The notes under the pieces were generated by a model, which worked only from the letters and a program-made list of their open reading frames with translations, ran no database searches and had not been told where the DNA came from. From positions 124,001-188,000 of IMG/VR virus record IMGVR_UViG_3300005253_001115: DNA of 64,000 nucleotides; one strand, 5' to 3'. Below, one piece after another: positions 1 through 64,000 of this stretch. Numbering within the stretch: position 1 is the first letter of the stretch; every line of letters begins with the position of its first letter. The position numbers and the translations under genes were made by a program.

Positions 1-649
1 GAAGGTGCTCAACGTACTCTTCAACGTCCTCGATCTTCGTAAGGAGACGCCATTTCGAGGGCTTAGACCACTTATCTGCCTTCTTCTGAGCATCTGAGGT
101 GCCAAGAGCCAGTTGAATGTCGATTTTCCACTGGTCAAAGAAGCTCTGACGCTTCAAAATGTAAGCGGGATCGTGGATGCTAAAGATCTTACCCAATACT
201 GGGTGGTCATAATGCTGGCCACGCGCCTTGGCTATGTTAGGGGTCTCAGGGCACAGAGACTTTAGGACGCTCCCTAGGACAACTATCTTGGTGGGCTTCA
301 GGGTGTCGATGTCCGCCTTTAGGTGCGTCAGACACTCCTCAATGACTTCAGGAGCCAAAGCTGCTCCGGTTCCGGCTAGCTCATCCCAGTTACGAACAAG
401 CTCCGTGTAGGCCACTGAGACACCTCTGACGTTGAGGCGGCGCACAGTCTTTCGTAGGAGATCACCAGCCCTACCAGCAAATGGCAGGCCGCTCTCAGAC
501 TCAGCTCGGCCAGGACCTTCGCCCACGAAGAGAACGGTCTCGTCGGGGTTAGACTTGCCCTTGCGGAACTGTGTGGGAATAAGGGAGCAATCTGCGTATG
601 CAGAGCATTCCTTTCGCTCGCATGTGAAGTTCAGAATTCCTGAATCCAT
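1..649 (-). CDS. Family-4 uracil-DNA glycosylase-like domain, probably the N-terminus of a phage DNA polymerase (runs off the left edge)
   Basis: Not in the ORF track; translated by hand from ATG at 649: MDSGILNFTCERKECSAYADC...VLFVGEGPGRAESESGLPFAGRAGDLLR...YTELVRNW...EECLTHLKADIDTLKPTKIVVLG...SIHDPAYILK...WRLLTKIEDVEEYVEHL, open to position 1. GEGPG/PFxGxAG are family-4 UDG motifs; the continuation resembles a linker into a polymerase exonuclease domain. Confidence 0.8.
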   Translation of the reverse strand, partial: MDSGILNFTCERKECSAYADCSLIPTQFRKGKSNPDETVLFVGEGPGRAESESGLPFAGRAGDLLRKTVRRLNVRGVSVAYTELVRNWDELAGTGAALAPEVIEECLTHLKADIDTLKPTKIVVLGSVLKSLCPETPNIAKARGQHYDHPVLGKIFSIHDPAYILKRQSFFDQWKIDIQLALGTSDAQKKADKWSKPSKWRLLTKIEDVEEYVEHL

Positions 650-670
650 GCGACTTCTTTAGAGTAGCGG

Positions 671-1108
671 CTACTCCCAGAGGTACTTAACTACCACTGC
701 GTTGACGTTTGTCATGGACTTGCGCAGTGATAGGGGCAACATCCAGTAGAAGTCTTCACGCAACTTCGGTGTGATGATGACTGTTCCTTCATCACTTTCT
801 TCGTCGTACATCCCCGGGGAAAGCTTCTGCACTTCACCGACTTCTACGGGGCGGATGGGGGCCAGCACGAAAACACCTTGTGCCTTCGAGGGGCTCGTTT
901 CGCGAAGGATCTCTACCAGCCAGAAAGTTCCATCCTTCGGGGACTCGTCGGTAGGCTCCCACTTAGAGTCGATGACGCCGAGCTTACCCAAGGTGCGGGT
1001 AATCAAATGGTTGTGGATCTTAGGCTTGCCGCCGATCGTACCACCACCCTGAGGCTGGCCGTTGTTGAAGAACTTCACTACTGTTCGGATTCCGGTTACG
1101 GTTTTCAT
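671..1108 (-). CDS. Hypothetical protein
   Basis: ORF from MKTVTGIRT (ATG 1108), just downstream of the previous gene's stop; no recognisable motif. Confidence 0.6.
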   Translation of the reverse strand: MKTVTGIRTVVKFFNNGQPQGGGTIGGKPKIHNHLITRTLGKLGVIDSKWEPTDESPKDGTFWLVEILRETSPSKAQGVFVLAPIRPVEVGEVQKLSPGMYDEESDEGTVIITPKLREDFYWMLPLSLRKSMTNVNAVVVKYLWE

Positions 1109-1121
1109 AAATCTGTTTCTC

Positions 1122-2054
1122 TTATACAGGCAGGAAGTTAGAGGACGCACCCACAATTGAGATCTGCGCCTGCTTCCCGGGGTTAAGCTGTGTGGACACT
1201 TGTACGTAATACGGCCTGTTCTGGGCGAACTTCGTGGTGTCCACATTGAGGATTTGTACTTCTCGGAACTCAAACTGAGATGCCGTGTTGGTGATGCTAC
1301 CGTTGGATATAGCAGGGTATTCCGTACCCTCTTCGTCTACCAGAGATACCGTTACGTTACCGCCTAGTGGTACGTTTGCTTCGATGATGATCCGGTTAGG
1401 CGGCTGTAGCCTAGATACAAACGGGAACAGATGCTTGATCGTGTTAATGGAAGCGGACTGGTTATCCAGATCCATGTGAGCAGCTCCTACCTGACCGGAT
1501 TCGAAGGCCGCGACATTAAATACGTCTGTGGCGACTACAGCCCCCACTACGGGAGACTCAGAGCGGACGTAGATGCGAGGAACGAATGGAGGCACGATCG
1601 TATCGGCAGGGAACTCGGACGGGTTAGTAATTTGGAGCTTGGGAGCTTCGATGAACATATCCGGCTGTAGGGCGGTACCTGCACCGGTCCACCTAATCCA
1701 CCCAACAACAACCGTGTTAGGGATGGTGTCGAATCCAATCAAGCCCTCTCGGATTAGAAGGAGGGCGGGTACGCCACCCTGGACCTGCTGATTATTGTGC
1801 TCGTAGACTACAGTGTAGTCCGTGGGGTCCACGGGAAGCGTATCGCCCACGACTAGGTTGATCGTAGCATCTTCAATCAGTAGAAGCTCGTTGAGCATAA
1901 CCTTGTGGGGAGCGATATTCACGCTCTTGCCACCCAGGCCAACAGACATTTCTGCGCCTTCGAGTACCGCCGGTACGACGATAGATGTGGAAATCTCATT
2001 GATTCTCTGGGCGAGGACTGTATCCCCGAAGTTTACGTATCGTGTCTGTGCCAT
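1122..2054 (-). CDS. Putative virion structural (baseplate/fibre-associated) protein
   Basis: 310 aa, acidic and beta-rich; N-terminus (RYVNFGDTVLAQRINE...PAVLEG) resembles the N-termini of 9920-12139 and 12141-14951. Confidence 0.55.
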   Translation of the reverse strand: MAQTRYVNFGDTVLAQRINEISTSIVVPAVLEGAEMSVGLGGKSVNIAPHKVMLNELLLIEDATINLVVGDTLPVDPTDYTVVYEHNNQQVQGGVPALLLIREGLIGFDTIPNTVVVGWIRWTGAGTALQPDMFIEAPKLQITNPSEFPADTIVPPFVPRIYVRSESPVVGAVVATDVFNVAAFESGQVGAAHMDLDNQSASINTIKHLFPFVSRLQPPNRIIIEANVPLGGNVTVSLVDEEGTEYPAISNGSITNTASQFEFREVQILNVDTTKFAQNRPYYVQVSTQLNPGKQAQISIVGASSNFLPV

Positions 2055-2058
2055 AATG

Positions 2059-2655
2059 CTACTCCGTGCCGTATAGGCGGAACGTTCCTCGCTCGATGTT
2101 GTCAGAAGTCATAGAAAAGGTAATATTCTCGATTCGTCCGAACTGGAGAGTGGTTTGTCCCTTGTACATACCAAACCCGTCTATGCGAGCAAGCACTGAC
2201 GTGTCGCTCCACCCTGCGGCCTCAAACCCAATCCGAGGAAAGTCCGTAGCGTCCGTTCCTGGGTAAAGCCAGCAGGAATAGTTGAACGTCGAATTTGAAG
2301 CACTCCCGAAATTAGCGTTACCGGAACCTCCAGACATGATGATGGAATCGTCAGAGATATCTTCGTAAAGACTACCGTTATCGTTGGCGGCGTGTGCCTG
2401 ATACAGCCAAGTGTAGTCGCTGGCCCCAACCGGGAAGGTTCCGTTGACTCCGATTCGAGACTGTAGATCTACGTTGTTAGCAACCGAACTTAGTTGGTCG
2501 ATTTCAATCTGAAAGCGGTTGTAGGGTGTGGCCGGAAGAGTCAGCGTTACGGTACCCGTGGGGGAAACAACAGTCTGCGTCTCCAACAGCACCCTAGGTA
2601 CAATCCTATTTCCACTTGCGTCTCTCAAGTCGGGGTTCTGATGCCTAATAGTCAT
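2059..2655 (-). CDS. Putative tail-fibre-associated structural protein
   Basis: 198 aa, S/T/G/N-rich, C-terminal GTFRLYG as seen at the end of phage fibre tip domains; coupled to the upstream gene by a TAATG overlap. Confidence 0.5.
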   Translation of the reverse strand: MTIRHQNPDLRDASGNRIVPRVLLETQTVVSPTGTVTLTLPATPYNRFQIEIDQLSSVANNVDLQSRIGVNGTFPVGASDYTWLYQAHAANDNGSLYEDISDDSIIMSGGSGNANFGSASNSTFNYSCWLYPGTDATDFPRIGFEAAGWSDTSVLARIDGFGMYKGQTTLQFGRIENITFSMTSDNIERGTFRLYGTE

Positions 2656-5600
2656 TAGCTAGCTCCTACGATGACCGCTGTACCGGCCTCAGCCGGATTG
2701 AAGGTCATGGTTACAGTATTGGCATCAACAATATTTACGACAGGGAACTGGGCATCGCCTGATGTGTCGTATGCCGCCCAAGTAACGTCCGTGGTACCAA
2801 GATTGTGTGTAACAGTCCATACGGTGGACGTTGCGAAGGCTTGCGAGAAGACGTTGGTTGCGGGGCCTGTCGGACCCTGGATACCAACCCCTGTCGGGCC
2901 GACAGCTCCGTCAAGACCGTCCGCACCGGGATCACCAGTTGCTCCGTCCGAACCGGCGACTCCTGTCGGACCCTGACCGATGGGGCCAACACTGGTAGTG
3001 TCGGCCAAAGCAAAGTCCGTGAAGATACCGAACATCTCGAACTGTACCTTGTCGATAGGCTCGCCGAAGTCATGCTCGAATACTGCGAAGTTCGGGTTCT
3101 TGGAAATCAGCGCCATATCAGAGAAGCCCTTCCAGTTGCCCGGATCAGATTCCAGAGCAGCCTGTACACGCACTGAAGAGGCCAATAGAGGCTCTGGCGG
3201 GGTGCTTGCCGCGCCACCACTTACGTTCTCTGGGTTGTGCATGACAACAGCGATCTTCTCCACGTCTGCACCCTGTAGACCAACAGGGACACCCAAAGAC
3301 CGGGATCGGTACTTCTTCCGTACCGAGTCTAGATCGGCGGTACTGGCGGGAATTCGTGTACGAAGACCTTCCGAGAAAGCATCGGCCGACGTAGCGATGT
3401 AGCGGCCTGCACCGCCCAAGAAACCGGTGATGTCGATGGGCTCGGGAGCAGTATTTACGAAGATGCCTACAATCACGTTATTGGCCACACCACCCGCGTT
3501 TCGGGTAAGGTCCACAACCTCGTCTGTTCGTACACCCGTTACGCCGGAATCAAAGATAGGGTCAGCCAAAGTAACTACTATGTTGTCACCCGTGGTCTCG
3601 AAATCCGTTCCTGCGCCTACGTTAAATTCGCCATTGGCGGTGACAGCACTGCCGTCCGTTCCCCCGGCCATGCCGGAGGGGAACAGGGAGTAACCGGAGG
3701 ATACTGATTCCACGATGTTGTCGTTACCAGAATCGCCAAGAGCATCATTCACGATGTCTACTTGGTCTCCGGTTCCGATCGAAGCTGTAACCGCCAAAGA
3801 GGATGAAGAGATTGCAGAAATGATAGCTGCCTGTGTCTCAAAAGCCTGGGCGTCCTTACCCACGTTAACAGGAAGGTGCGTGATGTCAGACAGGGCACCG
3901 CCCCCTGTGTCAAACTCGAATACTTCGGTGTCGGTTCCGTCACCCAGAGTGAAGGTATCCTGATCGTTTAGTCCGATCTGACTATCAGAGACCTGAATGG
4001 TAGACGCAGGTGCCAGTGTATCGAAACCTAGAAGCGTGGCAAGAGAGCTATTTACTATGGTGAATGGGTTACTACCAACTGCCGTGATGCTAATGGCGCG
4101 TTGGGTGGTCACAGTCGTTATGTATTCGATGGCATTAGCAACACCGTTGATAAATAGCGAATTCGATGTCAGACCAGAAGCAATATCGGCTGCCAGAACC
4201 TCGGGGTCCTGCCATCCGTTGCCAGTAGACACCGAAATATTGTTACCGGTAGTCTGCTCGTTGATGGTGAGGTTGGTGGAACCAATAAGTATGTTGATGC
4301 CGAACTGCAAGGCAGTCAGAACGCCGCTGGCTGCTGCGGGGGTCTTGGCGATTAGGATCTTGCCATTGCCCAGGTCAATGGTATCGTTGTTGGATATCAG
4401 CTCGTTCTGCACGATAGTCAAGGAGCCCGTGGCCTCAGCCGGACCCTCGTCGCCCTCGAAAATGTCTCCGTAGCGAGGGCTGCGGAAGTCCTCGTATAGC
4501 CAAGCCCTAGCGCCCTGTCCTTCTGGGGTGCCCGTCCCGTTATAAATGGGGGTTCGGGGAAGATCAAGATCAAGAGATACAGGCCGCGCGTCGAGCACAT
4601 TCTCTACAGCGAGGCCATCCCAGAATACGTCAGCTAGGGGACACTTCTCCTTGAAAGTGTCGGTCACAGCCGCCTCTTGGTCGGCATATACGATAATGGT
4701 GGAGTCGTTTCCGTCGTTACTTCGTCCGCCTGTTGCCACACGAACCGTACTAAGCTCAGAGAACAAAGCCGTGGTGCGTTGGAACTGGTCGATGTTCTCG
4801 GCGGCAGCGGGGACGGGGGTGTCGCTCCAGTTGGCGAAGTTGAAAGTGAGATTCTCGCTCACAGCATTACCGTCAGCGTCGGTACCTGTGCATGTCAGGA
4901 TGATCTCCATGTTCGTTACGTCATTAGCACGAGTTAGTCCGATCTCAATGGGGGCAGAACCACGCATGGCGCGCGTGATTTGTAGATCGGCGCTGCCCAT
5001 GGCGTCCAGCTTGATGGGCGGTTGCAAGATCTGAGGAGTAGAAATCAGATCGCCTTCGCTATCAAGAAGAACCCGGAAATCTCGGGGAATGGGTCCAGAG
5101 CCGTCGAAAGAGATGATAGGGGTAGGAATGGATGACACTGCGATTCCATCGGCAACGACCAACTCACTGCCCGCAGGCTGCAAGAACACTAGGTCATTGG
5201 TTGCGGGATCTACTGGACCCTCACCAGCCTGTGCGAACATGTACTCTACCGTGATGCCCTCCGTGGGAATGGGCTCATTGGCGGGGATGACTAGGATGTT
5301 GGTATCCGGCACGAAATCCACAGAGATCTGTCGGGCAGGGTTGCCCACGGCGTAGGCGCTACCGATAGACAGTGGGAAGTGCTGTAGGGCTGCGTAGCTA
5401 GAGCCTGCTGCTCCGAACTGTGTGCTGCGACGTGTAACCGACCCAGAACCGTCCAAGTTGAAGCTAGCTGCTTCAATGTCCTCAGAGGTCTTAATGCCGG
5501 GGTAGCGGGGAACGGAAGAGTCCTTCGACAGAACCATACCATGCGCTACAGCCTGCTGGTACAGGGTGAGGCGACCAGCAGCGAGGTCGTTCAGGCTCGT

Positions 5601-6293
5601 TCCGTGGGGATTGGTATCTGTGGGGTCGGCCGTACCTACCTTGCTACGGTGCTCTATATCGACCGGGCTGAACCAAGGTCGGTTAGTGGGGAAGTTGTTT
5701 CCACCAAGGTCTATAGCCAGATCCAGACTTAGGTCAGCAAGCTGGTTTACCGTAACGTAAGACAGAATTACGATGTCCTTCAAGCGGTCCGGGCTAAATT
5801 GGGCGGCGTCGTTGAAGTTACCGAGAATGTCTACCTTGATGACCGTATCGTTGTCTGCGGGCCTCTGGTTTCGGACAGCAACGTCGATGTTGAATTTACT
5901 CACCCGGCGCTCAGCGCCTTCTTCGGTGAAGTATTCGATGAAGACGACGTTTACAGCGCCGACAGCCGTAGAGGCCAGTTCTAGGCTGGTGATCTTGTTT
6001 AGGAGCTTGACCCAATTACCGAAGGCTGTTACAGCCGTACCGGGAGTGACATCTACCCGGAGATCGTTGTCTGCCGCCACGGAGACGTTGAGGGGCCGGT
6101 CAATATCCGTAGTAGAGATATCCTGGGGATTAGTATCATCAACGATACCGAAGCGGCCGAGGCTGTTCTGGACGGCACCGATCTCTAGACGGGTGCGCTC
6201 CTGCATTTCCTGACCGTTGCTTGTCTGCTGAAACTCCAGGTCGTCGGTTGCAACGGGGGCTTGGAAGTTAGTTCCCGGAAGCTTAGCCACCAT
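2655..6293 (-). CDS. Large virion structural/tail fibre protein with collagen-like repeat
   Basis: 1212 aa, very acidic; G-X-Y run (GPTGVAGSDGATGDPGADGLDGAVGPTG) followed by a WTVTHNLG...IVDANTVTMTF C-terminal fibre-type domain; RBS AAGGAG upstream. Confidence 0.7.
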   Translation of the reverse strand: MVAKLPGTNFQAPVATDDLEFQQTSNGQEMQERTRLEIGAVQNSLGRFGIVDDTNPQDISTTDIDRPLNVSVAADNDLRVDVTPGTAVTAFGNWVKLLNKITSLELASTAVGAVNVVFIEYFTEEGAERRVSKFNIDVAVRNQRPADNDTVIKVDILGNFNDAAQFSPDRLKDIVILSYVTVNQLADLSLDLAIDLGGNNFPTNRPWFSPVDIEHRSKVGTADPTDTNPHGTSLNDLAAGRLTLYQQAVAHGMVLSKDSSVPRYPGIKTSEDIEAASFNLDGSGSVTRRSTQFGAAGSSYAALQHFPLSIGSAYAVGNPARQISVDFVPDTNILVIPANEPIPTEGITVEYMFAQAGEGPVDPATNDLVFLQPAGSELVVADGIAVSSIPTPIISFDGSGPIPRDFRVLLDSEGDLISTPQILQPPIKLDAMGSADLQITRAMRGSAPIEIGLTRANDVTNMEIILTCTGTDADGNAVSENLTFNFANWSDTPVPAAAENIDQFQRTTALFSELSTVRVATGGRSNDGNDSTIIVYADQEAAVTDTFKEKCPLADVFWDGLAVENVLDARPVSLDLDLPRTPIYNGTGTPEGQGARAWLYEDFRSPRYGDIFEGDEGPAEATGSLTIVQNELISNNDTIDLGNGKILIAKTPAAASGVLTALQFGINILIGSTNLTINEQTTGNNISVSTGNGWQDPEVLAADIASGLTSNSLFINGVANAIEYITTVTTQRAISITAVGSNPFTIVNSSLATLLGFDTLAPASTIQVSDSQIGLNDQDTFTLGDGTDTEVFEFDTGGGALSDITHLPVNVGKDAQAFETQAAIISAISSSSLAVTASIGTGDQVDIVNDALGDSGNDNIVESVSSGYSLFPSGMAGGTDGSAVTANGEFNVGAGTDFETTGDNIVVTLADPIFDSGVTGVRTDEVVDLTRNAGGVANNVIVGIFVNTAPEPIDITGFLGGAGRYIATSADAFSEGLRTRIPASTADLDSVRKKYRSRSLGVPVGLQGADVEKIAVVMHNPENVSGGAASTPPEPLLASSVRVQAALESDPGNWKGFSDMALISKNPNFAVFEHDFGEPIDKVQFEMFGIFTDFALADTTSVGPIGQGPTGVAGSDGATGDPGADGLDGAVGPTGVGIQGPTGPATNVFSQAFATSTVWTVTHNLGTTDVTWAAYDTSGDAQFPVVNIVDANTVTMTFNPAEAGTAVIVGAS
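2860..2990 (-). repeat. Collagen-like Gly-X-Y repeat
   Basis: GPIGQGPTGVAGSDGATGDPGADGLDGAVGPTGVGIQGPTGPA in the translation; approximate bounds. Confidence 0.85.
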
Positions 6294-6765
6294 GGGTGTT
6301 CTCCTTAATGCTGCTGCTGTGCTCTTCTAAATAGGCTACGGCAGATTCCAAAATCTCTCTATTGTCCCTGAAAGAACCGAGTCCCGTGTTGCAGCCTATG
6401 CAGAGCAAATCTCTAACTTGTCCCGTATCGTGGTTGTGGTCTACTGCCAAATTGTTACCGGAAAGGCAAGCATTTTTGCAAATCTTGCAGACCCCTCCTT
6501 GTCTTTCCAACATATCACCATATTCTTCTAAAGAAATACCAAACTTGGTTTTGAGATTGTATGCTCTTTGCTTTGTGGGTTCTACCTTCCATCCTCGCGC
6601 AGACTTACCATTTTTGTCTTTGTCAAGAAACTTTTTAGGATCTCTATCGTAACGTCTCTTTTCCCTAGCCCGTCGGCAAACTCGGCACATAGTGTGATTA
6701 ACCTGTCCCTTAGAGAGATAAGTATTTTCAGGCGTCCTGGGATGTCCGTTTCTGCAAGTCTTCAT
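6283..6765 (-). mobile_element. Free-standing endonuclease VII-type (HNH) homing endonuclease
   Basis: KFGISLEEYGDMLERQGGVCKIC...LAVDHNHDTGQVRDLLCIGCNTGLG...AYLE is the EndoVII signature; N-terminal CRNGH..CRVC zinc motif; visibly more AT-rich than its flanks; start taken at MKTCRNGH. Confidence 0.9.
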
Positions 6766-6769
6766 AGTA

Positions 6770-8197
6770 TCAAAGGAAAAGCATGCCACCGTCGAAACGG
6801 TTTGGCGTTCGATTGGAATCAAAACGCCCCTTGAGGCCCATGGCAAAATTCAAAAACATGGGCTTTTGGAACATGTTCGTTGCCTGCCATTGTGCGTCCC
6901 CAAAAACATCTGCTGTTATTCCGTAGATTAGAGAGAACGCCTGATTCTCGGTGGGAACCCAGTTCCCAAATTCCACTGTTGTCTCGGGCGTCCCGATCAC
7001 TACGATTTCAATCCTTTCTGTCGGCAAGTCATCGGTCGTCGTTCCAATGAGAACTTGCTGTGGGGTGACCGGCGGGAGTTCAAACTCTCGCCATTCGTTC
7101 GGGTAGAAGCGCACCTTCAAAGTGCAGGGTAGATTGGCCGCGACCGGGATGTTCCATTCTGTCCCCGGGGGCATGACCGGAATCATCTCCTGCGTCACCT
7201 GAAACTGCCCGAGGTCGTTACATAGAGATACTGCATTGATTTCTTGGGTGGTTCCGCGCTTCGAGAAAGTAATGGAACCGTCAGCCACCTGCCAAAGGCA
7301 GATAACATCTGCCATCACAGGCATTTCCGTGATTTGGAACTGCTTGTTGATTGGGAGCGGGGCGAGCCCGTCGTGGATGATCGGAGCACCCAGTTTGTCG
7401 AATACGGTGATCGACAACTGCTCATTTACATTATCACGGTCAAACAGCACGCCGGAGACGTAATCCAGCAAAAACGGACCGATATCGTCTAAAAAGCCAG
7501 GAACCAGGGGAATGAATACCTGATTGCTGAGGTAGCTGGGCTGGGCCTTGATGAAAAGGTTCGTGCCGCTTTCTTCGAGGTCCACGGTGAGGGGCTGCTC
7601 CAGCAGAATCTCATAGATCATGGTGAATTCGGTAGATCCGTCCGATATAGCGTCCAGAAAGCGCGCCCGTACCACCTTCACATCCAGAAGGCTCGTCAGA
7701 AGCCCTGGAGTCGTCTCTACGGAAAGATTGTCCCCTGCGAGGACGTGGTATCGGCTTCGGATGATAATCGACGTGGAGCCAGCAGGAGCGTCCAGGGCAG
7801 GCTCGATCGGCGTGGCGAACAGGTTCACGGTGTTCTCTGACGTGAAGTCGCCCAGAATCGGGTCCTGTAGGGTGATGAAATCGTCCCCGAAGTCCTTCAC
7901 GAGAGCAAATTCCTCGTCAGGTCCCAGAGACAGAACGGCACCGATCTCCAGCCACCGGCTGGGTCGATCCAAGATCAGCGTCTTGGTGTTTCTAGGAGCT
8001 GCTTCCTTGAGGCGGATTTCGTTGTCGGGGTTGATAATGGCAAAATCGGCTCCTGTCTTACGGGCGAACCTCACCTGTCCCTTTAGAAGCGGATCTGAAA
8101 AGATGGGAAAGCCTCGCGGCTGTACAATCACATTGCTATAGTGAGGAGAAATCCCACTAACGAGTTGGTTGTACCTTGTAAGACGACCTCTAGCCAT
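6770..8197 (-). CDS. Putative structural protein
   Basis: 475 aa ORF in the tail module; acidic and beta-rich; C-terminal RFDS..RFDG motif similar to the FDS repeats in the wedge protein. Confidence 0.5.
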   Translation of the reverse strand: MARGRLTRYNQLVSGISPHYSNVIVQPRGFPIFSDPLLKGQVRFARKTGADFAIINPDNEIRLKEAAPRNTKTLILDRPSRWLEIGAVLSLGPDEEFALVKDFGDDFITLQDPILGDFTSENTVNLFATPIEPALDAPAGSTSIIIRSRYHVLAGDNLSVETTPGLLTSLLDVKVVRARFLDAISDGSTEFTMIYEILLEQPLTVDLEESGTNLFIKAQPSYLSNQVFIPLVPGFLDDIGPFLLDYVSGVLFDRDNVNEQLSITVFDKLGAPIIHDGLAPLPINKQFQITEMPVMADVICLWQVADGSITFSKRGTTQEINAVSLCNDLGQFQVTQEMIPVMPPGTEWNIPVAANLPCTLKVRFYPNEWREFELPPVTPQQVLIGTTTDDLPTERIEIVVIGTPETTVEFGNWVPTENQAFSLIYGITADVFGDAQWQATNMFQKPMFLNFAMGLKGRFDSNRTPNRFDGGMLFL

Positions 8198-8670
8198 TAA
8201 CTACTACTCTCAATCTTCGATCGCACCAAGCCGATGCGATAGCCAATCGAATGGAGTTCCTCGTCCTGGGACAGCTTAGTTTCAGCCGCCTGCAAGAAGC
8301 GGGCTCCGGCTTCGGCCACATCTCGTGACATGGTTCCGTTGGGGTACAACACTGACCGCAGGCTCTGGGCCATGCTAGTCAGCACAGCCACCACAGCCTT
8401 CGAGTCCCGCTGTTCTAGAACGGCCTCGGTAAGCTCTGCAATCTCTTCCGCAGCCGACACAGCCAGATCCTCGATCGTAAGCTCGTCCATGTCCCCTACA
8501 GCGGCGTAGTTTTCGCGCACCACAGCAGCGAGGCTTTTGTTCCGGGGAAGAGCGCTGTCCGACGACATGATGAAAATGGCGGCGTCCACGTCTGCGCTAA
8601 TGTCCTGATTCTTTCCATCAAGATCATTCGCAAGGATTACCAGTTCTGAGAGAAGTGTGTTTATGTCCAT
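8197..8670 (-). CDS. Hypothetical helical protein
   Basis: 157 aa, coupled to both neighbours; N-terminal LVILANDLDGKNQDISADVD motif. Confidence 0.55.
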   Translation of the reverse strand: MDINTLLSELVILANDLDGKNQDISADVDAAIFIMSSDSALPRNKSLAAVVRENYAAVGDMDELTIEDLAVSAAEEIAELTEAVLEQRDSKAVVAVLTSMAQSLRSVLYPNGTMSRDVAEAGARFLQAAETKLSQDEELHSIGYRIGLVRSKIESSS

Positions 8671-8671
8671 A

Positions 8672-9904
8672 TTAGTATTGTGTAATCACTCTCGTCACGT
8701 AGACGCTCTTAGTGTTTTTGGCAACGATCGGGAAATGACCGACGGCGTATAGAATTCTATTTCCAATTTCCAAAGGGTTTACAGAGTCAGTGATGTCAGC
8801 GTAGATTCCAATTTCTCCGAAGCCAACGTTACCAACGTCCTGTGGGACGCGGCACACTAGAGACACGGCCTCTGCGTTGGGGCGCTCTATGTCTAGGAAG
8901 GCTTCTACGTCACTGGGCGCACCAGCAGGGAATGCGGCACTTTCTAGGGAGGGGCTAGCGCCTCCACCCAGGGACCCGGTTCCTGGTAGGACGTCGAAAT
9001 TGTTGATGCCTGTTCCGCCCGCATCGAACTCGACCAAAGTGTTCTCGTTGCCCGCAGTACCGGCAGCCAAAGCTGCGACGGTAACAACGGCATTCACAAC
9101 AGAAGCCCGCACCACGTTCTGGATCAGCGGGTTCGTAGAAGCATTGATAGCGTCAGCGAGGTTCTGCGCAGTATCTTCAACCGTGTCTCCGGGAACCCAA
9201 GTACCCGCACCAGGGCTAGCGGTTAGGATCTGATACGTAGTGGTGATGTCGGGAACCACTGTCCCGTCGCTTCCAGACTGGTCCCAGCTCTTACCAACGT
9301 CCGTTCCATCGGCAGGGTTCGGGGGCTGAGAAACAGGGAACAGGGCACCGTTGAAGTCCGTGATACCAATCTCGATGGTAGTTTGCGTGTTGGATACGAT
9401 CTCTTCATCCAGGCCCGCTAGGGTACCTGAGACGATACGCAAGCGTTGGCCAATGTGGGCGTTAATGGAGAGTCCCGTAGTGATTAAGGTACCACCTCCG
9501 CCTCCAAGGTTGTCCACCACCCCGTCATTGTAGCCGGAGGTAGGTCCACCAGCGTCCGTGCCTCCTCCCGAAGCTGTGCCGGTAGCTACAACTACGATGC
9601 CAACAGGGAAGTCCACCCCGTTGATCCTGATGTTGTCAGTAGTGTCGAAACGGTTATCCGTGATAGCTATTGTAGCGAGCGCCTGGGTAGTGGCGTCCGA
9701 GATAGAAGAAATCTGTAGAGGGTTGTCCAGCTTGTAGCCGCCGTCACCCATAGCGAATCCCGACAGCCGGAAAGACACGAGGGTGCGCAGGGGTTCGTTC
9801 CCAGTGAGCTGGGAACGGGCTATAATGGACCTAGCGAGCAGATTTCGACCCTCTAGGGTCAAAATAGCGATCGGGTCGTCTGTTTGTGACGGGAAAAACG
9901 GCAT
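8672..9904 (-). CDS. Tail-collar/fibre attachment protein (P2 gpH N-terminal/DUF3751-like) with a large internal insertion
   Basis: ILTLEGRNLLARS...FAMGDGG at the N-terminus and VCRVPQDVG..GFGEIGIYA...LYAVGHFP at the C-terminus flank an inserted G/T-rich region. Confidence 0.6.
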   Translation of the reverse strand: MPFFPSQTDDPIAILTLEGRNLLARSIIARSQLTGNEPLRTLVSFRLSGFAMGDGGYKLDNPLQISSISDATTQALATIAITDNRFDTTDNIRINGVDFPVGIVVVATGTASGGGTDAGGPTSGYNDGVVDNLGGGGGTLITTGLSINAHIGQRLRIVSGTLAGLDEEIVSNTQTTIEIGITDFNGALFPVSQPPNPADGTDVGKSWDQSGSDGTVVPDITTTYQILTASPGAGTWVPGDTVEDTAQNLADAINASTNPLIQNVVRASVVNAVVTVAALAAGTAGNENTLVEFDAGGTGINNFDVLPGTGSLGGGASPSLESAAFPAGAPSDVEAFLDIERPNAEAVSLVCRVPQDVGNVGFGEIGIYADITDSVNPLEIGNRILYAVGHFPIVAKNTKSVYVTRVITQY

Positions 9905-9919
9905 TTACTTTTCCACCTC

Positions 9920-12139
9920 TTATGACCTGCCTATCCATACCCAACTACCGCCATCCCAAAACTCTAGGGCATTGGGGTCCTCATCCGTCCTTATAAAAAG
10001 AGTTCCGGCCGCAGGGTCACTCGGTCTATTGGCCTCCGACCCAAAAGAAAAGGCATGATGACCAGAAACGGGGTCGTGCTCCTGTGTCCACTTGTGGGGA
10101 ATAGCGACGGACGTAATGTTAACGAGAAGCGTATCGTTCGCCGTAGCAATCCCAATATACCAGTCGTTCTCCGTCGTGGTTAGAAGCCCAGGAGTGTTGG
10201 GGTCCGCGTAGTATTTAAGGCCCGGTACGAACGGGGTGCTAGAAGACGCTACGTACAGGCCAGATATGATTACGTTGTTTCCAGTACCTCTCAAGCCGGT
10301 AGGGAGCTTGAGCGGGTCCTGCGTATTTGCCGGGACGAACTTGCCAGAGGCAATCTCAAACGCGCACGTTTGACCCTCTTGCACACCCAGGAAAATATCC
10401 GAGGGGAAGATGACCCCAGGGGTCACCTCCCCACTCGCTTGTAGTGGTATTCCATTCATGTTCACCAAAAGTTCGGTGTCAGAAATGGCCGTTCCAATAA
10501 ACCATTCATTTGGCAAAGTGGTCAGGCTACCTGGGTTGGCTTTGTCGGCGTACACTTGAGAACCAGTCGGGAAACCTCCTGTAGAGAGGTCTAGCATTCC
10601 TTCTTGGATTAGATTGTTGGCAGTACCACGAACGCCAATAGGCATTCGCATAGAATTTGGGTCAGCAACCACGAACTGCGAGCCAGAGGTGTTCCAGGCA
10701 GCTACTTGTCCGGGAGCTACATTGTCCCATTTAGTGTCATCCGAGAACTGTACGTTGATTGTCCCATTGAGCAGACGCAAGATCTCAGTATTGATCTGCG
10801 CGTGCTGCGGGCCACGCTGTAGCATAAACTGCGGAGGGAAATCTCCCCAGTGTGTTCTGCGACCAAACGAAGTTCGTGCCCCTCCAGCACTAATGCTGTT
10901 GCTTAGCAACAGGTATAGTGTTCCTCCAGCTCCCGCATTAGGAACGAAGAAGCCCAAATCGTCAATGTGTGTATCACCGGGAGTAATCGCAGTGAAAGGT
11001 CCGACTCCTCCTGCGCTACCTACTCGCACTTCCTCGACAACAACAGAAGCGAAATCGTCGTTAATGTACCGTTCGTCATCCTCTTGTACCGAAGAGTACA
11101 GGGCGAACCACTGCTTAGAAATGGCGGCAGATACGTCATTGTTTGCCCCAACGAAGTACCCATCGCTGTTTTGTGCCGATCCCAGTTCAACCCAGTTTAA
11201 GCCATCAACACTGATCGAGTTTACTGTAACTTCATCGGGAGTGGCTATAACCTTGGTAGACGTGACGTAAGAGTTAGTAGCGTTGGGAGTCTCGTCCTCA
11301 AGAGGAAGGCCGTTGCCTTCTAGGGCTGCTCTCTGGTCCGCTGTGGGCAGCAAAAGGCTGTCTTCAAGAAGGTACCTATTCGCCAGTGAAGGCATGTCTA
11401 CACCGGCACCGGAGAGCGCAGCAGCCTGCTCTGTGCTGACGTGTAGCTCCGTACCTGATTCGTTCATGTTACCACGGTGCTCGTCTAGCTCAGTCTGTAG
11501 GGCCGAAATGTCCGTGCTGTTGACCCAAGCAGACCCGTTCCAGGTGAAAAAGGAAGGAACGCTCGCGCCGCCAGAGCCATCAGAAATAGTGAAGTAATCA
11601 CCTACACGGTTGGCGTTGAGTCCTGCGATTGGCAATTCCGAAATGTCATTTAGGACGCCACGGAAAGCAGAGCGGCCAAGGACATCAATAGAGTCTCGTT
11701 CAAAAAATGAGATATCCGCAGAGCTAACTGCTGTGTTACCTGCGGGCACTATGACAGTAGCGAACACGATCATGTTCGGGTTGTCGGCACCTTGCTGACC
11801 TATCGGTCCCGTAACAGCAAACACGTCAGAAGTAAGAGCGTCTACACTGATCGTGGGGTCGGAATTCGACTGATACTGCTGTTGGATTACGATATAGGTT
11901 TTGATGTCTACCAGCGGATCGGCTACGATGTCTAAATTCTGGGAGTTGGACTGCTTCACGAACATGCCGTCCGAACCAACCGTGGAGAAGTCAGACAGCG
12001 TAACTCTAAGAACACCAGACACAGGCGCGACGTTCCCGCCCTCAAAGATTCCCTTTACAAGGAGGCCCGCAAGGCGATCGTTGATGTCCTGAGTAGAGTC
12101 AGGATTCCGGTATTTTAGTAATGCTCGTTCGTTAGCCAT
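9920..12139 (-). CDS. Putative tail fibre/baseplate appendage protein, paralogue A
   Basis: 739 aa; colinear similarity to 12141-14951 (NPDSTQDIND, GSDGMFV, NRVGDYF, WNGSAW, QRGPQ); two tandem ~90-aa C-terminal modules. Confidence 0.65.
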   Translation of the reverse strand: MANERALLKYRNPDSTQDINDRLAGLLVKGIFEGGNVAPVSGVLRVTLSDFSTVGSDGMFVKQSNSQNLDIVADPLVDIKTYIVIQQQYQSNSDPTISVDALTSDVFAVTGPIGQQGADNPNMIVFATVIVPAGNTAVSSADISFFERDSIDVLGRSAFRGVLNDISELPIAGLNANRVGDYFTISDGSGGASVPSFFTWNGSAWVNSTDISALQTELDEHRGNMNESGTELHVSTEQAAALSGAGVDMPSLANRYLLEDSLLLPTADQRAALEGNGLPLEDETPNATNSYVTSTKVIATPDEVTVNSISVDGLNWVELGSAQNSDGYFVGANNDVSAAISKQWFALYSSVQEDDERYINDDFASVVVEEVRVGSAGGVGPFTAITPGDTHIDDLGFFVPNAGAGGTLYLLLSNSISAGGARTSFGRRTHWGDFPPQFMLQRGPQHAQINTEILRLLNGTINVQFSDDTKWDNVAPGQVAAWNTSGSQFVVADPNSMRMPIGVRGTANNLIQEGMLDLSTGGFPTGSQVYADKANPGSLTTLPNEWFIGTAISDTELLVNMNGIPLQASGEVTPGVIFPSDIFLGVQEGQTCAFEIASGKFVPANTQDPLKLPTGLRGTGNNVIISGLYVASSSTPFVPGLKYYADPNTPGLLTTTENDWYIGIATANDTLLVNITSVAIPHKWTQEHDPVSGHHAFSFGSEANRPSDPAAGTLFIRTDEDPNALEFWDGGSWVWIGRS

Positions 12140-12140
12140 A

Positions 12141-14951
12141 TTATGACAATCCCAGGTCCGTAACCATAATCATTCTGTCGTTGGCGTTTAGCGGTCTATT
12201 CTGTTCCACCCCTACCCGTATTTCCAGGGTATGCGCTGCCGCTGCAACGTTATTCAAGAAACCTACCAGTGTAATCGTAGCTTCTCCATTCTCGGAAACT
12301 TCATGCTGGGCACGAATACTGTTCGGGTTGGTAATCTCAGTGCCATCCATAAAGAATGCTACGGAAATGTCTACTGCGTCACCTGATCTATTGAAGTAAC
12401 AGGGAGCATAGATTTGGATGGTAGAAACACCAGTACGGCCTGTGAAGTCGAACGCCAAAGACTGAATGACGGTAACAGGTAGCGGCCACCCGCCTGTTTG
12501 TGCAATTACCTGTGGGACATCGTTGCCGGAGTTTATGATCTGCTCAACTCGTCCTCGCAAGTAATCCTCAGCACCGAGAAAATGCCTAGAGGCATGCTCG
12601 AACGGGTTCATTGAGTCAGATACGTTGTCGTGTAGAATCTTTGCAGGCATGCGAATCTGAGAGCTAGCAATCAGGTTGTTGTCGATCGTAACAGGGCCGG
12701 TAAAGCGAGTCTGCTCAATCCATGTATTACCCGCTCCGTTGGTGCAGTAGAACACACGTCCCGTATCGGAACCGTAGAACAGCATGCCGGTAGAAGATGC
12801 CTGGGAGTTAGAGGCTGCGAAACGATCGGCTTCTGGGCCGACCCAAGAGCGGGCAGAGCCCTCGTCGTGGGTACCTGTTACGTCATCGTGCTCGAACGTT
12901 ACGATCGCTCGTGCTGTCTCCCACAAGGGAGCATTTACACACTCAAGCATTAGGTTGTCTGTAGTGGTAGCACGCCCAACAAAGAAATCGTTCTGCGTAG
13001 TCGTAAGATCGCCAGGAGTAAGTACACCTCCCGGAGCACCGGAGAACCAAGCGTAATAACGCACACCATTAAGGAACGGTGCTCCGCCGGGCACCCACTG
13101 CTCGTTGGTGATGATGTTGTTCGAGTTACCGAGAATGCCCTGAGGAGCAAAGGCAAAGGATTTCTCCCACGGCTCCCACATAGAGGTACCCGCATTCCAG
13201 GCAACAACCTGTCCGGGAGATGCGTTGATGAGGCCACCGGGGAACGGTATTCCGGGAGGGATAACCGTGCTGGAAATGCCGATCGAGTTCATGCTAACCA
13301 ACAGTTTGGTGGTGGTCAAAAACGTACCGACGAATCTATCATTCGGTGTTACAGTCATGGCTCCGGCTGTAACTTGGTCGGCGTAAACCTCGTCGCCTGC
13401 CGTGAAGCCAGAAGGCGCAGGAAACTCGTAGATACCGTCCTGAATCAAGTTGTTGAAGTTGCCTCGGATACCTACCGGGAATAGATTGCCAGGGATGTCA
13501 TGCTGTACCATGTCTCCGCTAATGGAATCGTAAGCGATAACGTCACCAGGGCTAGTGCCTCCGTCCCACTCAGAGTCTCGGAAGTTCGGTGTGGTATCGG
13601 TGACCAAGACCTGATTCATACGCGAATCAATCTGTCCAAACTGTGGTCCGCGCTCGATAAAGGCTTGGGGCAGCAAGTCCTGCATAGTGGTTCGCTTGCC
13701 GTACCCGATTCGGAAGCCTACATCGGCCTGGCCGTCGATATCTCCGCTGCTTACCTGAAGATACAAGGGACCGCCCGGGTTGCCTTGCACACTTAGGTCT
13801 CGCCAGAAACCCAGGGCGTCTACCTGCGGGTCTTGTGGGTTTAGTTCGTTCGTGAGGCTGGCTTCAGTGAAGACACCGGTAACACGCACAGGGCGACCCT
13901 GTGAGTTTATGAGTTCCTTGTCTCGGTTGGTACCCGTAGTGTCGTCAGCGTAAATGTTGAACCATTGCTGCGCCGTTCCTACGGCACCCTTACCCACGTA
14001 GATTGGACCATCGGACTCAAGAAGCTCGATAACAGCACTGCCAGCGAACGACTTCTCGGTAGGGACCGCGAAGACCTTTGAGTTCAAGGTAAACTGGTTG
14101 TCTGGGCCCGGCTCAGAACCACGGTATCCCGCTCCTTGGTCCAAGTTGCTGCTACCGGACAGAATCGTGGGATCGCCGGTCATACCGTCGTTCTCGTTCT
14201 GGTCCGGGAGGCGTGCGTCTAGCTCTGTCACGAAGCGGTTAGAGCTATTCGGGGTTCCTGTAGTACCAAGGACCGCCTCGAACTGAGTGTTTGTGAGATG
14301 CTTCGCGTTGTTGGAAAGGTTGTCGATGTGCTCCTGTAGGAGTGTTGATAGAACCTGTGCCTGGGTGATGTTCTGCCAGTCGGCTCCGTTCCAGACGTAC
14401 ATCTCCGGCACGTCGCTCTCCCCGCTGGTGACGATGTAGAAGTCGCCGGGACGGTTGGAGTTTAGAGATCCAGCAGGGAGATTTCCTGCATTGGTGATAG
14501 TGCCTCGAAGAGAAAGCCTTCCCAAAGTGTCTACAATGTCAGACTCTAGATAGGAGATCATCGACTGGGTAACGAAAGTGCCAGATAGCGGTACATCTAC
14601 CACTGCGAACACGATCAGGAACCCAATTTCTGCGTCTCCCAGGTACGCTGCCTCATCAAGGCTCTCGACCTGAACCACCGGCTCAGCGTTGTCCTTGTAG
14701 ATGGATCTCAGTACGATGAAGTTGCGAACACCATCTACAACTGCTAGCGTAGTGATATCCGTCTCTTGGACGAACATACCATCAGCGCCAACCGTAGCGA
14801 AAGCCTCTAGGCTAACTACAAGCCCGTCGGCTACGGTTCCGGCAAGTACCTGTCCACCAGAAAACACACCCTTGTTGAATACAAGGTTGGTATCATTGAT
14901 GTCCCGGGTACTGTCAGGATTCTGGAACTGTAGAAGAGGTCGTAGCGGCAA
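12141..14951 (-). CDS. Putative tail fibre/baseplate appendage protein, paralogue B
   Basis: 936 aa, TTG start; NPDSTRDIND, GADGMFV, NRPGDFY, WNGADW, ERGPQ shared with paralogue A; extra C-terminal beta domain. Confidence 0.65.
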   Translation of the reverse strand: MPLRPLLQFQNPDSTRDINDTNLVFNKGVFSGGQVLAGTVADGLVVSLEAFATVGADGMFVQETDITTLAVVDGVRNFIVLRSIYKDNAEPVVQVESLDEAAYLGDAEIGFLIVFAVVDVPLSGTFVTQSMISYLESDIVDTLGRLSLRGTITNAGNLPAGSLNSNRPGDFYIVTSGESDVPEMYVWNGADWQNITQAQVLSTLLQEHIDNLSNNAKHLTNTQFEAVLGTTGTPNSSNRFVTELDARLPDQNENDGMTGDPTILSGSSNLDQGAGYRGSEPGPDNQFTLNSKVFAVPTEKSFAGSAVIELLESDGPIYVGKGAVGTAQQWFNIYADDTTGTNRDKELINSQGRPVRVTGVFTEASLTNELNPQDPQVDALGFWRDLSVQGNPGGPLYLQVSSGDIDGQADVGFRIGYGKRTTMQDLLPQAFIERGPQFGQIDSRMNQVLVTDTTPNFRDSEWDGGTSPGDVIAYDSISGDMVQHDIPGNLFPVGIRGNFNNLIQDGIYEFPAPSGFTAGDEVYADQVTAGAMTVTPNDRFVGTFLTTTKLLVSMNSIGISSTVIPPGIPFPGGLINASPGQVVAWNAGTSMWEPWEKSFAFAPQGILGNSNNIITNEQWVPGGAPFLNGVRYYAWFSGAPGGVLTPGDLTTTQNDFFVGRATTTDNLMLECVNAPLWETARAIVTFEHDDVTGTHDEGSARSWVGPEADRFAASNSQASSTGMLFYGSDTGRVFYCTNGAGNTWIEQTRFTGPVTIDNNLIASSQIRMPAKILHDNVSDSMNPFEHASRHFLGAEDYLRGRVEQIINSGNDVPQVIAQTGGWPLPVTVIQSLAFDFTGRTGVSTIQIYAPCYFNRSGDAVDISVAFFMDGTEITNPNSIRAQHEVSENGEATITLVGFLNNVAAAAHTLEIRVGVEQNRPLNANDRMIMVTDLGLS

Positions 14952-14963
14952 GTTTCTGTTCCC

Positions 14964-15389
14964 TTAGAAGATTACTGAGACCGTGAACTCGACAACTTCT
15001 GTGTCCACTTTTACCCGAAGAGGGAAGTTTCCGATGGCGAACAGAAATGAAGTACCTGCAAGATCGGGGTCTACGTCGTCCGGGTACGTAGCGAACAAGC
15101 CGATGTTGGATAGTTCACCAACAGCCTCATTCTGCTGTAGAATACACAGGAACGTAGGTGTAAACAGGTCAGGTAGATTAGCCTCATCAACTGGTTCGGG
15201 GCCGAACGTCACACCGGGTAGGTCACTAAGAGATGTGTCTGGGGTCAAGGCGATAATGGGGTTACCCACATCGTGACCGCCGTTTCCTACCTTGAAAGAT
15301 GTGACTGCGAAGGAAGTACCGTTGACCGTCAGGTCAGCGAAAGCTGCACGACCACGATCCGTGATCGCAGCCTTAACGGAAATTGCCAT
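14964..15389 (-). CDS. Stand-alone tail-collar/fibre attachment domain protein (DUF3751-like)
   Basis: ITDRGRAAFA...FKVGNGG...LCILQQNEAVGELSNIGLFA...LFAIGNFP; aligns by eye with the two ends of 8672-9904; RBS AGGAG. Confidence 0.6.
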   Translation of the reverse strand: MAISVKAAITDRGRAAFADLTVNGTSFAVTSFKVGNGGHDVGNPIIALTPDTSLSDLPGVTFGPEPVDEANLPDLFTPTFLCILQQNEAVGELSNIGLFATYPDDVDPDLAGTSFLFAIGNFPLRVKVDTEVVEFTVSVIF

Positions 15390-15411
15390 GTCTAAGACTC
15401 CTAACTACTGC

Positions 15412-15690
15412 TTACGATTCGAGAAGTTCGTCCGCCAGATCCTTGTGCCCCTTCTCGTAGAGGTCAGCGGCTACCTGAGTAACGTCTTTCTTGGGCACCA
15501 CGAGAGTGCCATCGGGCTGGACCAGTCCGGCCAGTGCTCTAACCTGATTCCGATACTCCCAAATCTTCAGAGGACGATTGAACTGCCGTGTCCACACACT
15601 GGCAGCGTCAATGGCCTCTTCCATCACAAAAAATCGAGTCTGCTGGCCTGTAACTGCCTTATACTCTGTGTCAAGTACGAATGTTCGCAC
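15412..15690 (-). CDS. Hypothetical protein
   Basis: GTG start at 15690 after GGGGA; 92 aa; C-terminal QVAADLYEKGHKDLADELLE. Confidence 0.5.
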   Translation of the reverse strand: MRTFVLDTEYKAVTGQQTRFFVMEEAIDAASVWTRQFNRPLKIWEYRNQVRALAGLVQPDGTLVVPKKDVTQVAADLYEKGHKDLADELLES

Positions 15691-15764
15691 GATATTCCCC
15701 CAATCCGGCCCGGGCTGGTTCCTTCTCTTAGAGATAACCCGGCATTTTGTATTCTGGGCTAGCC

Positions 15765-18584
15765 CTAAGAGCCAATGACCCGGAAGTAATGATGTTCCCC
15801 AGCGTCCGTCACCCAAAGGCTTCCAGCCACTGGTAACAAGTCCTCCGTGGTCTTAGATCGAGGATATAGATACCCTCCGGCCTCTTTAGTCCATACGACC
15901 TGATCTTGAGGGCCTGCTTCGAGGGAATATGTGGAATTTCCAGCCACCACAATCCAATAAGGCGTGGATGCCGCCAAAGCCACCGGAGTAAACAAGCGGA
16001 AATTCGTGTACTTTGGCACCCCTGATGGAATCAGACGGGTTTGAATGCCGTCAGCTCGCTCGATCAGGTCTCCAGGCTTGCCACCGTTGTCTTCGTGAAG
16101 CGAGACAGCAATGCCCCCTACGGGGTCCCCAATGCGGTGTAAATGTAGTTCTAGGTACGATACGGTACCTGGCGCGGCCAGCTCGAACTGCTGCGCCATA
16201 GCCGATCCCAGGCCCCCTATGAGCCCTTCTGAAGAGCCGACGGAGCCTCCAGAAAAGCCTGTGATGTCGATCAGATCAGGCCCCGGGTTGGGGTTTGTGA
16301 AGGATAGCTCCATCTCATCACCCGTGGGGGAGAACTGAGACGTGAAAAAGTTCACATAGCGCTCATCCCCGGGGTTGACGTAACTGCTGGTCTTTACCAG
16401 ACCTTCGATGAACCTGCCACCCTCTTTTCGGAGATTTTCCACTGTTTCTTCACGATTGAAACCCTCAAATCCTTCGCCTGCTGTCCGCTGGATCTTGTAA
16501 CGTCCCGGAATGTAAATGGTATCTCCGTCCACGTTGTAGGAGGGGTCGGCCAGTAGCTTCTGCACGCCACCAAAGCGGTCAGTAAAGGTTAGTTCACTAC
16601 CCCACAGGCTCTCTGGGGCTACATTGTCCACGTCCTCTAGCTCGACCTTGGCACGAGCGGGGCGATAAGTGCCCGAAGCGTCCAGCTTGTACAGCCGCCC
16701 AAAATACAGGTCAGACCAGCCAGGACTACCCTCTACAGCCTGCGGAACTAGACGGAACATCGTGATGTCGGAAGAATCAAAGCCGGGGTCTGAAACTCCT
16801 GCGTCCGGGAAGTCGATAAAGATGGGCAAAACGTTTACGCCCTCTACGAGATCCTCCTTGTCAAAACGCCAGCCACGTTCCCTGCTCAGGCTGTCCTTAA
16901 CGAAGATACTTACTCCCGCCAGGCTTCCAGGGAAGTTGGGTATGTCTTCTACATTAGAATCCGTCCCGAAGGCTTCCGGCCCTATGAAGATGGTTAGGTA
17001 AACAGTTTGCCCCCCAGCGTCGGACCAGTCCTGGGTCGGCCCGGTGTAATCAATAGTGGGGAAGTTATTGGAGGCAGGCGAGACAATCGTGTGCTTTACA
17101 GACGATGTTCCGGCCAGTGCAATGGCGGTGTCCGCAGAGATGGTTCCGGGGGTAATGCCGCCAATAGTGAAATTCGCGAAATCGCTGAAGTCCATCAAAT
17201 TGGTCTCGATCTCGTGCGTTTCCAGATCGACAGCGAACAGCTCATTGCTAACCTCTCCCGCTGCCTCTACGTCAATGTCCAACGTCTGCTCTGAAGAGAA
17301 CGTGCTAACGATCTGTGTGAAGTACCCGTCGTATACACAGTCCTCCAGACCAGAAGAGGGACTAGGTGTAATAAACAGAGAGTCCAGAGCATAAAGTACG
17401 GGGTCTGTGTTAGACACGAACCCCTCGAACCTGCCAGTAAGAGACAAACCTACCCAACCGTCAGCACCAGGATCTAGAGCTGGAGCGTCGAGGAGGTCTC
17501 CAGAGTCAAACGGTAGGTCTGAGTCGAAAGCTAGTCTCTTCTGTCCCAGTGGGCTGTCTGGGGTGATGAAAAGGTCGAACGGGTACGCTGCTGCGCAGAA
17601 CCGGATCAATAGTTTGTCTAGGATCTCCACAACGATACGAAAATCAGTGAAGGTGAACTCGCTGTAGGCTGTGGCTGCCGGATCATCGAAGTCAAACAGG
17701 TGCCGCTCAGCAAATTCGTTCGCCAGCACCAGAATCTCGTGCTCTCCGATTTCTTGTATCTGGTAGAAATGGCGAGCGTTGTTTATGAGACGAATGAAAG
17801 CCAACCAGTGGACAATCTCGAAGTTGGGAATCCAAACATGGGCCTCGTAACCTCCGAACTCTAGTTGGCTCTTGAAGAGGGGCACTACATCCGGCTCGAA
17901 GATGGTACGGTCCGTCTGGGTCGGAACGAAGATGGGAGTAGTCCCCAAAAGCGCTGCCGCGAAGTCTCTCACTCCCTGGGTGGACCCGCTCTTGGTCATG
18001 TAAGACCGTGTTACGAAACGACTAATTAGAGTTCGTAGAGACTTGGGGTCAGCGTACAGATCTTGGAACGGGATCAGGATCTCAGTCATACGAGACGAAA
18101 AGTCACTGAAGAGAGCCCGTGTCTGCTCATCCAGAGGATTCTGGGTGTTACTGAAGATCTCACGAGCGTAGGTGGTTACGAAGGTACCGACGTGAGAAGA
18201 AATCACGGACGTGAAGGTAGAGTCGTTCTCTGTGAATACCTCAATTAAGTTCTCGCCCTTCAACAGGGCTATGAATTCAGTCGTGGTGGTGTTGATGGGT
18301 ACGAACTGCTTCTCAACAATCCGGTTACGGACCTTGAGCACATTGCTTCTGGTATCGTTGCTGATTAGGGTAGCGCGGATGGTGTGCTGCACACCCGGGC
18401 TGTCAGTGGTGATACTGAAGGCCGTTTCCTGAGCCGTGAACTGCGTTACAGGTCCAGACAGGTTGGTGAACTTACCGCGAGGGATGCCCTTGAAGCGTCC
18501 AAGAACCGCATCGGAACTACCGTAAATCATATTGTTCAGGTTTGACTGGTATACCTGGGGCTGTAGTACGACTCTAATAGTCAT
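15765..18584 (-). CDS. Baseplate wedge subunit (gpI/gp7-like) with appended beta-sandwich domains
   Basis: Directly downstream of gpJ; LRTLI...YMTKSGSTQGVRDFAAALLG resembles the gpI-type 'KGT..GI...L' motif; C-terminal AQQF..GTVSYLEL...VSLHEDNGGKPG...LAASTPYWIVV resembles a choice-of-anchor R-type domain. Confidence 0.6.
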   Translation of the reverse strand: MTIRVVLQPQVYQSNLNNMIYGSSDAVLGRFKGIPRGKFTNLSGPVTQFTAQETAFSITTDSPGVQHTIRATLISNDTRSNVLKVRNRIVEKQFVPINTTTTEFIALLKGENLIEVFTENDSTFTSVISSHVGTFVTTYAREIFSNTQNPLDEQTRALFSDFSSRMTEILIPFQDLYADPKSLRTLISRFVTRSYMTKSGSTQGVRDFAAALLGTTPIFVPTQTDRTIFEPDVVPLFKSQLEFGGYEAHVWIPNFEIVHWLAFIRLINNARHFYQIQEIGEHEILVLANEFAERHLFDFDDPAATAYSEFTFTDFRIVVEILDKLLIRFCAAAYPFDLFITPDSPLGQKRLAFDSDLPFDSGDLLDAPALDPGADGWVGLSLTGRFEGFVSNTDPVLYALDSLFITPSPSSGLEDCVYDGYFTQIVSTFSSEQTLDIDVEAAGEVSNELFAVDLETHEIETNLMDFSDFANFTIGGITPGTISADTAIALAGTSSVKHTIVSPASNNFPTIDYTGPTQDWSDAGGQTVYLTIFIGPEAFGTDSNVEDIPNFPGSLAGVSIFVKDSLSRERGWRFDKEDLVEGVNVLPIFIDFPDAGVSDPGFDSSDITMFRLVPQAVEGSPGWSDLYFGRLYKLDASGTYRPARAKVELEDVDNVAPESLWGSELTFTDRFGGVQKLLADPSYNVDGDTIYIPGRYKIQRTAGEGFEGFNREETVENLRKEGGRFIEGLVKTSSYVNPGDERYVNFFTSQFSPTGDEMELSFTNPNPGPDLIDITGFSGGSVGSSEGLIGGLGSAMAQQFELAAPGTVSYLELHLHRIGDPVGGIAVSLHEDNGGKPGDLIERADGIQTRLIPSGVPKYTNFRLFTPVALAASTPYWIVVAGNSTYSLEAGPQDQVVWTKEAGGYLYPRSKTTEDLLPVAGSLWVTDAGEHHYFRVIGS

Positions 18585-18586
18585 GG

Positions 18587-19987
18587 TTACCTAATGTTAA
18601 GCTGGAAGCTCTCGTCGTCTAGCTGTGAAATTTCATTGTCATCCATCTCGATGATTTCTACGTCCCGCAAGGATAGATCCGTGCGCCGAAACTGCTGCAA
18701 ATCTAGAGAGGTCACACCCTGCACAGTGGTCAGAATGCTCTCTCGGAGCTGCTCTGGGAACAGGGTGAACCCGAACACGTTCTGGTTTACATACTCAAGA
18801 GCTACGTTCTGTACTTGATCTGTAGTCCTGGGAACGTCGAACGAAGACGCCACACGAATGGACATCTCTACGGTGATGGGTGCAACCTCTGCCTGATATA
18901 CTAGGATGTCAGTACCGAACAGCAGAGAGTCACCGACGTTGGTAGGCTCGTACACCTGTTGTGTGTCGAACACGAGTCGATTGAAGTCGTAGGAGAACGT
19001 CACCACGTCACCAGCGCTCAGTGGGTTGCTCAATAGCGCTGTGTCCTGCGCCCGTACCGTACCGGCTTCGAGGCCCCCGTCTAACACGATAACAGCCCCA
19101 GAGTCAACCACACCGTTTACTTGTAGGAGCAATGACCCGACCACAGCAGGCGGGCTGGCTAGAAGGATCTGCGTCTCCCCGCCCAGCCCGACGAAGCTCT
19201 GTCGGACAGTCTCGCTGTTGATGCCAGCAATGTAGACATCTAGAGCGGGGGTCTGCGGTGCGCGCAAAAACAGAACGCTTGCAGGCTGAATTATAGCTAC
19301 GTCGTTGACTAGCTCCGGGAAGGCATTGGCCGCAACGAACTTGATGCCGTCGATCGAGCCAGTGTTGAGACCAGCAAACCGCTGGCGAATTCGGGCTACC
19401 TCTGCGGACTGCGTTTCCTGCTCGCTACCTCCGGTAGCTGACGTGCGACTCTCTACGCCGTCGAAATCAGAGTTAGCTGTAACCAAAGTCTGGATTCGGA
19501 AGGCGGGAACATTGAAGTTTTCTCCCGGAGAAACAGCCTTTACGTTGACAGCCACCTCATAGGTGCGCCGGGCTGCGTTGAAGAAGGCTTCAGCGTTAGA
19601 GGGGTCGATTACAGCGTCTTCCTGAACAATGTATTGTAGAGTACCGTCTAGGTTGCTGATGAGGGAGCCACGGCGAACAACTGCGGGCTGCGCGGGCCGG
19701 GTAAACCGGAAGAAGAACACAACCACGGAGGCTTTAGCTCCGGGCGCACGTTGAATGCCGAAGTTGGTAGCCAGGGCGTTGGTCTCATCGACTGTAGCGA
19801 CTTCCTGAAACTGTAGCGAGTACAGGGCGTTGATTCTGTCCTGCTCGCTCTCGATACGAGAAATCTCATTAGAGACAGGCTGTAGCATGATGTTGTACAC
19901 TGGACCACTGCGGGATTCGATCGTGGGATCGGCACCTTCTACAGAATCCGCCATTGACTTTTGAATCTGTTCTACTGAACGCGCCAT
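18587..19987 (-). CDS. Baseplate J/gp47 family wedge protein
   Basis: LATNFGIQRAPGAKASVVVFF...VRRGSLIS...VKAVSPGENFNV...ATGGSEQETQSAEVARI is the typical Baseplate_J pattern. Confidence 0.85.
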   Translation of the reverse strand: MARSVEQIQKSMADSVEGADPTIESRSGPVYNIMLQPVSNEISRIESEQDRINALYSLQFQEVATVDETNALATNFGIQRAPGAKASVVVFFFRFTRPAQPAVVRRGSLISNLDGTLQYIVQEDAVIDPSNAEAFFNAARRTYEVAVNVKAVSPGENFNVPAFRIQTLVTANSDFDGVESRTSATGGSEQETQSAEVARIRQRFAGLNTGSIDGIKFVAANAFPELVNDVAIIQPASVLFLRAPQTPALDVYIAGINSETVRQSFVGLGGETQILLASPPAVVGSLLLQVNGVVDSGAVIVLDGGLEAGTVRAQDTALLSNPLSAGDVVTFSYDFNRLVFDTQQVYEPTNVGDSLLFGTDILVYQAEVAPITVEMSIRVASSFDVPRTTDQVQNVALEYVNQNVFGFTLFPEQLRESILTTVQGVTSLDLQQFRRTDLSLRDVEIIEMDDNEISQLDDESFQLNIR

Positions 19988-20565
19988 TAGATTGACTCCA
20001 AGTGCTCTATAAACTCTTTTCCTGTCTTGGTATGCTTACTCAAGTTACACGCTGAACAGGTCAAAACTACGTTGGTTATGCAATGTTTCCCACCACGGAT
20101 CAAGGGCACATAGTGATCCATGTGGAAATCTCTGCGTTCCATATTCTTTTTGCAGAAAACGCACAGCCCCTTCTGTTCCTGCCACAACATTTGTTCTATT
20201 TCCAAAGCTGTCTTTTTCGGCCATTCCCCTACTTGGGAAACTTTTAATGCTCGTCTCTTTCTTTCTGCTTGCCTGTGTTCTGCTTTTCCCTCGGCCGTTT
20301 GTCTTCTAGCTTTGCCGTAGGCTCTTTGGGCTTCAGCAATATGCTTTTGTTTTCTGTGCTCTCTTTGATATTTTGCCGCCCGTTCTTGAAATTCGGGATC
20401 ACTTCTCCTGACTTCTGCGCGTAGCCTACGAGATTCCCTAAATTCGGTATTTTCCATGCTTAGGGCATGACTGGAACTTCTTCGAACTAGCTTGCACTCC
20501 GAGCAAAAATGCTTAGTTAGACCCCTCTTCTTTTCCAGCCTACTTCCGCACATCTCACACGCCAT
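19987..20565 (-). mobile_element. Free-standing HNH homing endonuclease
   Basis: CVFC...HMDHYVPLIRGGKHCITNVVLTCSACNLSK; N-terminal CxxC/CxxC and a basic linker; AT-richer than its flanks. Confidence 0.9.
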
Positions 20566-21070
20566 TGTACGTTTCTCCTGTAATCACTGGTGTCGGATTT
20601 AGGGCCTTAGTTCGTATCTCCTGAACCTGCTGGCTGCTGCCCGGTGGCAACAGTTGATTCAGCGCTACAGGCTTCTGTTCAATCCTTGCTGATGCTTCTA
20701 CTGACGGTCCTGATGTGGTTAGTACAGATAGGCCGAACAGGATCTCTGTCTGGTCGTTCTTGAACACCTGAATCTGTTCAATAGCCGCAATTTCTTCTTG
20801 TGCTGTGGTGAACGCGCTAGTCCTCTGCAAACTACGCAGCCGCTCAACAGCGTCAAGAACGTAGGATGTTACCTGAGCCTTGCTGATGTTGAACACAGGT
20901 GACGTGTCTGTCAAAACCAGTTCCGAGCCGTAATCCCTGTCGAGATCTAGGTGGGTCAAAAGTACCTCCGCCAGATCTTGGCTAACCTTGCCAAAGTTCC
21001 CGAGAGGGTCCAGACGACCATTTACGTCGAAGAAGATGTCACCATCTACCATTCTGAATGTGGTTGTCAT
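20555..21070 (-). CDS. Baseplate gp25/GPW-like protein
   Basis: DGDIFFD.NGRL...KVSQDLAEVLLT...DYGSEL...EEIAAIEQIQV; position upstream of gpJ. Confidence 0.7.
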   Translation of the reverse strand: MTTTFRMVDGDIFFDVNGRLDPLGNFGKVSQDLAEVLLTHLDLDRDYGSELVLTDTSPVFNISKAQVTSYVLDAVERLRSLQRTSAFTTAQEEIAAIEQIQVFKNDQTEILFGLSVLTTSGPSVEASARIEQKPVALNQLLPPGSSQQVQEIRTKALNPTPVITGETYNGV

Positions 21071-21756
21071 TATCTCGCTCCCGTAACGCGCGCCTGGATA
21101 TCCGTAATAACGTTGCGCCAGGATAGAAGCTCTTCCGCGATCCTATTGTCCGCAATACCGGAGATAGCGTCTCCTGTCCTTACCCTAGAAATACGAGCCT
21201 GATCCATAACTTCATTCATAACTACGCGATATTCCGCTCGTTTCAACTCAGAGGCAATCTGACCCATGGCTGCCTGAGAATCACGCATGATGAGGCTTAT
21301 CTCAGGCACCCCAGAGAAGCGAGAAGGGGGGAATTTCTCAGGCTTGACTGTGGGTCCGGGATCTACCTGCTGAAAGGTATCCCTGAAGGCTGCAAACCGC
21401 TGTGTCCTGCCAGTCAGCTCTTTGGCCTTGGCCATCGCGTCCGTTTTCTCCTCCAGATAGGCTTCTGCGAGGAGGTTGTCTCTGTCCAGCCTCTTTAGCT
21501 GTAGATTTGCGGCCTCGTTGAACCAGACGGTCGCAGCGGAGAGCTTTTCAGGGCTTTGGAGAGCCTGTAGAATCAGGAACGCTTCGAACTGCCGGGAGAT
21601 GGTCTGATTAGGCACATCCCCGATCTTCTGGGTTCCAGCATTGAAGAAGCGGGGAAGGTCAATCGTCTTATCAGAGGCAAAAAGCTGCACGCGCAGCCGT
21701 TCCTCTTTGGTGAGGTTGTTGAAAATATTTGTGTTAAGGAATGTGTCAAGTGACAT
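21070..21756 (-). CDS. Hypothetical helical protein (baseplate module)
   Basis: 228 aa ORF coupled by TAATG overlaps. Confidence 0.55.
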   Translation of the reverse strand: MSLDTFLNTNIFNNLTKEERLRVQLFASDKTIDLPRFFNAGTQKIGDVPNQTISRQFEAFLILQALQSPEKLSAATVWFNEAANLQLKRLDRDNLLAEAYLEEKTDAMAKAKELTGRTQRFAAFRDTFQQVDPGPTVKPEKFPPSRFSGVPEISLIMRDSQAAMGQIASELKRAEYRVVMNEVMDQARISRVRTGDAISGIADNRIAEELLSWRNVITDIQARVTGAR

Positions 21757-23840
21757 TAAGACTTTCTCAGTTCTGTTACGAGGTTTCTGATCGAATCCCC
21801 GGAGAGGCGGGCAACAAAGAACCTAGCATCGTTGATGGCGCACCCGTAGTTAGAGCCGTAGACTCCTAGGTCTCGAATTGTCGAAATCGCTGTCCGCCGC
21901 AGCACGTCGAAGCTATCTCTAATCTGCCGCAGGGCTTCTTCTTGTCCATTTTCCAGCGGGATGCTGAATGCTTCAGGGAACTCAGCCGACGGCAGTAGTG
22001 CGTCTATCACCGTTACAGGCAAGCTTAGGAGCCTTCCAACCGGATCTTCCTCACTGTCGCCGCGCAGTGCCGAAGCAAACGTCCCTACTTGTAGAGATAC
22101 GCTATTGAAGAGAACTTTTGCCTCGGGAGTAGACAACAGTACCGTTTGGATCTGTGACCGTAATTCCTCAATCCCTGCGGGAAGTTCCGTAACTAAGTTG
22201 CTTGTAGCGGGTTCACCATCAGCCAGTACGACATTGGTCATGCTGCCAACGGATACGCAACTTGCCAGGAAATCCCTAATGTTTCCGTGCCTGTATGAGC
22301 CCAGATACTCGTCAATCAGCAACCGAAGGGCAGAAAGTCCATCCAGCACCTCTTGGAGGTCCGGGTCGATCTGGAAGTCGAAGTCCTCGGGGAATCCAGT
22401 GATCTGGTCTTGGATTCGGAGAGACTTGACCAGATTACAGGCCCTAGTGAGCGTGTTGTTGGTGGACTCGACCGTTCTGGCTCCGGCTATCCTAGGAGCG
22501 GGATCAGGAGGAGTAAGAAACGTCGAGTAGGCTGTCTGAAGACTAACGATGTCGGCCAGCACGGCAAGCAAGGCTTCTGTGATGTCGCGTTGACTAGAAT
22601 TTTCTCGCCCGACGATTACCCGGTGGGCGTCCAAAGAGGCGACTACCCGCTTCGAGGCCGTTACTACATCCTGCCTAAATGTCGGGCTCAGGTTCAAGGC
22701 ACTGCTGGTGAATCTTAGTGTGTCCGGCTCCTGCTGTAGCAAGAACCCCAGAGCCCTGCGCTCAACTTCGTTACTTGTCTGGGGGAACACAGTGACTCGC
22801 AGTTCGTTTGCGTTCAGGTTTGCACCTGTGTAATTCTGATCGTCACGGTTCACCAGAGAGTGTTCCAATTCTGTTTCTGTGACGCCTGCCTCAAAGGCAC
22901 CTGACACCACCTCCGTGTCGGAAAGCACAGTAGTACCAAAAGTCATTTGGGCCAAGAAACGAAAGGCATCCTGCTGTACAGCATCCAGAATCCTTAGAAG
23001 CTCAGGCTGTGAGGGAAGTGAACTTGTTGCGAACTGGAAGCGCGCCAGCATGGCGTCTAGTAGGCCCAGGAATACACTGGAGCTGCTGCGTGCTAGGTCA
23101 TCTCCGAAGGATGCAGAACGTATCTGTAGATTGTTTAGGCCGAGCGTCACCTTCATCTTAGAGAAGTTTTCGGACGTGGGGTTTACGGTTCCGTACCACA
23201 CTACTCGGGTGGACATTTGATCCTTGGGCACATCTGAAGATTTGGACAAGGCGTCTAGCTGCTTGTTAATAGCCAGAAATACTGGGAACACAACGTATAC
23301 CAGTTCTGGAAGTTCCGGGAACTGGAAGAACTCGAATGTATCTATACCCAATTCAGCGGCTATCTGGTCTCGCGTCTTAGCAGTGCCATCAGGGTTTCGG
23401 GCATTGGTAGACACTACCTCGAACTTGTTGATAGTAACATCAAACGTGTTCGTCTCAGGAATACCGGGCGGGTGGGCGTCAATACGCTCCGATACCAGAG
23501 TCAGGTTTTTGTCGGCACTTAGGTAGAATTCTCTAAGGTCTTTCAGGTTGCTTTGTGTAGGAGCAGAAGGCACAAACACCGCCCCTAGAGCTGTTACTTC
23601 TGTGTAGGATAGGCGTACCTGATCGTACAAGACAGTGGGGCTGATAGGCGGCAGAGCCCGCTGGCTTACCAACTGATCGTACCCCACCCCCAGAACCTTT
23701 CTAGTGATGGTATCGTACTTGTCCCTCAGGGCTAAGATAGCGGTCGTGCTTAGGTCTAGGCTTCCCAAATTCTCGCGAATCTGGTCCGCGAGGGCTGTAC
23801 CCTCTTCAACAACTCCCCGTACTGCGCTTTGAACAGTCAT
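21756..23840 (-). CDS. Hypothetical large helical protein (baseplate module)
   Basis: 694 aa, L/A/S-rich, coupled on both sides. Confidence 0.55.
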   Translation of the reverse strand: MTVQSAVRGVVEEGTALADQIRENLGSLDLSTTAILALRDKYDTITRKVLGVGYDQLVSQRALPPISPTVLYDQVRLSYTEVTALGAVFVPSAPTQSNLKDLREFYLSADKNLTLVSERIDAHPPGIPETNTFDVTINKFEVVSTNARNPDGTAKTRDQIAAELGIDTFEFFQFPELPELVYVVFPVFLAINKQLDALSKSSDVPKDQMSTRVVWYGTVNPTSENFSKMKVTLGLNNLQIRSASFGDDLARSSSSVFLGLLDAMLARFQFATSSLPSQPELLRILDAVQQDAFRFLAQMTFGTTVLSDTEVVSGAFEAGVTETELEHSLVNRDDQNYTGANLNANELRVTVFPQTSNEVERRALGFLLQQEPDTLRFTSSALNLSPTFRQDVVTASKRVVASLDAHRVIVGRENSSQRDITEALLAVLADIVSLQTAYSTFLTPPDPAPRIAGARTVESTNNTLTRACNLVKSLRIQDQITGFPEDFDFQIDPDLQEVLDGLSALRLLIDEYLGSYRHGNIRDFLASCVSVGSMTNVVLADGEPATSNLVTELPAGIEELRSQIQTVLLSTPEAKVLFNSVSLQVGTFASALRGDSEEDPVGRLLSLPVTVIDALLPSAEFPEAFSIPLENGQEEALRQIRDSFDVLRRTAISTIRDLGVYGSNYGCAINDARFFVARLSGDSIRNLVTELRKS

Positions 23841-25267
23841 TACGATCTAATTGCCTTTGCACTGGACAGACCGCCTGCGGTACCCTTAGTACCGCTGCGG
23901 TCCTTCCTTCCCAGGTTCGGGGCCACGATGCCCGAATTGCTTAGCACGCCACCAGCCCTGATAACACCTGTCACGTCTAGGTTTCCTGCTACTGTCACTA
24001 GAGGTGTCTCTAACACAATAGACTTGGCCAGAACCGTAAACACGTCGCACTCGAAAGAACCAGTGGTTTTCGTGAAACCCATCTTGCTGGCTGATCCCGA
24101 CGAAACCGACAGAGAACCCGTCACCTTGATAAGCTTGTTTCCTTCCACCGTCTCTGTTGAGTTGGCCTTCATGAGGCGAATCTCGTCTCCCGTTACGGTG
24201 ACCCTGTGGATGTTGCCTACTTCCTTGATGTCATCATTACCGATTCGCTGGATCTTATCCACACCAATGCTAACATCCTCGTTGCGTCCGATGGTGCGCT
24301 CAAAGTTGAGACCAATCTGAGCCTTCAGTGTGCCTGCTGGCAGAATGAAAGTTCCACCGATGCTGGCCTCTACCGGGTGCTCAATCTTGAAGTTTCCATT
24401 CTCGTCTAGCTGCACCAGGACTGAGGTTTCGGCGGGCGTGAAATACTCCGCCCGTGCGCGAAGATTCAAACCCGTATCGTCCAGAGTGTAAGGCATACCT
24501 TCGTCGTCAATAGCGTTCCCTGTTCTCGTATCGAACAGAACAGCAGGGGACGCACTCTGTGCATTGGACATCCGAATAAGATATTCCTTTGCAAACCCGC
24601 TGGCATTCTCTCCCCGTTTGCCCTTGTCGTCTGGGAAGAACTTGTCTACGTAACTTCCTGCGTCCTGCCTTCGCACAACGCCAAAGCGTTCCTCGTCCTT
24701 GATGGTGTTCTCGTCGTTCTGGTATCCGCGTCTAATGTGCAACGGAGCCTTCATCCCAAACTCGGCCTCGTCTTGGTCCATCTTCATGCTTATGATGCCC
24801 GCCCGCATGTCAATGTGCGGTCTGCTACCCATGTAGAGGTTGGTCCCGCCGCGCGAAGTAATATCAATCTCACCCTCTTCTAGGGGCCGGAAAGCCTCTG
24901 CTGATACAAGCTCGCCGGAACCGCTGATGAGATTTTCAACGTTTCCCCGGAAGTCAATAAGGCGCTGTTGTGTATCTGTGTGCCAGTATCGCATGTGCTC
25001 CGGCTCTTGGGAGTCACTACGGGTGATTAAGAGAGTTCCCATGCCAGCTTCGGGCGCAGCGCGCATCCAAGCAGAGCGGCCCAGGTGGGGCTGGGGGTTA
25101 GCTATGATTCGGCGTCCACCGTGGCTGTCCACCATTGTGGTATCGGATTGGGCGTTGTATTCCTTGATGAACCCAAAATACGGCCTATCAGTCCCCTGCA
25201 ATTTAGCTACGGTCTTCTGCTTAGCCTTGCGCAATAGCTGTGCTCTGGTTTCTACGTTTCTAGCCAT
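23840..25267 (-). CDS. Baseplate central spike (gp5/gpV/VgrG C-terminus-like)
   Basis: N-terminal OB-fold-like segment (WMRAAPEAGMGTLL); 8-residue beta-helix repeats IGLNFERT-IGRNEDVS-IGVDKIQR-IGNDDIKE-VGNIHRVT-VTGDEIRL; C-terminal VTVAGNLDVTGVI. Confidence 0.75.
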   Translation of the reverse strand: MARNVETRAQLLRKAKQKTVAKLQGTDRPYFGFIKEYNAQSDTTMVDSHGGRRIIANPQPHLGRSAWMRAAPEAGMGTLLITRSDSQEPEHMRYWHTDTQQRLIDFRGNVENLISGSGELVSAEAFRPLEEGEIDITSRGGTNLYMGSRPHIDMRAGIISMKMDQDEAEFGMKAPLHIRRGYQNDENTIKDEERFGVVRRQDAGSYVDKFFPDDKGKRGENASGFAKEYLIRMSNAQSASPAVLFDTRTGNAIDDEGMPYTLDDTGLNLRARAEYFTPAETSVLVQLDENGNFKIEHPVEASIGGTFILPAGTLKAQIGLNFERTIGRNEDVSIGVDKIQRIGNDDIKEVGNIHRVTVTGDEIRLMKANSTETVEGNKLIKVTGSLSVSSGSASKMGFTKTTGSFECDVFTVLAKSIVLETPLVTVAGNLDVTGVIRAGGVLSNSGIVAPNLGRKDRSGTKGTAGGLSSAKAIRS

Positions 25268-25268
25268 C

Positions 25269-28200
25269 TTAACCCTGATCCTCGTCCTCGTCGCCGAAAT
25301 CGAATTCGTACTTAAACCGGCTCTGCTCGGCCTGCACTTCTATAGCGCCTGCCTCTGTGCTGGGTGTTGCGGCTACGTCCGACGTTGCAAAGACCAGCAC
25401 CCCGACAGTAGACTGGAAGCCTTGACCCGATGGCAGTACCCCTGCCGTCTCGGCCTCTTCGACAGCGGCCTTAGCTTCGGCAGATTTCGCTACTTCGACA
25501 GGATCTACCTCTCCCGGGAACAGCTCGCTGTACGCACTCTTTAGAGGTTGCGCAATTTTCTCCCATGCCGCACCTAGCTTCTTATTGACAGCTCCCTTAG
25601 TCTTTTTCCAGTTTTCCAGTGTTAACGGGTTCTTAATCCCGTCGGGACCAAGATCGAATTCGGCTGCGACCATATCGAAATCACCCTTCCACTTGTAAGT
25701 TAGTTTTCTCCAGTATCCGTCTGCTGCTATAGTCTGCTCGTTAATATCGGCGGAGTCTCCAATGCCCAGGCCCTCCCTTTGTTCAGAGGATAGACCAAAT
25801 AGACCGTAGGACCCGTCCAGCAAGCGGTTTAGCGGATTCCAGCCACTATTCTGTTGGGCCATAGCCAGGAACCTACCTACAGACTCGGCAGACGGAACAG
25901 GGCTTCCGCCGGGTTCAGCTATGTCTTGAACGCCCGTTGACACCTGAGCGCTTGTTTCTGTTTGTAAAGGTTCTTCCTTGGCAGGCAGAGAGGTAGTCCT
26001 ATCCTCAGACCCAGCTAGGACGGGGGTTCCTTTAGCCGAACCGGTGGCAGGTGTAATAGTGCTGTTCTCGAAGATTTCCCTGTAGGTGATCGGCATAGTA
26101 GTACCACTGAAGATAAAGGTGTAGTTGGCCGTGCCGTCGGGTCGGAATATCTGTCTTCGCACGTATCTAGTGGTGATGGCCGTGTTACCCTCCTTGAACA
26201 CCGTCAGGGAGTTGTTCACGACCGTAGTGAGCCCGATACGCTTCCTCTCCATGTGTTCCATGGGACGGTTGGGTAGAATCCACGGGCGATAATTGAAGGC
26301 CATGTTCATTTTGTTGGACTCGGCCAGCTTCTTCTGGAACTCGATCTGCGCAAGACGGCCCAGGGCGTCAACTTGGGATACGAACGGCAAAGTAAGTTCG
26401 TGCTCTAGCACCCCGTACCTCATCATCATCATAGGGGACACCACCACAGCCTTAGGTTGGATGAAGTCAGGAATATTGGACGCCTCTCCTTCCGGCCGGA
26501 TACGCCCATGAGCGATAACGCAAGTAACCATATCACCCGCCTCATCCTGAATGGTGTCGCTTGTGAGATGCTTGTCTACCTTGAAGACTGTGCTATACTC
26601 TCCGTAATCCTCAGGCATGAAGTCATACTGTGGAAACTCTACAATGAAATCCCCCATGGGAGAAACCCAGAACTGGTAGTCGATACGGGCAGAGAAGTCC
26701 TGCATGATGTCGAGTCGGGAACGGAAGTCAATCTGGTTGCTGTTGGCGTTCTCCACGTCGGAATCGAGAAGGTTCTTGGCTCCGGTGCCGGAAGCTGGCA
26801 AAAGAAAGTGTACATACTGCTTGTGCGGTGACCACTCTCCGTCGTGCGTTGTTGCCTTGCCAATGTAGGTCGCTTCTGCGGCCGTAAGATAGCGGCGATC
26901 TAAATTCCCTGTTGCTGCCGCAACCTTTTCAGCCGAGACGCTACCTTGAGTGGAATTAAGTAGTTGCTCTTCCTTCTCGGTGGTCTTCTTAATGGTCTTG
27001 ATTACACCCCCCACCTTTTCAGAAGCATCCCCGTCTAGTGAAACTCTGCGAAACTGGTTTGCCCCGTTGGTTCCGAACAAACAAAGAGCATGCCAGTGTT
27101 CTAGCGGGTCGGGTGCTATCTTTTTTTCCGCCTTGCTATCTCCGGGGCGGTATGAGATCTTCTCACCGAGCGTGAAGTCACCAATTCCTCGCCGGAACTT
27201 GGATTCACCAAATGCTTTGTTCAGTTCTTCCGATTCTGTGGACGTTCCTGTAATGAGGAACTCCATAACGTCTTCATAGCGCTTGGCTTGAAGAGGGTGT
27301 CCTTGGATTGTGGGACTCAACAGGTCAGTAAATAACGATGCAGAGCCCGCCGCATCCTTGCCCTGGAACAAGGCGCGAGGATTAGTTACACCGGTTACGG
27401 CAGTTTCCTGTACACGCATCTTAGCGGCTATAGCGCGAATGTCGTAACAAGAAATCTTAACCTGTGACTGTCCGTTGATGTAGTTAGTGTCGTAACTGAT
27501 CTCCGATAGATAGCCGGTGAAGGCAGGCATCCACTCGTTCGCTTCCCGTATCGGGTTCTTTCTAAAAACTCGGATAGGATCGTGCTTGTGGAACACTGTA
27601 GACATGAACCCTAGCTGCCACCGCCTGTCTGTAAGGCCGGTATTAGCCTGGAAGGTAGTCTTTTCGGCTCGATTCTTCTTAGGTGCTACGGCCTCGCCCT
27701 TTACAGGAGGTACAACTTTTCCGGTAGCGTTGGATACCGCATCTATCTGCTTGCCTGTTGCGTCGATATTTTCCACACCTTGTGTGATGGACACCTGGGT
27801 CAATCTCATTTTCTCGATATCAACGAGCGGGTTCCTGTTAAGGTCATTTTTGTACTCGATCAAATCCTTCTTGGCCTGCTCGCTGTACTTTCTCTCGCCT
27901 TGTCCGTCTGCGGTTCGGAACGTGCCCTTCAAGTCATTATTGAAACCCATGTTCTCTTGGGTGATGACAAAGTTATTCATGGCATTGTTTAGAGTGAGAT
28001 TGCACTCGTTCCAACCGTCCTTGTCAACTATGTTGATGTTTAGCTGACCCACTAAGTAACCGGAAACGTCCACGCCACTGATGAATACCATGACATCGTG
28101 AGAAAAGACTTGGTTCTTATGCTCCACAAACTTTACTTGGGGGCGTGTAATGTAAGGGAAGTTCGAAACACCGGCTTGCTCCAAAAGCCCTTCGGATTCC

Positions 28201-28790
28201 AGCTCCTTTACAGCCGCAAGTTCGTTTAGGCCCTGAGTTTCTAGATCCGCGTCTTTGGGAGCTTCCTTGATACCTGTTGAATTGGCAGTCTCGTCCCCCT
28301 CCTGAGCAGCACCTGGATCTACTTGGACTCGCTTGATTAGGTTTCTCGCGAGTTCGCCCTGGGGAGACAGCTTAGCCGCTTCTGTGCCAGAGCCGTTTGC
28401 GTTAACGCCATAGCGGATGCCGGTCTTTCCGCCGGTTGGGAAGAACGAAACGGTGCCTATCTGGTGACCGGCAGAGACCTTCTCTCCCACTTGTACATTG
28501 ACAGATCCCAAATTTGCATAGGAGGTATTTGGGAATTCTGCAAGATTTACGTTGGGGTCAGACGGGGTGCGGCCGGAGAGGTCCGTGCCATTCTCTGTAG
28601 CGGCCAGAATAATGGTGAAGAACTTTTGGGACTTGATGATGGACTTGACGCGGCCGGGGTGTGTAGAACGGACCGGATCGCCTCCCCGAGCAAAGATGGA
28701 GAGCCTTTTGTCCTTAGCACCCAGGGGACCGACTTCCGCTTTGTCCTTGTCTATCGGAGACTTCATCCTGTCTAGAGAGTCTGTTGTCAT
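25269..28790 (-). CDS. Baseplate hub protein (gp27/gpD-like) with degenerate M23-like and lytic-transglycosylase-like domains
   Basis: Core: VMVFISGVDVS, FTGYLSEISY..VKISCYD, YQFWVSPMGDFIVEFPQYD, MRYGV, PWILPNRP. N-terminal M23-like and C-terminal SLT-like segments. Upstream of the spike gene. Confidence 0.7.
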   Translation of the reverse strand: MTTDSLDRMKSPIDKDKAEVGPLGAKDKRLSIFARGGDPVRSTHPGRVKSIIKSQKFFTIILAATENGTDLSGRTPSDPNVNLAEFPNTSYANLGSVNVQVGEKVSAGHQIGTVSFFPTGGKTGIRYGVNANGSGTEAAKLSPQGELARNLIKRVQVDPGAAQEGDETANSTGIKEAPKDADLETQGLNELAAVKELESEGLLEQAGVSNFPYITRPQVKFVEHKNQVFSHDVMVFISGVDVSGYLVGQLNINIVDKDGWNECNLTLNNAMNNFVITQENMGFNNDLKGTFRTADGQGERKYSEQAKKDLIEYKNDLNRNPLVDIEKMRLTQVSITQGVENIDATGKQIDAVSNATGKVVPPVKGEAVAPKKNRAEKTTFQANTGLTDRRWQLGFMSTVFHKHDPIRVFRKNPIREANEWMPAFTGYLSEISYDTNYINGQSQVKISCYDIRAIAAKMRVQETAVTGVTNPRALFQGKDAAGSASLFTDLLSPTIQGHPLQAKRYEDVMEFLITGTSTESEELNKAFGESKFRRGIGDFTLGEKISYRPGDSKAEKKIAPDPLEHWHALCLFGTNGANQFRRVSLDGDASEKVGGVIKTIKKTTEKEEQLLNSTQGSVSAEKVAAATGNLDRRYLTAAEATYIGKATTHDGEWSPHKQYVHFLLPASGTGAKNLLDSDVENANSNQIDFRSRLDIMQDFSARIDYQFWVSPMGDFIVEFPQYDFMPEDYGEYSTVFKVDKHLTSDTIQDEAGDMVTCVIAHGRIRPEGEASNIPDFIQPKAVVVSPMMMMRYGVLEHELTLPFVSQVDALGRLAQIEFQKKLAESNKMNMAFNYRPWILPNRPMEHMERKRIGLTTVVNNSLTVFKEGNTAITTRYVRRQIFRPDGTANYTFIFSGTTMPITYREIFENSTITPATGSAKGTPVLAGSEDRTTSLPAKEEPLQTETSAQVSTGVQDIAEPGGSPVPSAESVGRFLAMAQQNSGWNPLNRLLDGSYGLFGLSSEQREGLGIGDSADINEQTIAADGYWRKLTYKWKGDFDMVAAEFDLGPDGIKNPLTLENWKKTKGAVNKKLGAAWEKIAQPLKSAYSELFPGEVDPVEVAKSAEAKAAVEEAETAGVLPSGQGFQSTVGVLVFATSDVAATPSTEAGAIEVQAEQSRFKYEFDFGDEDEDQG

Positions 28791-28861
28791 TATTGTGCCT
28801 GATGCTGGAACCCGGGCACCTCATCGACGCTCTCCGGGTATAAGTCTACGTAAAGCTTCTC

Positions 28862-29416
28862 CTAAGAGATAACCTCTCCCGCTCCCGGAAGCTCTGGCAG
28901 CACATCTTCGTCCTCAGGGGCTTCATCTTCGACAATTTGTACCCCAAGGGCACCCAAAATTTGTTCAGCACTTGTGGGGCTGTTCACTGTAATTTGCGCA
29001 GTCTTTGCCAGCCACGGGTGCATACCTGTAGGCGTAAAAGAAACCGCCACTATCGGGATTCCCCAGAGAGCAGCCAGCAGCGGGATTTCCAAAGTGGACC
29101 CGTTCTCCACAACCACAGCGTCAGCACGGAGCAGAAGCCACTGGTCACGCCATACGAGGTGATCGGTGCTGGCAAGCTGGTCAGCTTGCAGCAAGGTGTC
29201 CCGGGCTTCTGACAGGGACTTCCAGAGTCCAGCATCGAGCTGGAACCCCTCGGCGAACCGAGCTGCCCTCTCGGCAGGTTCCTTGTCGGCCAGAATCTCA
29301 GCCAGAGACTCCTCTTGCATAGAGAATGGATACCCGGGCGTAAAGGCGGGCACCAGTCCCCGCAGGGACAATGCCCACGGCGGCTCCTTACCGTTGTAGT
29401 GCATGTAAATGAACAT
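28862..29416 (-). CDS. Hypothetical protein, weak nucleoside 2-deoxyribosyltransferase-like pattern
   Basis: WRDQWLLLRADAVVV..GSTLEIPLLAALWGIPIVAV resembles the NDT 'D...I..AD.vv...GT..E.G.A...gkPv' pattern. Confidence 0.35.
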   Translation of the reverse strand: MFIYMHYNGKEPPWALSLRGLVPAFTPGYPFSMQEESLAEILADKEPAERAARFAEGFQLDAGLWKSLSEARDTLLQADQLASTDHLVWRDQWLLLRADAVVVENGSTLEIPLLAALWGIPIVAVSFTPTGMHPWLAKTAQITVNSPTSAEQILGALGVQIVEDEAPEDEDVLPELPGAGEVIS

Positions 29417-29932
29417 CTACTTCTTCTTTACCCCCGGCCCCCTAACGTGCCCCGGGGAAAACAACCTGTCCACAGTGTGCTCTGCGATACGGTCTGCCAG
29501 TTCCGACCCGAGGCCAAAGGCCCAGGCCATTTCTCGCATCATTCCGACGATGGCCATGTTACCGGCAGCCCTCTCGAATTTCTCATCCTCGAAACCAGTG
29601 TCTATGCCACGGGCTTCCATCATCGTGGTGAAAGCGATCACAATGTTGTGAGCAGCCTCTTGTCTGGTAAAGGACCGGGCCAGAATCTCATCTAGAGACC
29701 GGAAGTAGTTGATGCCTATCTGGTGATTCCTGCGTTTCTTCCCGTCCTTGCTCCTCTCGGGCTCTGGTTCCGGCTTGGGCTTGGGCGTGCGAACCGGACG
29801 GTTGTACTTGTCCGGCTCCAGATCCAGGCCAGGACCTTCTCCGTCTACAATCTGATCCCGCATGGATAGCGAATCTGGGTGGTCTTCCGACCTAACGCGC
29901 ACAGCACCCACGCCTCTCTTAGGTCTAGGCAT
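29417..29932 (-). CDS. Hypothetical protein
   Basis: 171 aa, P/K/E-rich N-terminal half and helical C-terminal half; overlaps the upstream gene. Confidence 0.5.
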   Translation of the reverse strand: MPRPKRGVGAVRVRSEDHPDSLSMRDQIVDGEGPGLDLEPDKYNRPVRTPKPKPEPEPERSKDGKKRRNHQIGINYFRSLDEILARSFTRQEAAHNIVIAFTTMMEARGIDTGFEDEKFERAAGNMAIVGMMREMAWAFGLGSELADRIAEHTVDRLFSPGHVRGPGVKKK

Positions 29933-30470
29933 CGAAGGATCTCCTTACTTTACGAGCCTCAAGGATAGTCCTGCCGTTCTCACCGATCTCGCGTAGAGCG
30001 AAGTAGGTCTCGTTCAGGTTTTGTCTAGCCATTTCACCGATACCCTTCAGGCTCTTCCATTGTGCCTGTCGTCTGATGACAGGTCCAAATACATAACGGA
30101 TCGCGGCTTCACGAGTTTCCTTGTTGGAGCACTTCTTCATCAGATCGTTATACTCGGTAAAGAGGTAGCTCTCTCCCGTGGAAATGACAATTTGCAGCTC
30201 GTCAATGGCGATGGAAGTCTGGATCATGATACCAGTGAGGCGGTCCCGGTATGCCTGGGTTTCCTGCATCTCGTCAATCAGTTGCTTCAGGTCGTCAGCA
30301 GTCTTGGGCTCAAACGGCTTGCGGTTGTCCTTGGCGAAAATGATGTAACGCCGTATCTCGTCCTTGAGCGAGCTATCCAGAGCGAATTTCTGTAGCTTGG
30401 CCTGACGGTTGATCTTGATGACTTTCTCATCCCCCATGGCCTCTGCAAATAGGTTTTCGGCCTCAGCCAT
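29925..30470 (-). CDS. Hypothetical coiled-coil protein, possibly UvsY-like recombination mediator
   Basis: All-helical 181 aa next to replication genes; the functional guess rests on size, composition and context only. Confidence 0.3.
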   Translation of the reverse strand: MAEAENLFAEAMGDEKVIKINRQAKLQKFALDSSLKDEIRRYIIFAKDNRKPFEPKTADDLKQLIDEMQETQAYRDRLTGIMIQTSIAIDELQIVISTGESYLFTEYNDLMKKCSNKETREAAIRYVFGPVIRRQAQWKSLKGIGEMARQNLNETYFALREIGENGRTILEARKVRRSFDA

Positions 30471-30834
30471 CTTTCTTTCTCCTATAGATGAATACGTACA
30501 TACGGTTCTTCAGATATGCACCGAACTTGATTAAGCGAATAGAAGAGTCTGGTTTGCCTCTTAGCTTGGGTAGAACCATGTCCTTGGGCTTCTCACCCTT
30601 CTTCACATAGTCCAACAACACGTAGAAGTTGTCGTCTATAATAGAGGGGCTGCCCTTAAAGTCCAGCACGTAACCTACGCAGTAACCTCTTTTGTTGTAA
30701 AACCCTGTGAGTGTCACTTTGTGGTCGTTGAAGAGCTTCTCGGAACGTGGCTCCAAATCCGACACAGCCTTAGCCACTCTCAGAACGTATTTATGCTCCG
30801 TAACCTTCAAGAGGCTACCAATAGGGTAGATCAT
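30463..30834 (-). CDS. Hypothetical basic protein
   Basis: ORF from MIYPIGSLLK; K-rich. Confidence 0.45.
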   Translation of the reverse strand: MIYPIGSLLKVTEHKYVLRVAKAVSDLEPRSEKLFNDHKVTLTGFYNKRGYCVGYVLDFKGSPSIIDDNFYVLLDYVKKGEKPKDMVLPKLRGKPDSSIRLIKFGAYLKNRMYVFIYRRKKDG

Positions 30835-30844
30835 CCATGTCAAC

Positions 30845-31075
30845 TTACTCTTCATCGTCGTCGTCGTTATTTGTAAAATACACCACTGGCATAAAGATCG
30901 GCCACCCAAAAGCTGAAATTACGGTCCAGAAACGGTACGCTATAGGCCCCACGTCGTACTCGTCTGCGGGATTGAAACCCTCCTCAAGGCTCTCGGCGTC
31001 CAACAGCCACAGCTCCACTAGTCGGTAGCACCCTACCCCAAACCAAATTCCAAACACGATGCCGTATAGATCCAA
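30845..31075 (-). CDS. Small membrane protein
   Basis: Two hydrophobic segments (YGIVFGIWFGVGCY; FWTVISAFGWPIFMPVVYF) and an acidic tail. Confidence 0.5.
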   Translation of the reverse strand: MDLYGIVFGIWFGVGCYRLVELWLLDAESLEEGFNPADEYDVGPIAYRFWTVISAFGWPIFMPVVYFTNNDDDDEE

Positions 31076-31079
31076 TAGT

Positions 31080-32192
31080 CTAGTCCTGTAGAACTGGAGA
31101 CACGGAGGATGCGGGGACCTTGAGGCTCTCCATCACGATCGTGTCTTCCATGACCAGTAAGCGCGTCGGGCCGTACTTCAGCCCCTCGTCTCGGGTCAGC
31201 TTCAAAATGTCTTGGAAGGTATCCGAGCTTACTCGGAATTCCACATCTTCGTCACCATCCATAGTGACGTTAATGTCGAACTCAGACTCCATCTCTCCGG
31301 CAGCGCTCTCCGCAGAGAGGACGGCCAAGCCCTCCTTCTTGATGGTGACGAAAAATCGTGCTCCGTCCTTGTCCGCAGACCGGATGATGCCTTTGGTGGC
31401 GTCGATTGCGTCAGTTACTGCATTGCCGTCGAACTCTACCACGGCGAGATGATCTCCCTCGGATTTAAGCTGGGTAATCACCTCCTTCACATCCTGAGAG
31501 TCTTCTTGCATCACGGCGTGATAGAGATCAAATGTGTCCGTCCGAAGACGAAAGAAACAATCGTCAGCACCCATCTTGACGACACCATCGGGCTGAACCT
31601 TGGATATGATGTTCCGCCAGACCTCTAGCTCGACTGTGAGTTGGAAAGCTTCCTTGGCACGAATCTCCTCATTGGAGACCCCGTAGTGTGTACCCATGTA
31701 GGTGTCGTAAGCGCTGATGTTCAGCTCTCTGTTCTCGACTTGGAGAATGACGGTAGGGCTGCTGGCGTCTATTAGCGGCTTGAATGCCGTGGCCCCGGTT
31801 GCGAATACCAGCAGCTTAGCCGGAACCACAGCCTGGACTTTCACAGTATCCTCTGGGCGCTCGATGTCGATGTCCTCTTCAGGGAGAACCCGAATGGCAC
31901 CACGGGTTCTACCCATAGTTACATTAACATTGTCCCCGTCTTCGAATACCATTGTAAGCGTCTTCGTCTTGGGCTTCACAGACCCTAGGAACTCGATCTT
32001 CGTGCAACACGCACCCTCGCCAGAGCTGGACTCAAGCTTCAAGGGCACCTGAACGTAAGCCTCGGGGTTGGACGCCTCGATACGCGCCTTCCCGTCCGCC
32101 AGCTTCAGGATGCAGTCCACCTCTGTACCCAGAAGGGATGTAATGGTAGAAACTGCCATGTTGTAGGACTCAGATTCGACTACCAGTTCCAT
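31080..32192 (-). CDS. DNA polymerase sliding clamp (bacterial beta/DnaN-like)
   Basis: 370 aa, acidic, three repeated alpha/beta domains (LADGKARIEASNPE; VENRELNISAYD; KEGLAVLSAESAAGEMESEF...DVEFRVSSDTFQDIL); length and pattern match DnaN. Confidence 0.65.
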   Translation of the reverse strand: MELVVESESYNMAVSTITSLLGTEVDCILKLADGKARIEASNPEAYVQVPLKLESSSGEGACCTKIEFLGSVKPKTKTLTMVFEDGDNVNVTMGRTRGAIRVLPEEDIDIERPEDTVKVQAVVPAKLLVFATGATAFKPLIDASSPTVILQVENRELNISAYDTYMGTHYGVSNEEIRAKEAFQLTVELEVWRNIISKVQPDGVVKMGADDCFFRLRTDTFDLYHAVMQEDSQDVKEVITQLKSEGDHLAVVEFDGNAVTDAIDATKGIIRSADKDGARFFVTIKKEGLAVLSAESAAGEMESEFDINVTMDGDEDVEFRVSSDTFQDILKLTRDEGLKYGPTRLLVMEDTIVMESLKVPASSVSPVLQD

Positions 32193-32194
32193 GC

Positions 32195-32770
32195 TTACCT
32201 CATCACAGAGAGAAGAATTGTCGCGATCATGCGAGCGTCATCCACGCCCCTGTGGGGTCGTCCATCGAACTTTAGACCCAGAATATCCAGGGCCTTTCCT
32301 ACACCGAATCCCTTGGATCGCCCTGTCAGCATCGAGAAAAGCCCCTTGATGTTGTAGTGTGCCCGCGCGAACGGGTACGTGATGCCCTTCCTGGCGCATT
32401 CTCGGTAAAGCTGAACTCGGTCGTAATCTCCCCAGCTACCCCAGGGTTGCTGGCTGAGATCAAACTTGTTCGCTTTGCACCAAACCTTCAGGTCATTCTT
32501 TAGTGTGACCTCCAGATTCGGCTTGTCCTTCACATCCTCGAAGGTTAGGCTCGTCAGTTCCTCGCAGAACTGTCCCATGGGGCCATCCGGCCGCACTAGA
32601 AAAGATTCGACCGCCTCGATTTCCTTGGCGGGCAGGTTGTAAATGACAGCCCCGATCTCGGTGATTTCCTGATCTTGGGCGGCTACCCAGCCTGCGGGCT
32701 TATCGGCATCGTCATCTCGGAAGCACGTAGCCTCGAAATCGACAATCAGCATTTTTGACCATTGGTGCAT
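32195..32770 (-). CDS. DEDDh 3'-5' exonuclease (ERI-1/KapD family)
   Basis: IVDFEATC...EITEIGAV...FCEELTSL...SWGDYD...FDGRPHRGVDDA. Confidence 0.9.
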   Translation of the reverse strand: MHQWSKMLIVDFEATCFRDDDADKPAGWVAAQDQEITEIGAVIYNLPAKEIEAVESFLVRPDGPMGQFCEELTSLTFEDVKDKPNLEVTLKNDLKVWCKANKFDLSQQPWGSWGDYDRVQLYRECARKGITYPFARAHYNIKGLFSMLTGRSKGFGVGKALDILGLKFDGRPHRGVDDARMIATILLSVMR

Positions 32771-35715
32771 TATTCAATCTCCTCTTCTGGATCGCGCCCG
32801 AACATTTCGAACATGAAAGGACTTGGGTCCTGTTCCTGTATACTGCTCCATTTGCGTACTTGCTCGGGATAACTGACGTGAAGGTGGTCTTTGGCTCTGG
32901 TGACGGCCACGTAGAACAGTCTACGCTCCTCGTCACCTCGTCCTTCGTCCACGGCTAGTGTGAAGGGCACCACACCTGCTGCGGCCCCCACAATGAATAC
33001 TATCGGAAACTCCAGACCTTTACTTGAGTGCATTGACATCAGGGACACAGCGTCATCGACTCGATTATCGTCCCCTTCCTGCACCAACGCGATCTGCTGG
33101 AGAAACTTCTCCAGCGAGGGCTTCGAGTTGGCATCTTCAAATTCTCCAATTCCGATGACGAACGTCTCCAGATTCTCCAATCGCTGGATGCTCCGGGGTC
33201 CGTCTTTTTCTTCATCAGCCTCATTCTTGAGATGGCCCATGTAGCCACTTTCTCGAACAAGCTCATCAACTACGGTCATTAAGCTCCTACCGTTGCGCAT
33301 CTCCTCTCGTTTTCGTTCCATTAGCATAGCAAATTCATCGAGAAGCGCCCGTGTTGATTTTCGCCCGGTCCTGATCTTGGCCGCAGCGTCCGTTACGTTG
33401 ATTCCCTCTTTCTTGGCCAATATGTCTATCTTGCCGATCAGGACATCTCCAACGCCTCTCTTAGGATACGAAATCGCTTGCGCAAAAGCTGCACTATCCG
33501 CCGGGTTCGTGAGGAGCTTCATGTAGGCCAGAGTCGTCTTGATTTCCTTACGAGCGAAAAAGCTGGGGCCTCCCTTGGTCTTGTAGGGAATGCTGCTCTG
33601 GCTAAGGGCCATCTCAAACGCCTGGGATTGCTTGTTGAGGCGATAGATGACTGCCATGTCCCCCCACTTGTATCCCTTGTCGTGATAGCAGTGCATCAGA
33701 TGCGCAGTCTGGTTAGCTTCCTCCCACTCGTTCTCATATCGGTGGATTTCTACAGCACCACCCTCACCCCTCTCCGATATGAGTTCCACGTCATCGTTGT
33801 TTGGGTTCTGCCGTATTACATTCTGTGCCTTCTCCAGAATCTCTGACCGGGACCGGTAGTTCCTAGGCAACTCTAGGATCAAGGCTCCGGGATAGTCCTT
33901 CTGGAAATTCTTGAGGTTCTCCGGCTTGGCTCCCCGCCAGGAAAATATGGATTGGTCATAATCCCCAACCATAAACAAGTTTCCGTGGGACGCAAGAATT
34001 CTTGCGATGGCGTATTGGACATCGTTCGTGTCCTGGGCCTCATCGACCATGATGAACTTGAAGCGCTTGGATAGCTTGGTAGCGATGTCCGGGCACTTCG
34101 TCAGGATCTTCCATGTCAGGTACAACATACCGCTGAAATCGACGGCATTGGCGTCGTGAAGCTCACGAATGTACATACCGATACGGGGGTCGCAGTTCTC
34201 CAGATCGAACGGCTTAGCGCTTTCTCGGAGGTCTCCTGCGACGTTCATTAGCCTGCCTCGCTCTTTCGGACCCAGCTTTAGGTCTTCGTCCTCCTGCTCT
34301 GCCGCCCACATTCGGTGGACCTTTTGCATTAGGCCCTTGCAGTCATCATCGTCGTAGATGGAAAAACCGTCTCTCAGTCCTACCCTATCGCCGTAGCTGC
34401 GAAGCAGTTTCACACCCATTTTGTGGAAAGTGCTGACCCAGACGCGCTTGGCTCCGGGATCAGAAGCCAGGATACGCTCCTTCATCTCGGTGGACGCCTT
34501 GTTGGTGAAGGTAATGCAACAGATCGAGCGCGGGTCCTCTCCCCGAGCAAGGAGACGGATCACCCGCTGGGTGAGGGTGGCCGTTTTACCAGAATTGTGA
34601 GTAACCGTAAAATCCTCCAGCAGATATAAGCTGTCTCCGTCTAGAGCGAACCCAAAATATTCGTCAGGTGCTGATTCTTTTAGACTGAACCCCGTAACAC
34701 GGTGATTTTTAATCTGCTTTCTGTAAGATCCTTTCTTTCTACTTAGCTTAGCTGGAATTAAGTCGCAGTTACCAGAAATAGATACCTTCCAGTAAGTTCC
34801 CCATCTTTCCGATCCCCTGTATGTGCAATATTTATCTACTGGTCGCGTGTAAGCGGCGAACCCCAGACTTCGCGCCAAAAAGGCAATGTCTTCAAGCAGT
34901 GCTTCGCGTTTCTGCGTAATCTCATAGCACCCCTTGCCATAATAGCCGTCAGAATCAATCAACCCAGCTAACAGCCACAAACGATCGTCCACGCTTGCGG
35001 TTAGATATACTTTTGGTATGTGTTTATTTTCCAGAACACCTATTTGTCGTAGACTGTTGCGAGCAGGATTTTTGAAAGGTTTAACTAAGCCCCCCGACTG
35101 CACTGCCGCATACGTTGTCGCTTTATTACCCCCGGGCAGCTTATATTTGTTTATTTCGGAACCCAAGGAAGTGGCCCAAGCACACCACGCTTCCTGCACT
35201 TCGTTATCCATAGTGGTTAATGTAGGGCTGTGAGAACATCCGTCGCCCAACCAAAGACCTAGTATGTATGGAGGGACAGGAAGTTCAGATTTAGCTTCCC
35301 AGTTAATTGCTTCGGAACGATAAAGCTTAGATCTAGCTTTAAGTCCGGGTCCCTGTTGAATAAAGGTAGAAACCTTCATGTTAAAGTTAGGTTTATCCTT
35401 GTGTCTATTTCCTGACCGGCGTAGAGCAAGAATGTGATCTTCGTTTACAAAAAACGATTTTCCTTTTACCGGAATGACTTCATACATTTTACCGAAGCCT
35501 GTTTTTAGCTCTAAAACTCGCCTGGGTTTGCTGTCAGGTCCCATAAGAAGGTCACCGACAAGAACCCCACTCACGTCCTTCATGCTGCCATCAAACATAA
35601 TTACCCGAGTGCCGCGAGGGTGGCACCCCGGAACTGCTGTTACTAGGCAGGCTCCTGTGTAGTGGTTTGCGGCTTTTTCTTGTTCAGCATTGAGGTTAAC
35701 GGAAGAGGAACTCAT
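32770..35715 (-). CDS. uvrD: UvrD/PcrA SF1 DNA helicase containing an intein
   Basis: Spliced Walker A AVPG/SGKT; ITFTNKA, STFH, VDEAQD, VGDYDQSIFSWRGA, NYRS, LMSMHSSKGLEF, EERRLFYVAVTRAK. Confidence 0.95.
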   Translation of the reverse strand: MSSSSVNLNAEQEKAANHYTGACLVTAVPGCHPRGTRVIMFDGSMKDVSGVLVGDLLMGPDSKPRRVLELKTGFGKMYEVIPVKGKSFFVNEDHILALRRSGNRHKDKPNFNMKVSTFIQQGPGLKARSKLYRSEAINWEAKSELPVPPYILGLWLGDGCSHSPTLTTMDNEVQEAWCAWATSLGSEINKYKLPGGNKATTYAAVQSGGLVKPFKNPARNSLRQIGVLENKHIPKVYLTASVDDRLWLLAGLIDSDGYYGKGCYEITQKREALLEDIAFLARSLGFAAYTRPVDKYCTYRGSERWGTYWKVSISGNCDLIPAKLSRKKGSYRKQIKNHRVTGFSLKESAPDEYFGFALDGDSLYLLEDFTVTHNSGKTATLTQRVIRLLARGEDPRSICCITFTNKASTEMKERILASDPGAKRVWVSTFHKMGVKLLRSYGDRVGLRDGFSIYDDDDCKGLMQKVHRMWAAEQEDEDLKLGPKERGRLMNVAGDLRESAKPFDLENCDPRIGMYIRELHDANAVDFSGMLYLTWKILTKCPDIATKLSKRFKFIMVDEAQDTNDVQYAIARILASHGNLFMVGDYDQSIFSWRGAKPENLKNFQKDYPGALILELPRNYRSRSEILEKAQNVIRQNPNNDDVELISERGEGGAVEIHRYENEWEEANQTAHLMHCYHDKGYKWGDMAVIYRLNKQSQAFEMALSQSSIPYKTKGGPSFFARKEIKTTLAYMKLLTNPADSAAFAQAISYPKRGVGDVLIGKIDILAKKEGINVTDAAAKIRTGRKSTRALLDEFAMLMERKREEMRNGRSLMTVVDELVRESGYMGHLKNEADEEKDGPRSIQRLENLETFVIGIGEFEDANSKPSLEKFLQQIALVQEGDDNRVDDAVSLMSMHSSKGLEFPIVFIVGAAAGVVPFTLAVDEGRGDEERRLFYVAVTRAKDHLHVSYPEQVRKWSSIQEQDPSPFMFEMFGRDPEEEIE
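34594..35625 (-). mobile_element. Class 1 intein with LAGLIDADG endonuclease (344 aa) in the UvrD P-loop
   Basis: Starts CHPRGT, block B VNEDHIL, LGLWLGDG, LLAGLIDSDG, ends VTHN followed by Ser+1; AT-richer than the extein. Confidence 0.95.
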
Positions 35716-36643
35716 GATTACCCTGGGCTAAGATTGTGTTGCACTCGTAGTGGTCTAGGATGTCTGTCATTTGCTGCTTGGAGCCCCGGTGGTGCGTCTC
35801 CTCCAGCTCCAGTTCCTTCTTTAGGGTAATGATCTCCAGATTCCGCCGGACGAGCTGTTCGTACTCAACGAGAAGCTTGTGTGCTCGGGGCTTCTCCAGC
35901 CTCGCAGCCGCCTCAATCACCAGAGACACGGGGTCTCCGGTTCCCTCGGCGTAGCTAACATTCCGCATGGCCTCGTGAAAGGCTTTCGTGGGTATTCGTG
36001 GCACCTTGGGGATATTATCGCTCACGTCCCCCATCACCGCCTTGTAGAGAGCGATCATGTGGGCTCGCTTGCGGGTGGTGTCGAACTTCTTCAGCAGGTC
36101 CGCATCTGTTACCTTCTCTGACTTTCGAAGGCTGATCTGGGTCACCCGAGGATTGTTAAGAAGCTGCCAGAGATCCTTGTCGGAAGAGAACACGAAGGTA
36201 GGCTTCCGGTACTTCTTCGTGATGGTGGCGATAACGTCATCGGCCTCCTCGCCCGCAGCCTCAGCGAAGGTGCAGGGAAAGGTCGCTAGGAAGTCGAAGA
36301 AGCTCTCCAGTCGCTCGTTTCTCTCTTCCTCTTGCATCACCTGATTTTCGTCCCGGTTCATCTTGTACTCCGGGAAGAGCGCCTGTTTTTCTGTAGGCTC
36401 GTTATCGAGAGCGATCACCAGTGCAATACGCTGTCCGGGCTTCGTGTATTTCTTGACGTGCCCACGGATGCGTTGGAACGTGCCGAATACTTGAGACGAG
36501 GGCCTACCGTCGCTGGTAGCCAGCGGTCCTAGGTACTTACTTAGGGTTACAGAGAAGAATAGGTTCAGTGCATCATAGACAAAGATCGCGCTAGCTTTGT
36601 CCGGCGTTGTGAACCGGCTCTGAGTCCCGAACAGGGGTTTCAT
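35696..36643 (-). CDS. 5'-3' exonuclease/flap endonuclease (Pol I N-terminal/T4 RNase H-like)
   Basis: VYDALNL, LFPEYKMNR, EADDVIAT, SSDKDLWQL, MGDVSDNIPKVPRI. Confidence 0.9.
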   Translation of the reverse strand: MKPLFGTQSRFTTPDKASAIFVYDALNLFFSVTLSKYLGPLATSDGRPSSQVFGTFQRIRGHVKKYTKPGQRIALVIALDNEPTEKQALFPEYKMNRDENQVMQEEERNERLESFFDFLATFPCTFAEAAGEEADDVIATITKKYRKPTFVFSSDKDLWQLLNNPRVTQISLRKSEKVTDADLLKKFDTTRKRAHMIALYKAVMGDVSDNIPKVPRIPTKAFHEAMRNVSYAEGTGDPVSLVIEAAARLEKPRAHKLLVEYEQLVRRNLEIITLKKELELEETHHRGSKQQMTDILDHYECNTILAQGNHEFLFR

Positions 36644-36869
36644 CTTCATTGCCCATTTTCTCCACTTCAAGTGTTTGCATGTTCACCCTGAACCACTGGT
36701 TCCGGTCGGAGCCAGCGGGGATCACATTGAACTCAACAGTATCATCCCTCATGCAGAAACCAATCTGGTTTCCCTCTGCGGTTTCGATCAGAGCGCCAGA
36801 GTAGACTTCTTTGATTACCGGGCACATCTCCTTGTAGTCTATATCAATCTTCATTTTCGTCCTCAACAA
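36591..36869 (-). CDS. Hypothetical protein
   Basis: Short ORF in tight packing (IKEVYSGALIETAEGNQIGFCMRD). Confidence 0.45.
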   Translation of the reverse strand: MLRTKMKIDIDYKEMCPVIKEVYSGALIETAEGNQIGFCMRDDTVEFNVIPAGSDRNQWFRVNMQTLEVEKMGNEDETPVRDSEPVHNAGQS

Positions 36870-37194
36870 TCGTCTTTGCTAGTGCGGCCTTCTTCTCATC
36901 TATGTCCTTCATGATAGCCTTATGTCGGTCCGTCATGGAGGTGACCTTCTTTCCCTTCTTGGCTTTCAGCTCTCTAGCTACAAGGAACATAGCTTCACCA
37001 GTCTTCTTGCGGCTACTGGCACCGGATATCTTCCATGCCCTATCGAGAAGCTCTTGGGCACGCTTGAAGTCCCGGCCTTTATCGAGCCCGAGATGCTTCA
37101 CAAGATGTAGAAGCCCTCTCGCGAGAAGCTTCTCGTCCCCATTCTTGTCCTTCGATCGGCGGAAGTAATCTTGCGCGCGGTCAATATCAGCCAT
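36844..37194 (-). CDS. Hypothetical basic helical protein
   Basis: 116 aa with a two-fold internal repeat (DIDRAQDYF / DFKRAQELL); RBS AGGAG. Confidence 0.5.
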   Translation of the reverse strand: MADIDRAQDYFRRSKDKNGDEKLLARGLLHLVKHLGLDKGRDFKRAQELLDRAWKISGASSRKKTGEAMFLVARELKAKKGKKVTSMTDRHKAIMKDIDEKKAALAKTIVEDENED

Positions 37195-37552
37195 TGTTTC
37201 TCTCCTTTTGATCTCTTATTGCTGCCCTGCGCGAGAACAGCTCTCGCTCCATAGCTATAAGTTTCTTGCCCATTACCCGAATGCAGGATTGCGCGTTCCG
37301 GTGTGACCAGTCGCTACCGGATTGCTGATCTACTTCACCTAGACCGCACGTTTTGCATGTTCTCTCATCAAAGGAAGCAATGTGTGCATCAATCTCCTTC
37401 TGCGTCGTTTTACAGTGGCACGTCTCCCCTGCCAGCGGTGCCCCAAGAGAGTCGCGCCGAAAAGCATAGTCACACGTAAAGCTTTTTCCGTTGTTGTGGA
37501 CGCTTCTATGGTGTCCGCACCCCCGGCAATCGGTGTATCGGTTGTTCATCAA
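37187..37552 (-). CDS. Hypothetical Cys/His-rich (zinc-binding) protein
   Basis: CRGCGHH..H, CHC, CKTC, H..C motifs. Confidence 0.5.
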   Translation of the reverse strand: MMNNRYTDCRGCGHHRSVHNNGKSFTCDYAFRRDSLGAPLAGETCHCKTTQKEIDAHIASFDERTCKTCGLGEVDQQSGSDWSHRNAQSCIRVMGKKLIAMERELFSRRAAIRDQKERNNG

Positions 37553-37968
37553 TCACCCTTCTGGATTCGATAGCTGTCGTCTTCAAAGTGCTGCGTTGAA
37601 ATCTCAATAATAGTGGACTGTGCATCTACGCCAATGAACTGGTGCGGAGTGTTCGGCGGGATAACCAACCTGTCGCCCTTCTCCATCAAGAATTCAGAAC
37701 CGTGCTCGATGTTCGGGAACTCTTCAAGAAAGACCATCGGCCCTGTAGGCCACCCGTGAGAGTCGTCTTCCCACACCCTCATGATAATACAGCCATCCTG
37801 AATGTAGAACGTCTCGTCCTTGAGCTTGTGGAAATGGATAGAGCATCTGAGACCCGTTTCTACTACTAGCAGCTTGCCGCAGTACAGCTCGCTGTTGGCC
37901 ATCAATTTTTCATAGCCCCAGCCCTTGCGATGGAATGCTACGTCTCGGTCCTTAGAGATCATCGTCAT
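37549..37968 (-). CDS. Cupin (sugar isomerase-like)
   Basis: KGWGYE...YCGKLL...CSIHFHKLKDETFYI...GDRLVIPPNTPHQF...EISTQHFEDDSYR. Confidence 0.85.
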   Translation of the reverse strand: MTMISKDRDVAFHRKGWGYEKLMANSELYCGKLLVVETGLRCSIHFHKLKDETFYIQDGCIIMRVWEDDSHGWPTGPMVFLEEFPNIEHGSEFLMEKGDRLVIPPNTPHQFIGVDAQSTIIEISTQHFEDDSYRIQKGD

Positions 37969-39322
37969 CGTCCTCTCCAATGTTTCCAAACATGGGCTTT
38001 GCTGTCGGGTGTCGTTCGTGCTTCTTCCTGCCCTTCTTTTTAATGGCTACATCCTTGGCGTTGTCAGGGTTTCCCGGATTCCTAAATTGCTGGGTCTTGA
38101 AGCGCTCTACCAGAGGGAACTTGAAGCGCGGGCTGTGCCGGGCCTTGACTACGTTGATCTCAACAAGGTGACTCTCATTCTCAGCGTCACCGTAGACCCA
38201 CGTAAGCATATAATCGCTATTTTCCCTGATGGCCTTACTGTACTTAACGTCTCCCTGCTCATTTAGCTGTGCCAACACGACCCAAGCAGTATTTGTGGAA
38301 CTTGCCTGTTGCTTGGCTTCCTTAGCGATATCTCCCAGAAGTTTGGCGTCATTGGAGTTCTTGCTAGTACCCTCTTCTTCTGTGAGAAGGTTGATGTAGT
38401 CAATGACGATGAGGTCGTAGTTGAGGGCGCGCATCTCCAAGGCAATTTCGGACAACGTAGCTCGGCTTCTGTGATAAATGTCGAAGCGCTTGTTGCCGTC
38501 TTCGCACTCTTTTTGCCATTTAGCCGCCTCCCTACTGATGACGGTCTTCTGCATCTCTGTGAGTGATGCTCTATTGATAGCACCGTAGTCTACACCAGAC
38601 AGATTCGAATCGACTCGCCCTGTGGTCTGCTCTTTGTGCATTTCCAAAGTTACGATAGCCGCACTGTACCCAGCTTTTACAGTGTTAAGGCACATCTGCA
38701 CAGCCATGCAGCTCTTACCGCCGCCGGAAGTAGCGGCCAATACGGTGAGACCTCCACGGGGTAATCCACCTGCCGAGGCGTCAAATTCGTGGAACCCGGT
38801 AGGGATTGTGTTAGGCTTCTTTCGGCTGAGAAGTAGTGCTGTAGCCTCAAGGAAGTTACCGTCTGCTCCCATCGACAGGGTTTCGTCGGACTGGTCGGTT
38901 CTGGCCTTTAGGAGCATCTGCTCCAAAATCGTGAAGGCGTCCTCAGGGTTCACATTATCGTCCTTCATGAACGCGAAGGTTTCGGACAAGCCATCATTGA
39001 TTACACGACATTTTCGCATTGTTTCTAGAGAGTGATGTAGTTGCTCGGCATCACCCTCTGTTTTCACTGCGGGGTAGGCTACGGGGTCGAGCAACTCGCG
39101 AGCTTCTTGTGAGAGCAGGGTGTCGTGCTGCATGGTGTCGTAGGTCGGCATCTCTTTACGAGACTTGACCATGGCCATGATGCGGGTGTACGTCTCGACA
39201 GTCCGTGCGTCACTAAAGTGGTCGGGTCGAAGGAACGCAGCAAGGTAGGTTCGTGACTTGTCATGGAAGCCGATAAGCGTCATGAGAGCCTTTACCTCGT
39301 TGTCAAGATCCTGAACGTTCAT
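37952..39322 (-). CDS. dnaB: DnaB-like replicative helicase
   Basis: IPTGF..FD..GGL..GGLTVLAATSGGGKS, TLEM, LIVIDYINLL, VLAQLN, SKAIRENSD, KARH. Confidence 0.9.
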   Translation of the reverse strand: MNVQDLDNEVKALMTLIGFHDKSRTYLAAFLRPDHFSDARTVETYTRIMAMVKSRKEMPTYDTMQHDTLLSQEARELLDPVAYPAVKTEGDAEQLHHSLETMRKCRVINDGLSETFAFMKDDNVNPEDAFTILEQMLLKARTDQSDETLSMGADGNFLEATALLLSRKKPNTIPTGFHEFDASAGGLPRGGLTVLAATSGGGKSCMAVQMCLNTVKAGYSAAIVTLEMHKEQTTGRVDSNLSGVDYGAINRASLTEMQKTVISREAAKWQKECEDGNKRFDIYHRSRATLSEIALEMRALNYDLIVIDYINLLTEEEGTSKNSNDAKLLGDIAKEAKQQASSTNTAWVVLAQLNEQGDVKYSKAIRENSDYMLTWVYGDAENESHLVEINVVKARHSPRFKFPLVERFKTQQFRNPGNPDNAKDVAIKKKGRKKHERHPTAKPMFGNIGEDDDDDL

Positions 39323-39948
39323 ATCACCATCTTCTTCTTGGGTCTGCCCGCGAAGTGATACACTTCATCTGGCTCCATAAATAAAGACTCTCTAGCGAAC
39401 TTGAACGGATTATCCGCAGCAGCTACCACCACTCGGTAACTGCCTTCGTTACTACTCAGAAGATCACGTAACAGAGACAACCGTTCCCTAGAGGTGTTGG
39501 GAGTCAGGTTGTGGATAGCCAAGAACTTAGGCGATGTAGGGTAGAAATCACGCTTCAACGACAAGCACTTCTCGTACTCCTGAATATCGTCCAGCCGGAC
39601 ACGGGCAATCGTTATCTGTTCCACAGACCTACGAATCAGGGCTGTAGCGAGAAGGCTAGCCGCTGCTAGGGCGTGCTCATCCGTGGGACTAGAAGTCATC
39701 ACAACCAGCCGGTTGGATTCCAAAAGATCCGGCTGCTCCAGACGAGCAGTCAAATACTGCTTCTGGAGAGCAGCGGACACCTGCACCATTTCATTGGAAT
39801 TGTCTTCAAACTTGAAGCTCTTAGGCCGAACTGAGGACACAGCCGTGTTCCAGAAGCGCTCGGGAATACCAGCAACCCATTGCAACTTTTCGAAATCGGA
39901 AGCCGAGTAATACTCAGGGGGTCGTTGTCGTTTCCACGGTGCGCTCAT
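39319..39948 (-). CDS. Degenerate DnaC/IstB-like helicase-loader homologue
   Basis: AGIPERFW N-terminal motif; P-loop-like topology, but the Walker A position reads TSSPTDEH and the Walker B position reads FLAIHNL; directly upstream of dnaB. Confidence 0.5.
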   Translation of the reverse strand: MSAPWKRQRPPEYYSASDFEKLQWVAGIPERFWNTAVSSVRPKSFKFEDNSNEMVQVSAALQKQYLTARLEQPDLLESNRLVVMTSSPTDEHALAAASLLATALIRRSVEQITIARVRLDDIQEYEKCLSLKRDFYPTSPKFLAIHNLTPNTSRERLSLLRDLLSSNEGSYRVVVAAADNPFKFARESLFMEPDEVYHFAGRPKKKMVI

Positions 39949-40192
39949 GGTTATCCTTTATTGTGGTGCAGGAGAAGTCGAACTCAACGCTCCTGTGTCT
40001 CTCCATGAGGTGCATCTCGGTCTGGTAGACCCGATTCCTGTTATCTCGGCTTTCAGAATCGACGAAGGTAGTGGCCTTTATGCGCTTCTTTCCGCGACTG
40101 GAAACTGTAGCCTCTACAGCAACCTTACGAACGTGCGCAAGGTTGCTGAGAAATTGAAAAACGTCCTGCTCAAGATCTCTCAGGGAACTCAT
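39914..40192 (-). CDS. Hypothetical protein
   Basis: 92 aa, ATGA-coupled to the upstream gene. Confidence 0.5.
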   Translation of the reverse strand: MSSLRDLEQDVFQFLSNLAHVRKVAVEATVSSRGKKRIKATTFVDSESRDNRNRVYQTEMHLMERHRSVEFDFSCTTIKDNHERTVETTTTP

Positions 40193-40653
40193 TTCTCTTC
40201 TCCTAGAGCTTCGATTAAGAAATCGTACACTTCTTGCTGCAATCCTGGGTTCTTAGACTCTCTGTTGCCTGCAACATTTAGTGTCTCAATCTTGTACATC
40301 TGGAGAAACTCTCCAAACAGATGAAAAGACTCCTCGCTAAATTCCTCAATCACCAAGCAAGGCTTGTTACTGTCCTTGCACATTCGTCTGGTGGTGTGCG
40401 AGCCGGGAGAGGAGACTCTCCCGAAAATGACAGTGGCATCAGAGTCTACCACATTGTACCGGGTTCGGGGAGCGTATTCGCCAGAAGCCAGCTCGCCTAC
40501 ATCGTACATTTTGGCGTATTCGGGATGATAGCCGTCTTCGGTCTTGAAGCCAAGGGGCATCTTGCCTCCTGTGGGAATACCCAGATATTTGGCTGCCTCT
40601 AAGCCACCTAGGTCCGCCCCGGACTGCGCTCCTGATATGATCTTCTTCAGCAT
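40189..40653 (-). CDS. SLOG-family protein (YpsA/'putative molybdenum carrier')
   Basis: KIISGAQSGADLGGLEAA...TGG..P.GFKTEDG...Y.PRT..NV.DSDATVIF...LNVAGNRES. Confidence 0.85.
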   Translation of the reverse strand: MLKKIISGAQSGADLGGLEAAKYLGIPTGGKMPLGFKTEDGYHPEYAKMYDVGELASGEYAPRTRYNVVDSDATVIFGRVSSPGSHTTRRMCKDSNKPCLVIEEFSEESFHLFGEFLQMYKIETLNVAGNRESKNPGLQQEVYDFLIEALGEEK

Positions 40654-41612
40654 TACTTCTCCTGAGATTTAGCCTGCCGCATGCGGCTGGCAGTACGCTT
40701 ATGTTCCGCTTCAATCTTGTCGATGGTAGCCGGTCGCCCATCAAAGAGATACTTGGTGGGGTTCATGGCCTTGTCACGATCGAAATTGCCTTTGTTGTGG
40801 AAACCCCATTTTCCAAAATGTTCAACATAAGATACAAGACTTGTAACCGCCTTACGTCCCGCGATTTCCCTGGAGTAGAAGCCGTCCCAGCCTCGCCCGT
40901 CCGGCACCTGAACCTTCTTGGGATTGTCCCGGAAACTCTTCATTCGGAAGAACATCGAGATGCCAGCCGCCATGCCACGTACCGAGGTGTATGGGTCGAT
41001 TACTTGGTTCTCGGTTCGTTTGCCACGAGGCGAGTGGAACTTGGCGTTGTAGAGGCAAATTGTACCCCAATTCGGGTACATTTCCATAATCTCGTGAAGA
41101 CGGTAGAAGAAATGTGGATCGTGTAGGCCGTCGCTATCGACGTGATAGAGGTACTCTGGTCCGTCAGGCCCAAAGTCCTCATCGAGCCAGGGCTTGAAGA
41201 TATCCGGCTTGAAATCACCCAGTACGCTCTTGGTAATGTTCGAGCGCAGGTTCTTAACGCCCCGCTTGCCACCCCTGGAGCGCTCGTGCCGGTACACCCG
41301 GTCGCAGAACTGCGCCAGCCACTCCTCGTCATATTCGTCGGAGCCGTCGTCATGGATGTACAGTTTCGCTTCCATCTTGTGGCGGTTCGTAGCCCCGATG
41401 CACATCTCTGCCGTGCCTCGGCGATTGTAGGTAAGAGGCGTGATGAGGGTCTTACGGGAGAGTGCCTTGACAGCTTCGTGATCGTAGTCAGCGAAGTGCG
41501 CAACAGCGTCAAACGGGACAATATATCCCGGCGCATTTGGATCAAACGGAATGGCTATAGACTTCACAGCTCGGGAAGGTGCCGGATTTTTTGGATCGGG
41601 TCTAATTGCCAT
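40653..41612 (-). CDS. GT-A fold (GT2-like) glycosyltransferase
   Basis: TYNRR, IHDDGSD, YLYHVDSDGLH (DxD motif), GWD, SYVEHFG. Confidence 0.75.
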   Translation of the reverse strand: MAIRPDPKNPAPSRAVKSIAIPFDPNAPGYIVPFDAVAHFADYDHEAVKALSRKTLITPLTYNRRGTAEMCIGATNRHKMEAKLYIHDDGSDEYDEEWLAQFCDRVYRHERSRGGKRGVKNLRSNITKSVLGDFKPDIFKPWLDEDFGPDGPEYLYHVDSDGLHDPHFFYRLHEIMEMYPNWGTICLYNAKFHSPRGKRTENQVIDPYTSVRGMAAGISMFFRMKSFRDNPKKVQVPDGRGWDGFYSREIAGRKAVTSLVSYVEHFGKWGFHNKGNFDRDKAMNPTKYLFDGRPATIDKIEAEHKRTASRMRQAKSQEK

Positions 41613-42402
41613 TTCGGTTGTTTTTCCTGTGAAGGGCTAGTGTCAAGGCGAAGACCTCATCTAAGTCGTCTCCCGCTGCGACTACTTTAGGGTAGCTGCG
41701 CATTTTGGCGGGAAAACGATTAGTGAAGGATGCTACGGTTGGCACCCCCAATGCTGCTGCGATGTGGAATCCTCCGCTGTCCGGTCCCACAAACAGACGG
41801 GAGCATTGAATCTCATTCGCCATCTTTAGCATGTGGGAGCGCCCAGGCTCCATGTGGTCCTGCCCCACCATCCTCACGAGAGGGTGCTGCCCGTGGGAAT
41901 CCATGAACTCCATGAAGCGCGAAATGACCCTGCGCCCGGATTCCCATGCCTTGTTGCGGGGCTCCTGTGGGATGTGGAAGGAGATATCGACAGTGGGTGG
42001 GGCCTTGATCTCAGGATGGGAGATCTCCGGGTAGCGGTCATCCTCGGTCCTTACAGGACACATTGTGCCGTCTAGGTAGAGCTTGGGTTGCCTGCGCTCC
42101 AGAGTGACACCGGCAGCCTCCGCAAAAGCGTCGATACCGTGTTGGCCGAAGGGTGCTCGCTCGATTACACCGTGTAGATTTACATGCACATCATACCCCT
42201 CGGGGGTAGGGTCCCAGCAGCCGGTACGAGTACAGAGAATCTCATCAATCAGGGGGTGATAGAGCATCAGGTCGTAAACGTGCCTGTGGGTCCGGTAGGT
42301 AATGTAACAGGGGGCATACTTATCGTGAAGAGCCCGGAGGATGGGCTCTGTCATAAGCATGTCTCCGGCACCACCGAGACGTGTAAGAAGAATTCTAGTC
42401 AC
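41602..42402 (-). CDS. GT9 (ADP-heptose heptosyltransferase-like) glycosyltransferase
   Basis: ILLTRLGGAGDMLMTEPILRAL...HPLIDEI...LFVGPDSGGFHIAAALGVPTV; GTG start at 42402. Confidence 0.85.
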   Translation of the reverse strand: MTRILLTRLGGAGDMLMTEPILRALHDKYAPCYITYRTHRHVYDLMLYHPLIDEILCTRTGCWDPTPEGYDVHVNLHGVIERAPFGQHGIDAFAEAAGVTLERRQPKLYLDGTMCPVRTEDDRYPEISHPEIKAPPTVDISFHIPQEPRNKAWESGRRVISRFMEFMDSHGQHPLVRMVGQDHMEPGRSHMLKMANEIQCSRLFVGPDSGGFHIAAALGVPTVASFTNRFPAKMRSYPKVVAAGDDLDEVFALTLALHRKNNRNGN

Positions 42403-43402
42403 GAAGAGTGCCCACCCAAGAACTTGCAGCCCCGTCAGCAGGAACATCTTCCCCGCTGATAAACTTCATCATCTTTTCCATTTGCTGGTCCCAGCCCCAG
42501 TTGGCGGACCATTCCCAACCCCGTCTTGCGATCTCTAGCCGTTCTTTGCTTTGATCCTTGTCCATCCAGTAACGTGCCTTCTCCAGAAGGTCCGGCACGT
42601 CACCGAAATTGAAGGTTACTAGCTGGTTGCCTTCCTCGAAGGAAGCAGCCACGTCCGTGTTCCTCTCGCTGAGAGCGAAGCCGCTGGAAGTTAGCAGGCG
42701 CACTAGGCGATTTGATGTGATGCCAACAGGGGTATCACCCTCACCCGGAGTACCACACACCATGTTCAGGCAAATGCCGCTGTTGTAGTACAACTTAGAA
42801 GCGTCCTCGTGGAAGATCCGCTTGTTGTGATGTACGCGAAAACCGTTACGCGCGAGAGCGGAAATTTTCGCCCGCCGACCACCGTCCCCTTTGTAGTTCG
42901 CGGACCCCAGAAACGCAATCTGGTCTGGGTTGGTGCGTGGAACATCAAGGTTCTGTGGACGCCAAAGACTGTGGCGACAACCCTGGTATATCTGGGCGAT
43001 TCGCCCCTTGAAGCCGTTGTTTCGGAACCAACGAGCGCCCTCTGATCCTGTCAAGAGGATACGGTCACACAGCAAACCGCGCTTCCCAATCTCATCTGGG
43101 CGACCCGGAGGACCACAGCCATTACCGCTAACGGAATCAAAGGTAAGGTACGTTGTGTCAGGCAGCGCGTTTACTAGGGCTGTGTAGACGCCCAGTGGGA
43201 TTACGGTGCCTTTACCGATTATGGTCGTATCGCAGCCCTCTGCCAGGGATGTTACGTAGTTGACGTAAGAATGGCTCTTGACAAGAGCGTTCTTGTTGGT
43301 CTCGATTTCTACCCATGTATGTCCCCCGGCCCGAAGACCGTCCAGCACACCGTAGATAGTGCTGCGCTTGTCGTTGAACGGGGCCATGATTGCAACCTTC
43401 AT
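42395..43402 (-). CDS. CgeB/DUF3880-like GT-B glycosyltransferase
   Basis: IAFLGS..Y...R...YYNSGICLN...TSNRLVRLLTSSGFALS...EIARRGWE; start MKVAIM, ATGA-coupled to hldD. Confidence 0.75.
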   Translation of the reverse strand: MKVAIMAPFNDKRSTIYGVLDGLRAGGHTWVEIETNKNALVKSHSYVNYVTSLAEGCDTTIIGKGTVIPLGVYTALVNALPDTTYLTFDSVSGNGCGPPGRPDEIGKRGLLCDRILLTGSEGARWFRNNGFKGRIAQIYQGCRHSLWRPQNLDVPRTNPDQIAFLGSANYKGDGGRRAKISALARNGFRVHHNKRIFHEDASKLYYNSGICLNMVCGTPGEGDTPVGITSNRLVRLLTSSGFALSERNTDVAASFEEGNQLVTFNFGDVPDLLEKARYWMDKDQSKERLEIARRGWEWSANWGWDQQMEKMMKFISGEDVPADGAASSWVGTLRD

Positions 43403-44352
43403 AGTCCCAACCTCCTTACATAAGCGTTGATACCTCTCTGTAGGTCGATGAAGGACTGCGTATAGCCCGCGCGCCGCAACTTCGTCATCTCGGCCTTGGT
43501 GTAATACTGGTACTGGTCTCGAATGTCTTCCGGCGTGTCCACCCATACGATCTTGGGAAAGACTTTGAGGGCTTCGAAGGCTTTGATAGCTAGATCTAAG
43601 AAGGGGCTGGATGCGCCTGTACCTAGGTTGTAGATGCCACGCTTCGAGTTGGCAATAGACCAGTGCAGCACCTTCACCACGTCATCGACGTAGATGAAGT
43701 CTCGGGACTGCATACCGTCATCGTACTCTTCGTTGTGTGACCGAAACAGTATCAGCTTCTTTGTTTCCTTGATCTGTTTTAACGCCTGGTACACCATGCT
43801 GGCCATGCGGCCCTTATGGGACTCGCCGTATCCGTAGACGTTGAAGAACTTGAAGCCTGCCCAGCTCGGAGGTACGATACCTCGACGCTCTAATTTCAGA
43901 ACATCTAGGTCGAAGGCGTGCTTGGACATGCCGTAGTGGTTTAGTGGCATCAGGTTCCGCAGGTCGTCTTCGTCGTCCGAGAACGTATCCGCTGCTCCGT
44001 AGGTGGCTGCGCTAGAAGCGTACACGAAGGGAACCAGATACTCGGAAGCGTACTCCCACAGGTCGTGAGAGAAGTCCGTGTTGAGTCTACGAAGCTCGTG
44101 TATGTCGGAAGCTGCGGTGTCCGTAATAGCCCCTAGGTGAATAATGGCATCAATGTGCCGTGGGGCATCATGAAGAAGATGCTGCATGATGTCGTCGGTA
44201 TCAAGCTTCAGACCAAAATCGAGCCCATCGTGGTCTGGTCGGGAGAAATTGGCGAGCTTATCGACAGAGATCAGCTCGATCTTTTCCTTGTTGCAGCTCT
44301 CCACGAACCGGGCTCCGATGAACCCGGCGGCTCCTGTGACTAGGTATCTCAT
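43399..44352 (-). CDS. hldD: ADP-L-glycero-D-manno-heptose 6-epimerase
   Basis: VTGAAGFIG, HLGAITDT, YASSAATYG, PLNHYGMSK, FKFFNVYG..E.HKGRMASMV, QSRDFIYVDD, GIYNLGTG, YQYYTKAEMTKLR.AGY are HldD/RfaD-specific motifs. Confidence 0.92.
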   Translation of the reverse strand: MRYLVTGAAGFIGARFVESCNKEKIELISVDKLANFSRPDHDGLDFGLKLDTDDIMQHLLHDAPRHIDAIIHLGAITDTAASDIHELRRLNTDFSHDLWEYASEYLVPFVYASSAATYGAADTFSDDEDDLRNLMPLNHYGMSKHAFDLDVLKLERRGIVPPSWAGFKFFNVYGYGESHKGRMASMVYQALKQIKETKKLILFRSHNEEYDDGMQSRDFIYVDDVVKVLHWSIANSKRGIYNLGTGASSPFLDLAIKAFEALKVFPKIVWVDTPEDIRDQYQYYTKAEMTKLRRAGYTQSFIDLQRGINAYVRRLGL

Positions 44353-44362
44353 GTCTGTACCT

Positions 44363-44929
44363 TTAGGGTATCTTGTAGAAGCACGCCTGAATATCGTCCA
44401 TGCCGTTCCAGTCCCTGGCCTGGAGAGGCTCTAACGAAAGGCGTGCAACAGTAGCTTCAAGCTGGTCCGGGAATACCTCGACACCGTAATCGTGGGCCGC
44501 GATGACAGACCCCATGGGGAGATGGTCGGCGTAGAAGTTGAACTCATCGACTTTGTTACCGCCGTCGCAGAAAAAGAAAGTGGGGCGATTGTCCATGAGG
44601 TTCGTGATAGCGCCCAGGCACTCCCAGTGATCTTGTGGGGAATTTCGCACGCCCAGGGCGTTGAATACAGGAAGAAGTGGCTCGTGTAGTTCGGGTCTGT
44701 TGTCGTAGGTAAGGAGTCTGTTCCCGCGCTGTACCGCGTGGAGGGCCAAAATCACCGACAGTGCTCCGGCTCCTGTCCCGATCTCCACAAAGCGTTGGAG
44801 CTGAGGGTTGGACGTAACGATGTCGTCAATGACCTTGTAAAGCCAGTACGTGTGCTGCTGACGCTGCCCTAGGAAGGTCTTGTACCATCGCTCTTGCACT
44901 ACCGGGTTGTCTCTGTTGTTGGGCCTCAC
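44363..44929 (-). CDS. Class I SAM-dependent methyltransferase (Methyltransf_24/CmcI-like)
   Basis: FVEIGTGAGALS, FFCDGG, GSVIAAHDY. Confidence 0.75.
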   Translation of the reverse strand: MRPNNRDNPVVQERWYKTFLGQRQQHTYWLYKVIDDIVTSNPQLQRFVEIGTGAGALSVILALHAVQRGNRLLTYDNRPELHEPLLPVFNALGVRNSPQDHWECLGAITNLMDNRPTFFFCDGGNKVDEFNFYADHLPMGSVIAAHDYGVEVFPDQLEATVARLSLEPLQARDWNGMDDIQACFYKIP

Positions 44930-45585
44930 AGCGGAACCGAAATCAAAGCTTCACCCTGCCCGGAAGGTAGGTGTATGTAGAACCAACCCGTGTCCGCAAC
45001 GAATGTCTTAACAGCCGCCGTTACCCCCACCTGTGCCCTATTCCACGGAGCTTCTTCCTTAAAGTCGTCTGCTAGAATGAAGCCGCCGGGACGCACAATG
45101 TCACGGGCAAGATACAGATCGCTGAGGCACCCTTCCTCGCTATGGTCGCCGTCAACGTGTACCAAATCAAAAAGCTCCATAGACTCCGCAAGGACCCGGG
45201 CCTCTGGGCTCAGAGAGTTTACCTCATAAGTAACAACAGTAGCCTCTGGGTACTTGTCTCGGAGAGTGTCTGTGGCGTGGTGCATGAAATTTCTCCTACC
45301 GCCCCAAGGAGCAAGACCCTTAACGCTCTGATTCATGTCCATACCCACATAGGTAGCTGTCGGGCATGCGTACAAAAAGGCCGCTGCCGCGTAGCCTGCC
45401 CGTATTCCTATCTCAAGAATGCGCTTTGGCTGCGTATGCTTGGCAATGGCAGCCTTATAGAGAGTGGATTCGTAAGCATCTGCCTTCCACGTCTTGCCGT
45501 CCGGCCCAGGGGGCTCAGACGGGTGAATGAACGGAGTATAGTCGAAAGTGCAACTTTCCGCACTAGCAATTATTTCTTCTCTCAC
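44926..45585 (-). CDS. Class I SAM-dependent methyltransferase (Methyltransf_24)
   Basis: ILEIGIRAGYAA, FDLVHVDGDHS, PGGFILADD, GVTAAV. Confidence 0.85.
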   Translation of the reverse strand: MREEIIASAESCTFDYTPFIHPSEPPGPDGKTWKADAYESTLYKAAIAKHTQPKRILEIGIRAGYAAAAFLYACPTATYVGMDMNQSVKGLAPWGGRRNFMHHATDTLRDKYPEATVVTYEVNSLSPEARVLAESMELFDLVHVDGDHSEEGCLSDLYLARDIVRPGGFILADDFKEEAPWNRAQVGVTAAVKTFVADTGWFYIHLPSGQGEALISVPL

Positions 45586-46193
45586 TGTGCTTCTCCTTCA
45601 AACCAGAGCATAATTTCGATACCGTTGAGAATCTTATAGCGGGAAGCTCGCGCAGCTAGCTCATCATGTTCATCTAGTTGAACCCTGTGTTCCTTGGCGT
45701 CAGCCCATTTCTTGTCGGAGTAGGGAGCTACGAAAACCACAGCCTCCCTTGCTCGACTCAAACATTTTGGAAGCACGATGTCCATAAGTTGATCTCGTGT
45801 GAAGTGTTCAATCGTATGCGAAGAGAAAACGTAATCGAATGTCTCCACGTCTTCCTTTAGTATATCATGGACCCGAAAATCTATGGACTTGTCCAAACCC
45901 TTTTTGGCCTCCTCCAAAAGGTCCGTGGCCAAAATTGTGCCCAAATTCGATAGGTTACGAATAAGGTTGCAGTGTACTGGGTGCCCCGCTCCGAAAACCC
46001 ACAAGGAACTACCTTCCTTGAATTCGGAAATGGCCTCGTCGTAGTACCGAGGCGGTTTTTTTTCTTCCCCGCCGGGACCACCACGGTACTTCTTACGGTA
46101 GTACGGAAAAGTAGCAGCCTCGGTAGTAGACTCTCTTTCGATCATGCGTTTCAGCGGTTTGCCTGCGTCTTCAGGAATTGGTGTCCACTTCAT
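45582..46193 (-). CDS. Class I SAM-dependent methyltransferase-like protein
   Basis: WVFGAG (variant motif I), ATDL, FDYVFSSHTIEHF, FVAP. Confidence 0.7.
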   Translation of the reverse strand: MKWTPIPEDAGKPLKRMIERESTTEAATFPYYRKKYRGGPGGEEKKPPRYYDEAISEFKEGSSLWVFGAGHPVHCNLIRNLSNLGTILATDLLEEAKKGLDKSIDFRVHDILKEDVETFDYVFSSHTIEHFTRDQLMDIVLPKCLSRAREAVVFVAPYSDKKWADAKEHRVQLDEHDELAARASRYKILNGIEIMLWFEGEAQ

Positions 46194-46819
46194 TTTCGTG
46201 CCCTGAAGCAATAGTGAGAATTCTTTCTCTCGGCACTAATAATCCCAGCATCATACTCGACCTCTGCGCCAAGGGATTCGGCAATAATTTCGGGACTTCT
46301 AACGTTCATGTGACTACATCGTTTTCGGGGAGGGTCTACATCGAAGGCCCATCCTCTATATTTTGGGTGTGCGTCATCAATGATAAGGAACATGCCTCCG
46401 GGTTTCACAACACGGCTAAGCTCTGAAGACCAGATCTTAAACTGTTCTGGTTCTACTATGTGCTGAATGACGGTGATGGCCACAACGGAATCAAATTCGC
46501 CGTCGTCGAAAGGAATTCTGTCATCCGGCAGGGCCACGTAAGATGTACCCTCCAGCTCCGGGGCAAATTTGAAAGCTCCTTCGTTAATGTCGGCTCCAAC
46601 GTAACTATCAGCCCTCTCCATCAGGGCTTCGGCAAAGCGACCCACCCCACACCCAAAATCCAGAACCCTCCCTATACTGGGCGGACAGATTCCCAGGATG
46701 GCGTCCTTGAATACTTCCCACTGCTGGTCTTTTACCGTGGTGCTGTTGCGTGTGGATACGTACAAGGCACCTTGGTTTTCTAGTCTGTCGGCCCACCACT
46801 GTCGGTTATACTCCGCCAT
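46190..46819 (-). CDS. Class I SAM-dependent methyltransferase (Methyltransf_11), paralogue of 51075-51698
   Basis: VLDFGCGVGRF, IPFDDGEFD, VIQHI, RVVKPGG; RBS GGAGG before MAEYNR. Confidence 0.9.
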   Translation of the reverse strand: MAEYNRQWWADRLENQGALYVSTRNSTTVKDQQWEVFKDAILGICPPSIGRVLDFGCGVGRFAEALMERADSYVGADINEGAFKFAPELEGTSYVALPDDRIPFDDGEFDSVVAITVIQHIVEPEQFKIWSSELSRVVKPGGMFLIIDDAHPKYRGWAFDVDPPRKRCSHMNVRSPEIIAESLGAEVEYDAGIISAERKNSHYCFRARK

Positions 46820-47384
46820 ATCCGTAACCTCCCTTTCTAGGTCGGGCAGCATCCACCTTTTCCGCGATGTTCTTAAAGGTGTTTCTGTCCAGACCAAGCC
46901 ACTGTGCTATACCGTCCATAGTGTCGTGAAACTCGCTCATAAGATCTTCGTACCTTACGGTATAGATATCGGACCGGGTTTCCGCAAAACTGAGCCACTT
47001 TTCAACGGCTTCTTTCCAGCACTCATAAGGTGTCATGTATTGCTGGTCTCCTTCGATCCACCTGTTTAGTTGCTCCTGCTTCACTTTTCCGTCCTCTACC
47101 AGCTTGATCCAGGGTGTATTATTGAAAACTTTTGGAGAAATATCGCCGTTAATTCGGGATGACTGGGCTAGAAGAGAAGCTAAAACGTCTTCGTAGTTTC
47201 TCCACACGTACAAAAACCTTTCGTTCTTCTTCTCGAACAGTTTACCCAGAGGCTCGCCTGAGAAGGGAGGAGGCCATCTGTGGTGTTGGTTTCCCCTCTG
47301 TTGCATCGGTCCAAAAGCGTTCACCTCTACGAGATGGCATAGGTAGTGATTGCCGGAGCGCGGGTGGCCGAAGACGTGTATCAT
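46806..47384 (-). CDS. PAPS-dependent sulfotransferase
   Basis: 5'-PSB HPRSGNHYL, 3'-PB LYVWRNYEDVLAS, VRYEDL...IAQWLGL. Confidence 0.8.
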   Translation of the reverse strand: MIHVFGHPRSGNHYLCHLVEVNAFGPMQQRGNQHHRWPPPFSGEPLGKLFEKKNERFLYVWRNYEDVLASLLAQSSRINGDISPKVFNNTPWIKLVEDGKVKQEQLNRWIEGDQQYMTPYECWKEAVEKWLSFAETRSDIYTVRYEDLMSEFHDTMDGIAQWLGLDRNTFKNIAEKVDAARPRKGGYGYGGV

Positions 47385-48178
47385 AGAAGATGGTCCATAA
47401 ATTGGTGAAACGGCTCTGGATTTTCTGTTCTGCTTTTGAAGTACATGGTCAAGTAAGTGACCCATTGAGGAAATAACCGTCCGTAAAATGCTTGGGTGTG
47501 ACCAGAGGTTCTTGTGTACACCACACTAGGAACTTTTTGGCTGAGGGCAACGTAAGCCATTAGTCCCTGTATGCCTATGAACCCCGTGGCTCGGGATACT
47601 ACACCCATGCCCTCTAGTAAAGAGGTTTTCCCTATCAAATTCAACACATTGGGCTTAGTGAAAGTAGAGTACCTGTTAGCCTCCCCCACAAGTACAAAAG
47701 TATGCTTTGGGTACGCTCCGGTCATCCATTCCAATTCTTCATGTATGTCACGATGTCCCTGCTGCGGCTTTCCCGACTTAGGACAACAGGCTATGTAACT
47801 CCCTACTGGTTCGTGTTCTGACACAGGGAAAGTAAACTTCGGGTAGGCTGTCACGGGGGCGATTCCTCTGTTTGCACTCACGATTGGGCTGGGTCTGAAT
47901 CCGGGAGGGTCTCCTCTGACATTAGCTGGACAGGACCCTAGTGTTCTTTTCCACTCCTCGTGGTCTATGAAATTCACGTCTACGTTATGAGAAAGGGAAT
48001 AGATCTTCTCTATAAGGGGAATACCTTGCTGTTGCGTCTCAGGATCGCTACTGATGCACTGGTTGACAGTTATAGGTGTCCGGCTGGGGTCGTATAGTAT
48101 GGCGTTGAACAGGAATGCGTCTCCAATTGATCCTTTGCATACCAGATTCCGAACGTCGAGAGGGGGGCGTCTGCTCAT
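47381..48178 (-). CDS. Divergent GT9-like glycosyltransferase, paralogue of 50323-51075
   Basis: GSIGDAF, FVLVG, NLIGKTSLLE..GVVSRA..FIG...YVA...VPSV. Confidence 0.7.
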   Translation of the reverse strand: MSRRPPLDVRNLVCKGSIGDAFLFNAILYDPSRTPITVNQCISSDPETQQQGIPLIEKIYSLSHNVDVNFIDHEEWKRTLGSCPANVRGDPPGFRPSPIVSANRGIAPVTAYPKFTFPVSEHEPVGSYIACCPKSGKPQQGHRDIHEELEWMTGAYPKHTFVLVGEANRYSTFTKPNVLNLIGKTSLLEGMGVVSRATGFIGIQGLMAYVALSQKVPSVVYTRTSGHTQAFYGRLFPQWVTYLTMYFKSRTENPEPFHQFMDHLL

Positions 48179-48783
48179 AGCGGCTGACCTCCGATCTTCT
48201 CCTTAACGTCAACAAATTCACGGTTTTCCTCTCCGAGCCACGCAGCCATGTCACTCGTCGTTTTCTGAAATGAAGAAACAAGGAGATCGTAGTCCACCAC
48301 ATACACGTCTGTGCGATGAGCGGAGAAGTCTAACCAACTGCTCACATGGTGCTTCCAGTATTCATAAGGTGTCACCTCTGGAGGAGGGAGTGCCGAGGAA
48401 AAAGCACTGCCCGCGCCTCTCTTCGTTTCTCCGTCTATTTTCCACGCCCAGTGAGTTCCAGCTACGTGAAGCTCTCCCCAGGGAGTATCTGAGAACTCGG
48501 TCACTGTCAAATCTGTCCTGTGGATGCCGAACCTACCGGGCATGCGGAGAATAGACTTCGCCACGTCTTCGAACCCACGCCAAATGTAGAGATGTGGCAG
48601 GTCGTTTTCCTTGAAGGTGTTGGGTAAGCCATGCAGGGGGTAAGCCATGGTCTTTCGTCCATTTGCTTCGCGTAGGTGTCCCCAGGCCACTTCCCATATA
48701 CTGGGCTTGTGGATGAAGTTGGCATTCAGCACTGCCATGAGGTAGTGCGTGCCAGAGCGTGGGTGACTGTGAACGTTGTACAT
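48175..48783 (-). CDS. PAPS-dependent sulfotransferase
   Basis: HPRSGTHYL, LYIWRGFEDVAKS, YWKHHVSSW, VDYDLL...AAWLG. Confidence 0.8.
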   Translation of the reverse strand: MYNVHSHPRSGTHYLMAVLNANFIHKPSIWEVAWGHLREANGRKTMAYPLHGLPNTFKENDLPHLYIWRGFEDVAKSILRMPGRFGIHRTDLTVTEFSDTPWGELHVAGTHWAWKIDGETKRGAGSAFSSALPPPEVTPYEYWKHHVSSWLDFSAHRTDVYVVDYDLLVSSFQKTTSDMAAWLGEENREFVDVKEKIGGQPL

Positions 48784-49433
48784 TAACTTTTCGGTAGTGC
48801 TATCAAATAGATGGAATCCTTGTGGATCTTCTCTATGGTGTGGGTAGCTTCCAGTTCGCTAGTGATGAATTCGGAGGTTCCTGGGTTGTCGTAACCACGT
48901 TCCACGTACCAGTTCTTCGAGCCGTTCTTGTCGTACAGTCGCATGTCGTCAATGATAAACACGTCACCGCTGATGTCTCTTTGGGCCTTGATAACGCCCA
49001 GCTCCCTCTCAAGAGGGAAGGCAACGTCTCTATGAAGAAGCTCTGCCGTCGTTGCCTCTTTGTCTTTTTCGAATCTGGCACCCTTCTTCGGTACATGGGC
49101 GTCGAGCCACCACAGAATGTTTCCCTCAGAGATCTCAATAGCCTCGGGGAGCTTGTCCGCAGACTCTCCGTGAATCAGGTTGATGCTGTCGTCTAGCATC
49201 TTACGTTCGGGTGCTCCGGGTGCTGGATCGTGGTGCATTAGACCTATTTCGCCTGCCGATACAATCCACTTGTAGTCTATCTCGACCGCTACGAACTTCT
49301 CGATCCCAGACAGATTAGTAGTGGCCCAAGCCATACTTCGACCGTGTTCCAAACCGGTCTCAACAAGCGTCTTCAGGTTGTACTTGTCAACCCAGAGTTG
49401 GACCGTTAGAGCGTCACTTCCTAAATATCCCAT
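48783..49433 (-). CDS. Methyltransferase-like protein of polysaccharide gene clusters
   Basis: LVETG..HG, AVEID, IHGES...L, WWLDAH, PL..EL..I, IIDD.RL. Confidence 0.65.
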   Translation of the reverse strand: MGYLGSDALTVQLWVDKYNLKTLVETGLEHGRSMAWATTNLSGIEKFVAVEIDYKWIVSAGEIGLMHHDPAPGAPERKMLDDSINLIHGESADKLPEAIEISEGNILWWLDAHVPKKGARFEKDKEATTAELLHRDVAFPLERELGVIKAQRDISGDVFIIDDMRLYDKNGSKNWYVERGYDNPGTSEFITSELEATHTIEKIHKDSIYLIALPKS

Positions 49434-50326
49434 TACGTTCTCCTTTTTGCGGCGTGATAAGCCCTGAAATCCTCAATTTGCGGTAGACCGGCCTCTTCGA
49501 TTACCGGAGGATGCGGACCTTCGTACACATACAAGTTACCCCCACTATCGGGTGTAAAGCCCGGAGTCCAGCAGGGATTTCTGCGCTTGTAGTCTGCACC
49601 GAACAGCTCCATGCTCTTGTCGGTCCAGTAGGCTTCGTTATCTAGCTCAAAAGGCCGATAGATCTGATTCAACCAGTTCCATTTCCTCTGTTGTGCCTCG
49701 AATACGCGACCGGACTGCTGCTTGTATTCAGTCTTCCATTGTCTTTCCTTGTAGTCCTCTGGTGTCAGTAGACTGTAGTGGAACATACCTTTCTGCCCGG
49801 TGTCTCTAACAACATTGCGGTACTCAACCCGAGAATTCCAAGAGCAGGTCGGCAGGAACTTGCCGTTTCGGTCCTTGATTTTGTACAGGCGGTGGTGGGT
49901 GGAATGCAGGTACCTCTCCATATTGATAAAGAAGAACTTAGCGGGAAACTGGATAGTGTCTGCTGTCGGGTCATTCTCGATAATGTCTCTGGCTTCCTGT
50001 AGCGTTTCATCGAAATAAAACTCGTCCACATCCAACATGAACACCCAGTTTCCCGGCTCGTACAGAGTGCTGGCTGCCAGCATATTATTCAATGTCTTGC
50101 ACTTCCCTGTCGCTATGAACCCGTCGTTTATACAAGGCACCAAGGTAATCTTGTCGCCAAATTCTTGGGCCTTGAGCAGGGTAGTATCATGAAGCTCTGC
50201 CAGCAGCGGGGTATGTGCTCCGATGGAAACTATAACTTCGTCACAGAAGCTTAGAGCTTGCTTGATAGACGGACCAATGAAATCCTCAGCGTAATGCGCC
50301 CCGATCAGACCTATGATTTTGTTCAT
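49433..50326 (-). CDS. GT-A fold (GT2-like) glycosyltransferase
   Basis: FCDEVIVSIG, DTT, WVFMLDVDEFY (DxD motif), MFHYS. Confidence 0.75.
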   Translation of the reverse strand: MNKIIGLIGAHYAEDFIGPSIKQALSFCDEVIVSIGAHTPLLAELHDTTLLKAQEFGDKITLVPCINDGFIATGKCKTLNNMLAASTLYEPGNWVFMLDVDEFYFDETLQEARDIIENDPTADTIQFPAKFFFINMERYLHSTHHRLYKIKDRNGKFLPTCSWNSRVEYRNVVRDTGQKGMFHYSLLTPEDYKERQWKTEYKQQSGRVFEAQQRKWNWLNQIYRPFELDNEAYWTDKSMELFGADYKRRNPCWTPGFTPDSGGNLYVYEGPHPPVIEEAGLPQIEDFRAYHAAKRRT

Positions 50327-51075
50327 ATCATGAACCTCTTGAACGCCAACGGGTCTTCCGATCGGCAGGTTTTGACTACAGAACAGTATCTCTCCCATTC
50401 AGGGAATAGGCGAGATCGAAACGCTTTATCGTACCCCACCGATTTGGTGTAAACAAAACTGGGGACCTTGGAACTGGCTGCGACGTACACCATCAATCCC
50501 TGTACGCCGATGAATTTTTTGGCTCGGGATACAATTCCGATAGCTTCCAAAATTGAAGTCTTTCCTATCAAGTTCGTCACATTATGGCGGGAATAGCCAA
50601 GGAATTCTGGATTGTCACCCACGAGAACGAACTGCTGGTCTTTGTACTCCTCGATTAGGGAGGATATCTCATCCTCCCCCACCTGTCTGTGTCCCTCGTT
50701 TGATTTCCCGCCACGGGGAGAGCAGGCGATGTAGCTTCCTGTCACCTGTTTCGTTGCGGGGAACTTAAACGGTGGGTGTGGGTTCATTACGCTCATCCCA
50801 CCCTCTCTTTCTCTTGCTTTTTCTATGGACGGCCAGAGGCGAGGAAATTTCTGCGAAGGTAGACTGTTAAACTCTTCTTTGTTAACGAATTCCACCTGAA
50901 TTTTTGGCATAAGAGAATAGATCTGCCGGATATGCGGCTCCCAATGGTCTACAGCATTGCCAGCGTAATCGCTGCACTGCTTGATAAGGATCTTCTCGCG
51001 ACTCGCTAACCCGTGAACTACACAGTTAACGATGTACGAGTCCCCAAGTGTTCCTCTGCACTTAAACGTTTTCAT
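50323..51075 (-). CDS. Divergent GT9-like glycosyltransferase
   Basis: GTLGDSY, FVLVG, NLIGKTSILEAIGIVSRAKKFIG...YVAASSKVPSFV. Confidence 0.7.
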   Translation of the reverse strand: MKTFKCRGTLGDSYIVNCVVHGLASREKILIKQCSDYAGNAVDHWEPHIRQIYSLMPKIQVEFVNKEEFNSLPSQKFPRLWPSIEKAREREGGMSVMNPHPPFKFPATKQVTGSYIACSPRGGKSNEGHRQVGEDEISSLIEEYKDQQFVLVGDNPEFLGYSRHNVTNLIGKTSILEAIGIVSRAKKFIGVQGLMVYVAASSKVPSFVYTKSVGYDKAFRSRLFPEWERYCSVVKTCRSEDPLAFKRFMI

Positions 51076-51698
51076 TAGACTTTCCTTGATCGGAACAAGT
51101 AGTGAGAATTAGGCCGCTCGGCGCTGATGACTCCGAAATCCTCATCAATTACCGAACCCAGAGACTCGCTTATGACTTGGGGACCACGGATCTTCATGTG
51201 TTTACCCATCTTAGGGCTCTGATCTGCGTCATCAATGATGTAGATAAGGCCACCGGGCTTAACTACCCGGGCGATTTCGCTGGACCAGATAACGTAGTGC
51301 TCGGGGTCAACAATGTGCTGGAGAACGGTGAGGGCCATAGCGGAATCGAAGCTATTGTCCTCGAAGGGAATACGGTCCTCTGGCAGACCGACGAACTCCA
51401 CGTTCGGGAGATCGGGGGCATGCTCGAAAGCGCCTGAGTTGATATCGACGCCTACGTAGCTAGAAGCGAACTCCCTAGCCGCCGCAGCAAAGCGACCTAC
51501 ACCGCAGCCAAAGTCGATAATGCGCCCCGGGTCAGTACCCTCCATGGCCTGCCTGAGGGAGTCTCGGAAGACTTCCCACTGGTGGTCATTCACTGTCTTG
51601 CTGTTTCGCGTGGACACATATAGGGCACCCTCCTTCTTCAGGCGAGCAGGCCAGTATTCCCTGGCGATGTACGGGTTTTTTCGCAGGTCAGTGCTCAT
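51075..51698 (-). CDS. Class I SAM-dependent methyltransferase (Methyltransf_11)
   Basis: IIDFGCGVGRF, IPFEDNSFD, VLQHI, RVVKPGG. Confidence 0.9.
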   Translation of the reverse strand: MSTDLRKNPYIAREYWPARLKKEGALYVSTRNSKTVNDHQWEVFRDSLRQAMEGTDPGRIIDFGCGVGRFAAAAREFASSYVGVDINSGAFEHAPDLPNVEFVGLPEDRIPFEDNSFDSAMALTVLQHIVDPEHYVIWSSEIARVVKPGGLIYIIDDADQSPKMGKHMKIRGPQVISESLGSVIDEDFGVISAERPNSHYLFRSRKV

Positions 51699-52528
51699 GT
51701 CTTTGTCCAATGCTTAATGGGGGTTTCTGGGTTCATTCTGGCCACACAGCTATTGAAGGATAAGTCCACGTTAGGGGTTGGAACGTCGATGAACGTGACT
51801 GGGGTATTGAAGGGGTTCCAGTAGCTAAGGTAGCGTTCCATAGAAACTACGGGACGCCCGTACCAAGAGACGTGAGGTGTGCCGCAAGCACTAGCAAGAT
51901 GTAATGTCCCGCTGCTGGGTCCGATAGCAACTTTAGCCGCAGACAAGGCTCCACACAGGTCTCCCAGACCAACTCCTCTGAAGTCTACCGTACCTTCGAT
52001 GTACACGTTGTCAGTGCCTCCGTAACAGGCCACAGAATACCCGGCGTCTAGAAGACGTTTGACCAGACCTTCGCATTTGTCCCGTGGATACTCCTTTTCC
52101 GGGTAAGATCGTTTGCGGTACTTCTTCGGACCACGGAAGGCGCACATGATGTCTGCAACATGCTTGGGCCTCTCTGACCCCAGCTTCCTCCATTCTTTGG
52201 GGTGAATACCGTCCACCTTATCAGCCACCTTGATGGCCTTGAACTCTTTCTTGGCGTGGGCTTTCCAGAACCACATAGGGGTAATTGACCTCGTTCCCGC
52301 AGGAGGCTGGAAGGCAGGCTTGGACACTTTGCCAGAGTACATGTCGAAGTCCGGCAAGTGCGGATTTATGATGATCTCGTCCGCAAACTCGTACAAGTAT
52401 TCGCTGTCGGGCTGTGTCTCCACAATGACATGATCGTAGTCCTTAGCGATGTGCCGGATAGACGGGCTCCACGAGGCGATCTCCCACCCGAACTCTCCTA
52501 CCCAAGGCCCTGCGTACAGTTTCTTCAC
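51695..52528 (-). CDS. GT9-like glycosyltransferase
   Basis: GPWVGEFGWE N-terminus; K.YP...LV..L, DFRG..LGDL...AIGPSSGTLHLASACGTPHV. Confidence 0.7.
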   Translation of the reverse strand: MKKLYAGPWVGEFGWEIASWSPSIRHIAKDYDHVIVETQPDSEYLYEFADEIIINPHLPDFDMYSGKVSKPAFQPPAGTRSITPMWFWKAHAKKEFKAIKVADKVDGIHPKEWRKLGSERPKHVADIMCAFRGPKKYRKRSYPEKEYPRDKCEGLVKRLLDAGYSVACYGGTDNVYIEGTVDFRGVGLGDLCGALSAAKVAIGPSSGTLHLASACGTPHVSWYGRPVVSMERYLSYWNPFNTPVTFIDVPTPNVDLSFNSCVARMNPETPIKHWTKT

Positions 52529-53418
52529 GTCTTGTCTCCGAGCATGTAGTCCAGCCTGTGCGCAGCCGTGTCCCTACTTCGATACAGCTCTGTACCCCAG
52601 TTGCGAATTCTTGCCACCTCCCCAGGATTCTCTAAGTAGTAGCTGGCCAGTTCTCGGGCCTCCTGTGGAGTCTTAAACCACACCAGATGTTTCTTGTTCT
52701 CGAACAGCTTCTCGATTCCGGGGAACCAGTTCACCAACGCGAAACCGTTGGAACTAAGGATATTGTACAGGCGGTTCGAGGTGTACCCTTTGGCGGGTAG
52801 TGATATGGACAAGGACACGGGAGACATAGCATACAGGTACTTCTGGTCCTTGGTTAGACCCTCTCTGTTGATGATCTTGACAGGGTGTTCTTTCCTGATC
52901 TCTTCGATAATAGGGGAGCGGTTTCCGTGAAACTCCCTGGCACTAATCAACGCCTTCAATTTGTCCGTGTCTGTCGGGTTTGAAGCCTCGAACGCGCTAC
53001 CTGGTCGTACTATCCCAAGGAACAGGATGTCCTCATCGAACTTCCTTCCGTTTTTGACATCGGCATCGTTTCCGCACTGCGGGAGGTAGTAGGCTGGCTT
53101 ACCAAAATGCTCAGCGTAGGCATCCGTGAACAACTGGTTGCATACAAACATTTCGGAAGCAGTTGTGCCGGATGTGATGATCTTCGGGTCCCGCAAATCG
53201 CACATCCACCACAGTATTTTGGCAGAAGTCTGGAAAGTCGGTGGGGTATTCATGAAGTACACGATGACATCGTAGTCGTCCCAACTCTTACCGCCAGGGG
53301 CAATGCCTTCCTTGCCCTTGGGCATCTCCAGCACATCAAAGCCTTTTGCCTTGGCGGCGATGGCTAGGGATGCTTGGATGGGACCGATAGGGAGTCTGTA
53401 CGCCACTGCTACTTTCAC
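52525..53418 (-). CDS. CgeB/DUF3880-like GT-B glycosyltransferase
   Basis: WWMCD.R, YLPQC, DILFLG, YTSNRLYNILSSNGFAL..FPGIE.LF...HLVWF...YYLENP. Confidence 0.8.
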   Translation of the reverse strand: MKVAVAYRLPIGPIQASLAIAAKAKGFDVLEMPKGKEGIAPGGKSWDDYDVIVYFMNTPPTFQTSAKILWWMCDLRDPKIITSGTTASEMFVCNQLFTDAYAEHFGKPAYYLPQCGNDADVKNGRKFDEDILFLGIVRPGSAFEASNPTDTDKLKALISAREFHGNRSPIIEEIRKEHPVKIINREGLTKDQKYLYAMSPVSLSISLPAKGYTSNRLYNILSSNGFALVNWFPGIEKLFENKKHLVWFKTPQEARELASYYLENPGEVARIRNWGTELYRSRDTAAHRLDYMLGDKT

Positions 53419-53855
53419 GGCTTGACCAGCTCACATGTGAAGAATCTCTTGTCCGTCTCCAGCTTTCGCAGGGTCCATCCCTGGAAACCGTAGTGGCGGC
53501 CGTAATTCTTCCATTGCTGTGTGGCCAGGTCCATGTAGAGAAACGACCGAGGGAAGAAGAACCGCTTGTGGGTAGGGTCTCCGAAAGCAGCATCGGGCCA
53601 ATTCTCGGCATCCGGTACCTTCCACCAAAACACCCCGCCCTTCTGTACTACCCGGAACACCTCATTCATGGCGAACATGAACTCATCGTTGTCGAAGTGT
53701 TCCATGAGGTTATCGGCCTCGACTAGCTCCACGGAGTTGTCCTCGTAGGGTAGCCGGTCCTTGCCGATGTTGCAGATGACATCCGCAGGAGCCTGCATGT
53801 CAATGTTGACATAGCCCTTCTTGTGCAGCTTACCGCACCCGATATTTAGCTTCAT
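53415..53855 (-). CDS. Small SAM-methyltransferase domain protein
   Basis: KLNIGCG...GYVNID, LPYEDNSV, LMEHF, EVFRV...GG, VPD, DPTH. Confidence 0.85.
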   Translation of the reverse strand: MKLNIGCGKLHKKGYVNIDMQAPADVICNIGKDRLPYEDNSVELVEADNLMEHFDNDEFMFAMNEVFRVVQKGGVFWWKVPDAENWPDAAFGDPTHKRFFFPRSFLYMDLATQQWKNYGRHYGFQGWTLRKLETDKRFFTCELVKP

Positions 53856-54685
53856 TTGTTGCCCCCAGTTCCGGGAGGAGCCATGGCCGCTTTTAGGGCG
53901 TTAAATTTCGCGTCTGCTCTTTTTTGTGCTGCTGAACGCTGTATCGCTTTGGCCACTTGTTTCGCTCTGTCCGCATTTGCCGCCCTGTTCGCTTGTGCCG
54001 CGCTACCCGTTTGTGTTTTTTTAGCTATGGCCGCTTGTGCCACAGCCATCCTTTCAGGAGTGTGCCATTTACTGATGAACAGCTCCTTGGCCTTTTTCTT
54101 GAGGGCCAATATATCCTTGCCGCGTGCTTCAGCTATTGGGGTGCTAGACATTCCGTGATGGAATATGAATACGTCTGTACGGATTGCGGTGGTATAGCCG
54201 TGTTCCTGTACCTCCATACAAAAATCACTGTCTTCGCCGTAAAGTTCAAACTCTTCGTCAAAGCCTCCTATCTCTTCCCACACAGACTTTGGAAAAACGA
54301 TACAAAAACCAACTAGCGGGTACTTGACAACCATAAGCCGCTTGTGCTTTGTTTGGAACTTCCTGCAATTTCCTTGCGGCCCTGTAGACTTGTTGGTCAT
54401 GGGGCCAACGGCCCCCAGTTTGTCATCTTCTTCGAAGCACTCAAGCAGGCGGCTTAGCCACGCTGCCTCTACTCGGGTGTCGTTGTTCAGAAGGCAAATA
54501 TACTCGGCATCCGAGGCCCGAATAAGGTCGTTCCAGACCTTAGACAGCCCCTCATCGGCTTCGTAGTTGTCGTGCGCCGTCAGGACATACTCCACGTCCT
54601 GAGTGTGCTCTTCCACACTAGAGACGCACTCGGCCTCTAGTTCCGGTAAGCCGTATTTGACGATGATGATCTCACACTTCGCCAT
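53852..54685 (-). CDS. GT2 glycosyltransferase with Ala/Lys-rich C-terminal tail
   Basis: EYICLLNNDT, WLSRL, AVGP, VGFC, IGGFDEEF..YGEDSDFC, IFHHG. Confidence 0.9.
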   Translation of the reverse strand: MAKCEIIIVKYGLPELEAECVSSVEEHTQDVEYVLTAHDNYEADEGLSKVWNDLIRASDAEYICLLNNDTRVEAAWLSRLLECFEEDDKLGAVGPMTNKSTGPQGNCRKFQTKHKRLMVVKYPLVGFCIVFPKSVWEEIGGFDEEFELYGEDSDFCMEVQEHGYTTAIRTDVFIFHHGMSSTPIAEARGKDILALKKKAKELFISKWHTPERMAVAQAAIAKKTQTGSAAQANRAANADRAKQVAKAIQRSAAQKRADAKFNALKAAMAPPGTGGNK

Positions 54686-55256
54686 CACGAACCTCGTTCT
54701 TTACGCATCGGGTTCCGTACCGCTTGTTGGGGCCGGACACCTCAATTGATTGCCAAGTGTCGAAATATTCGTCCACGGCCTTATTGGTACCTGGACATCT
54801 GGGGGCATTGTAGTCATCGAAGACCATGATCCCGCCTTCCACCAGACGCGGCCAGAATAGTTCAATGGCAGCCTTCGTGGATTCGTAGATGTCCACATCG
54901 ACATGCACTAGACAGAATCTAAGGTCCGTGAGTCCCTCGGCGCTCTCCGGGAACCAGCCAGGCCAGAACTCCACGTTGTCCCTGTCCTTTAGTAAAGCCT
55001 GTACGGCCTCCAGGGAGGTGTCAGCGAAGTCCCCCGGCTCGTGTATGTCGAACTCGGGGTTGGTCGGCGGCATCCCTTCGAAGGTGTCAAAGAGGTGAAT
55101 GAGCTTCATAGGCAAGTAATCGGCAAGTATCTGGGCAGTTCCGCCTTTATACACACCAATCTCTGCCACACTACCAGTAAGGTCGCGCACCTGTAAACAC
55201 TGCTTGGCTAGGAATTCTTGCCGTACCTCGGGTACGACGCTATTCGTCTTCCTCAT
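54672..55256 (-). CDS. TylF/MycF-family (macrocin-type) sugar O-methyltransferase
   Basis: GSVAEIGVYKGG, LFDTFEGMP, GWFPES, VHVDVDIYEST, GGIMVFDDY, G..KAVDEY. Confidence 0.9.
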   Translation of the reverse strand: MRKTNSVVPEVRQEFLAKQCLQVRDLTGSVAEIGVYKGGTAQILADYLPMKLIHLFDTFEGMPPTNPEFDIHEPGDFADTSLEAVQALLKDRDNVEFWPGWFPESAEGLTDLRFCLVHVDVDIYESTKAAIELFWPRLVEGGIMVFDDYNAPRCPGTNKAVDEYFDTWQSIEVSGPNKRYGTRCVKNEVRDGEV

Positions 55257-56991
55257 ACTTTTCAAGCGAAATCAGCACATCCTTGACGATCTTGCTTCTC
55301 GCAACATCCTGGGCCTTGAACATAGTGACTCCAACATCCTCCGTCTCTTGCAACCGTTCAACGATTTTGGCGAGTCCTGACTTGCCGTTAAGGTCCGACT
55401 GGCTGCTGTCACCGCTGATGACCAACTTCACGTTGTCACCGAGCCGGGTTAGCACCATCTTTATTTGGCTATAGGTGCAGTTCTGCGCCTCGTCTAGGAT
55501 GACGAAGCAGTTGTGAAAGGTTCGACCTCTCATGTATGCCACCGGAGCGATCTCAATCACCCCCTTGGCAATCTTGTCTTTAGCTACGTCTATACCCACG
55601 ATGTCGTTCATCGCGTCATACAGGGGTCGCATGTATGGGTCCATCTTCTCTTCTAGCACACCTGGGAGAAAGCCCAGTTTCTCGCCCGCCTCCACGACCG
55701 GTCGAGTCAAAACGATTCTGTTGATGCCTGTGTCCTTCTTGTTCCAAAGATGGCACAAGGCTTGGTACATTGCGAGGTACGTATTGTGCGTAACGCAGTA
55801 ATCGTCAGTAATGTACAGGTGCTCAGAACTATCCACCGATATACATTGGCACTCGATTTCTCCTACGTACTCTATCTTGTCTATCCTCTTTTTTAGCCCT
55901 GCTTCATACTGGCCCTCTCCTTGCAACCTATCAATTTTTCTAGACAATCGAAATAACCTGCGGGGGTTCTTCATTCTTATAGTTACGTTATACGCTCGCT
56001 TACCCTGCTTCAGTTTCCCCTTATACGTGTAATTGGGAATCCTAGTGGTTATCTTGGCAAGCCCACCGAGAGACCTAACTACTTCCTGAACAGACTTCGC
56101 CAGCCGCTCGCTTGCACTGGAATAACTAATTCCTCGTTTAACCTCTACCGTGCCGTCTGTATCCATAAGCCCTTGCAGTAGGGAGAACCGCTGTTCCACC
56201 GTGCCGCTTAGGTAATCGTCAGGTATGAACTTTTCATGGCTTCTTTTGCCAAATAGTCCAATACGCTTCAATTCTACTGTTATGTCATTAGGTGCATTTC
56301 TTTTGTTTTCTCGCTTAACTGTGTAGTCGTATACAGAACTGTTTATTTTGTTCAACATGTAACCAGCGGGTAATTCACTCCCCACTATTTCCAGCATTTC
56401 TGTGTCCGCTGTGGTCAGGCGCGGAGTGTTGGTAGTAAAAGAACCGTCCCCCAACAAAGCCCCCATCAGGTAAGGTGAGATGAAATGCTCAGCGTGCAGC
56501 CCATAGGCTGGCTCGCAAAGTGGTATATACAGCCTATTGCTCTTACTGGGAAGCTTTTTGTACTCAATTAAGTCTTCCAGGCTGACTACTTGGTAACCGT
56601 CAGTATTCCTGGCCCAATCAACATTCCACACTTTCCACAAGTGCTCCTTGCAGGATTCTGCTGAGCTTCCATCAATGAATGTGATTTTATAATAGGCTTT
56701 CTTACCTTGCGGAAAAACTTCACGAACACGCGCAGTCTTGCCATCAGGGGTACATACCTCGTCCCCTGGCTTAATGCTGCCCATGGTCACCCAGCCAGAA
56801 GGCGTTTTTATCCTGGCATGCAAAGGCTGCGCTTTGCCCGTACCTGCGGGTCCTAGTCCGAACGTGACAATATTGTCCTCAATGGTGTCGAGGTATACCT
56901 CTTGGTTTTCAGTCCGAGGCGCAATCTCCTTCAAGGAGTTGTAGTTCTGCGCCTTCTTGCGAGGGGTAGGAGTCGATTTTTGTCGAGTCAA
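55240..56991 (-). CDS. phoH: PhoH-family ATPase containing an intein
   Basis: PRTENQ, GPAGTGK/TYLA after splicing, LTRPVVEAGEKLGFLPG, AYMRGRTF, ILDEAQN, LTRLG, GD..QSDL. Confidence 0.95.
   Translation of the reverse strand: MTRQKSTPTPRKKAQNYNSLKEIAPRTENQEVYLDTIEDNIVTFGLGPAGTGKAQPLHARIKTPSGWVTMGSIKPGDEVCTPDGKTARVREVFPQGKKAYYKITFIDGSSAESCKEHLWKVWNVDWARNTDGYQVVSLEDLIEYKKLPSKSNRLYIPLCEPAYGLHAEHFISPYLMGALLGDGSFTTNTPRLTTADTEMLEIVGSELPAGYMLNKINSSVYDYTVKRENKRNAPNDITVELKRIGLFGKRSHEKFIPDDYLSGTVEQRFSLLQGLMDTDGTVEVKRGISYSSASERLAKSVQEVVRSLGGLAKITTRIPNYTYKGKLKQGKRAYNVTIRMKNPRRLFRLSRKIDRLQGEGQYEAGLKKRIDKIEYVGEIECQCISVDSSEHLYITDDYCVTHNTYLAMYQALCHLWNKKDTGINRIVLTRPVVEAGEKLGFLPGVLEEKMDPYMRPLYDAMNDIVGIDVAKDKIAKGVIEIAPVAYMRGRTFHNCFVILDEAQNCTYSQIKMVLTRLGDNVKLVISGDSSQSDLNGKSGLAKIVERLQETEDVGVTMFKAQDVARSKIVKDVLISLEKYEEDE
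55783..56832 (-). mobile_element. Ala1 intein with class-3 WCT signature and LAGLIDADG endonuclease (350 aa) in the PhoH P-loop
   Basis: Begins AQPL; block B EHLW, block F CQCISVD, block G VTHN followed by Thr+1; LMGALLGDG and LLQGLMDTDG; AT-richer than the extein. Confidence 0.92.
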
Positions 56992-57814
56992 TGGCTAGTT
57001 CCATATCCAGGGAGTTGGTATATCCCATATCGAACGCTTCGCGAGCTTGCTCAGGTGTCCAATTCAATAGCTCAACAGGTACTGCCGTGCGCGGGCGTAT
57101 TAGGTTAACCTTGATCTTCTTGAACCCGGGTACGTGATTTCTAGCGGCGCATAGTTTCAAGTCCTTAATAGCAGAACTTGCCAAAGTTCCATCAGTCAAT
57201 GAGTTAATGACATCGAACAGGTCATCCGGGTTGCACTTGTAGGTGGTCTTCTGCGACAGGAGTATCAAGGTGATCTCGTCGCAGCCTGCGGAGATGGCGG
57301 GTGCAAGCAGCGCGTTATCAATAGCGCCGCCGTCTACACAGACCAAATCGTCGTTGAACTTTACCGGGGGAAACAGCACAGGAATAGCGCCAGAAGCAAC
57401 AACGTATCGGTAGATGTCAGGATCTTTTCGCGAGAGTTCAAATACCTTTCTCCTTTGTGTGAGGATGTTAGTAGCCACGGCATAAGACTTGAACGAAAAA
57501 TCCAAGGTGTGCCGTGGAAACAGTTTTTGCAAGGTGGGGAGCATAGGAGTGTTGTCTACCAAGTTGCGCGCTTGGATGATGCGCTTCAACTTGGTGATCT
57601 TCTTCGGCTGCTTGAAGAAGTCATCTGGACCTATCTTGTCGGCCAGGTCCCAGGCTCGCTGAGGGTTGCCTTGCATCCATAGAAGGGTGGCTACAGCGCC
57701 TGTGGATGTTCCGTACACATAGTCAAACGCATGCCCTTCTTTCTTGAGGCCAGCCATAGCTCCTGCGCAGTACCACATTTTTGCACCCCCGCCAGACATT
57801 ACCAAGGCTTTCAT
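56909..57814 (-). CDS. Patatin-like phospholipase
   Basis: LVMSGGGAK, GTSTG (nucleophile elbow), ASGAIP..FPPV, VDGG. Confidence 0.9.
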   Translation of the reverse strand: MKALVMSGGGAKMWYCAGAMAGLKKEGHAFDYVYGTSTGAVATLLWMQGNPQRAWDLADKIGPDDFFKQPKKITKLKRIIQARNLVDNTPMLPTLQKLFPRHTLDFSFKSYAVATNILTQRRKVFELSRKDPDIYRYVVASGAIPVLFPPVKFNDDLVCVDGGAIDNALLAPAISAGCDEITLILLSQKTTYKCNPDDLFDVINSLTDGTLASSAIKDLKLCAARNHVPGFKKIKVNLIRPRTAVPVELLNWTPEQAREAFDMGYTNSLDMELAIDSTKIDSYPSQEGAELQLLEGDCASD

Positions 57815-57884
57815 GAGGCAAACTCCTCAGCAGTCTTTGTGCAAACTCTCGTTTCCATAGTCTTCCCCTACCGAAGAGATAAGG

Positions 57885-59375
57885 TCACTCAGATTTTCTG
57901 GTTCGCCTTCCCCAAGTGAGTCTCTTAGTCTTCTTGGGGCGGAAGGCCGCGTTTTTGATGTCGAACCCCTGCTCAAGGTAGACAGCGTTTCTCTTGGTCA
58001 TAGTGCCTATGATAGCACCACGAACCTCGTTCTCCACGTCGTCAACGAAGTCCTTGATGATTGGCTCAGGCTTGCCGTCGTAGTGAGTTCTGATTCGGGA
58101 AAACTCTTGATAAAAGTTGTAAGGGTTGGATGTAGGTAGGACATTGTAGAAGGTGTCCCACAAAGGAACGTCAATTCCGAGTCGGGTAATGCGGCGCATG
58201 GCTACCACGACACGAACCTCTCCCTTGCGAGCACGGTCCCATAGCTTGTCTCGTTCGGTAGTAGCACCGACTACGTGGATGGCGGTGATGCCACGAGCGT
58301 TGATGGCGTCGCTAAGTGCCTTAGCGTGCTTAACGCGCTCGGTCGTAATGAGAATGTAGCGCCCTGCTTCCGCATCTCGTACAGCCTCATCTACAATCAG
58401 TTCGTTACGCTCTTTGCTCTTTACCATGCCAGCTAGCATACTTGGCCATGCGGAAAATTTCTCGACTGTGTAGTCCGTGTGGACGTACTCAACCGAGCAC
58501 TTCATCTGTTTGCTGTTCCCCTCCACCACCACAGGACCCAGGATGTTCTCAATGATTACGTGCAGCTCATTTAGCTTGTAGGGTGTAGCCGAGTTTCCAC
58601 AGCGGTACTTTGCATTGAATGAGCCTACAACCTTTGCGTAACAGGCTGCCTGAGACAGGTGGCTCTCGTCAACGAACACTACGCCGAAGGAGTCCCGGTA
58701 CTTTTTGAGGTAGTGTCGTTTCGACGGGTGCCACCACGACTGCCAGGACGACAGTACGACATCTAGACCCTCGATGTTGTCGAACCCAATCTTATCGAGG
58801 CGACCGACGAGTTTTCGCCCCGCCATCTTCTCCACGTCCTCTACGTCCGTGTGTTCGCGGATAGTTTTCTCGAACTGATCCAAAATATCCCAAATATGGG
58901 AGAGAATCAAAGTCTTTTTCCCAAGGGAACACATGATGTCGGAAACCGTGATGGTCTTTCCAAATCGAGCGGGTGCTTTGATTTGTCCGTAGCCATACTT
59001 CAGCCACGTAGCGGCAACCTCTTGCTGGTTGCGGCCTTGCTCGTCGGTCTCTGGCGTATAGAGCGCGGTCCTCATCGTCAGGGGGTGCTCCATAGGAGGA
59101 GCTACACGTCGGTCCTTGATCTTGAAGCCAGCCTTGCGGCCGAAAAACTTCTTGATCTTGCCTATGTCTCCACGGGCAAAAGAAACCACACGCCCACCGT
59201 TATGCTCACGCCAGAGCTGGATTTCAATTTTGTCTTCTGGATCTTCTGGGTCGGGATCGGGGACGAGATAAGTCCATGCTTGATACATCTCGTCAGTAAC
59301 GAACTCGACAGGAACGTACACTCGTTCTCTAAGGACGGCCTTAGGCTTCTTGGTCGTCTCCTGTCTTGTCGTCAT
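57885..59375 (-). CDS. Superfamily 2 DNA helicase (UvsW-like)
   Basis: APARFGKT, VDESH, SATP, RNELI, GIDVP, QEFSRIR, DFVD. Confidence 0.85.
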   Translation of the reverse strand: MTTRQETTKKPKAVLRERVYVPVEFVTDEMYQAWTYLVPDPDPEDPEDKIEIQLWREHNGGRVVSFARGDIGKIKKFFGRKAGFKIKDRRVAPPMEHPLTMRTALYTPETDEQGRNQQEVAATWLKYGYGQIKAPARFGKTITVSDIMCSLGKKTLILSHIWDILDQFEKTIREHTDVEDVEKMAGRKLVGRLDKIGFDNIEGLDVVLSSWQSWWHPSKRHYLKKYRDSFGVVFVDESHLSQAACYAKVVGSFNAKYRCGNSATPYKLNELHVIIENILGPVVVEGNSKQMKCSVEYVHTDYTVEKFSAWPSMLAGMVKSKERNELIVDEAVRDAEAGRYILITTERVKHAKALSDAINARGITAIHVVGATTERDKLWDRARKGEVRVVVAMRRITRLGIDVPLWDTFYNVLPTSNPYNFYQEFSRIRTHYDGKPEPIIKDFVDDVENEVRGAIIGTMTKRNAVYLEQGFDIKNAAFRPKKTKRLTWGRRTRKSE

Positions 59376-59491
59376 CTTTTCGTACCTCACCACTTACGAC
59401 ATCACCAGTGACTACCTGTCCGACTATCGGCTTAGCTCGGTGCGTCTCCGCAACATGCTCGCCCATCGTGACCTTCTCTTCGTTTTCGTTC

Positions 59492-59890
59492 TCATTCGAA
59501 TTCGTCGTCATCGAAATCATCCCCATCGTCATCGAAATCGTCAGATTCCGAGAAGATGTCTTCGCTCGCGTCCTCCTCCGTGACTACGGGCTCTGTTGCT
59601 GCTACCGGCGTAGGCTCTACTGTGCCCTCTACGGTCACATCACCTTCCACTGTTAGTTCTTGCTTGGGCTTGGCCTCCTTGGCTTTCCTGGGCTTACGAT
59701 CGGGCTTGATGTCCTCGTAGACGATTCCTTCAAGCTTCTCTCGGGGGATAAACTCCAGGCGTGTGCCCTTTCTGTATGTGTGCCGAACAGCGACTCCTTC
59801 GGGGGTCTCCGAGACGATCTCAACGTCTTCATCGAGGCAAACAACCTTCGTTTCTCGGTAGAACACCAGAATTTTACCAGTATCAGCCAT
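59492..59890 (-). CDS. Hypothetical protein with acidic C-terminus
   Basis: Small beta domain followed by a D/E-rich tail (DDFDDDGDDFDDDEFE). Confidence 0.55.
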   Translation of the reverse strand: MADTGKILVFYRETKVVCLDEDVEIVSETPEGVAVRHTYRKGTRLEFIPREKLEGIVYEDIKPDRKPRKAKEAKPKQELTVEGDVTVEGTVEPTPVAATEPVVTEEDASEDIFSESDDFDDDGDDFDDDEFE

Positions 59891-60156
59891 TACACCTTCC
59901 TCACTTTTACGCTCCCGAGCTTGGACTCGTCACTCGGCCCATTCTTCAGTGTCTCTAGCATCTCCTTTAGGGTAGCGATACCAGATTCAACCTGCGTTAC
60001 CCCACAATCGGGGCAAAAATTGTCTACTTTGGGGTGGGGGCTGTGTCTTACGTAGCTCGTCACCTTCAGCAGCACATCGGGCTTCCTGACCTTCTCCTTG
60101 CACTTTCGGCACGCATTTCCGCGAGGACCGGCAGTAATGATCTTGGCATTAATCAC
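59890..60156 (-). CDS. Hypothetical zinc-finger protein
   Basis: CRKC...CPDC; RBS GAGGAG before GTG. Confidence 0.55.
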   Translation of the reverse strand: MINAKIITAGPRGNACRKCKEKVRKPDVLLKVTSYVRHSPHPKVDNFCPDCGVTQVESGIATLKEMLETLKNGPSDESKLGSVKVRKV

Positions 60157-60274
60157 TGTCTGGCTCCTCTAGAGATAATACAGCGGGGTTACGATCCGGC
60201 CCCCCTTGGGGACGCAGCCCCTCTTCGGGGTCTTCGTGGCTGCGGGCCGGTTGTCCGCAAAACGGGCATTTCAT
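60149..60274 (-). CDS. Small hypothetical protein (41 aa)
   Basis: Hand translation MKCPFCGQPARSHED...EEPDSD; ATGA-coupled to the DHH gene and fills the gap exactly. Confidence 0.35.
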   Translation of the reverse strand: MKCPFCGQPARSHEDPEEGLRPQGGPDRNPAVLSLEEPDSD

Positions 60275-61212
60275 TTAGTCTTCTTTCCAGCTCCCGGAGA
60301 CGGAAGCTCCTCAATCTCGTGATCTAGGGTGAAGCCAGAGGCTTTAACGTGACCACCACCCCCGAAGCTCTTGGCGAGCTTGCTAACGTCAAAATCGCTA
60401 TCGGCTGCGACCCGGCCGCTGTACTGGTACTTTCCGTCGTTACGCTTGAAGTAGGCCAACACGAATGGGTGACCCTCGGCAATGCCGTTCAGCAAAGAGG
60501 AGATTCCCCAGTGAGAGGTATTTACCACCGGAATGTCGAAATGAATCGACCCGTCAGGTGCCTGAAACGTGATCTGGCGCATCGAGGCCAGCACTGTCTC
60601 GCTGTTGTACTGCTCGATGTAGGCAGTGATAGCCTCACCCTTGTCCCGACACTCGCCGAAGGTAATGTCCCTATCGTAGAGTTTGTCGTAGGTCTCGAAG
60701 CTAATGGGTAGAGTATCAATGAACGCTAGAACATCTGTGGCGTTAGGCCACTTCCATGTCCAGATGTCTCGGGTCTCGATGTAATCGACATGCCAGGGGC
60801 GCTCGACCCCTGGGAAGAAATAGTCCCAGCTCATCCCAGCTCCGCTGCGATCCATGTCGAACTCGCAGAAGTCCAACCCGTGGCACTGGGCCTCGGCAGA
60901 CTTGTGGTGATCGATCACCTTGAGATCAGTCATCCCCGCTATCTTGACGAGATCCTGACGAGGGAAGCAGAAGTCTAGGCTGAAGGTCTGGTCAGCCTTG
61001 GTGATTCGCTTGTACGGCGGCGGCTTGTTGTGTACAGCAGGGTAGTATTCTATCTCCACGTCCTCCATGCCCCGGAAGTACAAATCGGCGCACCACGCGG
61101 CACATACACCGTCCGCGCAACGCCCGTGGTAGATTACCAGAACTTTTTTAGTGCGGTGTGTCATCGATCCCTCCTTGAGATTGGCTGCTTCTTCAAGTTC
61201 AAAATTTGTCAT
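60271..61212 (-). CDS. DHH/DHHA1 phosphoesterase (NrnA-like)
   Basis: YH..CADG..AA, LDF, IDHH, RSGA, D.W.W, AKSFGGGGH..ASGF; alternative start at 61164 has a strong RBS. Confidence 0.9.
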   Translation of the reverse strand: MTNFELEEAANLKEGSMTHRTKKVLVIYHGRCADGVCAAWCADLYFRGMEDVEIEYYPAVHNKPPPYKRITKADQTFSLDFCFPRQDLVKIAGMTDLKVIDHHKSAEAQCHGLDFCEFDMDRSGAGMSWDYFFPGVERPWHVDYIETRDIWTWKWPNATDVLAFIDTLPISFETYDKLYDRDITFGECRDKGEAITAYIEQYNSETVLASMRQITFQAPDGSIHFDIPVVNTSHWGISSLLNGIAEGHPFVLAYFKRNDGKYQYSGRVAADSDFDVSKLAKSFGGGGHVKASGFTLDHEIEELPSPGAGKKTK

Positions 61213-61222
61213 AATTCTCGAC

Positions 61223-61612
61223 CTATCTGTCATCACCATCACCCTTTAGCACATTCCTGGCTTGGCGGTCCATAAGCTGGTCGTAGTTATAGTTCAGAAC
61301 ATCCTCGATGCGAAGGTCAAACTCTTCAGCAGTCGCGTTCAGGTACCATGCTACCCCGCCCAGTTCACCAAGAACCTTCCGTCTAATCTCGTCGTCCACT
61401 ATTCCCCCGTTATCTCGGAGAATTTTCTTGACCTTGTTGGCCACTTCTCCTGCCTCTCCGGCCAGTCCTGTAGCAGCATAGAAGATCTTGAGCATCTTCG
61501 CAATGTCTTCTCTAGAAGACGAATCCAAGAGAGCCTCTACACCATCTCTGTAGATTGCTGCCCCATGAACCATTTCTGCGTATTCTCGCAGCTTTACGTC
61601 TCCATTACGCAT
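61223..61612 (-). CDS. MazG-like nucleotide pyrophosphohydrolase
   Basis: GLAGEAGEVANKVKKILRD...GELGGVAWY...L.DR..R..L.GDGD.R. Confidence 0.85.
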   Translation of the reverse strand: MRNGDVKLREYAEMVHGAAIYRDGVEALLDSSSREDIAKMLKIFYAATGLAGEAGEVANKVKKILRDNGGIVDDEIRRKVLGELGGVAWYLNATAEEFDLRIEDVLNYNYDQLMDRQARNVLKGDGDDR

Positions 61613-61901
61613 CAAACTTCTCTACTCTCATAATGTCAAGATCTTCTTCCAAGATCCACAAGCATTCCCATTCGGGGCGTGGTCGGTCCACCACTTCAAA
61701 GTAGGCGTCAATATCTTCGGGGTCAGCAGGCATCCATATTGGCATGCCTTTTGTCCACCCAATGTGACGCCACACGAACTCGTGACCTACCATCTGCTGG
61801 GTGCCTGCATTCAGCCCAGAGTGGTCTCTGGGCCGGAATATGGCGCGCACGTCCCTGTTCTCGTACAATGGGTGCGGCCTGCAACCCTCCTCAGTCGCCA
61901 T
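61605..61901 (-). CDS. Hypothetical protein
   Basis: 98 aa ORF overlapping its neighbours. Confidence 0.45.
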   Translation of the reverse strand: MATEEGCRPHPLYENRDVRAIFRPRDHSGLNAGTQQMVGHEFVWRHIGWTKGMPIWMPADPEDIDAYFEVVDRPRPEWECLWILEEDLDIMRVEKFDA

Positions 61902-62043
61902 CTTCGACCACTGGCTCAGAGGTGGTGCGGATCTGCATGGCCTGATTGAAGGCTCTCACTGTGTGAGTGTGGGTCTTCTGTTCTTCGACCGCAGCTTCCA
62001 GGGCTTCAACTCGTTCTTCTAGCGTAGGGGTTTCATTTTCCAT
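61891..62043 (-). CDS. Small hypothetical protein (50 aa)
   Basis: Hand translation MENETPTLEERVEALEAAVEEQKTHTH...; AAGGGG RBS; fills the gap. Confidence 0.45.
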   Translation of the reverse strand: MENETPTLEERVEALEAAVEEQKTHTHTVRAFNQAMQIRTTSEPVVEDGD

Positions 62044-62057
62044 GCCCCTTCTTTAGC

Positions 62058-62357
62058 CTAAGGACTATCTTCGTCCCTTACCAACTGGATGACGGGTGCG
62101 TCTGGATGGCTGCCCTTCCTCAGAGGGGTTTTCATGACCGTTACAATGTAACCCTCCTGTAGTCCTCGGAGCTTGTCCCACAGCCGTCCAAATACGCCGG
62201 ACCGTGCCAGCACCACAACGTGAGAAGCACAGAAATCTTCGAACTCTTCCTGGGTAAGTTTGAGGTGTCCCTCGTCCCCCAGGAACGCGATTAGTGCCTC
62301 CTTGACCTGATTAGCCAGTCTGTCCAGGTCTTCGCCTGTGTAGGTGTAAACGTTCAT
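62058..62357 (-). CDS. Hypothetical protein
   Basis: 99 aa, ATGA-coupled to the ligase. Confidence 0.5.
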   Translation of the reverse strand: MNVYTYTGEDLDRLANQVKEALIAFLGDEGHLKLTQEEFEDFCASHVVVLARSGVFGRLWDKLRGLQEGYIVTVMKTPLRKGSHPDAPVIQLVRDEDSP

Positions 62358-63739
62358 ACAGTCTCCTTGGGAAGGTCGTCTCGTAGCCGCATGAAGACCG
62401 GGTTCCGGGCAGCGTCACCGAGAGCGTGAGCATCCTTCTGTTGTGTCATTTCGATGATCATGCCGACAAGTTCATCTCGCCGAGTCCAGTGGTCCGCTCG
62501 GTTCGCGTCACCCCGGACGTTACAGCGGGTCTCGGCACCGTTCGCCAGCCGAACCCGGTACCGACCGGCCCAATGCTCGTTACGCTTGCCCGCAGTTCCG
62601 GGCATCACTTCTAGGAGGATGCCGTCAATGAACTCCTCTTCCTTACGCTTGAGCATGATGGGCGACCGGGACGGAAGATAAGGTGAGTTGAGATCCTTAA
62701 TCATCGAGCCTTCGTGCTTCTCGCTCATGTACTGCTGGTGCGCGTCGGTAAGCTCCTCGTGGTTGTTGCAGATGACCTGGGGCATCAAGTTCGTAGAAGC
62801 GTCCTCCTCACCTAGCGAGGCCACCAGCTTAACGAGATTCGCCCGCCGCTCATGGTGCGGCGTCCTGTCCATAGCGATCGTCGGATCGTACACGTCGAGA
62901 CTGATGCGGTCGAAAGCCCAAAACTTCAACTCACTCTGAAGCTCAAGCCACATGTCGGGAGTAACCCGCTCCGGGCGGAAAATACCCTGGTAGGTGCCCG
63001 TCTTCAGCATGGCTGAAGTCTTTCCCCACGGCGACCTGTACTTCTTGCCACCGTAGGTGGAAAGAGGACCATTGGGTTCCCAATCAGCGTAGATTTCTCC
63101 ATCGACTGCGCCGTTGACGACTATCGGGGCCAACTCGTCAATGATGTGCTTGAGGACTTCGTTGTACTCCTTGCCGGAGCGGGTCTTCGCGACCCCTTTG
63201 CCGTCCGTGAAGACCATGGTAATGCGAAGCCCGTCATACTTGGGCTCGCAAGCTACCGGGAACTGAATCCCCATGTGGTGATCCTTGAACTTTTCTGCGA
63301 GGGAGACAGCGAAACTGGACGCTAGGTCAGGCCAGATCTCGCCGAAAGTGTTGACGTTCGCGCCAATCTGAAGGTTCCGGTTGAGGACGCGGCCGTACCA
63401 CTGAGCCCGATTGGGGTCGATGGCTCGCATGAAGCGGGTAATGGTGTCAATCGCTTCCTGCCCGGTGATGTTCCGAGCGGCAAGCTCATCGAGTATGGCG
63501 AGGAAAACGTCCCATTCCTCTTCCATCGAATACGAGTCGCCGAAGATGGCTTTTGCCTTGGGAAGGTCGAGCTGCTTCCATGTGATCCCATAGGTGGTCT
63601 TCCAGTCATAAGCCCGCCGAAACAACTCCTTCAAGATGGGGTTATTTGCGGCAGACCGCAGAAGATCCTTCTTCTCAGTCCGCTTGGAGGTGGCTTCGAC
63701 ATTCTCCAGGCACTTGATAGCGCGCTCTAGGTTCTGCAT
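62354..63739 (-). CDS. ATP-dependent DNA ligase
   Basis: Motif I EPKYDGLR, VDGEIY, FWAFD, HEGSMIKD..SPY..R...LKRK, C-terminal RNPVFMRLRDD. Confidence 0.92.
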   Translation of the reverse strand: MQNLERAIKCLENVEATSKRTEKKDLLRSAANNPILKELFRRAYDWKTTYGITWKQLDLPKAKAIFGDSYSMEEEWDVFLAILDELAARNITGQEAIDTITRFMRAIDPNRAQWYGRVLNRNLQIGANVNTFGEIWPDLASSFAVSLAEKFKDHHMGIQFPVACEPKYDGLRITMVFTDGKGVAKTRSGKEYNEVLKHIIDELAPIVVNGAVDGEIYADWEPNGPLSTYGGKKYRSPWGKTSAMLKTGTYQGIFRPERVTPDMWLELQSELKFWAFDRISLDVYDPTIAMDRTPHHERRANLVKLVASLGEEDASTNLMPQVICNNHEELTDAHQQYMSEKHEGSMIKDLNSPYLPSRSPIMLKRKEEEFIDGILLEVMPGTAGKRNEHWAGRYRVRLANGAETRCNVRGDANRADHWTRRDELVGMIIEMTQQKDAHALGDAARNPVFMRLRDDLPKETV

Positions 63740-63770
63740 TCATCTCTCTTCGGCGGTTAGCAGAGGAACT

Positions 63771-64000
63771 TTAGATAAAAACCAGTGCTTCGCTAACATC
63801 CGTAATTTCGTATCCCCAGCGTTCGTATTCGATTCCTGCGTTTGCTAGGTTAATAAGCGCCTGGGGATCGGTACCTGTGGCGTCGCCTTCCCATCGCTTG
63901 CCGGTCTCCGGGTCGCACTCAAACTTGTTCAGAGTGGGCCACACCACTCTGGTGATACCTGCTTGGATGATAGCCTGCGTGCAATTCGTACATGGAGGAC
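63771..64000 (-). CDS. dCMP deaminase, C-terminal part (starts outside the window)
   Basis: Hand translation PPCTNCTQAIIQAGITRVVW...EALVFI*; PCxxC..IIQAGI is the dCMP deaminase/ComEB motif. Confidence 0.85.
   Translation of the reverse strand, partial: PPCTNCTQAIIQAGITRVVWPTLNKFECDPETGKRWEGDATGTDPQALINLANAGIEYERWGYEITDVSEALVFI

What the first reader, a model, noticed from the sequence alone, without database searches (positions are those of the whole stretch)
25269..28790. Baseplate hub carries two apparently inactive peptidoglycan-hydrolase domains
Seen: the N-terminal segment (about 28390-28710) follows the M23 peptidase pattern (IFA..GDPVRS...GRV...TSYANLGSVNVQVGEKVSAGHQIGTV), but HxxxD is absent, YAHL is YANL, and HLH is replaced by GIRY. 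The C-terminal segment (about 25635-25880) follows the SLT pattern, but QES is QQNS, GLMQ is GLFG and AAYNAG is AAEFDLG. Established: the Zn-binding His/Asp residues and the catalytic Glu are needed for activity. Inference: both cell-wall-degrading domains have lost catalysis but are retained, either as glycan-binding or structural modules or because the host envelope no longer requires them. This may be a clue to an unusual host.
Basis: partly seen in the sequence, partly recalled or inferred. Interest (0 to 1): 0.6.

Follow-up and report, generated by a model that had tools for sequence, protein, structure and literature searches.

The report
Phage baseplate hub with two dead lysin domains
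The central tail-tip (baseplate hub) protein of an uncultured giant phage from marine sediment carries two cell-wall-cutting domains that lack every catalytic residue yet are conserved, so they probably act as binding or structural parts; this is an unusual variant of a known design and does not point to a strange host.

Summary
The central core (aa ~206-905) has the gp27 / Mu gp44 / P2 gpD baseplate-hub fold. The N-terminal domain (aa 8-154) has the M23/LytM fold. The C-terminal domain (aa 940-1082) has the family-1 lytic-transglycosylase (SLT) fold.

In this protein and all 24 aligned full-length homologues (44-91% identity), the M23-like domain lacks HxxxD, the YxHL histidine and HxH. The SLT-like domain has N/S/A/L/T/Q/M where the catalytic Glu should be. 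Both domains evolve under purifying selection (dN/dS 0.12-0.33), whereas the linker before the SLT-like domain is relaxed (0.54-1.3).

The hub core belongs to a large, unnamed metagenomic family. Distant members often carry canonical enzymes at the C-terminus: M23 with all motifs, VanY/M15, amidase, NlpC/P60, CHAP or SLT. The nearest relatives carry none.

The same phage genome (266.6 kb, marine sediment) encodes a canonical signal-anchored SLT and a canonical GH108 muramidase. The host therefore has ordinary peptidoglycan, and the "unusual host" reading is not supported.

Most likely the two domains are pseudoenzymes kept as tethered, non-catalytic binding or structural modules. Bacterial degenerate LytM factors and the inactive CHAP "clip" domain in the phage 812 baseplate are precedents. 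This is a new variant of a known kind and of moderate interest.

The parts
25269..28790 (-). Whole gene: 1173-aa baseplate hub protein (P0001) with two terminal pseudoenzyme domains
   Evidence: Intact ORF. There are 25 further hits of 972-1192 aa at 43-90% identity, of which 24 full-length ones were aligned. The locus is syntenic in a relative.
28329..28769 (-). aa 8-154: degenerate LytM (M23-fold) domain. The Zn ligands and catalytic His are replaced by D27, S31, N93 (codon 28512-28514), I125 and Y127.
   Evidence: dN/dS is 0.14-0.33.
28176..28328 (-). aa 155-205: poorly conserved acidic linker
   Evidence: pLDDT below 50. Mean pairwise identity is 0.29 against 0.62 in the core.
26076..28175 (-). 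aa 206-905: gp27 / Mu gp44 / P2 gpD-type hub core, about twice the usual size because of insertions
   Evidence: AF2 with 147 sequences gives pLDDT 83.9, pTM 0.87. Foldseek and VIA hits: 9gtr_q Z 19.2, A-1(L) hub 8kea_A Z 18.6, Mu gp44 Z 17.7, phage 812 hub Z 16.8, T4 gp27. No Pfam, PHROG or PDB sequence hit.
25974..26075 (-). aa 906-939: start of the variable linker before the C-domain
   Evidence: The linker2 block as measured (aa 906-965) has mean identity 0.24 and dN/dS 0.54-1.3. pLDDT is low.
25545..25973 (-). aa 940-1082: degenerate family-1 lytic-transglycosylase (SLT/GH23-fold) domain. The catalytic Glu position is N981 (codon 25848-25850). E1044-F1045 are invariant.
   Evidence: dN/dS for aa 966-1082 is 0.12-0.21.
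25269..25544 (-). aa 1083-1173 plus stop: C-terminal tail with a conserved G-F-Q-S-T-V-G-V-L-V-F-like motif (G1124 and G1130 invariant); function unknown
   Evidence: pLDDT is low.
23840..25267 (-). Downstream gene: 475-aa gp5/VgrG-like central spike. Its ATG lies one base after the hub stop (TAAGATG).
   Evidence: Pfam Gp5_trimer_C E 6.4e-6. Weak PDB hits to the T4 gp5 beta-helix and to VgrG1. Junction read. Same gene order in relatives.

Best explanation
What it is. The gene encodes the hub of a contractile-tail baseplate of an uncultured ~267-kb marine-sediment myophage. By analogy with gp27-type hubs it is presumably a trimer. The gp27/gp44-type core should form the ring that continues the tail tube and holds the gp5-like spike encoded by the next gene.

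The two terminal domains. Flexible linkers tether an N-terminal M23/LytM-fold domain and a C-terminal SLT-fold domain to the core. Both are pseudoenzymes. They keep the fold but have none of the residues that bind Zn or perform catalysis, and this holds for the whole clade. They nevertheless evolve under purifying selection.

Inferred role. They work as non-catalytic binding modules.
- Most probably they dock onto partner proteins of the baseplate core or tail tip (spike, tape measure or inner baseplate). Every characterised degenerate LytM domain works this way, and so does the inactive CHAP 'clip' domain of the phage 812 weld protein.
- Alternatively they hold on to peptidoglycan without cutting it.

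How the wall is crossed. Passage through the murein would then rely on the mechanical drive of contraction and the spike. Any help from the phage's separate canonical SLT is untested.

Shown versus inferred.
- Shown: the folds, the missing catalytic residues, conservation and selection, the hub identity, the modular cargo in relatives, and canonical lysins elsewhere in the genome.
- Inferred: lack of activity, the binding role and its partner, and the trimeric state.
For: Hub identity: with the spike next door.

M23 fold without the five catalytic or ligand residues.

SLT fold without the catalytic Glu. The list of structural matches itself includes Glu-to-Gln forms, one titled an inactive mutant (Slt E503Q, 6fc4) and MltE-E64Q (4hjy).

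Other cleft residues are also lost. The Gln of GLMQ is variable, the Asn of AYNxG is variable, and the Tyr is Phe.

Purifying selection. dN/dS is 0.14-0.33 for the N-domain and 0.12-0.21 for the C-domain, against 0.07-0.14 for the core and 0.54-1.3 for linker 2.

Clade structure. The clade is monophyletic (support 1.0) and its neighbours are 'naked' hubs of 567-654 aa.

Distant relatives carry canonical cargo. Among 99 C-terminal extensions, Pfam finds M23 in 28, VanY in 15, and also Amidase_2, NlpC/P60, CHAP, SLT and others. The ten M23 domains aligned in A8 keep HxGxD, YxH and HLH.

Precedents.
- Degenerate LytM domains act by protein-protein interaction (PMC9662197).
- The phage 812 weld 'clip' domain is a CHAP fold without Cys-His-Glu that binds the spike, while the 812 hub carries an active CHAP domain (PMC13433997).
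- The A-1(L) hub carries three enzyme-like domains, two of them shown active (PMC10966104).
Against: - No activity assay exists.
- E1044 is invariant and D1012 is near-invariant in the SLT-like domain. T43-H44 and Y127 are invariant in the M23-like domain. These could serve an unrecognised chemistry.
- I could not inspect model coordinates to see whether these residues line the clefts.
- The partner of either domain is unknown.
- Nothing here separates protein docking from peptidoglycan binding.
- The genome record is estimated 89% complete, so the inventory of other lysins is a lower bound.
Confidence: 0.7

Rival explanations
1. Peptidoglycan anchor. The two dead domains still bind the glycan strand (SLT-like cleft) and the peptide stem (LytM groove) without cutting. 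After penetration they would fix the tube tip in the murein layer, or sense contact with it and so trigger release of the spike and tape measure.
For: Glu-to-Gln lytic transglycosylases still bind glycan, for example MltE-E64Q with chitopentaose (4hjy), which appears among the structural matches. S982, G983, Q979, F998, F1045, G1048 and N1054 stay conserved in the cleft region. Long flexible tethers suit reaching outward. The 812 authors suggest that their dead CHAP domain may have retained peptidoglycan binding.
Against: Canonical sugar-contacting residues are lost or variable: the Gln of GLMQ, and the Tyr and Asn of AYNxG. All characterised degenerate LytM domains bind proteins, not peptidoglycan stems.
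Confidence: 0.3
2. Host-autolysin hijack. The hub's degenerate LytM domain mimics EnvC, NlpD or DipM. Once in the periplasm it would switch on host amidases or lytic transglycosylases locally, so that the host's own enzymes open the wall for the tail tube.
For: The best sequence match in PDB is the DipM LytM domain at 6.2e-5. EnvC, DipM and SpoIIQ are among the top structural matches at Z 13.5-13.9. Degenerate LytM factors activate amidases through their inactive groove. The phage itself encodes no Amidase_2 or Amidase_3.
Against: Active M23 enzymes score equally well structurally, for example 2gu1 at Z 14.6 and StM23 at Z 14.5. The host is unknown, no partner was tested, and there is no precedent in phages.
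Confidence: 0.08
3. Cryptic enzymes. One or both domains are still muralytic and use relocated residues, for example invariant E1044 or near-invariant D1012 as the acid in the SLT-like fold.
For: E1044 is invariant and lies beside the position of the AYNxG aromatic residue. D1012 is near-invariant. Purifying selection is comparable to that of the core.
Against: All five M23 ligand and catalytic positions are non-functional residues, and four of them vary freely. The Glu position of the SLT fold varies among N/S/A/L/T/Q/M, and other cleft residues are lost too. No family-1 transglycosylase is known to me to work without that Glu (own knowledge).
Confidence: 0.07
4. Relic of an unusual host. The domains decayed because the host wall no longer needs cutting, and they are on the way to being lost.
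For: Nearest-neighbour hubs lack any lysin domain.
Against: dN/dS is well below 1 in both domains, while linker 2 between them is relaxed. The domains are retained in all 25 aligned homologues down to 44% identity. The genome keeps a canonical SLT and a canonical GH108 muramidase, so murein is present and must be cut at least at lysis.
Confidence: 0.03

Closest known systems
Staphylococcus phage 812 baseplate core: hub protein with CHAP 'cleaver' domain, and weld protein with inactive CHAP 'clip' domain (PDB 9euf; PMC13433997)
   Same: The hub has a gp27-type fold with extra domains (Z 16.8, 370 residues aligned). A peptidoglycan-hydrolase fold lacking its catalytic residues is used as a structural connector in the baseplate core.
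   Different: In 812 the hub-borne domain is active and the dead copy sits on a separate protein. The fold there is CHAP, not M23 or SLT, and the host is Gram-positive. Here both dead domains are on the hub itself, and no active domain was detected on it.
Anabaena myophage A-1(L) hub gp15 (PDB 8kea; PMC10966104)
   Same: An enlarged hub with several cell-wall-enzyme-like domains at both ends of the barrel core (Z 18.6).
   Different: [quoted passage not shown] Here none of the catalytic residues are present.
Degenerate LytM factors EnvC, NlpD, DipM, SpoIIQ and Csd2
   Same: M23 fold without a full set of Zn ligands and catalytic His, conserved as an interaction module.
   Different: Those are bacterial periplasmic or forespore proteins with coiled-coil, LysM or transmembrane parts. 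This one is fused to a phage hub. No amidase-activating function has been shown.
phi29 gp13, cyanopodophage A4 gp28 and T7 gp16 (virion proteins with transglycosylase and/or M23 domains)
   Same: A lytic-transglycosylase-fold domain and an M23-fold domain combined on one virion protein. 9k2v_E matches both domains, 3csq/3csr match, and the T7 gp16 transglycosylase domain is the best sequence match of the C-domain.
   Different: Those keep the catalytic residues and are described as wall-degrading. They are tail-knob or ejection proteins, not gp27-type hubs.
T4 gp27-gp5, Mu gp44 and P2 gpD hubs
   Same: Core fold and position next to the spike gene.
   Different: Those hubs are 330-390 aa without terminal enzyme-like domains. 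In T4 the (active) lysozyme sits on the spike gp5. No Pfam Phage_GPD signal was found here.

Membership tests
Peptidase M23 (MEROPS M23 / Pfam PF01551), as an enzyme | M23/LytM beta-fold | tested here: met
   VIA Z 14.6 (2gu1, rmsd 2.1 A over 117 residues) and 14.5 (9gy1). Foldseek TM 0.63-0.70 to isolated M23 domains.
Peptidase M23 (MEROPS M23 / Pfam PF01551), as an enzyme | Pfam model above the gathering score | tested here: inconclusive
   23.6 bits against a cut-off of 28.7 for this protein. 28.8 bits when neighbouring stretches in the frame are added. 22 of 25 homologues match at E <= 0.01.
Peptidase M23 (MEROPS M23 / Pfam PF01551), as an enzyme | HxxxD zinc ligands | tested here: not met
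   Aligned positions are D27 and S31, and both vary across the 25 homologues.
Peptidase M23 (MEROPS M23 / Pfam PF01551), as an enzyme | Catalytic His of YxHL and the HxH motif | tested here: not met
   N93 (N/G/P/A/S/I in the family), I125 (I/L/F/M) and Y127 (invariant Tyr).
Degenerate LytM factor (EnvC/NlpD/DipM type) | M23 fold with incomplete catalytic set, conserved | tested here: met
Degenerate LytM factor (EnvC/NlpD/DipM type) | Binds and activates a cell-wall amidase or transglycosylase | not testable with these tools
   Host and partner are unknown. No complex prediction was run because no specific pair could be justified.
Family-1 lytic transglycosylase (GH23, Pfam SLT PF01464), as an enzyme | Goose-lysozyme-like SLT fold | tested here: met
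   MltF Z 14.4 (147 aligned, rmsd 2.8 A), Slt 13.1, MltD 12.4, MltC 12.0, MltE 11.8.
Family-1 lytic transglycosylase (GH23, Pfam SLT PF01464), as an enzyme | Pfam SLT model hit | tested here: inconclusive
   No hit for this protein at E <= 1. 5 of 25 homologues hit, best 4.3e-6. The family profile finds T7 gp16 at 6.4e-5.
Family-1 lytic transglycosylase (GH23, Pfam SLT PF01464), as an enzyme | Catalytic Glu of the E-S motif | tested here: not met
   Position 981 is Asn here and N4 S4 A1 L11 T1 Q1 M3 in the family. It is never Glu or Asp.
Family-1 lytic transglycosylase (GH23, Pfam SLT PF01464), as an enzyme | GLMQ and AYNxG substrate-binding motifs | tested here: not met
   GLFG, with the Gln position variable. 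E-F-x-L-G, with Tyr replaced by invariant Phe and the Asn position variable.
gp27 / Mu gp44 / P2 gpD baseplate hub | Hub fold with the tube-like beta-barrel domains | tested here: met
   Z 15-19 over ~300 residues, covering nearly whole hub chains (3d37, 3cdd, 1wru, 6u5h). Foldseek also finds T4 gp27.
gp27 / Mu gp44 / P2 gpD baseplate hub | Encoded beside the central spike and within a baseplate module | tested here: met
   The gp5-like spike gene starts one base after the hub stop. A Baseplate_J gene lies downstream. Same gene order in relatives.
gp27 / Mu gp44 / P2 gpD baseplate hub | Trimer around the spike in the virion | not tested
   No multimer prediction was run, and no virion is available.
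Virion-associated peptidoglycan hydrolase / tail-associated lysin | Muralytic activity of a virion protein | not testable with these tools
   The architecture fits (hub plus hydrolase folds), but catalytic residues are absent. An activity assay is needed.

The most novel reading that the evidence does not exclude
A phage hub carries an EnvC/NlpD/DipM-like degenerate LytM domain, possibly working together with the dead SLT-like domain. Once delivered into the periplasm it would activate the host's own amidases or lytic transglycosylases at the point of tail insertion. The phage would then breach the wall by hijacking host autolysins rather than by bringing an enzyme of its own.
Probability: 0.08. 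Interest if true: 0.8.

Novelty: new variant of a known kind. Interest (0 to 1): 0.4.

Why it matters
Virion-associated lysins are usually annotated from domain hits alone and are mined as enzybiotics. This clade shows that a hub can carry two lysin folds with no catalytic residues, so such annotations would be wrong for it. It also provides a second, independent case, after the phage 812 weld protein, of peptidoglycan-hydrolase folds being reused as non-catalytic parts of a baseplate. Finally, it exposes a large hub family (243 representative clusters at E <= 1e-30) that has no Pfam or PHROG model and carries interchangeable wall-enzyme cargo. If the domains prove to bind murein or to recruit host autolysins, that would bear on how contractile tails cross the wall without an enzyme of their own.

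Tried and rejected
Searches that found nothing useful.
- tblastn and megablast of the protein, its core and a distant core-only relative against 50,697 GenBank phage records found nothing.
- A genome-contig scan for relatives of the hub found nothing.
- PHROGs has no family for the core.
- The core profile found nothing in PDB by sequence.
- Searching each terminal domain alone, as the operators advised, found only fragments of the same family plus two weak (28-30% identity) M23 proteins. No close active ancestor was identified.

Modelling.
- The full-length AF2 run with 25 sequences left the core below pLDDT 50. The core was refolded with 147 sequences.

Host inference.
- The GH108 lysin has only 34-40% relatives, in Deferribacteres, Cohaesibacter and Holosporales MAGs. 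This is too distant to name a host.
- The atlas feature search gave only leads (GpP-like, DUF5047/5048), superseded by the fold search.

Steps not run.
- Complex prediction was not run because I could not justify one specific binding pair.

Hypotheses rejected.
- Tape-measure protein: the core is a hub fold, not a helical ruler.
- Assembly or frameshift artefact: the ORF is intact in several samples and in 24 full-length homologues.
- Wall-less or unusual host: see the two canonical lysins.


Full report
LOCUS. The window is bases 124001-188000 of a 266,640-bp IMG/VR virus record, estimated 89% complete. The finding covers one intact ORF, 25269-28790 on the minus strand, encoding 1173 aa (P0001). 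Upstream on the coding strand, beyond four small unannotated ORFs, lie replication genes: a sliding-clamp-like protein, an RNase T-like exonuclease, a UvrD helicase carrying an intein, and a 5'-3' exonuclease. Downstream lies a baseplate module. First comes a 475-aa protein with the T4 gp5 C-terminal beta-helix domain (Pfam Gp5_trimer_C 6.4e-6; weak PDB matches to gp5 and VgrG1). Its ATG follows the hub stop after one base (TAAGATG). Next come a 694-aa protein, two small ORFs, an HNH endonuclease, and a Baseplate_J/gp6-like wedge protein. The same gene order occurs in a 194-kb MAG contig and in three closer relatives. The gene is near-identical in marine-sediment metagenome runs from at least two studies.

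THREE-PART ARCHITECTURE. A word-index search found 25 further proteins of 972-1192 aa at 43-90% identity, all metagenomic and unnamed. I aligned 24 full-length ones with P0001 (alignment A2) and left out P0025, whose C-terminus is out of frame. Per-region mean pairwise identities are as follows:
- N-domain 0.39
- linker 1 0.29
- core 0.62
- linker 2 0.24
- C-domain 0.48
- tail 0.34

A full-length AlphaFold2 model built from 25 sequences was confident only for aa ~10-155 (pLDDT 70-86) and aa ~940-1080 (76-89).

N-DOMAIN.
- Pfam Peptidase_M23 is below threshold for this protein (23.6 against 28.7 bits) but matches 22 of 25 homologues, best 4e-9.
- The family profile finds the DipM LytM domain in PDB at 6.2e-5.
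- Foldseek returns 48 hits at E <= 1e-3; those listed are almost all M23/LytM structures.
- VIA-align gives Z 14.6 (2gu1, rmsd 2.1 A over 117 residues), 14.5 (StM23), and 13.5-13.9 for EnvC, DipM and SpoIIQ.
- I aligned the family profile to ten canonical M23 domains taken from distant hub relatives, all of which keep H..D, YxH and HxH. hhalign gave 93.5% probability, E 2e-7.
- The equivalences are: Zn-His to D27, Zn-Asp to S31, YxHL His to N93, and HxH to I125 and Y127.
- Across the 25 sequences the first four positions vary freely and Y127 is an invariant Tyr.
- None of the 25 sequences could be a zinc peptidase of the M23 type.
- The family has its own invariant residues: T43-H44, G46, Y91, L94-G95, G112, Y127 and P143.

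C-DOMAIN.
- Pfam SLT matches 5 of 25 homologues, best 4.3e-6.
- The family profile finds the N-terminal transglycosylase domain of T7 gp16 at 6.4e-5, and MltF at 0.013. The catalytic Glu of their E-S motif aligns to position 981.
- Structurally the domain matches MltF (Z 14.4, 147 aligned, rmsd 2.8 A), Slt, MltD, MltC, MltE and Slt70 (Z 11.1-13.1).
- Position 981 is N4 S4 A1 L11 T1 Q1 M3 and is never acidic.
- The Gln of GLMQ is variable, the Tyr of AYNxG is an invariant Phe, and its Asn is variable.
- S982, G983, Q979, F998, E1044, G1048 and N1054 are conserved.
- Glu-to-Gln forms of this fold appear in the match list itself: Slt E503Q, titled an inactive mutant, and MltE-E64Q.
- Loss of transglycosylase activity is therefore a strong inference, though still an inference.

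CORE.
- A profile search of 1.84 billion representatives with the whole-protein alignment gave 2360 hits at E <= 1e-3 and 243 at E <= 1e-30. Nearly all match only profile positions ~210-900.
- With 147 of these sequences the core folded at pLDDT 83.9, pTM 0.87.
- Foldseek and VIA-align both identify the gp27 / Mu gp44 / P2 gpD hub fold:
  - Streptomyces CIS baseplate protein, Z 19.2
  - A-1(L) hub, Z 18.6
  - Algoriphagus eCIS, Z 18.5
  - NMB1110, Z 18.3
  - MuSo2, Z 18.1
  - Mu gp44, Z 17.7
  - phage 812 hub, Z 16.8 (370 residues aligned)
  - pyocin R2 hub, Z 14.9
  - T4 gp27
- The family has no Pfam, PHROG or PDB sequence match and no tblastn match in GenBank phages.

WHAT RELATIVES CARRY.
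- HMMs of the two terminal domains find them only in the close clade and its fragments.
- Of 99 C-terminal extensions of distant core-family members, Pfam finds Peptidase_M23 in 28 (best 6e-52), VanY in 15 and M15_4 in 12. It finds Amidase_2 in 4, NlpC/P60 in 4, CHAP in 3 and M15_3 in 3.
- SLT occurs in 2, and Phage_lysozyme, GH46, Muramidase and 3D in 1 each.
- A motif scan and alignment show canonical HxGxD, YxH and HLH in many of those M23 domains.
- In a FastTree of the trimmed core, the dead-domain clade is monophyletic (support 1.0). Its neighbours are 567-654-aa hubs with no cargo.
- The scaffold is therefore a modular carrier of wall enzymes. This clade carries two non-catalytic versions, and I could not tell whether they were acquired already dead.

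SELECTION.
- I computed Nei-Gojobori dN/dS between the window gene and its 90%, 85% and 72% relatives.
- Values are 0.14-0.33 for the N-domain, 0.07-0.14 for the core, 0.12-0.21 for the C-domain, and 0.54-1.3 for linker 2.
- Both domains are maintained by selection, so they are not decaying relics.

HOST QUESTION.
- Family searches of the whole record found a second SLT at 253042-253374. It scores 94 bits, has E-S, GLTQ and AYNWG motifs, and has an N-terminal hydrophobic anchor.
- They also found a GH108 muramidase at 31712-31942, 95 bits, with an EGGY...DPGG motif.
- Nothing was found for Phage_lysozyme, Amidase_2, Amidase_3, VanY, NlpC/P60, M15_4 or Lysozyme_like. The GH19 control was silent.
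- The phage therefore deals with normal murein, and a signal-anchored SLT plus GH108 is the usual equipment of phages of diderm bacteria (own knowledge).
The host itself stays unknown: the samples are marine sediment, and the lysin's bacterial relatives are too distant to name it.

MECHANISM.
- Known degenerate LytM domains (EnvC, NlpD, DipM, Csd2, SpoIIQ) act through protein-protein contacts made by the inactive groove (PMC9662197).
- In the phage 812 baseplate the hub bears an active CHAP domain. The weld protein bears a CHAP fold without Cys-His-Glu that clips it to the central spike (PMC13433997).
- The A-1(L) hub bears three enzyme-like domains, two of which were shown to be active (PMC10966104).
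- phi29 gp13 and cyanophage A4 gp28 combine transglycosylase and M23 folds, and gp28 is reported with conserved catalytic residues.
- Against this background, the best reading is that the two tethered domains are pseudoenzymes. They would serve as docking or holding modules of the hub, most likely against other tail-tip proteins, or alternatively against murein.
- Wall passage would then depend on contraction and the spike.
- Less likely readings are cryptic activity through E1044 or D1012, and an EnvC-like activation of host autolysins.
- The domain order (dead M23 at the N-terminus, dead SLT at the C-terminus) and the complete loss in both domains are, as far as the searched papers and libraries show, not described for a hub.

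VERDICT. This is a new variant of a known kind and of moderate interest.

Noticed in passing
window:32770-35715 (-): The UvrD-type helicase (981 aa) carries an intein near its N-terminus, with Hom_end_hint, Hom_end and LAGLIDADG_3 domains at aa ~31-300. The orthologue in relative L002 is 637 aa and lists no intein or homing-endonuclease Pfam families. The PHROG 'terminase' hits over aa 46-381 of this protein probably reflect shared intein sequence.
   Followed up: partly
window:19987-20565 (-): An HNH endonuclease gene sits inside the baseplate module, between a 171-aa ORF and the Baseplate_J gene. It is at the same place in the 48%-identical relative L002 (18211-18795), so it is a long-resident element.
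   Followed up: partly
window:28329-28769 (-) compared with L005 and L006: Among the three closest relatives, the synonymous divergence of the N-domain is only ~0.05, against 0.34-0.66 in the hub core. This suggests recent recombination or exchange of the 5' end of the gene.
   Followed up: no
window:26076-28175 (-); proteins P0032-P0179: The hub core belongs to a large family with no Pfam or PHROG model: 243 representative clusters at E <= 1e-30, sizes 567-1984 aa. It is about twice the size of gp27 or gp44. Its C-terminal cargo is interchangeable: M23, VanY/M15, amidase, NlpC/P60, CHAP, SLT, lysozyme, GH46 or 3D.
   Followed up: partly
G000:C1:253042-253374 (-) (L003:1417-2190), outside the window: A canonical SLT protein with an N-terminal hydrophobic segment, either a signal-arrest-release type endolysin or a secreted lysin. 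It is far from the structural genes, and whether it is packaged in the virion is unknown.
   Followed up: partly
G000:C1:31712-31942 (-) (L008:1255-2025), outside the window: A canonical GH108 muramidase, a likely endolysin. The closest genomic relatives are only 34-40% identical, in Deferribacteres, Cohaesibacter and Holosporales MAGs.
   Followed up: partly
window:25269-25544 (-): The C-terminal 90 aa after the SLT-like domain hold a conserved hydrophobic motif (G-F-Q-S-T-V-G-V-L-V-F-like, with G1124 and G1130 invariant). It has no assigned fold and may be a strand that inserts into a partner.
   Followed up: no
window:21756-23840 (-): A 694-aa protein directly after the spike gene has no Pfam or PHROG match. 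A 693-aa gene occupies the same position in relative L002. Its role in the baseplate is unknown.
   Followed up: no
protein P0025 (a homologue, not in the window): One homologue (972 aa) has an out-of-frame, unalignable C-terminus from about the end of the core. This is probably a frameshift or assembly error in a 4.2-kb contig. It was left out of alignment A2.
   Followed up: no

What the first reader, a model, noticed from the sequence alone, without database searches (positions are those of the whole stretch)
40653..55256. Phage-encoded, all-soluble heptose/methyl/sulfate glycan assembly line (candidate virion glycosylation system)
Seen: 20 consecutive co-oriented, mostly overlapping genes: HldD, 4 GT9-like, 3 GT2-like, 2 CgeB-like glycosyltransferases, 8 methyltransferase-like proteins (including TylF) and 2 sulfotransferases. 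The run is joined seamlessly to phage PhoH on one side and SLOG/DnaB genes on the other. I see no multi-TM protein in it (no Wzx/Wzy/ABC exporter, no GtrAB/GtrC-type periplasmic modifier, no undecaprenyl-priming enzyme). Established: HldD makes ADP-L,D-heptose; GT9 enzymes transfer heptose to LPS core, and the related Aah/TibC family heptosylates proteins; TylF methylates sugar hydroxyls; LPS-like gene islands occur in some large cyanophages, and glycosylated virions are known in some actinophages. Inference: the acceptor is cytoplasmic, most plausibly the phage's own S/T-rich structural proteins, giving a heptose-containing, O-methylated and sulfated glycan coat. Alternatives are nascent host LPS core (receptor masking) or phage DNA. 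I do not know of a characterised phage pathway with this combination.
Basis: partly seen in the sequence, partly recalled or inferred. Interest (0 to 1): 0.9.

Follow-up and report, generated by a model that had tools for sequence, protein, structure and literature searches.

The report
Variable sugar-coat gene island in jumbo phage
An uncultured giant phage carries twenty back-to-back genes for soluble enzymes that build a heptose-containing, methylated and sulfated sugar chain. Related phages carry a reshuffled version at the same spot, but what the sugar is attached to (phage particle or host surface) is still unknown.

Summary
Window 40653-55265 (- strand) is 20 consecutive, translationally coupled genes between an intein-bearing PhoH and cpYpsA(SLOG)/DnaB.

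- **Firm assignments:** HldD, two GT9, two CgeB-like GT-B, one GT2, one GT-A (by fold), five methyltransferases, two sulfotransferases.
- **Weak or unsupported:** g10/g14 as GT9-like, g13 as GT2, g5/g7 as methyltransferases; g12 has no methyltransferase support.
- **No transmembrane protein** was found in the island.

The window is part of a 266-kb IMG/VR jumbo-phage contig. Six relatives (DnaB identity 47-72% where measured) hold an 8-14 kb island at the same locus. Four glycosyltransferases (g16, g3, g2, g1) occur in all six, and an MT11 methyltransferase in five. The rest varies and is mosaic: HldD, sulfo-, pyruvyl-, FkbM and TylF enzymes, PhyH, radical SAM. The core families have no close cellular or catalogued phage homologues. 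Composition matches the rest of the phage, so a host island or chimera is excluded.

This is a new, unusually large and tailoring-rich variant of the polymorphic glycan clusters known from jumbo cyanophages. The acceptor is unresolved:

- phage protein or virion, about 0.4;
- host LPS or other lipid-linked glycan, about 0.35.

No S/T-rich acceptor is seen in the window. The absence of membrane proteins does not exclude LPS.

The parts
55240..56991 (-). PhoH-like ATPase, upstream flank. It carries a ~347-aa intein in its P-loop.
   Evidence: phrog_170 at 1.6e-66. Residues 1-53 and 401-583 are contiguous in relatives' 216-232-aa PhoH. The junctions read GTGK|A... and ...THN|T.
54672..55256 (-). 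g20: TylF / Methyltransf_24 sugar O-methyltransferase-like
   Evidence: PF05711 71 bits. Present in 2 of 6 relatives at 66-69%. Start refined.
53852..54685 (-). g19: GT2 (GT-A) glycosyltransferase with an Ala/Lys-rich C-terminal tail
   Evidence: PF13632, PF13712, PF13641 and PF00535 all above cut-offs. Present in 3 of 6 relatives at 64-74%, without the tail.
53415..53855 (-). g18: small class-I methyltransferase (Methyltransf_11)
   Evidence: PF08241 24.7 bits, cut-off 21.2. 84% identical to the L018 copy but 34% to the closest relative L003, which shows a mosaic origin.
52525..53418 (-). g17: CgeB-like GT-B glycosyltransferase (Glyco_trans_1_2)
   Evidence: PF13524 51 bits. Paralogue of g3.
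51695..52528 (-). g16: core GT9-like GT-B glycosyltransferase. It has Ser in place of the GT9 heptose-binding Asp.
   Evidence: PF01075 24.3 bits. hhalign 94.7% to the g2 family C-terminal domain. Present in 6 of 6 relatives at 45-63%. Motifs. The family has 1,192 representative clusters, some fused to GT, MT or ST domains.
51075..51698 (-). g15: Methyltransf_11 methyltransferase. The core methyltransferase family, paralogue of g8.
   Evidence: PF08241 62 bits. 57% identical to g8. A homologue is present in 5 of 6 relatives.
50323..51075 (-). g14: possible GT9-like C-terminal domain protein, paralogue of g10
   Evidence: No Pfam hit. 39% identical to g10. hhalign 70% to the g2 family.
49433..50326 (-). 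g13: putative GT-A (GT2-like) glycosyltransferase
   Evidence: PF13704 17.6 bits and PF00535 15.3 bits, both sub-threshold. It has a DVDEF motif. Only metagenomic homologues at 35-88%. Absent from the six relatives.
   Evidence: No Pfam, NCBIfam or PHROG hit. hhalign 0.2% to the MT24/TylF profile.
48175..48783 (-). g11: PAPS-type sulfotransferase
   Evidence: PF00685 28.7 bits. N-terminal HPRSGTHYL and WRGFEDVAKS motifs.
47381..48178 (-). g10: possible GT9-like C-terminal domain protein
   Evidence: No Pfam hit. hhalign 70%, E 4e-5, to the g2 family.
46806..47384 (-). g9: PAPS-type sulfotransferase
   Evidence: PF00685 41 bits. 31.5% identical to g11. ATGA-type start at 47384.
46190..46819 (-). 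g8: Methyltransf_11 methyltransferase
   Evidence: PF08241 60.5 bits.
45582..46193 (-). g7: weak methyltransferase-like protein
   Evidence: PF08241 17.4 bits, below cut-off. Weak NCBIfam MftM and BchM hits. Absent from relatives.
44926..45585 (-). g6: Methyltransf_24 O-methyltransferase-like
   Evidence: PF13578 47.9 bits.
44363..44929 (-). g5: weak Methyltransf_24-like protein
   Evidence: PF13578 19.9 bits, below cut-off, with a VEIGTGAG motif. 76% identical to the L017 copy.
43399..44352 (-). g4: HldD, ADP-L-glycero-D-manno-heptose 6-epimerase
   Evidence: TIGR02197 307.4 bits, cut-off 274.6. Present in 3 of 6 relatives, plus a 38-aa remnant in L011. Phage copies are monophyletic at 99/95 support. 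The nearest cellular copy is at most 52% identical.
42395..43402 (-). g3: core CgeB-like GT-B glycosyltransferase
   Evidence: PF13524 39.5 bits. Present in 6 of 6 relatives at 42-66%.
41602..42402 (-). g2: core compact (265 aa) GT9 glycosyltransferase
   Evidence: PF01075 31 bits. The profile hits 3TOV, WaaF and WaaC. Model pLDDT 90; Foldseek hits 3TOV, TibC, WaaC and WaaF at E 7e-10 to 4e-7. GGxGDM and GPDSGGFH motifs. Present in 6 of 6 relatives at 62-81%.
40653..41612 (-). g1: core lineage-specific GT-A glycosyltransferase
   Evidence: Invariant HDDGSD and DSD motifs. Model pLDDT 88.5 with a GT-A fold; best matches are POMGnT1, GnT-I, ColGalT1, TarS and SpsA. Present in 6 of 6 relatives at 65-77%. 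No relative was found in the scan of 185,579 species genomes.
40189..40653 (-). cpYpsA (SLOG) protein, downstream flank
   Evidence: PF12694 122.9 bits. Conserved next to the island in relatives.
37952..39322 (-). DnaB-like replicative helicase, the conserved downstream anchor
   Evidence: phrog_19 at 6.9e-56. Used to find the relatives.

Best explanation
The run is a resident glycan-assembly island of an uncultured jumbo-phage lineage. It is inherited vertically at a fixed locus but shuffled module by module.

**Expression.** It is expressed as part of one long, translationally coupled operon together with patatin, PhoH, cpYpsA and DnaB.

**Core (inferred).** Four lineage-specific, TM-less glycosyltransferases found in every relative build a conserved core oligosaccharide on the cytoplasmic side. 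They are g16 (GT9-like), g3 (CgeB-like GT-B), g2 (compact GT9) and g1 (GT-A). One Methyltransf_11 enzyme joins them. Heptose comes from the host ADP-heptose pool, with the last epimerisation topped up by phage HldD.

**Variable periphery (inferred).** The variable genes extend and cap this core, so each phage displays a different methylated, anionic glycan.
- In this phage: g10/g14, g13, g17, g19; the TylF, MT24 and MT11 O-methyltransferases; two PAPS sulfotransferases.
- In relatives also: pyruvyl transferase, PhyH dioxygenase, radical SAM, FkbM methyltransferases and GT4.

**What is shown.** Gene content, families, synteny, the conserved-core/variable-periphery pattern, phage residency and the absence of export or priming genes.

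**What is inferred.** The order of steps, the donors and the acceptor.

**Preferred acceptor (about 0.4).** A phage-encoded protein, most likely on the virion surface, by analogy with chlorovirus capsid glycans, which have a conserved core plus strain-specific decoration. The glycan-assembly part alone I hold at about 0.85.
For: **Families and folds.**

**Operon structure.** 14 of 20 junctions have 1- or 4-nt overlaps, and there is no excess of promoters or terminators.

**The window is phage.** It contains baseplate, spike, tail fibre and replication genes and lies on a 266,640-bp IMG/VR contig.

**Same locus in six relatives.** Islands are 8-14 kb. In the presence matrix, g1, g2, g3 and g16 occur in 6 of 6 relatives. 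g1 and g2 are at 62-81% identity, as conserved as PhoH (64-83%) and more conserved than DnaB (47-72%). The other genes are patchy and mosaic: g18 is 84% identical to a distant relative but 34% to the closest one. One relative keeps an HldD remnant.

**The core families are phage-lineage specific.**
- g1: 35 clusters, all metagenomic; none found in the scan of 185,579 species genomes; one 32% hit among 50,697 phage records.
- g2: identity drops from 59% straight to 26%, with no hit in phage records.
- No PHROG matches for g1, g2, g3 or g16.

**No lipid-carrier machinery.** No priming enzyme, flippase, polymerase, ligase or ABC exporter appears in any of the seven islands. The only TM protein is an MgtC moron in one relative.

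**Fusions.** g16-type domains occur fused to GT, methyltransferase and sulfotransferase domains elsewhere, which links these activities in one pathway.

**Analogy.** The chlorovirus conserved glycan core is described in PMC7826918, and clade-specific giant-virus fibril glycosylation clusters in PMC10117803.
Against: - Nothing in the sequence identifies the acceptor.
- No S/T-rich tract exists in the tail and baseplate proteins of the window. The capsid, sheath and tube were not seen.
- GT9 enzymes are overwhelmingly LPS-core enzymes, and the g2 model fits WaaC best by TM-score: 0.66 against 0.53-0.57 for TibC.
- The island sits in, and is apparently co-transcribed with, the replication module rather than the late structural module.
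- Pyruvyl transferases, sulfotransferases and terminal O-methylation are typical of bacterial surface polysaccharides.
- The literature's default reading of polymorphic jumbo-phage GT clusters is host-surface modification (PMC7824862).
- g16 lacks the GT9 Asp and g10/g14 lack the whole motif, so the number of heptoses is uncertain.
- HldD is absent from half of the relatives.
Confidence: 0.4

Rival explanations
1. Host-envelope remodelling. The soluble enzymes act on the cytoplasmic face of the inner membrane on nascent lipid A-core, or on an undecaprenyl-linked O-antigen or capsule intermediate. The altered, methyl- or sulfate-capped glycan is exported by host MsbA/Lpt or Wzm/Wzt. It then masks receptors against superinfecting or competing phages, or stops progeny from re-adsorbing to debris.
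For: - GT9 membership of g2 and g16, with best TM-scores to WaaC and WaaF.
- HldD makes the LPS-core donor.
- All LPS-core glycosyltransferases are TM-less (established knowledge), so the lack of TM proteins fits.
- Pyruvyl, sulfate and methyl tailoring is typical of surface polysaccharides.
- The island is polymorphic between co-occurring relatives: three island types in one Loki's Castle sediment assembly.
- Co-transcription with early or middle replication genes.
- The published interpretation of cyanophage clusters (PMC7824862).
Against: - A heptose-bearing host already has its own WaaC, WaaF and HldD.
- The core GT families are ancient, phage-specific and as conserved as essential phage genes. 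They are not repeatedly re-acquired from hosts.
- No island contains any export, ligase or priming gene.
- g2 is about 60-80 residues shorter than LPS heptosyltransferases, with deletions in the linker and C-terminal parts. It scores far below the NCBIfam WaaC, WaaF and WaaQ cut-offs.
Confidence: 0.35
2. A non-anchored or small-molecule product. This could be a cytoplasmic polymethylated oligosaccharide, in the manner of the mycobacterial methylglucose and methylmannose polysaccharides made by soluble GT/MT pairs. It could also be a glycosylated secondary metabolite, or a glycan on a non-structural phage or host protein, used for host takeover or released at lysis.
For: - All enzymes are soluble, methyltransferases are very abundant, and a TylF-family enzyme is present.
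- There are weak NCBIfam similarities to the mycofactocin oligosaccharide methyltransferase and glycosyltransferase.
- Iyer et al. propose secondary-metabolite clusters in cyanophages.
Against: - No aglycone or scaffold biosynthesis genes are present.
- Ten glycosyltransferases are many for a metabolite.
- Strong between-phage diversification suggests an exposed, recognised structure.
Confidence: 0.12
3. DNA hypermodification. The glycosyltransferases decorate a modified base (for example 5-hydroxymethylpyrimidine) of phage DNA with heptose-containing glycans to evade restriction.
For: - Phage gene clusters that put heptose and di-heptose on 5hmC are documented (bioRxiv 10.1101/2023.12.21.572611).
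- The island lies among replication and nucleotide-metabolism genes.
Against: - No cytosine C5-methyltransferase, TET/JBP-type dioxygenase or dNMP hydroxymethylase was detected in the island.
- Known DNA glycans are mono- to trisaccharides. Here there are about ten GTs plus seven or eight MTs and two STs.
- T4 beta-GT is not among the top 50 fold matches of g2.
Confidence: 0.05
4. Artefact: a host LPS island captured recently, or joined to phage DNA by misassembly.
For: None found.
Against: - The same locus is occupied in independent assemblies from JGI, Logan, ENA and NCBI.
- Junctions with both flanks are overlapping genes.
- Tetranucleotide r is 0.833, within the 0.78-0.89 range of other chunks. 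GC3 is 0.607 against 0.609.
- The nearest cellular HldD is at most 52% identical.
Confidence: 0.01

Closest known systems
Jumbo-cyanophage 'LPS / capsular polysaccharide' clusters (P-SSM2 type), as surveyed by Iyer et al. 2021 (PMC7824862)
   Same: A phage-resident cluster of several paralogous glycosyltransferases from different families plus an NAD-dependent epimerase. It is polymorphic even between related phages, and its function has never been tested experimentally. HldD-like genes also occur in these cyanophages at 31-35% identity.
   Different: - This phage is not a cyanophage by any marker seen. Its DnaB is about 30% identical to Vibrio, Erwinia, Pseudomonas and Burkholderia jumbo phages.
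- It has 20 genes, against the 15-gene cluster quoted as the large case.
- It has no sugar kinase or nucleotidyltransferase, so it depends on host nucleotide sugars.
- It is dominated by tailoring enzymes: 5-7 methyltransferases and 2 sulfotransferases.
- It sits at a fixed locus with a conserved four-GT core, which has not been described for the cyanophage clusters.
- No DNA similarity to any of 50,697 phage records.
Chlorovirus PBCV-1 capsid N-glycan machinery (A064R, A111/114R; PMC7826918, PMC9614988) and Megavirinae fibril glycosylation clusters (PMC10117803)
   Same: Virus-encoded soluble GT and methyltransferase modules working in the cytoplasm, independently of host secretory glycosylation. 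The glycan core is conserved across the lineage and the decoration is strain- or clade-specific. O-methylated sugars are present. g16-type domains occur in multidomain GT/MT/ST fusions like A064R.
   Different: - The hosts are eukaryotic.
- Homology is only at the generic GT-A / GT-B level: g1 against giant-virus GTs gives TM 0.4-0.5.
- The acceptor there is proven to be the major capsid protein or fibrils. Here it is unknown.
Mycobacteriophage virion O-glycosylation (Che8, Corndog; Freeman et al. 2023, cited in PMC12619734; paper not held)
   Same: Tailed-phage-encoded glycosyltransferases that modify the phage's own capsid and tail-tube subunits in the cytoplasm.
   Different: - Those systems have 2-4 genes in actinophages of about 50-70 kb (from memory).
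- They involve no GT9, heptose or sulfotransferase.
- Their acceptor tails are at the C-termini of capsid and tube proteins. The window holds no capsid or tail-tube gene, and its structural proteins carry no S/T-rich tract.
LPS inner-core heptosyltransferases WaaC / WaaF / WaaQ (GT9)
   Same: g2 has the GT-B GT9 fold, an N-terminal G-D catalytic motif and a C-terminal D-S-G-x-x-H donor motif. It is a TM-less peripheral enzyme, and it lies two genes downstream of HldD (g4).
   Different: - g2 is 265 aa, against 320-350 aa for these enzymes.
- NCBIfam scores are 19-41 bits against cut-offs of 135-185.
- Identity to structures is 10-14%.
- g16 has Ser for the heptose-binding Asp.
Bacterial autotransporter heptosyltransferases (TibC / Aah)
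   Same: The fold match to TibC (E 2e-8, 16-17% identity) is as good as to WaaC by E-value. These enzymes carry out cytoplasmic protein heptosylation with ADP-heptose.
   Different: - There is no sequence-level hit of the g2 profile to TibC at E<=1.
- g2 is about 140 residues shorter, so it lacks TibC's extra domain.
- There is no autotransporter neighbour.
Phage DNA glycan hypermodification clusters (Pyle et al., bioRxiv 10.1101/2023.12.21.572611)
   Same: Phage GTs related to LPS enzymes, with heptose among the sugars transferred.
   Different: Those clusters centre on a cytosine methyltransferase plus a 5mYOX/TET enzyme with 1-3 GTs. None of these base-modifying enzymes is in the island.

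Membership tests
HldD (ADP-L-glycero-D-manno-heptose 6-epimerase) | Scores above the curated equivalog cut-off of TIGR02197 | tested here: met
   307.4 bits against a cut-off of 274.6, full length 4-315 of 317.
HldD (ADP-L-glycero-D-manno-heptose 6-epimerase) | SDR Rossmann GxxGxxG motif and catalytic Tyr-x-x-x-Lys | tested here: met
   G7, G10, G13, Y140 and K144 are invariant in the four phage copies.
HldD (ADP-L-glycero-D-manno-heptose 6-epimerase) | Epimerase activity on ADP-D,D-heptose | not testable with these tools
   Needs an enzyme assay.
CAZy GT9 / Pfam Glyco_transf_9 | PF01075 score above the gathering threshold | tested here: met
   g2 31.0 bits and g16 24.3 bits, cut-off 22. g10 and g14 have no hit.
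CAZy GT9 / Pfam Glyco_transf_9 | Two-domain GT-B fold superposable on solved GT9 structures | tested here: met
   g2 model pLDDT 90. The top 31 Foldseek hits, with one exception (rank 13, an NDH-PSI subunit), are GT9 enzymes (3TOV, TibC, WaaC, WaaF), E 7e-10 to 5e-7, TMq up to 0.66. Not tested for g16, g10 or g14.
CAZy GT9 / Pfam Glyco_transf_9 | N-terminal G-D and C-terminal D-(S/T)-G-x-x-H motifs | tested here: inconclusive
   Present in the g2 family. g16 has S-S-G-x-L-H, so the Asp is missing. g10 and g14 lack the motif.
LPS heptosyltransferase I/II/III equivalogs (WaaC, WaaF, WaaQ) | Score above the NCBIfam equivalog cut-offs | tested here: not met
   g2 best is 40.7 bits against 170.2. 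g16 scores about 15 bits against 135-185.
LPS heptosyltransferase I/II/III equivalogs (WaaC, WaaF, WaaQ) | Transfers heptose to Kdo2-lipid A or the core | not testable with these tools
   Needs in vitro or in vivo assays.
Autotransporter heptosyltransferases (TibC/Aah) | Family-level sequence similarity | tested here: not met
   The g2-family profile hits 3TOV, WaaF and WaaC but not TibC at E<=1.
Autotransporter heptosyltransferases (TibC/Aah) | About 400-aa architecture with an extra iron-binding / oligomerisation module, and an adjacent autotransporter acceptor gene | tested here: not met
   g2 is 265 aa. Its neighbours are g1 and g3, and no autotransporter is in the window.
Jumbo-phage polysaccharide-modification clusters (Iyer et al. 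2021) | Phage-resident cluster with several paralogous GTs of different families plus an NAD-dependent epimerase | tested here: met
Jumbo-phage polysaccharide-modification clusters (Iyer et al. 2021) | Polymorphism between related phages | tested here: met
   Presence/absence matrix and mosaic identities.
Jumbo-phage polysaccharide-modification clusters (Iyer et al. 2021) | Own sugar-activation enzymes (PfkB kinase, nucleotidyltransferase) in 'complete' clusters | tested here: not met
   None among the 20 proteins. The rest of the 266-kb genome was not examined.
Jumbo-phage polysaccharide-modification clusters (Iyer et al. 2021) | Product is a host surface polysaccharide | not testable with these tools
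   This is untested for the cyanophage clusters as well.
Phage virion glycosylation systems (mycobacteriophage type) | Structural proteins with S/T-rich or C-terminal acceptor extensions | tested here: not met
   No window ORF exceeds 12 S/T in 30 residues and none has such a C-terminal tail. Capsid, sheath and tube are outside the window, so the test is incomplete.
Phage virion glycosylation systems (mycobacteriophage type) | Glycan detected on virion proteins | not testable with these tools
   Needs glycoproteomics.
Phage DNA glycan hypermodification clusters | Adjacent base-activating enzymes (C5-MTase plus TET/5mYOX, or dNMP hydroxymethylase) | tested here: not met
   No such Pfam or NCBIfam hit in the island, nor in the neighbouring window genes that were scanned; several small window ORFs were not scanned.
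PAPS-dependent sulfotransferases (Sulfotransfer_1) | PF00685 above threshold, and 5'-PSB / 3'-PB-like motifs | tested here: met
   g9 41.4 bits and g11 28.7 bits, cut-off 22. The PRSG(N/T)H and R-x-x-E-D-x-x-x-S motifs were read from the sequence. Matching these to the PSB and PB loops rests on my own knowledge.

The most novel reading that the evidence does not exclude
The island is an autonomous virion-glycosylation system of tailed phages that probably infect Gram-negative hosts. A conserved four-enzyme core attaches a heptose-containing oligosaccharide to capsid or tail proteins in the cytoplasm. Swappable methyl-, sulfo- and pyruvyl-transferase modules give each phage its own anionic, methyl-capped coat. 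This would be a bacterial-virus counterpart of chlorovirus and mimivirus capsid glycosylation, and the first sulfated phage glycan.
Probability: 0.35. Interest if true: 0.85.

Novelty: new variant of a known kind. Interest (0 to 1): 0.6.

Why it matters
Large glycan clusters in phages have been known from cyanophages for two decades, but nobody has shown what they modify. This lineage offers a cleaner handle for three reasons:

- The locus is fixed.
- Four core enzymes are universal, phage-specific and compact.
- The tailoring set varies naturally between relatives.

Because all the enzymes are soluble and use common donors (ADP-heptose, SAM, PAPS), the core can be reconstituted in E. coli K-12 against candidate acceptors.

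**If the acceptor is the virion**, self-glycosylation would extend from actinophages and giant eukaryotic viruses to jumbo phages. It would also introduce heptosylated and sulfated phage coats, relevant to particle stability, adsorption and recognition.

**If the acceptor is LPS**, this would be direct evidence for receptor masking by lytic jumbo phages in sediments.

Either way, the g1, g2 and g16 families are new, small glycosyltransferase scaffolds. The island is also an example of O-antigen-like diversifying evolution inside virus genomes.

Tried and rejected
**Searches that found nothing**
- Megablast of the island against 50,697 phage records gave no match.
- tblastn of g2 against phage records gave none. 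g1 gave one 32% hit in a 636-kb uncultured phage, with no cluster around it.
- PDB sequence searches with single g2 and g16 sequences, and with the g1, g10/g14 and g16 profiles, gave nothing useful. Only the g2-family profile worked.
- The genome-contig scan with the g1 profile gave no relative.
- None of nine island proteins tested has a PHROG match, except TylF-like g20.
- ARAGORN found no tRNA in the window.

**Acceptor leads that did not hold up**
- S/T-rich acceptor tracts: none found.
- Collagen-like acceptor idea, prompted by the g1 fold match to ColGalT1 and PhyH in relatives. The tail-fibre protein has only ten G-X-Y triplets without Lys, and the window island has no PhyH, so I dropped it.
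- A three-TM ORF inside the island of relative L003 looked like a possible GtrA-type flippase. It is an MgtC-family moron.
- The 772-aa 3xLaminin_G_3 protein next to g1 in L003 has no counterpart in the window.

**Family calls that failed**
- g12 as a methyltransferase is not supported.
- g7 against the MT24 profile is not supported.

**Lineage and literature**
- Whether the lineage is the published 'moraphages' could not be decided from the paper text.
- Freeman et al. 2023 is not held in the library.

**Tool availability**

Full report
**1. What is there**

The whole 64-kb window is coded on the '-' strand and has uniform composition.

- Positions 1-29 kb hold a contractile-tail and baseplate module. 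It includes a baseplate wedge, a gp5-like spike, an M23-peptidase giant protein and tail-fibre-like proteins.
- Positions 31-40 kb and 55-64 kb hold replication and nucleotide genes. These are a clamp-like protein, an exonuclease, a UvrD-like helicase, DnaB, PhoH, patatin, an SF2 helicase, a DHH phosphoesterase and a DNA ligase.
- The window equals positions 124001-188000 of IMGVR_UViG_3300005253_001115, a 266,640-bp viral contig.
- Its DnaB is only about 30% identical to DnaB of isolated jumbo phages of Vibrio, Erwinia, Pseudomonas and Burkholderia. So this is an uncultured, deeply branching jumbo phage.

**2. The observation**

Twenty ORFs fill 40653-55265 without a break. After refining starts against homologues and stop/start geometry, 14 of 20 junctions are ATGA/GTGA-type 4-nt or 1-nt overlaps. 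The island also overlaps both flanking genes, PhoH and cpYpsA. Promoter-like and terminator-like sites are fewer than in shuffled sequence. It is therefore a translationally coupled part of a longer operon.

Pfam and NCBIfam support these assignments:

| Class | Firm | Weak or unsupported |
|---|---|---|
| HldD | g4 (TIGR02197 above its equivalog cut-off) | none |
| GT9 | g2, g16 | g10/g14 (paralogues, 39% identical to each other) |
| CgeB-like Glyco_trans_1_2 | g3, g17 | none |
| GT2 / GT-A | g19; g1 by fold | g13 |
| Methyltransferases | g6, g8, g15, g18, g20 (TylF) | g5, g7 weak; g12 unsupported |
| Sulfotransfer_1 | g9, g11 | none |

Details on the weaker calls:
- g10/g14 resemble only the C-terminal donor domain of the g2 family, at hhalign 70%.
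- g13, g5 and g7 are sub-threshold.
- g12 has no support as a methyltransferase.
- g1 is below the Pfam threshold, but its family has invariant DDGS and DSD motifs. A confident AlphaFold model (pLDDT 88.5) is a GT-A fold closest to GT13, GT25 and GT2 enzymes.
- g2 gives a pLDDT-90 model. Its best PDB matches are GT9 enzymes (3TOV, TibC, WaaC, WaaF), with one unrelated hit among the top 31.

A Kyte-Doolittle scan finds no TM segment in any of the 20 proteins.

The corrections are 5 firm, 2 weak and 1 unsupported methyltransferases, and 2 firm plus 2 weak GT9-like proteins.

**3. It is a phage feature, not a host island or a chimera**

- *Composition.* The island matches the rest of the window. 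Tetranucleotide r is 0.833 against 0.78-0.89 for other 14.6-kb chunks. GC3 is 0.607 against 0.609.
- *Independent assemblies.* Assemblies from IMG/VR, JGI, Logan, ENA and NCBI show the same locus occupied in relatives. The gene order is helicase, patatin, PhoH, island, cpYpsA, a 210-aa protein, DnaB. Two of the relatives (L018, L019) show no recognisable patatin or PhoH at this position.
- *HldD.* The nearest cellular HldD among 185,579 species genomes is 52% identical. The nearest groups are Bdellovibrionota, Myxococcota and Planctomycetota, then Bacteroidota. The four phage HldDs form one clade with 99/95 support. One relative keeps a 38-residue HldD remnant. This points to one old acquisition followed by losses.
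- *g1 family.* It has 35 clusters in a 5.8-billion-protein collection, all metagenomic. No relative was found in the genome-contig scan.
- *g2 family.* Identity drops from 59% straight to 26% for bacterial GT9.
- *PHROGs.* None of g1, g2, g3, g16, g10, g12, g13, g9 or g7 matches any PHROG family.

**4. Anatomy across the lineage**

Island sizes are 8.1, 7.5, 10.3, 11.9, 13.9 and 13.9 kb in six relatives, against 14.6 kb here. The presence/absence matrix shows a core and a variable part.

Core:
- g1 (65-77%), g2 (62-81%), g3 (42-66%) and g16 (45-63%) are in all six relatives.
- The g8/g15 methyltransferase is in five of six.
- g1 and g2 are as conserved as PhoH (64-83%) and more conserved than DnaB (47-72%).

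Variable part:
- HldD is in 3 of 6 relatives plus a remnant, g19 in 3, g20 in 2, sulfotransferases in 2, and g5 in 1.
- g6, g7, g12 and g13 are in none.
- Relatives add polysaccharide pyruvyl transferase, PhyH dioxygenase, a Rieske protein, radical SAM, FkbM methyltransferases, GT4 and further epimerases.

Identities are mosaic. g18 is 84% identical to a distant relative but 34% to the closest one, so modules are exchanged between islands.

Three different island types come from one deep-sea sediment assembly, SDBU01 (Loki's Castle KR126).

No island holds a priming phosphoglycosyltransferase, flippase, polymerase, ligase or ABC exporter. The only membrane protein is an MgtC-family moron in one relative.

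**5. How it most likely works**

Shown: a set of soluble GT-A and GT-B glycosyltransferases, SAM methyltransferases and PAPS sulfotransferases, plus the last enzyme of ADP-L,D-heptose synthesis, all co-expressed.

Inferred from family knowledge:
- g2 uses ADP-heptose. It keeps the N-terminal G-D and C-terminal D-S-G-x-x-H motifs.
- g16 may use another donor, because it has Ser in place of the Asp.
- The four universal GTs lay down a conserved core oligosaccharide. The variable GTs extend it, and the methyl, sulfate and pyruvate groups cap it.
- Donors come from the host: ADP-D,D-heptose, SAM and PAPS. No other supply gene is in the island.

g16-type domains fused elsewhere to GT2, GT8, GT64, GT92, CgeB-like, FkbM, MT11 and Sulfotransfer_2 domains support a functional link between these activities.

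**6. The acceptor**

This is the open point.

For a phage-encoded acceptor (virion):
- The core enzymes are ancient, phage-specific and under constraint equal to essential genes.
- Nothing links the island to lipid carriers.
- The conserved-core/variable-periphery pattern is what chloroviruses show for capsid glycans (PMC7826918).
- Giant-virus fibril clusters are likewise clade-specific (PMC10117803).

For host LPS or lipid-linked glycans:
- GT9 and HldD are LPS-core hallmarks.
- By TM-score, g2 fits WaaC best.
- Pyruvyl, sulfate and methyl tailoring is typical of surface polysaccharides.
- The island is embedded in the replication operon.
- The published reading of polymorphic jumbo-phage clusters is superinfection exclusion (PMC7824862).

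Capsid, sheath and tube lie outside the window.

DNA glycosylation has a precedent that includes heptose. It is unlikely here: base-activating enzymes are absent and the enzyme set is far too large.

My estimates are: phage protein or virion 0.4, host envelope 0.35, other soluble or non-structural product 0.12, DNA 0.05, artefact 0.01 or less.

**7. Comparison with known systems, and novelty**

- The closest known kind is the jumbo-cyanophage 'LPS / capsule' cluster. P-SSM2, with 15 genes, is described as the large case and as mainly a cyanophage trait.
- This island is outside the cyanophages and larger.
- It lacks sugar-activation genes and is dominated by tailoring enzymes, including sulfotransferases. 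I found no paper linking sulfotransferases to jumbo phages.
- It has a fixed locus with a universal four-GT core.
- It works like chlorovirus or mimivirus autonomous glycosylation but is not homologous beyond fold level.
- It is not a member of the WaaC/F/Q equivalogs or of the TibC/Aah family.

I rate it a new variant of a known kind, with interest 0.6. It is descriptively solid and experimentally tractable, but its key biological claim is unproven.

**8. Limits**

- TM prediction was a simple hydropathy scan.
- Only 64 kb of the 266-kb genome and roughly 20-kb slices of the relatives were examined.
- The host is unknown. HldD affinities are only a weak hint.
- The genome-contig scans rely on short peptide patterns.
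- Statements about WaaC residues, PAPS-binding loops, mycobacteriophage systems and mycobacterial methylated polysaccharides rest on my own knowledge.

Noticed in passing
window 55240-56991 (-): PhoH is 583 aa because a ~347-aa intein with a LAGLIDADG-like motif is inserted in the P-loop (GTGK|A ... THN|T). PhoH of all relatives is 216-232 aa and lacks it.
   Followed up: partly
window 32770-35715 (-): The UvrD-like helicase is 981 aa, against 629-637 aa in relatives. It carries a second intein, again in the P-loop (C-HPRG ... THN|SGKT). It hits the same intein-containing PHROGs as the PhoH insert.
   Followed up: partly
window 56909-57814 (-): A patatin-like phospholipase (PF01734, 101.6 bits) lies directly upstream of PhoH. 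It is conserved at that place in most relatives. Its role is unknown.
   Followed up: no
L003:13569-14054 (+) (IMGVR_UViG_3300037755_000305): An MgtC-family membrane protein (130.6 bits) is inserted between the g3 and g2 homologues of the closest relative. It looks like a moron, not a glycan flippase.
   Followed up: yes
L003:15774-18092 (+): A 772-aa protein with three Laminin_G_3 (ConA-like lectin) domains is inserted directly after the g1 homologue in the closest relative. It has no counterpart in the window. It could be a carbohydrate-binding or decoration protein linked to the island.
   Followed up: partly
L011:5464-5601 (+): A 45-codon ORF is the remnant of the HldD N-terminus (71% identity over 38 residues). 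It documents loss of HldD in that phage.
   Followed up: yes
window 2655-6293 (-), residues 1108-1137: The 1212-aa tail-fibre-like protein holds a short collagen-like run of ten G-X-Y triplets near its C-terminus.
   Followed up: partly
window 19987-20565 (-): An HNH / endonuclease VII-like homing endonuclease gene sits inside the baseplate module.
   Followed up: no
window 53852-54685 (-), C-terminal ~80 residues of g19: The GT2 enzyme g19 ends in an Ala/Lys/Gln-rich low-complexity tail. Homologues in relatives lack it and align to only 74-75% of its length. It may be an amphipathic or binding extension.
   Followed up: no
proteins P0123-P0262: The g16-type GT9-like domain forms a family of about 1,200 representative clusters. 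In some unannotated metagenomic proteins it is fused to GT2, GT8, GT64, GT92, TOD1/MUCI70 plus CgeB-like, FkbM, MT11 or Sulfotransfer_2 domains. Several partners are eukaryote or giant-virus-type families.
   Followed up: partly
L011, L014/L018, L016/L017 (GenBank SDBU01 contigs): Three related phages with three different island versions come from a single Loki's Castle deep-sea sediment assembly (KR126, PMC6401483). So island diversity exists within one community.
   Followed up: partly

What the first reader, a model, noticed from the sequence alone, without database searches (positions are those of the whole stretch)
41602..52528. Four diverged GT9-like transferases served by one HldD, two with a TibC-like G(T/S)(L/I)GD motif
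Seen: 41602-42402 is a canonical GT9 (GGAGD...DSG..H.AAALG.P). 47381-48178 and 50323-51075 keep the N-terminal GxxGD (GSIGD, GTLGD), but the DSG/H motif is replaced by FIG(I/V)QGLM. 51695-52528 has GEFGWE and PSSGTLH. All four are about 250-280 aa, shorter than typical WaaC/WaaF. Established: the Asp of GD is the catalytic base in WaaC; protein heptosyltransferases of the Aah/TibC family have a similar GTLGD. Inference: these paralogues have different donors or acceptors, and some may be protein O-heptosyltransferases. Diverting ADP-heptose could also alter host LPS.
Basis: partly seen in the sequence, partly recalled or inferred. Interest (0 to 1): 0.65.

Follow-up and report, generated by a model that had tools for sequence, protein, structure and literature searches.

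The report
Phage glycan island with mini-GT9 transferases
A 267-kb phage from marine sediment carries a 15-kb block of sugar-building genes, including four unusually short relatives of bacterial heptose transferases; two of them belong to a large, mostly viral family that standard domain libraries miss, and what they decorate is still unknown.

Summary

The window is part of a 266.6-kb phage record. It holds seven GT9-like domains and an HldC-like adenylyltransferase. The four ORFs lie in a roughly 20-gene island of 9 glycosyltransferases, 8 methyltransferases and 2 sulfotransferases. None of these proteins has a membrane segment. Related phages conserve the island.

The TibC reading is only partly supported. 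GxxGD is a general GT9 motif, and the beta-barrel and iron finger that define TibC are absent. ORF4 homologues in bacteria sit in an LPS-core-like locus.

My best reading is a cytoplasmic assembly line for a methylated, sulfated, heptose-containing glycan. The acceptor is unresolved; I lean towards a phage protein, with host glycolipid as the close rival. This is a new variant of a known kind.

The parts
40653..41612 (-). 319-aa putative GT2-like glycosyltransferase at the downstream edge of the island
   Evidence: Weak Pfam Glycos_transf_2 match (E 0.0017, below cut-off). Orthologues 67-71% identical sit at the same position in L007 and L012.
41602..42402 (-). ORF1: 266-aa short GT9 glycosyltransferase with RLGGAGD and GPDSGGFHIAAALGVP
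   Evidence: PF01075 31 bits. 3TOV aligns at both the N-terminal and the C-terminal motif. GTG start overlaps the upstream stop. 27 homologues of about 265 aa.
42395..43546 (-). Glyco_trans_1_2 (GT4-like C-lobe) glycosyltransferase; the true start is probably near 43400
   Evidence: PF13524 39.5 bits. The longest ORF overlaps HldD by 148 nt; the homologue in L007 is 326 aa.
43399..44352 (-). HldD, ADP-glycero-manno-heptose 6-epimerase (317 aa)
   Evidence: TIGR02197 307.4 bits, above the cut-off of 274.6. PF01370 1e-38 range.
44363..46897 (-). Four consecutive SAM-methyltransferase genes (44363-44929, 44926-45585, 45582-46211, 46190-46897)
   Evidence: Pfam Methyltransf_24 and Methyltransf_11/25/12/23. 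The first (E 0.0014) and third (E 0.0069) score below the gathering cut-offs.
46806..47465 (-). Sulfotransferase (PAPS-type), directly downstream of ORF2
   Evidence: PF00685 41.4 bits; confirmed by the genome scan.
47381..48178 (-). ORF2: 265-aa member of the GTLGD family (GSIGD ... FIGIQGLM), flanked by two sulfotransferases
   Evidence: 39% identical to ORF3 and aligned in A1. No Pfam hit. The ST-ORF2-ST order recurs in L007.
48175..48783 (-). Second sulfotransferase
   Evidence: PF00685 28.7 bits.
48783..49433 (-). 216-aa acidic protein of unknown function inside the island
   Evidence: No significant Pfam, PHROG or NCBIfam match.
49433..50398 (-). 321-aa weak GT2-like protein; its family travels with ORF3-like genes in distant phages
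   Evidence: Glyco_tranf_2_4 and GT2 at E 0.005-0.02. 41% and 29% identical homologues lie beside ORF3-like genes in L077 and L081.
50323..51075 (-). ORF3: 250-aa GTLGD-family GT-B enzyme (GTLGD ... SPRGGK ... E177 ... FIGVQGLM)
51075..51710 (-). SAM-methyltransferase (211 aa)
   Evidence: Methyltransf_11 62.4 bits.
51695..52528 (-). ORF4: 277-aa GT9-like enzyme of the GPWVGEFGWE family, with Glu12 at the catalytic-base position and GPSSGTLHLASACGTPHV
52525..53418 (-). Second Glyco_trans_1_2 glycosyltransferase (297 aa)
   Evidence: PF13524 51.2 bits.
53415..53855 (-). Short methyltransferase-like protein (146 aa)
   Evidence: Methyltransf_11 24.7 bits.
53852..54688 (-). GT2 (GT-A) glycosyltransferase (278 aa)
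   Evidence: Glyco_trans_2_3 36.8 bits and other GT2 models. PHROG glycosyltransferase families also match.
54672..55265 (-). TylF-type sugar O-methyltransferase at the upstream edge of the island
   Evidence: PF05711 71.1 bits. 69% identical orthologue next to PhoH in L007.

Best explanation
The region is the core of a phage-encoded glycan-assembly island (window 40653-55265, about 20 co-directional and tightly packed genes). ORF1, ORF2, ORF3 and ORF4 are four miniaturised GT-B glycosyltransferases of the GT9 lineage and fall into three sub-families.

Each keeps a carboxylate at the end of the first beta-strand loop: Asp in ORF1, ORF2 and ORF3, and Glu in ORF4. I infer that this residue is the general base that activates an acceptor hydroxyl, as Asp13 does in WaaC and Asp110 in TibC. 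Each also keeps a nucleotide-sugar-binding C-lobe. The acceptor-binding N-lobe is cut to 3-4 strands.

I infer the following pathway:
- ORF1 and ORF4 keep the (D/S)SG..H donor motif. They transfer heptose from ADP-L-glycero-D-manno-heptose.
- The phage tops up this donor with its own HldD, and with an HldC-like adenylyltransferase encoded elsewhere, starting from host heptose-1-phosphate.
- ORF2 and ORF3 have (Q/E)G..(F/Y) in place of DSG..H. They use the same or a different nucleotide sugar. Their product is handled by the adjacent sulfotransferases.
- Together with five further glycosyltransferases, eight methyltransferases and two sulfotransferases, they build a methylated, sulfated, heptose-containing oligosaccharide step by step in the host cytoplasm.

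The acceptor is not known. I think a phage (virion) protein is slightly more likely than a host lipid-linked core.
For: Shown:
- Fold and family placement.
- Conservation of the catalytic carboxylate and of the phosphate and ribose positions. In 79 diverse family members G11, D12, G123 and G193 are 100% conserved, K/R124 and R/K130 are conserved, and position 177 is E or D in 77%. In the ORF4 family E12 is conserved in at least 90%, and PWVGE aligns with WaaF SWVGD.
- HldD scores above the equivalog cut-off.
- The HldC-like protein scores 151 bits on TIGR02199, against 49 bits for the next family.
- Relatives carry a PfkB kinase and a cytidylyltransferase-like gene inside the same island.
- Island composition.
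- The island is conserved in order between PhoH and DnaB in two other large phage contigs.
- ORF3-like, ORF4-like and GT2-like genes lie within 3 kb of each other in distant IMG/VR phages.
- GTLGD genes are adjacent to sulfotransferases in 3 of 4 occurrences examined, and one protein is a fusion of the two.

Pointing to a soluble, non-exported acceptor (inference):
- No island protein has a 19-residue hydrophobic window above 1.74, and the only window above 1.62 lies in a spurious N-terminal extension.
- The four membrane-like ORFs of the whole record match no Wzx, Wzy, WaaL or phosphoglycosyl-transferase family.
- The same genome encodes a 938-aa methyltransferase-GT2-TPR-GT9 fusion.
- The nearest clusters in the ESM Atlas are viral and include TPR, GT2 and methyltransferase fusions.
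Against: - No biochemical evidence exists for donor or acceptor.
- ORF4's bacterial homologues include one (30-33% identical) that sits between a GT4 and an ordinary GT9. That locus also holds a WaaL-like ligase and a KpsF-like isomerase, so it looks like an LPS-core locus.
- LPS-core glycosyltransferases are themselves soluble or peripheral. The lack of membrane genes therefore does not exclude a lipid acceptor that the host machinery exports.
- The island lies in the replication module (PhoH ... DnaB), not among structural genes.
- The phage lacks GmhA, HldA and GmhB and an APS kinase. Donor supply therefore depends on an unknown host.
- ORF2 and ORF3 lack the Asp and His of the GT9 donor motif, so heptose is not assured for them.
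- The HldC-like protein is below its equivalog cut-off (151 against 181.5 bits).
Confidence: 0.5

Rival explanations
1. Host-envelope remodelling. The island acts on a lipid-linked acceptor, either lipid A-Kdo core or another glycolipid, at the inner face of the membrane. The host MsbA/Lpt machinery exports the altered molecule. This changes the cell surface during infection, for example to block superinfection or to prevent progeny from being trapped.
For: - The ORF4 family occurs in 57 loci of cellular genomes.
- In Methylophilaceae the homologue lies in a locus with a KpsF-like SIS/CBS protein, ELM1, GT4, an ordinary GT9 (62 bits) and a WaaL-like Wzy_C protein.
- The island lies next to early and replication genes.
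- GT9 is by origin an LPS-core family.
Against: - Nine glycosyltransferases, eight methyltransferases and two sulfotransferases are far more than known surface-conversion modules need (own knowledge).
- The N-lobes are about 60 residues shorter than the lipid A-Kdo-binding N-lobe of WaaC and WaaF.
- NCBIfam WaaC, WaaF and WaaQ scores are 13-41 bits, against cut-offs of 135-185.
- The other cellular contexts are not LPS-core-like: multi-GT fusions in Acidobacteriota and a Big_2 surface protein in Fibrobacteria.
Confidence: 0.3
2. ORF2 and ORF3 are TibC/Aah-type protein O-heptosyltransferases (members of the BAHT family) that hyper-heptosylate a beta-helical protein such as a tail fibre.
For: - Foldseek ranks TibC chains first for the ORF3 model (E 3e-7).
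- The structural alignment starts at TibC residue 98, so D12 falls at or next to the catalytic Asp110.
- TibC's N-lobe is also reduced to a four-stranded sheet (PMC4358343). The ORF3 model has 3-4 N-lobe strands.
- One viral structural neighbour is annotated Aah/TibC.
Against: - TM-scores to TibC are 0.45-0.50 normalised by the query and 0.31-0.35 by the target.
- There is no beta-barrel, thumb or iron finger.
- The three conserved Cys of the close family (C6, C18, C34) lie in the N-lobe and are not conserved in the wider family.
- GxxGD is general to GT9.
- Profile searches with the ORF2/3 family find no TibC sequence match.
Confidence: 0.12
3. ORF2 and ORF3 are not heptosyltransferases. They keep the GT9-like fold but transfer another sugar, or bind another adenine nucleotide such as PAPS/PAP as partners of the sulfotransferases.
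For: - The Asp and His of the GT9 D(S/T)G..H motif are replaced by Q/E and F/Y throughout the family.
- Only 5 of 79 members touch PF01075.
- The family is tightly adjacent to sulfotransferases and is fused to one in P0207.
Against: - The catalytic Asp is invariant (79 of 79). The Gly of the phosphate loop and a basic residue after it are conserved, as expected for an active transferase.
- The nearest structures are all ADP-heptose enzymes.
- HldD lies in the same island.
Confidence: 0.3
4. The island glycosylates phage DNA (hypermodified bases), as T4-type GT-B glucosyltransferases do.
For: - The island is located in the replication and nucleotide-metabolism module.
- GT-B enzymes are used for DNA glucosylation in T-even phages (own knowledge).
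Against: - The record holds no ThyA-like pyrimidine hydroxymethylase, only ThyX.
- TylF, Methyltransf_24 and sulfotransferase families are sugar or small-molecule tailoring enzymes.
- Nothing in the structural matches points to DNA-modifying glycosyltransferases.
Confidence: 0.04

Closest known systems
LPS inner-core heptosyltransferases WaaC, WaaF and WaaQ and the GT9 protein of Veillonella (CAZy GT9, Pfam PF01075; PDB 2H1H, 1PSW, 3TOV)
   Same: - A carboxylate after the first strand (GxxGD, or PWVGE in ORF4).
- A basic residue after the C-lobe's first strand.
- A Glu or Asp before the donor motif.
- ORF1 and ORF4 keep (D/S)SG..H.AAA.G.P.
   Different: - 250-277 aa instead of 320-350 aa, with the N-lobe cut to 3-4 strands.
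- Scores lie far below the WaaC, WaaF and WaaQ equivalog cut-offs.
- ORF2 and ORF3 replace DSG..H by (Q/E)G..(F/Y) and are missed by Pfam.
- ORF4 uses Glu instead of Asp as the presumed base.
- The genes are phage-encoded, in an island with methyl- and sulfotransferases.
Bacterial autotransporter heptosyltransferases TibC and Aah (BAHT family; PDB 4RAP, 4RB4; PMC4358343)
   Same: - GT9-like catalytic core.
- A reduced N-lobe.
- A catalytic Asp at the equivalent place.
- Use of ADP-heptose.
- Top Foldseek rank for ORF3.
   Different: - No N-terminal beta-barrel, beta-hairpin thumb or four-Cys iron finger.
- About 150 residues shorter.
- Lower Z than WaaC and WaaF (12.7-14.6).
- No autotransporter substrate gene.
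- Oligomeric state unknown.
Glycan-building gene sets of giant viruses (chlorovirus capsid glycans, mimivirus fibril glycans) and glycosylated mycobacteriophage virions (own knowledge, not tested here)
   Same: - Virus-encoded soluble glycosyltransferases plus sugar methyltransferases, with no export machinery.
- Multi-domain GT-methyltransferase fusions.
- Structural neighbours of ORF3 occur in PBCV-1, EhV-86, Catovirus and Klosneuvirus.
   Different: - The host is a bacterium.
- The chemistry is heptose/ADP-sugar with sulfotransferases.
- No demonstrated glycoprotein product.
'LPS' gene clusters of T4-like cyanophages (own knowledge); uncharacterised GT9-like proteins of Synechococcus phages S-SM2, S-T4 and S-SRM01
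   Same: - Phage-borne clusters of glycosyltransferases of unknown target.
- Structurally similar short GT9-like proteins (Foldseek E 4e-6 to 6e-4).
   Different: - No sequence-level relatives among 50,697 GenBank phage records for ORF4. ORF3 gives only weak Vibrio-phage hits.
- This island is larger and adds HldD and sulfotransferases.

Membership tests
GT9 (Pfam PF01075 / CAZy GT9) | Score above the Pfam gathering threshold (22 bits) | tested here: inconclusive
   ORF1 scores 31 bits and ORF4 24.3 bits, so both pass. ORF2 and ORF3 have no hit in hmmscan and reach only 11 bits (E 0.02-0.03) in the genome scan. Only 5 of 79 members of the ORF2/3 family match at E<=0.01.
GT9 (Pfam PF01075 / CAZy GT9) | GT-B fold that is closest to solved GT9 structures | tested here: met
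   [not shown]
GT9 (Pfam PF01075 / CAZy GT9) | Catalytic Asp at the end of the first strand loop (WaaC Asp13) | tested here: met
   ORF1 has GGAGD, ORF2 GSIGD and ORF3 GTLGD. The Asp is invariant in 79 of 79 family members. ORF4 has Glu12, which aligns with WaaF Asp13, a conservative variant.
GT9 (Pfam PF01075 / CAZy GT9) | C-lobe donor motif D(S/T)G..H.AAA.G.P | tested here: inconclusive
   ORF1 has PDSGGFHIAAALGVP (met). ORF4 has PSSGTLHLASACGTP, with Asp changed to Ser. ORF2 and ORF3 have (I/V)QGLM.YVA...VP, with Asp changed to Gln and His to Tyr according to hhalign, so they do not meet it.
WaaC / WaaF / WaaQ equivalogs (NCBIfam TIGR02193, TIGR02195, TIGR02201) | Score above the equivalog cut-off (134.6-185.3 bits) and a full-length N-lobe | tested here: not met
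   The best scores are 40.7 bits (ORF1), 15.5 (ORF4), 13.3 (ORF3) and none (ORF2). The proteins are 50-100 residues shorter.
WaaC / WaaF / WaaQ equivalogs | Acceptor is Kdo2-lipid A or heptosyl-Kdo2-lipid A | not testable with these tools
   Needs an enzyme assay. The only context clue is the LPS-core-like locus of a bacterial ORF4 homologue.
BAHT (TibC/Aah protein heptosyltransferases) | N-terminal beta-barrel domain (TibC residues 1-97) | tested here: not met
   The models begin with the first Rossmann strand. Structural alignments start at TibC residue 96-98. The feature is defined in PMC4358343.
BAHT (TibC/Aah protein heptosyltransferases) | Iron-finger insertion with four conserved Cys (C339, C342, C358, C370) and a beta-hairpin thumb | tested here: not met
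   No insertion is present in the C-lobe of either model (secondary structure). The C-lobe has no conserved Cys quartet.
BAHT (TibC/Aah protein heptosyltransferases) | Catalytic Asp110 equivalent and a reduced four-stranded N-lobe | tested here: met
   D12 of ORF3 maps to about residue 109-110 from the alignment ranges. The N-lobes have 3-4 strands. This is a resemblance shared with the other short viral GT9-like proteins.
BAHT (TibC/Aah protein heptosyltransferases) | Dodecameric ring; autotransporter substrate | not tested
   No oligomer prediction was run, and no autotransporter gene was seen in the window.
HldD (ADP-L-glycero-D-manno-heptose 6-epimerase) | TIGR02197 equivalog score above the cut-off | tested here: met
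   307.4 bits against 274.6, full length 4-315 of 317 aa.
HldC (heptose-1-phosphate adenylyltransferase, TIGR02199) | Equivalog-domain score above 181.5 bits | tested here: not met
   151 bits (E 1.8e-44). It is the best family by 100 bits over glycerol-3-phosphate cytidylyltransferase, so it is HldC-like but below the cut-off.

The most novel reading that the evidence does not exclude
The GTLGD family (ORF2 and ORF3) has at least 336 clusters at 50% identity. It was found only in viral or virus-like contigs so far, and Pfam misses it. Together with the GPWVGEFGWE family (ORF4), it forms the conserved core of a phage 'glycan factory' that decorates virion proteins with a sulfated, O-methylated heptoglycan. 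This would be a bacterial-virus counterpart of the self-encoded glycosylation of giant viruses, and sulfated glycans would be a chemistry not described for any phage particle.
Probability: 0.25. Interest if true: 0.8.

Novelty: new variant of a known kind. Interest (0 to 1): 0.5.

Why it matters
If the reading is right, large environmental phages carry complete toolkits for building chemically elaborate glycans containing heptose, methyl ethers and sulfate esters, with enzymes trimmed to about three quarters of the bacterial size.

- The ORF2/3 family gives annotators a new handle: hundreds of metagenomic 'hypothetical proteins' become GT9-like transferases.
- The short enzymes show how small a GT-B heptosyltransferase can be.
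- Whether the product coats the virion or the host envelope bears on phage adsorption, immune and defence evasion, and particle stability in sediments.
- The HldC and HldD genes also show a phage investing in the ADP-heptose pool.

Tried and rejected
- Sequence-profile searches of the ORF2/3 family against PDB found only a chance SMC1A match or nothing.
- PHROG scans of the four ORFs found nothing.
- Megablast of the island against GenBank phages found nothing. tblastn with ORF4 found nothing, and ORF3 gave only weak Vibrio-phage hits (23% identity, E 5e-3).
- Pattern scans of 185,579 species genomes with ORF2/3 family motifs found no relative. This reaches only close relatives. A first attempt with the broad alignment failed for lack of conserved stretches.
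- My first choice of ORFs in the high-GC Stella locus gave no Pfam hits and was uninformative.
- WaaL and GT9 positions in five cellular genomes showed no adjacency to the ORF4 homologue, apart from a cluster 30-40 kb away in one Fibrobacteria genome.
- Literature searches for phage heptosyltransferase, sulfotransferase or virion-glycosylation clusters found nothing relevant.
- I rejected DNA glycosylation because no hydroxymethylase is present.
- I rejected an exported Wzx/Wzy-type polysaccharide because no membrane or export genes are present.
- I did not run complex prediction (no specific binding claim) or read laying (no RNA runs; the holders are marine sediment DNA).
- I could not check TibC's own N-terminal motif letters, because no tool returned that part of its sequence.

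Full report
**Setting**

The window is bases 124001-188000 of a 266,640-bp IMG/VR virus record that CheckV rates 89% complete. All long ORFs lie on the minus strand. PHROG matches identify a tailed phage: tail-fibre pieces, DnaB-like helicase, a sliding-clamp-like protein and a PhoH/terminase-like ATPase. Near-identical DNA occurs in marine-sediment metagenomes from three studies, and no RNA run holds it. GenBank phages hold no close relative.

**Checking the observation**

This GTG overlaps the upstream stop (GTGACTAG), and homologues of about 265 aa begin there.
- The lengths are 266, 265, 250 and 277 aa. WaaC and WaaF chains are 326 and 348 aa.
- ORF1 and ORF4 pass the Pfam GT9 threshold (31 and 24.3 bits against 22) but match only the C-lobe.
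- ORF2 and ORF3 have no Pfam, PHROG or NCBIfam assignment and only 11-bit traces of GT9. They are 39% identical to each other.
- The epimerase at 43399-44352 is HldD by NCBI's own cut-off (TIGR02197, 307.4 against 274.6 bits).

**Are ORF2 and ORF3 GT9-like?**

- A 21-sequence alignment (A1) gave an AlphaFold model with pLDDT 92.7 and pTM 0.90.
- Foldseek against PDB ranks TibC chains first (E 3e-7, TM 0.45-0.50 by query). WaaF, 3TOV and WaaC follow.
- Sequence support grows with sampling. An exhaustive HMM search finds 336 clusters, mostly of 200-250 aa. A profile of 79 diverse members matches the ORF1/GT9 profile at 83.6% probability (E 8e-6) across the donor motif. Five of the 79 members touch PF01075.
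- One IMG/VR gene (L082 9695-10375) hits both ORF1 (3e-10) and ORF3 (7e-9) by BLAST.

The family therefore belongs to the GT9 lineage but lies outside the Pfam model. Its hallmarks are:

- G-T-L-G-D, with the Gly and Asp invariant in all 79 members.
- An invariant Gly followed by K/R in the first C-lobe loop.
- Glu or Asp at position 177.
- (Q/E)-G at positions 192-193 and F/Y at position 197. hhalign places the last three on the Asp, Ser and His of D-S-G..H.

**ORF4**

- Its family is larger and includes cellular members.
- The conserved N-terminus is AGPWVGEFGWEL and the C-lobe motif is GPSSG..HLASLCGTPHV.
- The family profile hits only GT9 structures in PDB: WaaF 3e-4, 3TOV 6e-4, WaaC 0.02 and TibC 0.055.
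- HMMER aligns PWVGE with WaaF's SWVGD. Glu12, not the later W-E, is therefore the likely base.
- The model (pLDDT 92.4) was compared with all 48,161 representative chains. It ranks 3TOV at 17.5, WaaF at 17.0, WaaC at 15.7 and TibC at 14.6.
- hhalign against the ORF1/GT9 profile gives 96.6% probability.

**ORF1**

It aligns with 3TOV at both motifs. It has two longer paralogues elsewhere in the genome (35% and 27% identity), one of which carries a methyltransferase domain.

**Context in the window**

From 40653 to 55265 the genes are packed head to tail:

- GT2-like, ORF1, Glyco_trans_1_2, HldD
- four methyltransferases
- sulfotransferase, ORF2, sulfotransferase
- an unknown protein, GT2-like, ORF3, methyltransferase
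- ORF4, Glyco_trans_1_2, a short methyltransferase, GT2, TylF methyltransferase

No protein in the island has a transmembrane-grade hydrophobic stretch.

**Elsewhere in the genome**

- A 938-aa methyltransferase-GT2-TPR-GT9 fusion.
- An HldC-like adenylyltransferase (151 bits on TIGR02199).
- No GmhA, HldA, GmhB and no APS kinase or ThyA-like hydroxymethylase.
- The record has only four membrane-like ORFs, and none matches an export, ligase or polymerase family.

**Conservation**

- Two contigs of 129 and 194 kb in one NCBI assembly carry the same island between PhoH and DnaB. Orthologues are 37-76% identical.
- A 190-kb contig and a 48-kb contig hold a looser version that includes a PfkB kinase and a cytidylyltransferase-like gene, the steps before HldD.
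- In distant IMG/VR phages, ORF3-like, ORF4-like and GT2-like genes stay within 3 kb of each other.
- GTLGD genes sit beside sulfotransferases in the window and twice in L007. P0207 is a sulfotransferase-GTLGD fusion.
- ESM-Atlas and BFVD neighbours of ORF3 are almost all viral. They are short GT9-like proteins, fusions with GT2, GT1, FkbM methyltransferase or TPR, and proteins of cyanophages and giant viruses.

**The TibC question**

According to PMC4358343, TibC is defined by:

- a beta-barrel (residues 1-97);
- a GT-B-like core whose N-lobe has only four strands;
- a beta-hairpin thumb;
- a four-Cys iron finger;
- a dodecameric ring;
- Asp110 as the catalytic base.

The phage proteins share only the core, the trimmed N-lobe and the Asp. 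GxxGD is common to ordinary GT9 proteins. They therefore work like small GT9 enzymes and are not BAHT members. That does not exclude a protein acceptor.

**Acceptor**

For a cytoplasmic, non-exported acceptor such as a virion protein:

- all the enzymes are soluble;
- the phage encodes no export genes;
- TPR fusions occur in the same genome and in related viral clusters;
- the N-lobes are trimmed;
- giant viruses and mycobacteriophages provide precedent (own knowledge).

For a lipid-linked host acceptor:

- a Methylophilaceae ORF4 homologue lies in an LPS-core-like locus with a KpsF-like gene, ELM1, GT4, an ordinary GT9 and a WaaL-like gene;
- the island lies among replication genes;
- LPS-core glycosyltransferases need no export genes of their own.

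Other cellular contexts are mixed. In Acidobacteriota the domain ends a 770-810-aa multi-GT protein flanked by GT2 and O-FucT-like genes. In a Fibrobacteria genome it precedes a Big_2 surface protein. I put the virion-protein reading slightly ahead but regard the question as open.

**Verdict**

- The functional inference is partly supported.
- The feature is a new variant of a known kind. It consists of three short GT9-derived families, one of which Pfam does not detect, embedded in a conserved phage glycan island with heptose-nucleotide, methylation and sulfation enzymes.
- Donor and acceptor assignments are inference.

Noticed in passing
G000:C1:77675-80491 (+), outside the window (L011:1676-4492): A 938-aa single protein with methyltransferase, GT2, TPR and GT9-like domains in that order. 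TPR next to glycosyltransferase domains suggests recognition of a protein substrate.
   Followed up: partly
G000:C1:30948-31361 (+), outside the window (L009:2949-3362): A 137-aa HldC-like heptose-1-phosphate adenylyltransferase (TIGR02199 151 bits, below the 181.5 cut-off). It lies 135 kb from HldD. The kinase, isomerase and phosphatase of the pathway are absent from the record.
   Followed up: yes
G000:C1:114504-115631 (-) and 117456-118595 (-) (L010:6505-7632 and 9457-10596): Two more ORF1 paralogues (35% and 27% identical) with C-terminal extensions of about 120 aa. The second carries a methyltransferase domain, and its GxxGD and His are degenerate (STDD; SWATQ).
   Followed up: partly
window 46806-48783; L007 4191-6090 and 10001-11415; L014 748-2184: GTLGD-family genes are repeatedly flanked by sulfotransferase genes, and in one metagenomic protein (P0207, 478 aa) they are fused to one.
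   Followed up: partly
L028 1852-12601 (Methylophilaceae MAG); same layout in L045: A bacterial ORF4 homologue lies in an LPS-core-like locus: KpsF-like SIS/CBS, ELM1-family protein, GT4, the ORF4 homologue, an ordinary GT9, a WaaL-like Wzy_C protein and a TPR protein.
   Followed up: partly
L016 6519-8825, L018 6390-8825, L019 6408-8822, L021 6495-8825 (Acidobacteriota MAGs): The closest cellular ORF4 relatives (43-45% identity) are the C-terminal third of 768-811-aa proteins with a weak N-terminal GT2 signal. GT2 and O-FucT-like genes lie beside them.
   Followed up: partly
window 55240-56991 (-) and 32770-35715 (-): Two composite ATPases. One is a 583-aa protein with a terminase/DnaC-like N-terminal part and a PhoH C-terminal part. 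The other is a 981-aa protein with a terminase-like N-terminal part and a DNA helicase.
   Followed up: no
window 12141-14951, 15765-18584, 21756-23840, 25269-28790 (-): Four proteins of 694-1173 aa without any PHROG match. They are presumably virion or injected proteins and are candidates for a glycan acceptor.
   Followed up: no
window 40189-40653 (-): A cpYpsA (circularly permuted YpsA SLOG) protein lies between the island and DnaB (PF12694 122.9 bits). It is conserved at the same place in L007 and L012.
   Followed up: no
L010 2337-3899 (-) = G000:C1:110336-111898: A 520-aa protein with an IS1/IS1595-type N-terminal zinc-binding domain in the phage genome. A RecD2/TraA-like helicase and a VWA protein lie beside it.
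   Followed up: no
L056 8001-8726 (Methylophilales BACL14 MAG): tblastn finds an ORF4-like match here, but my ORF caller found no intact ORF of 70 aa or more over it. It may be a pseudogene or an assembly problem.
   Followed up: no
L013 12799-16834 (190-kb contig): In this distant relative the glycan island, with PfkB, a cytidylyltransferase-like gene, DegT and a cupin, lies a few small genes upstream of a gene for a 4403-aa protein.
   Followed up: no
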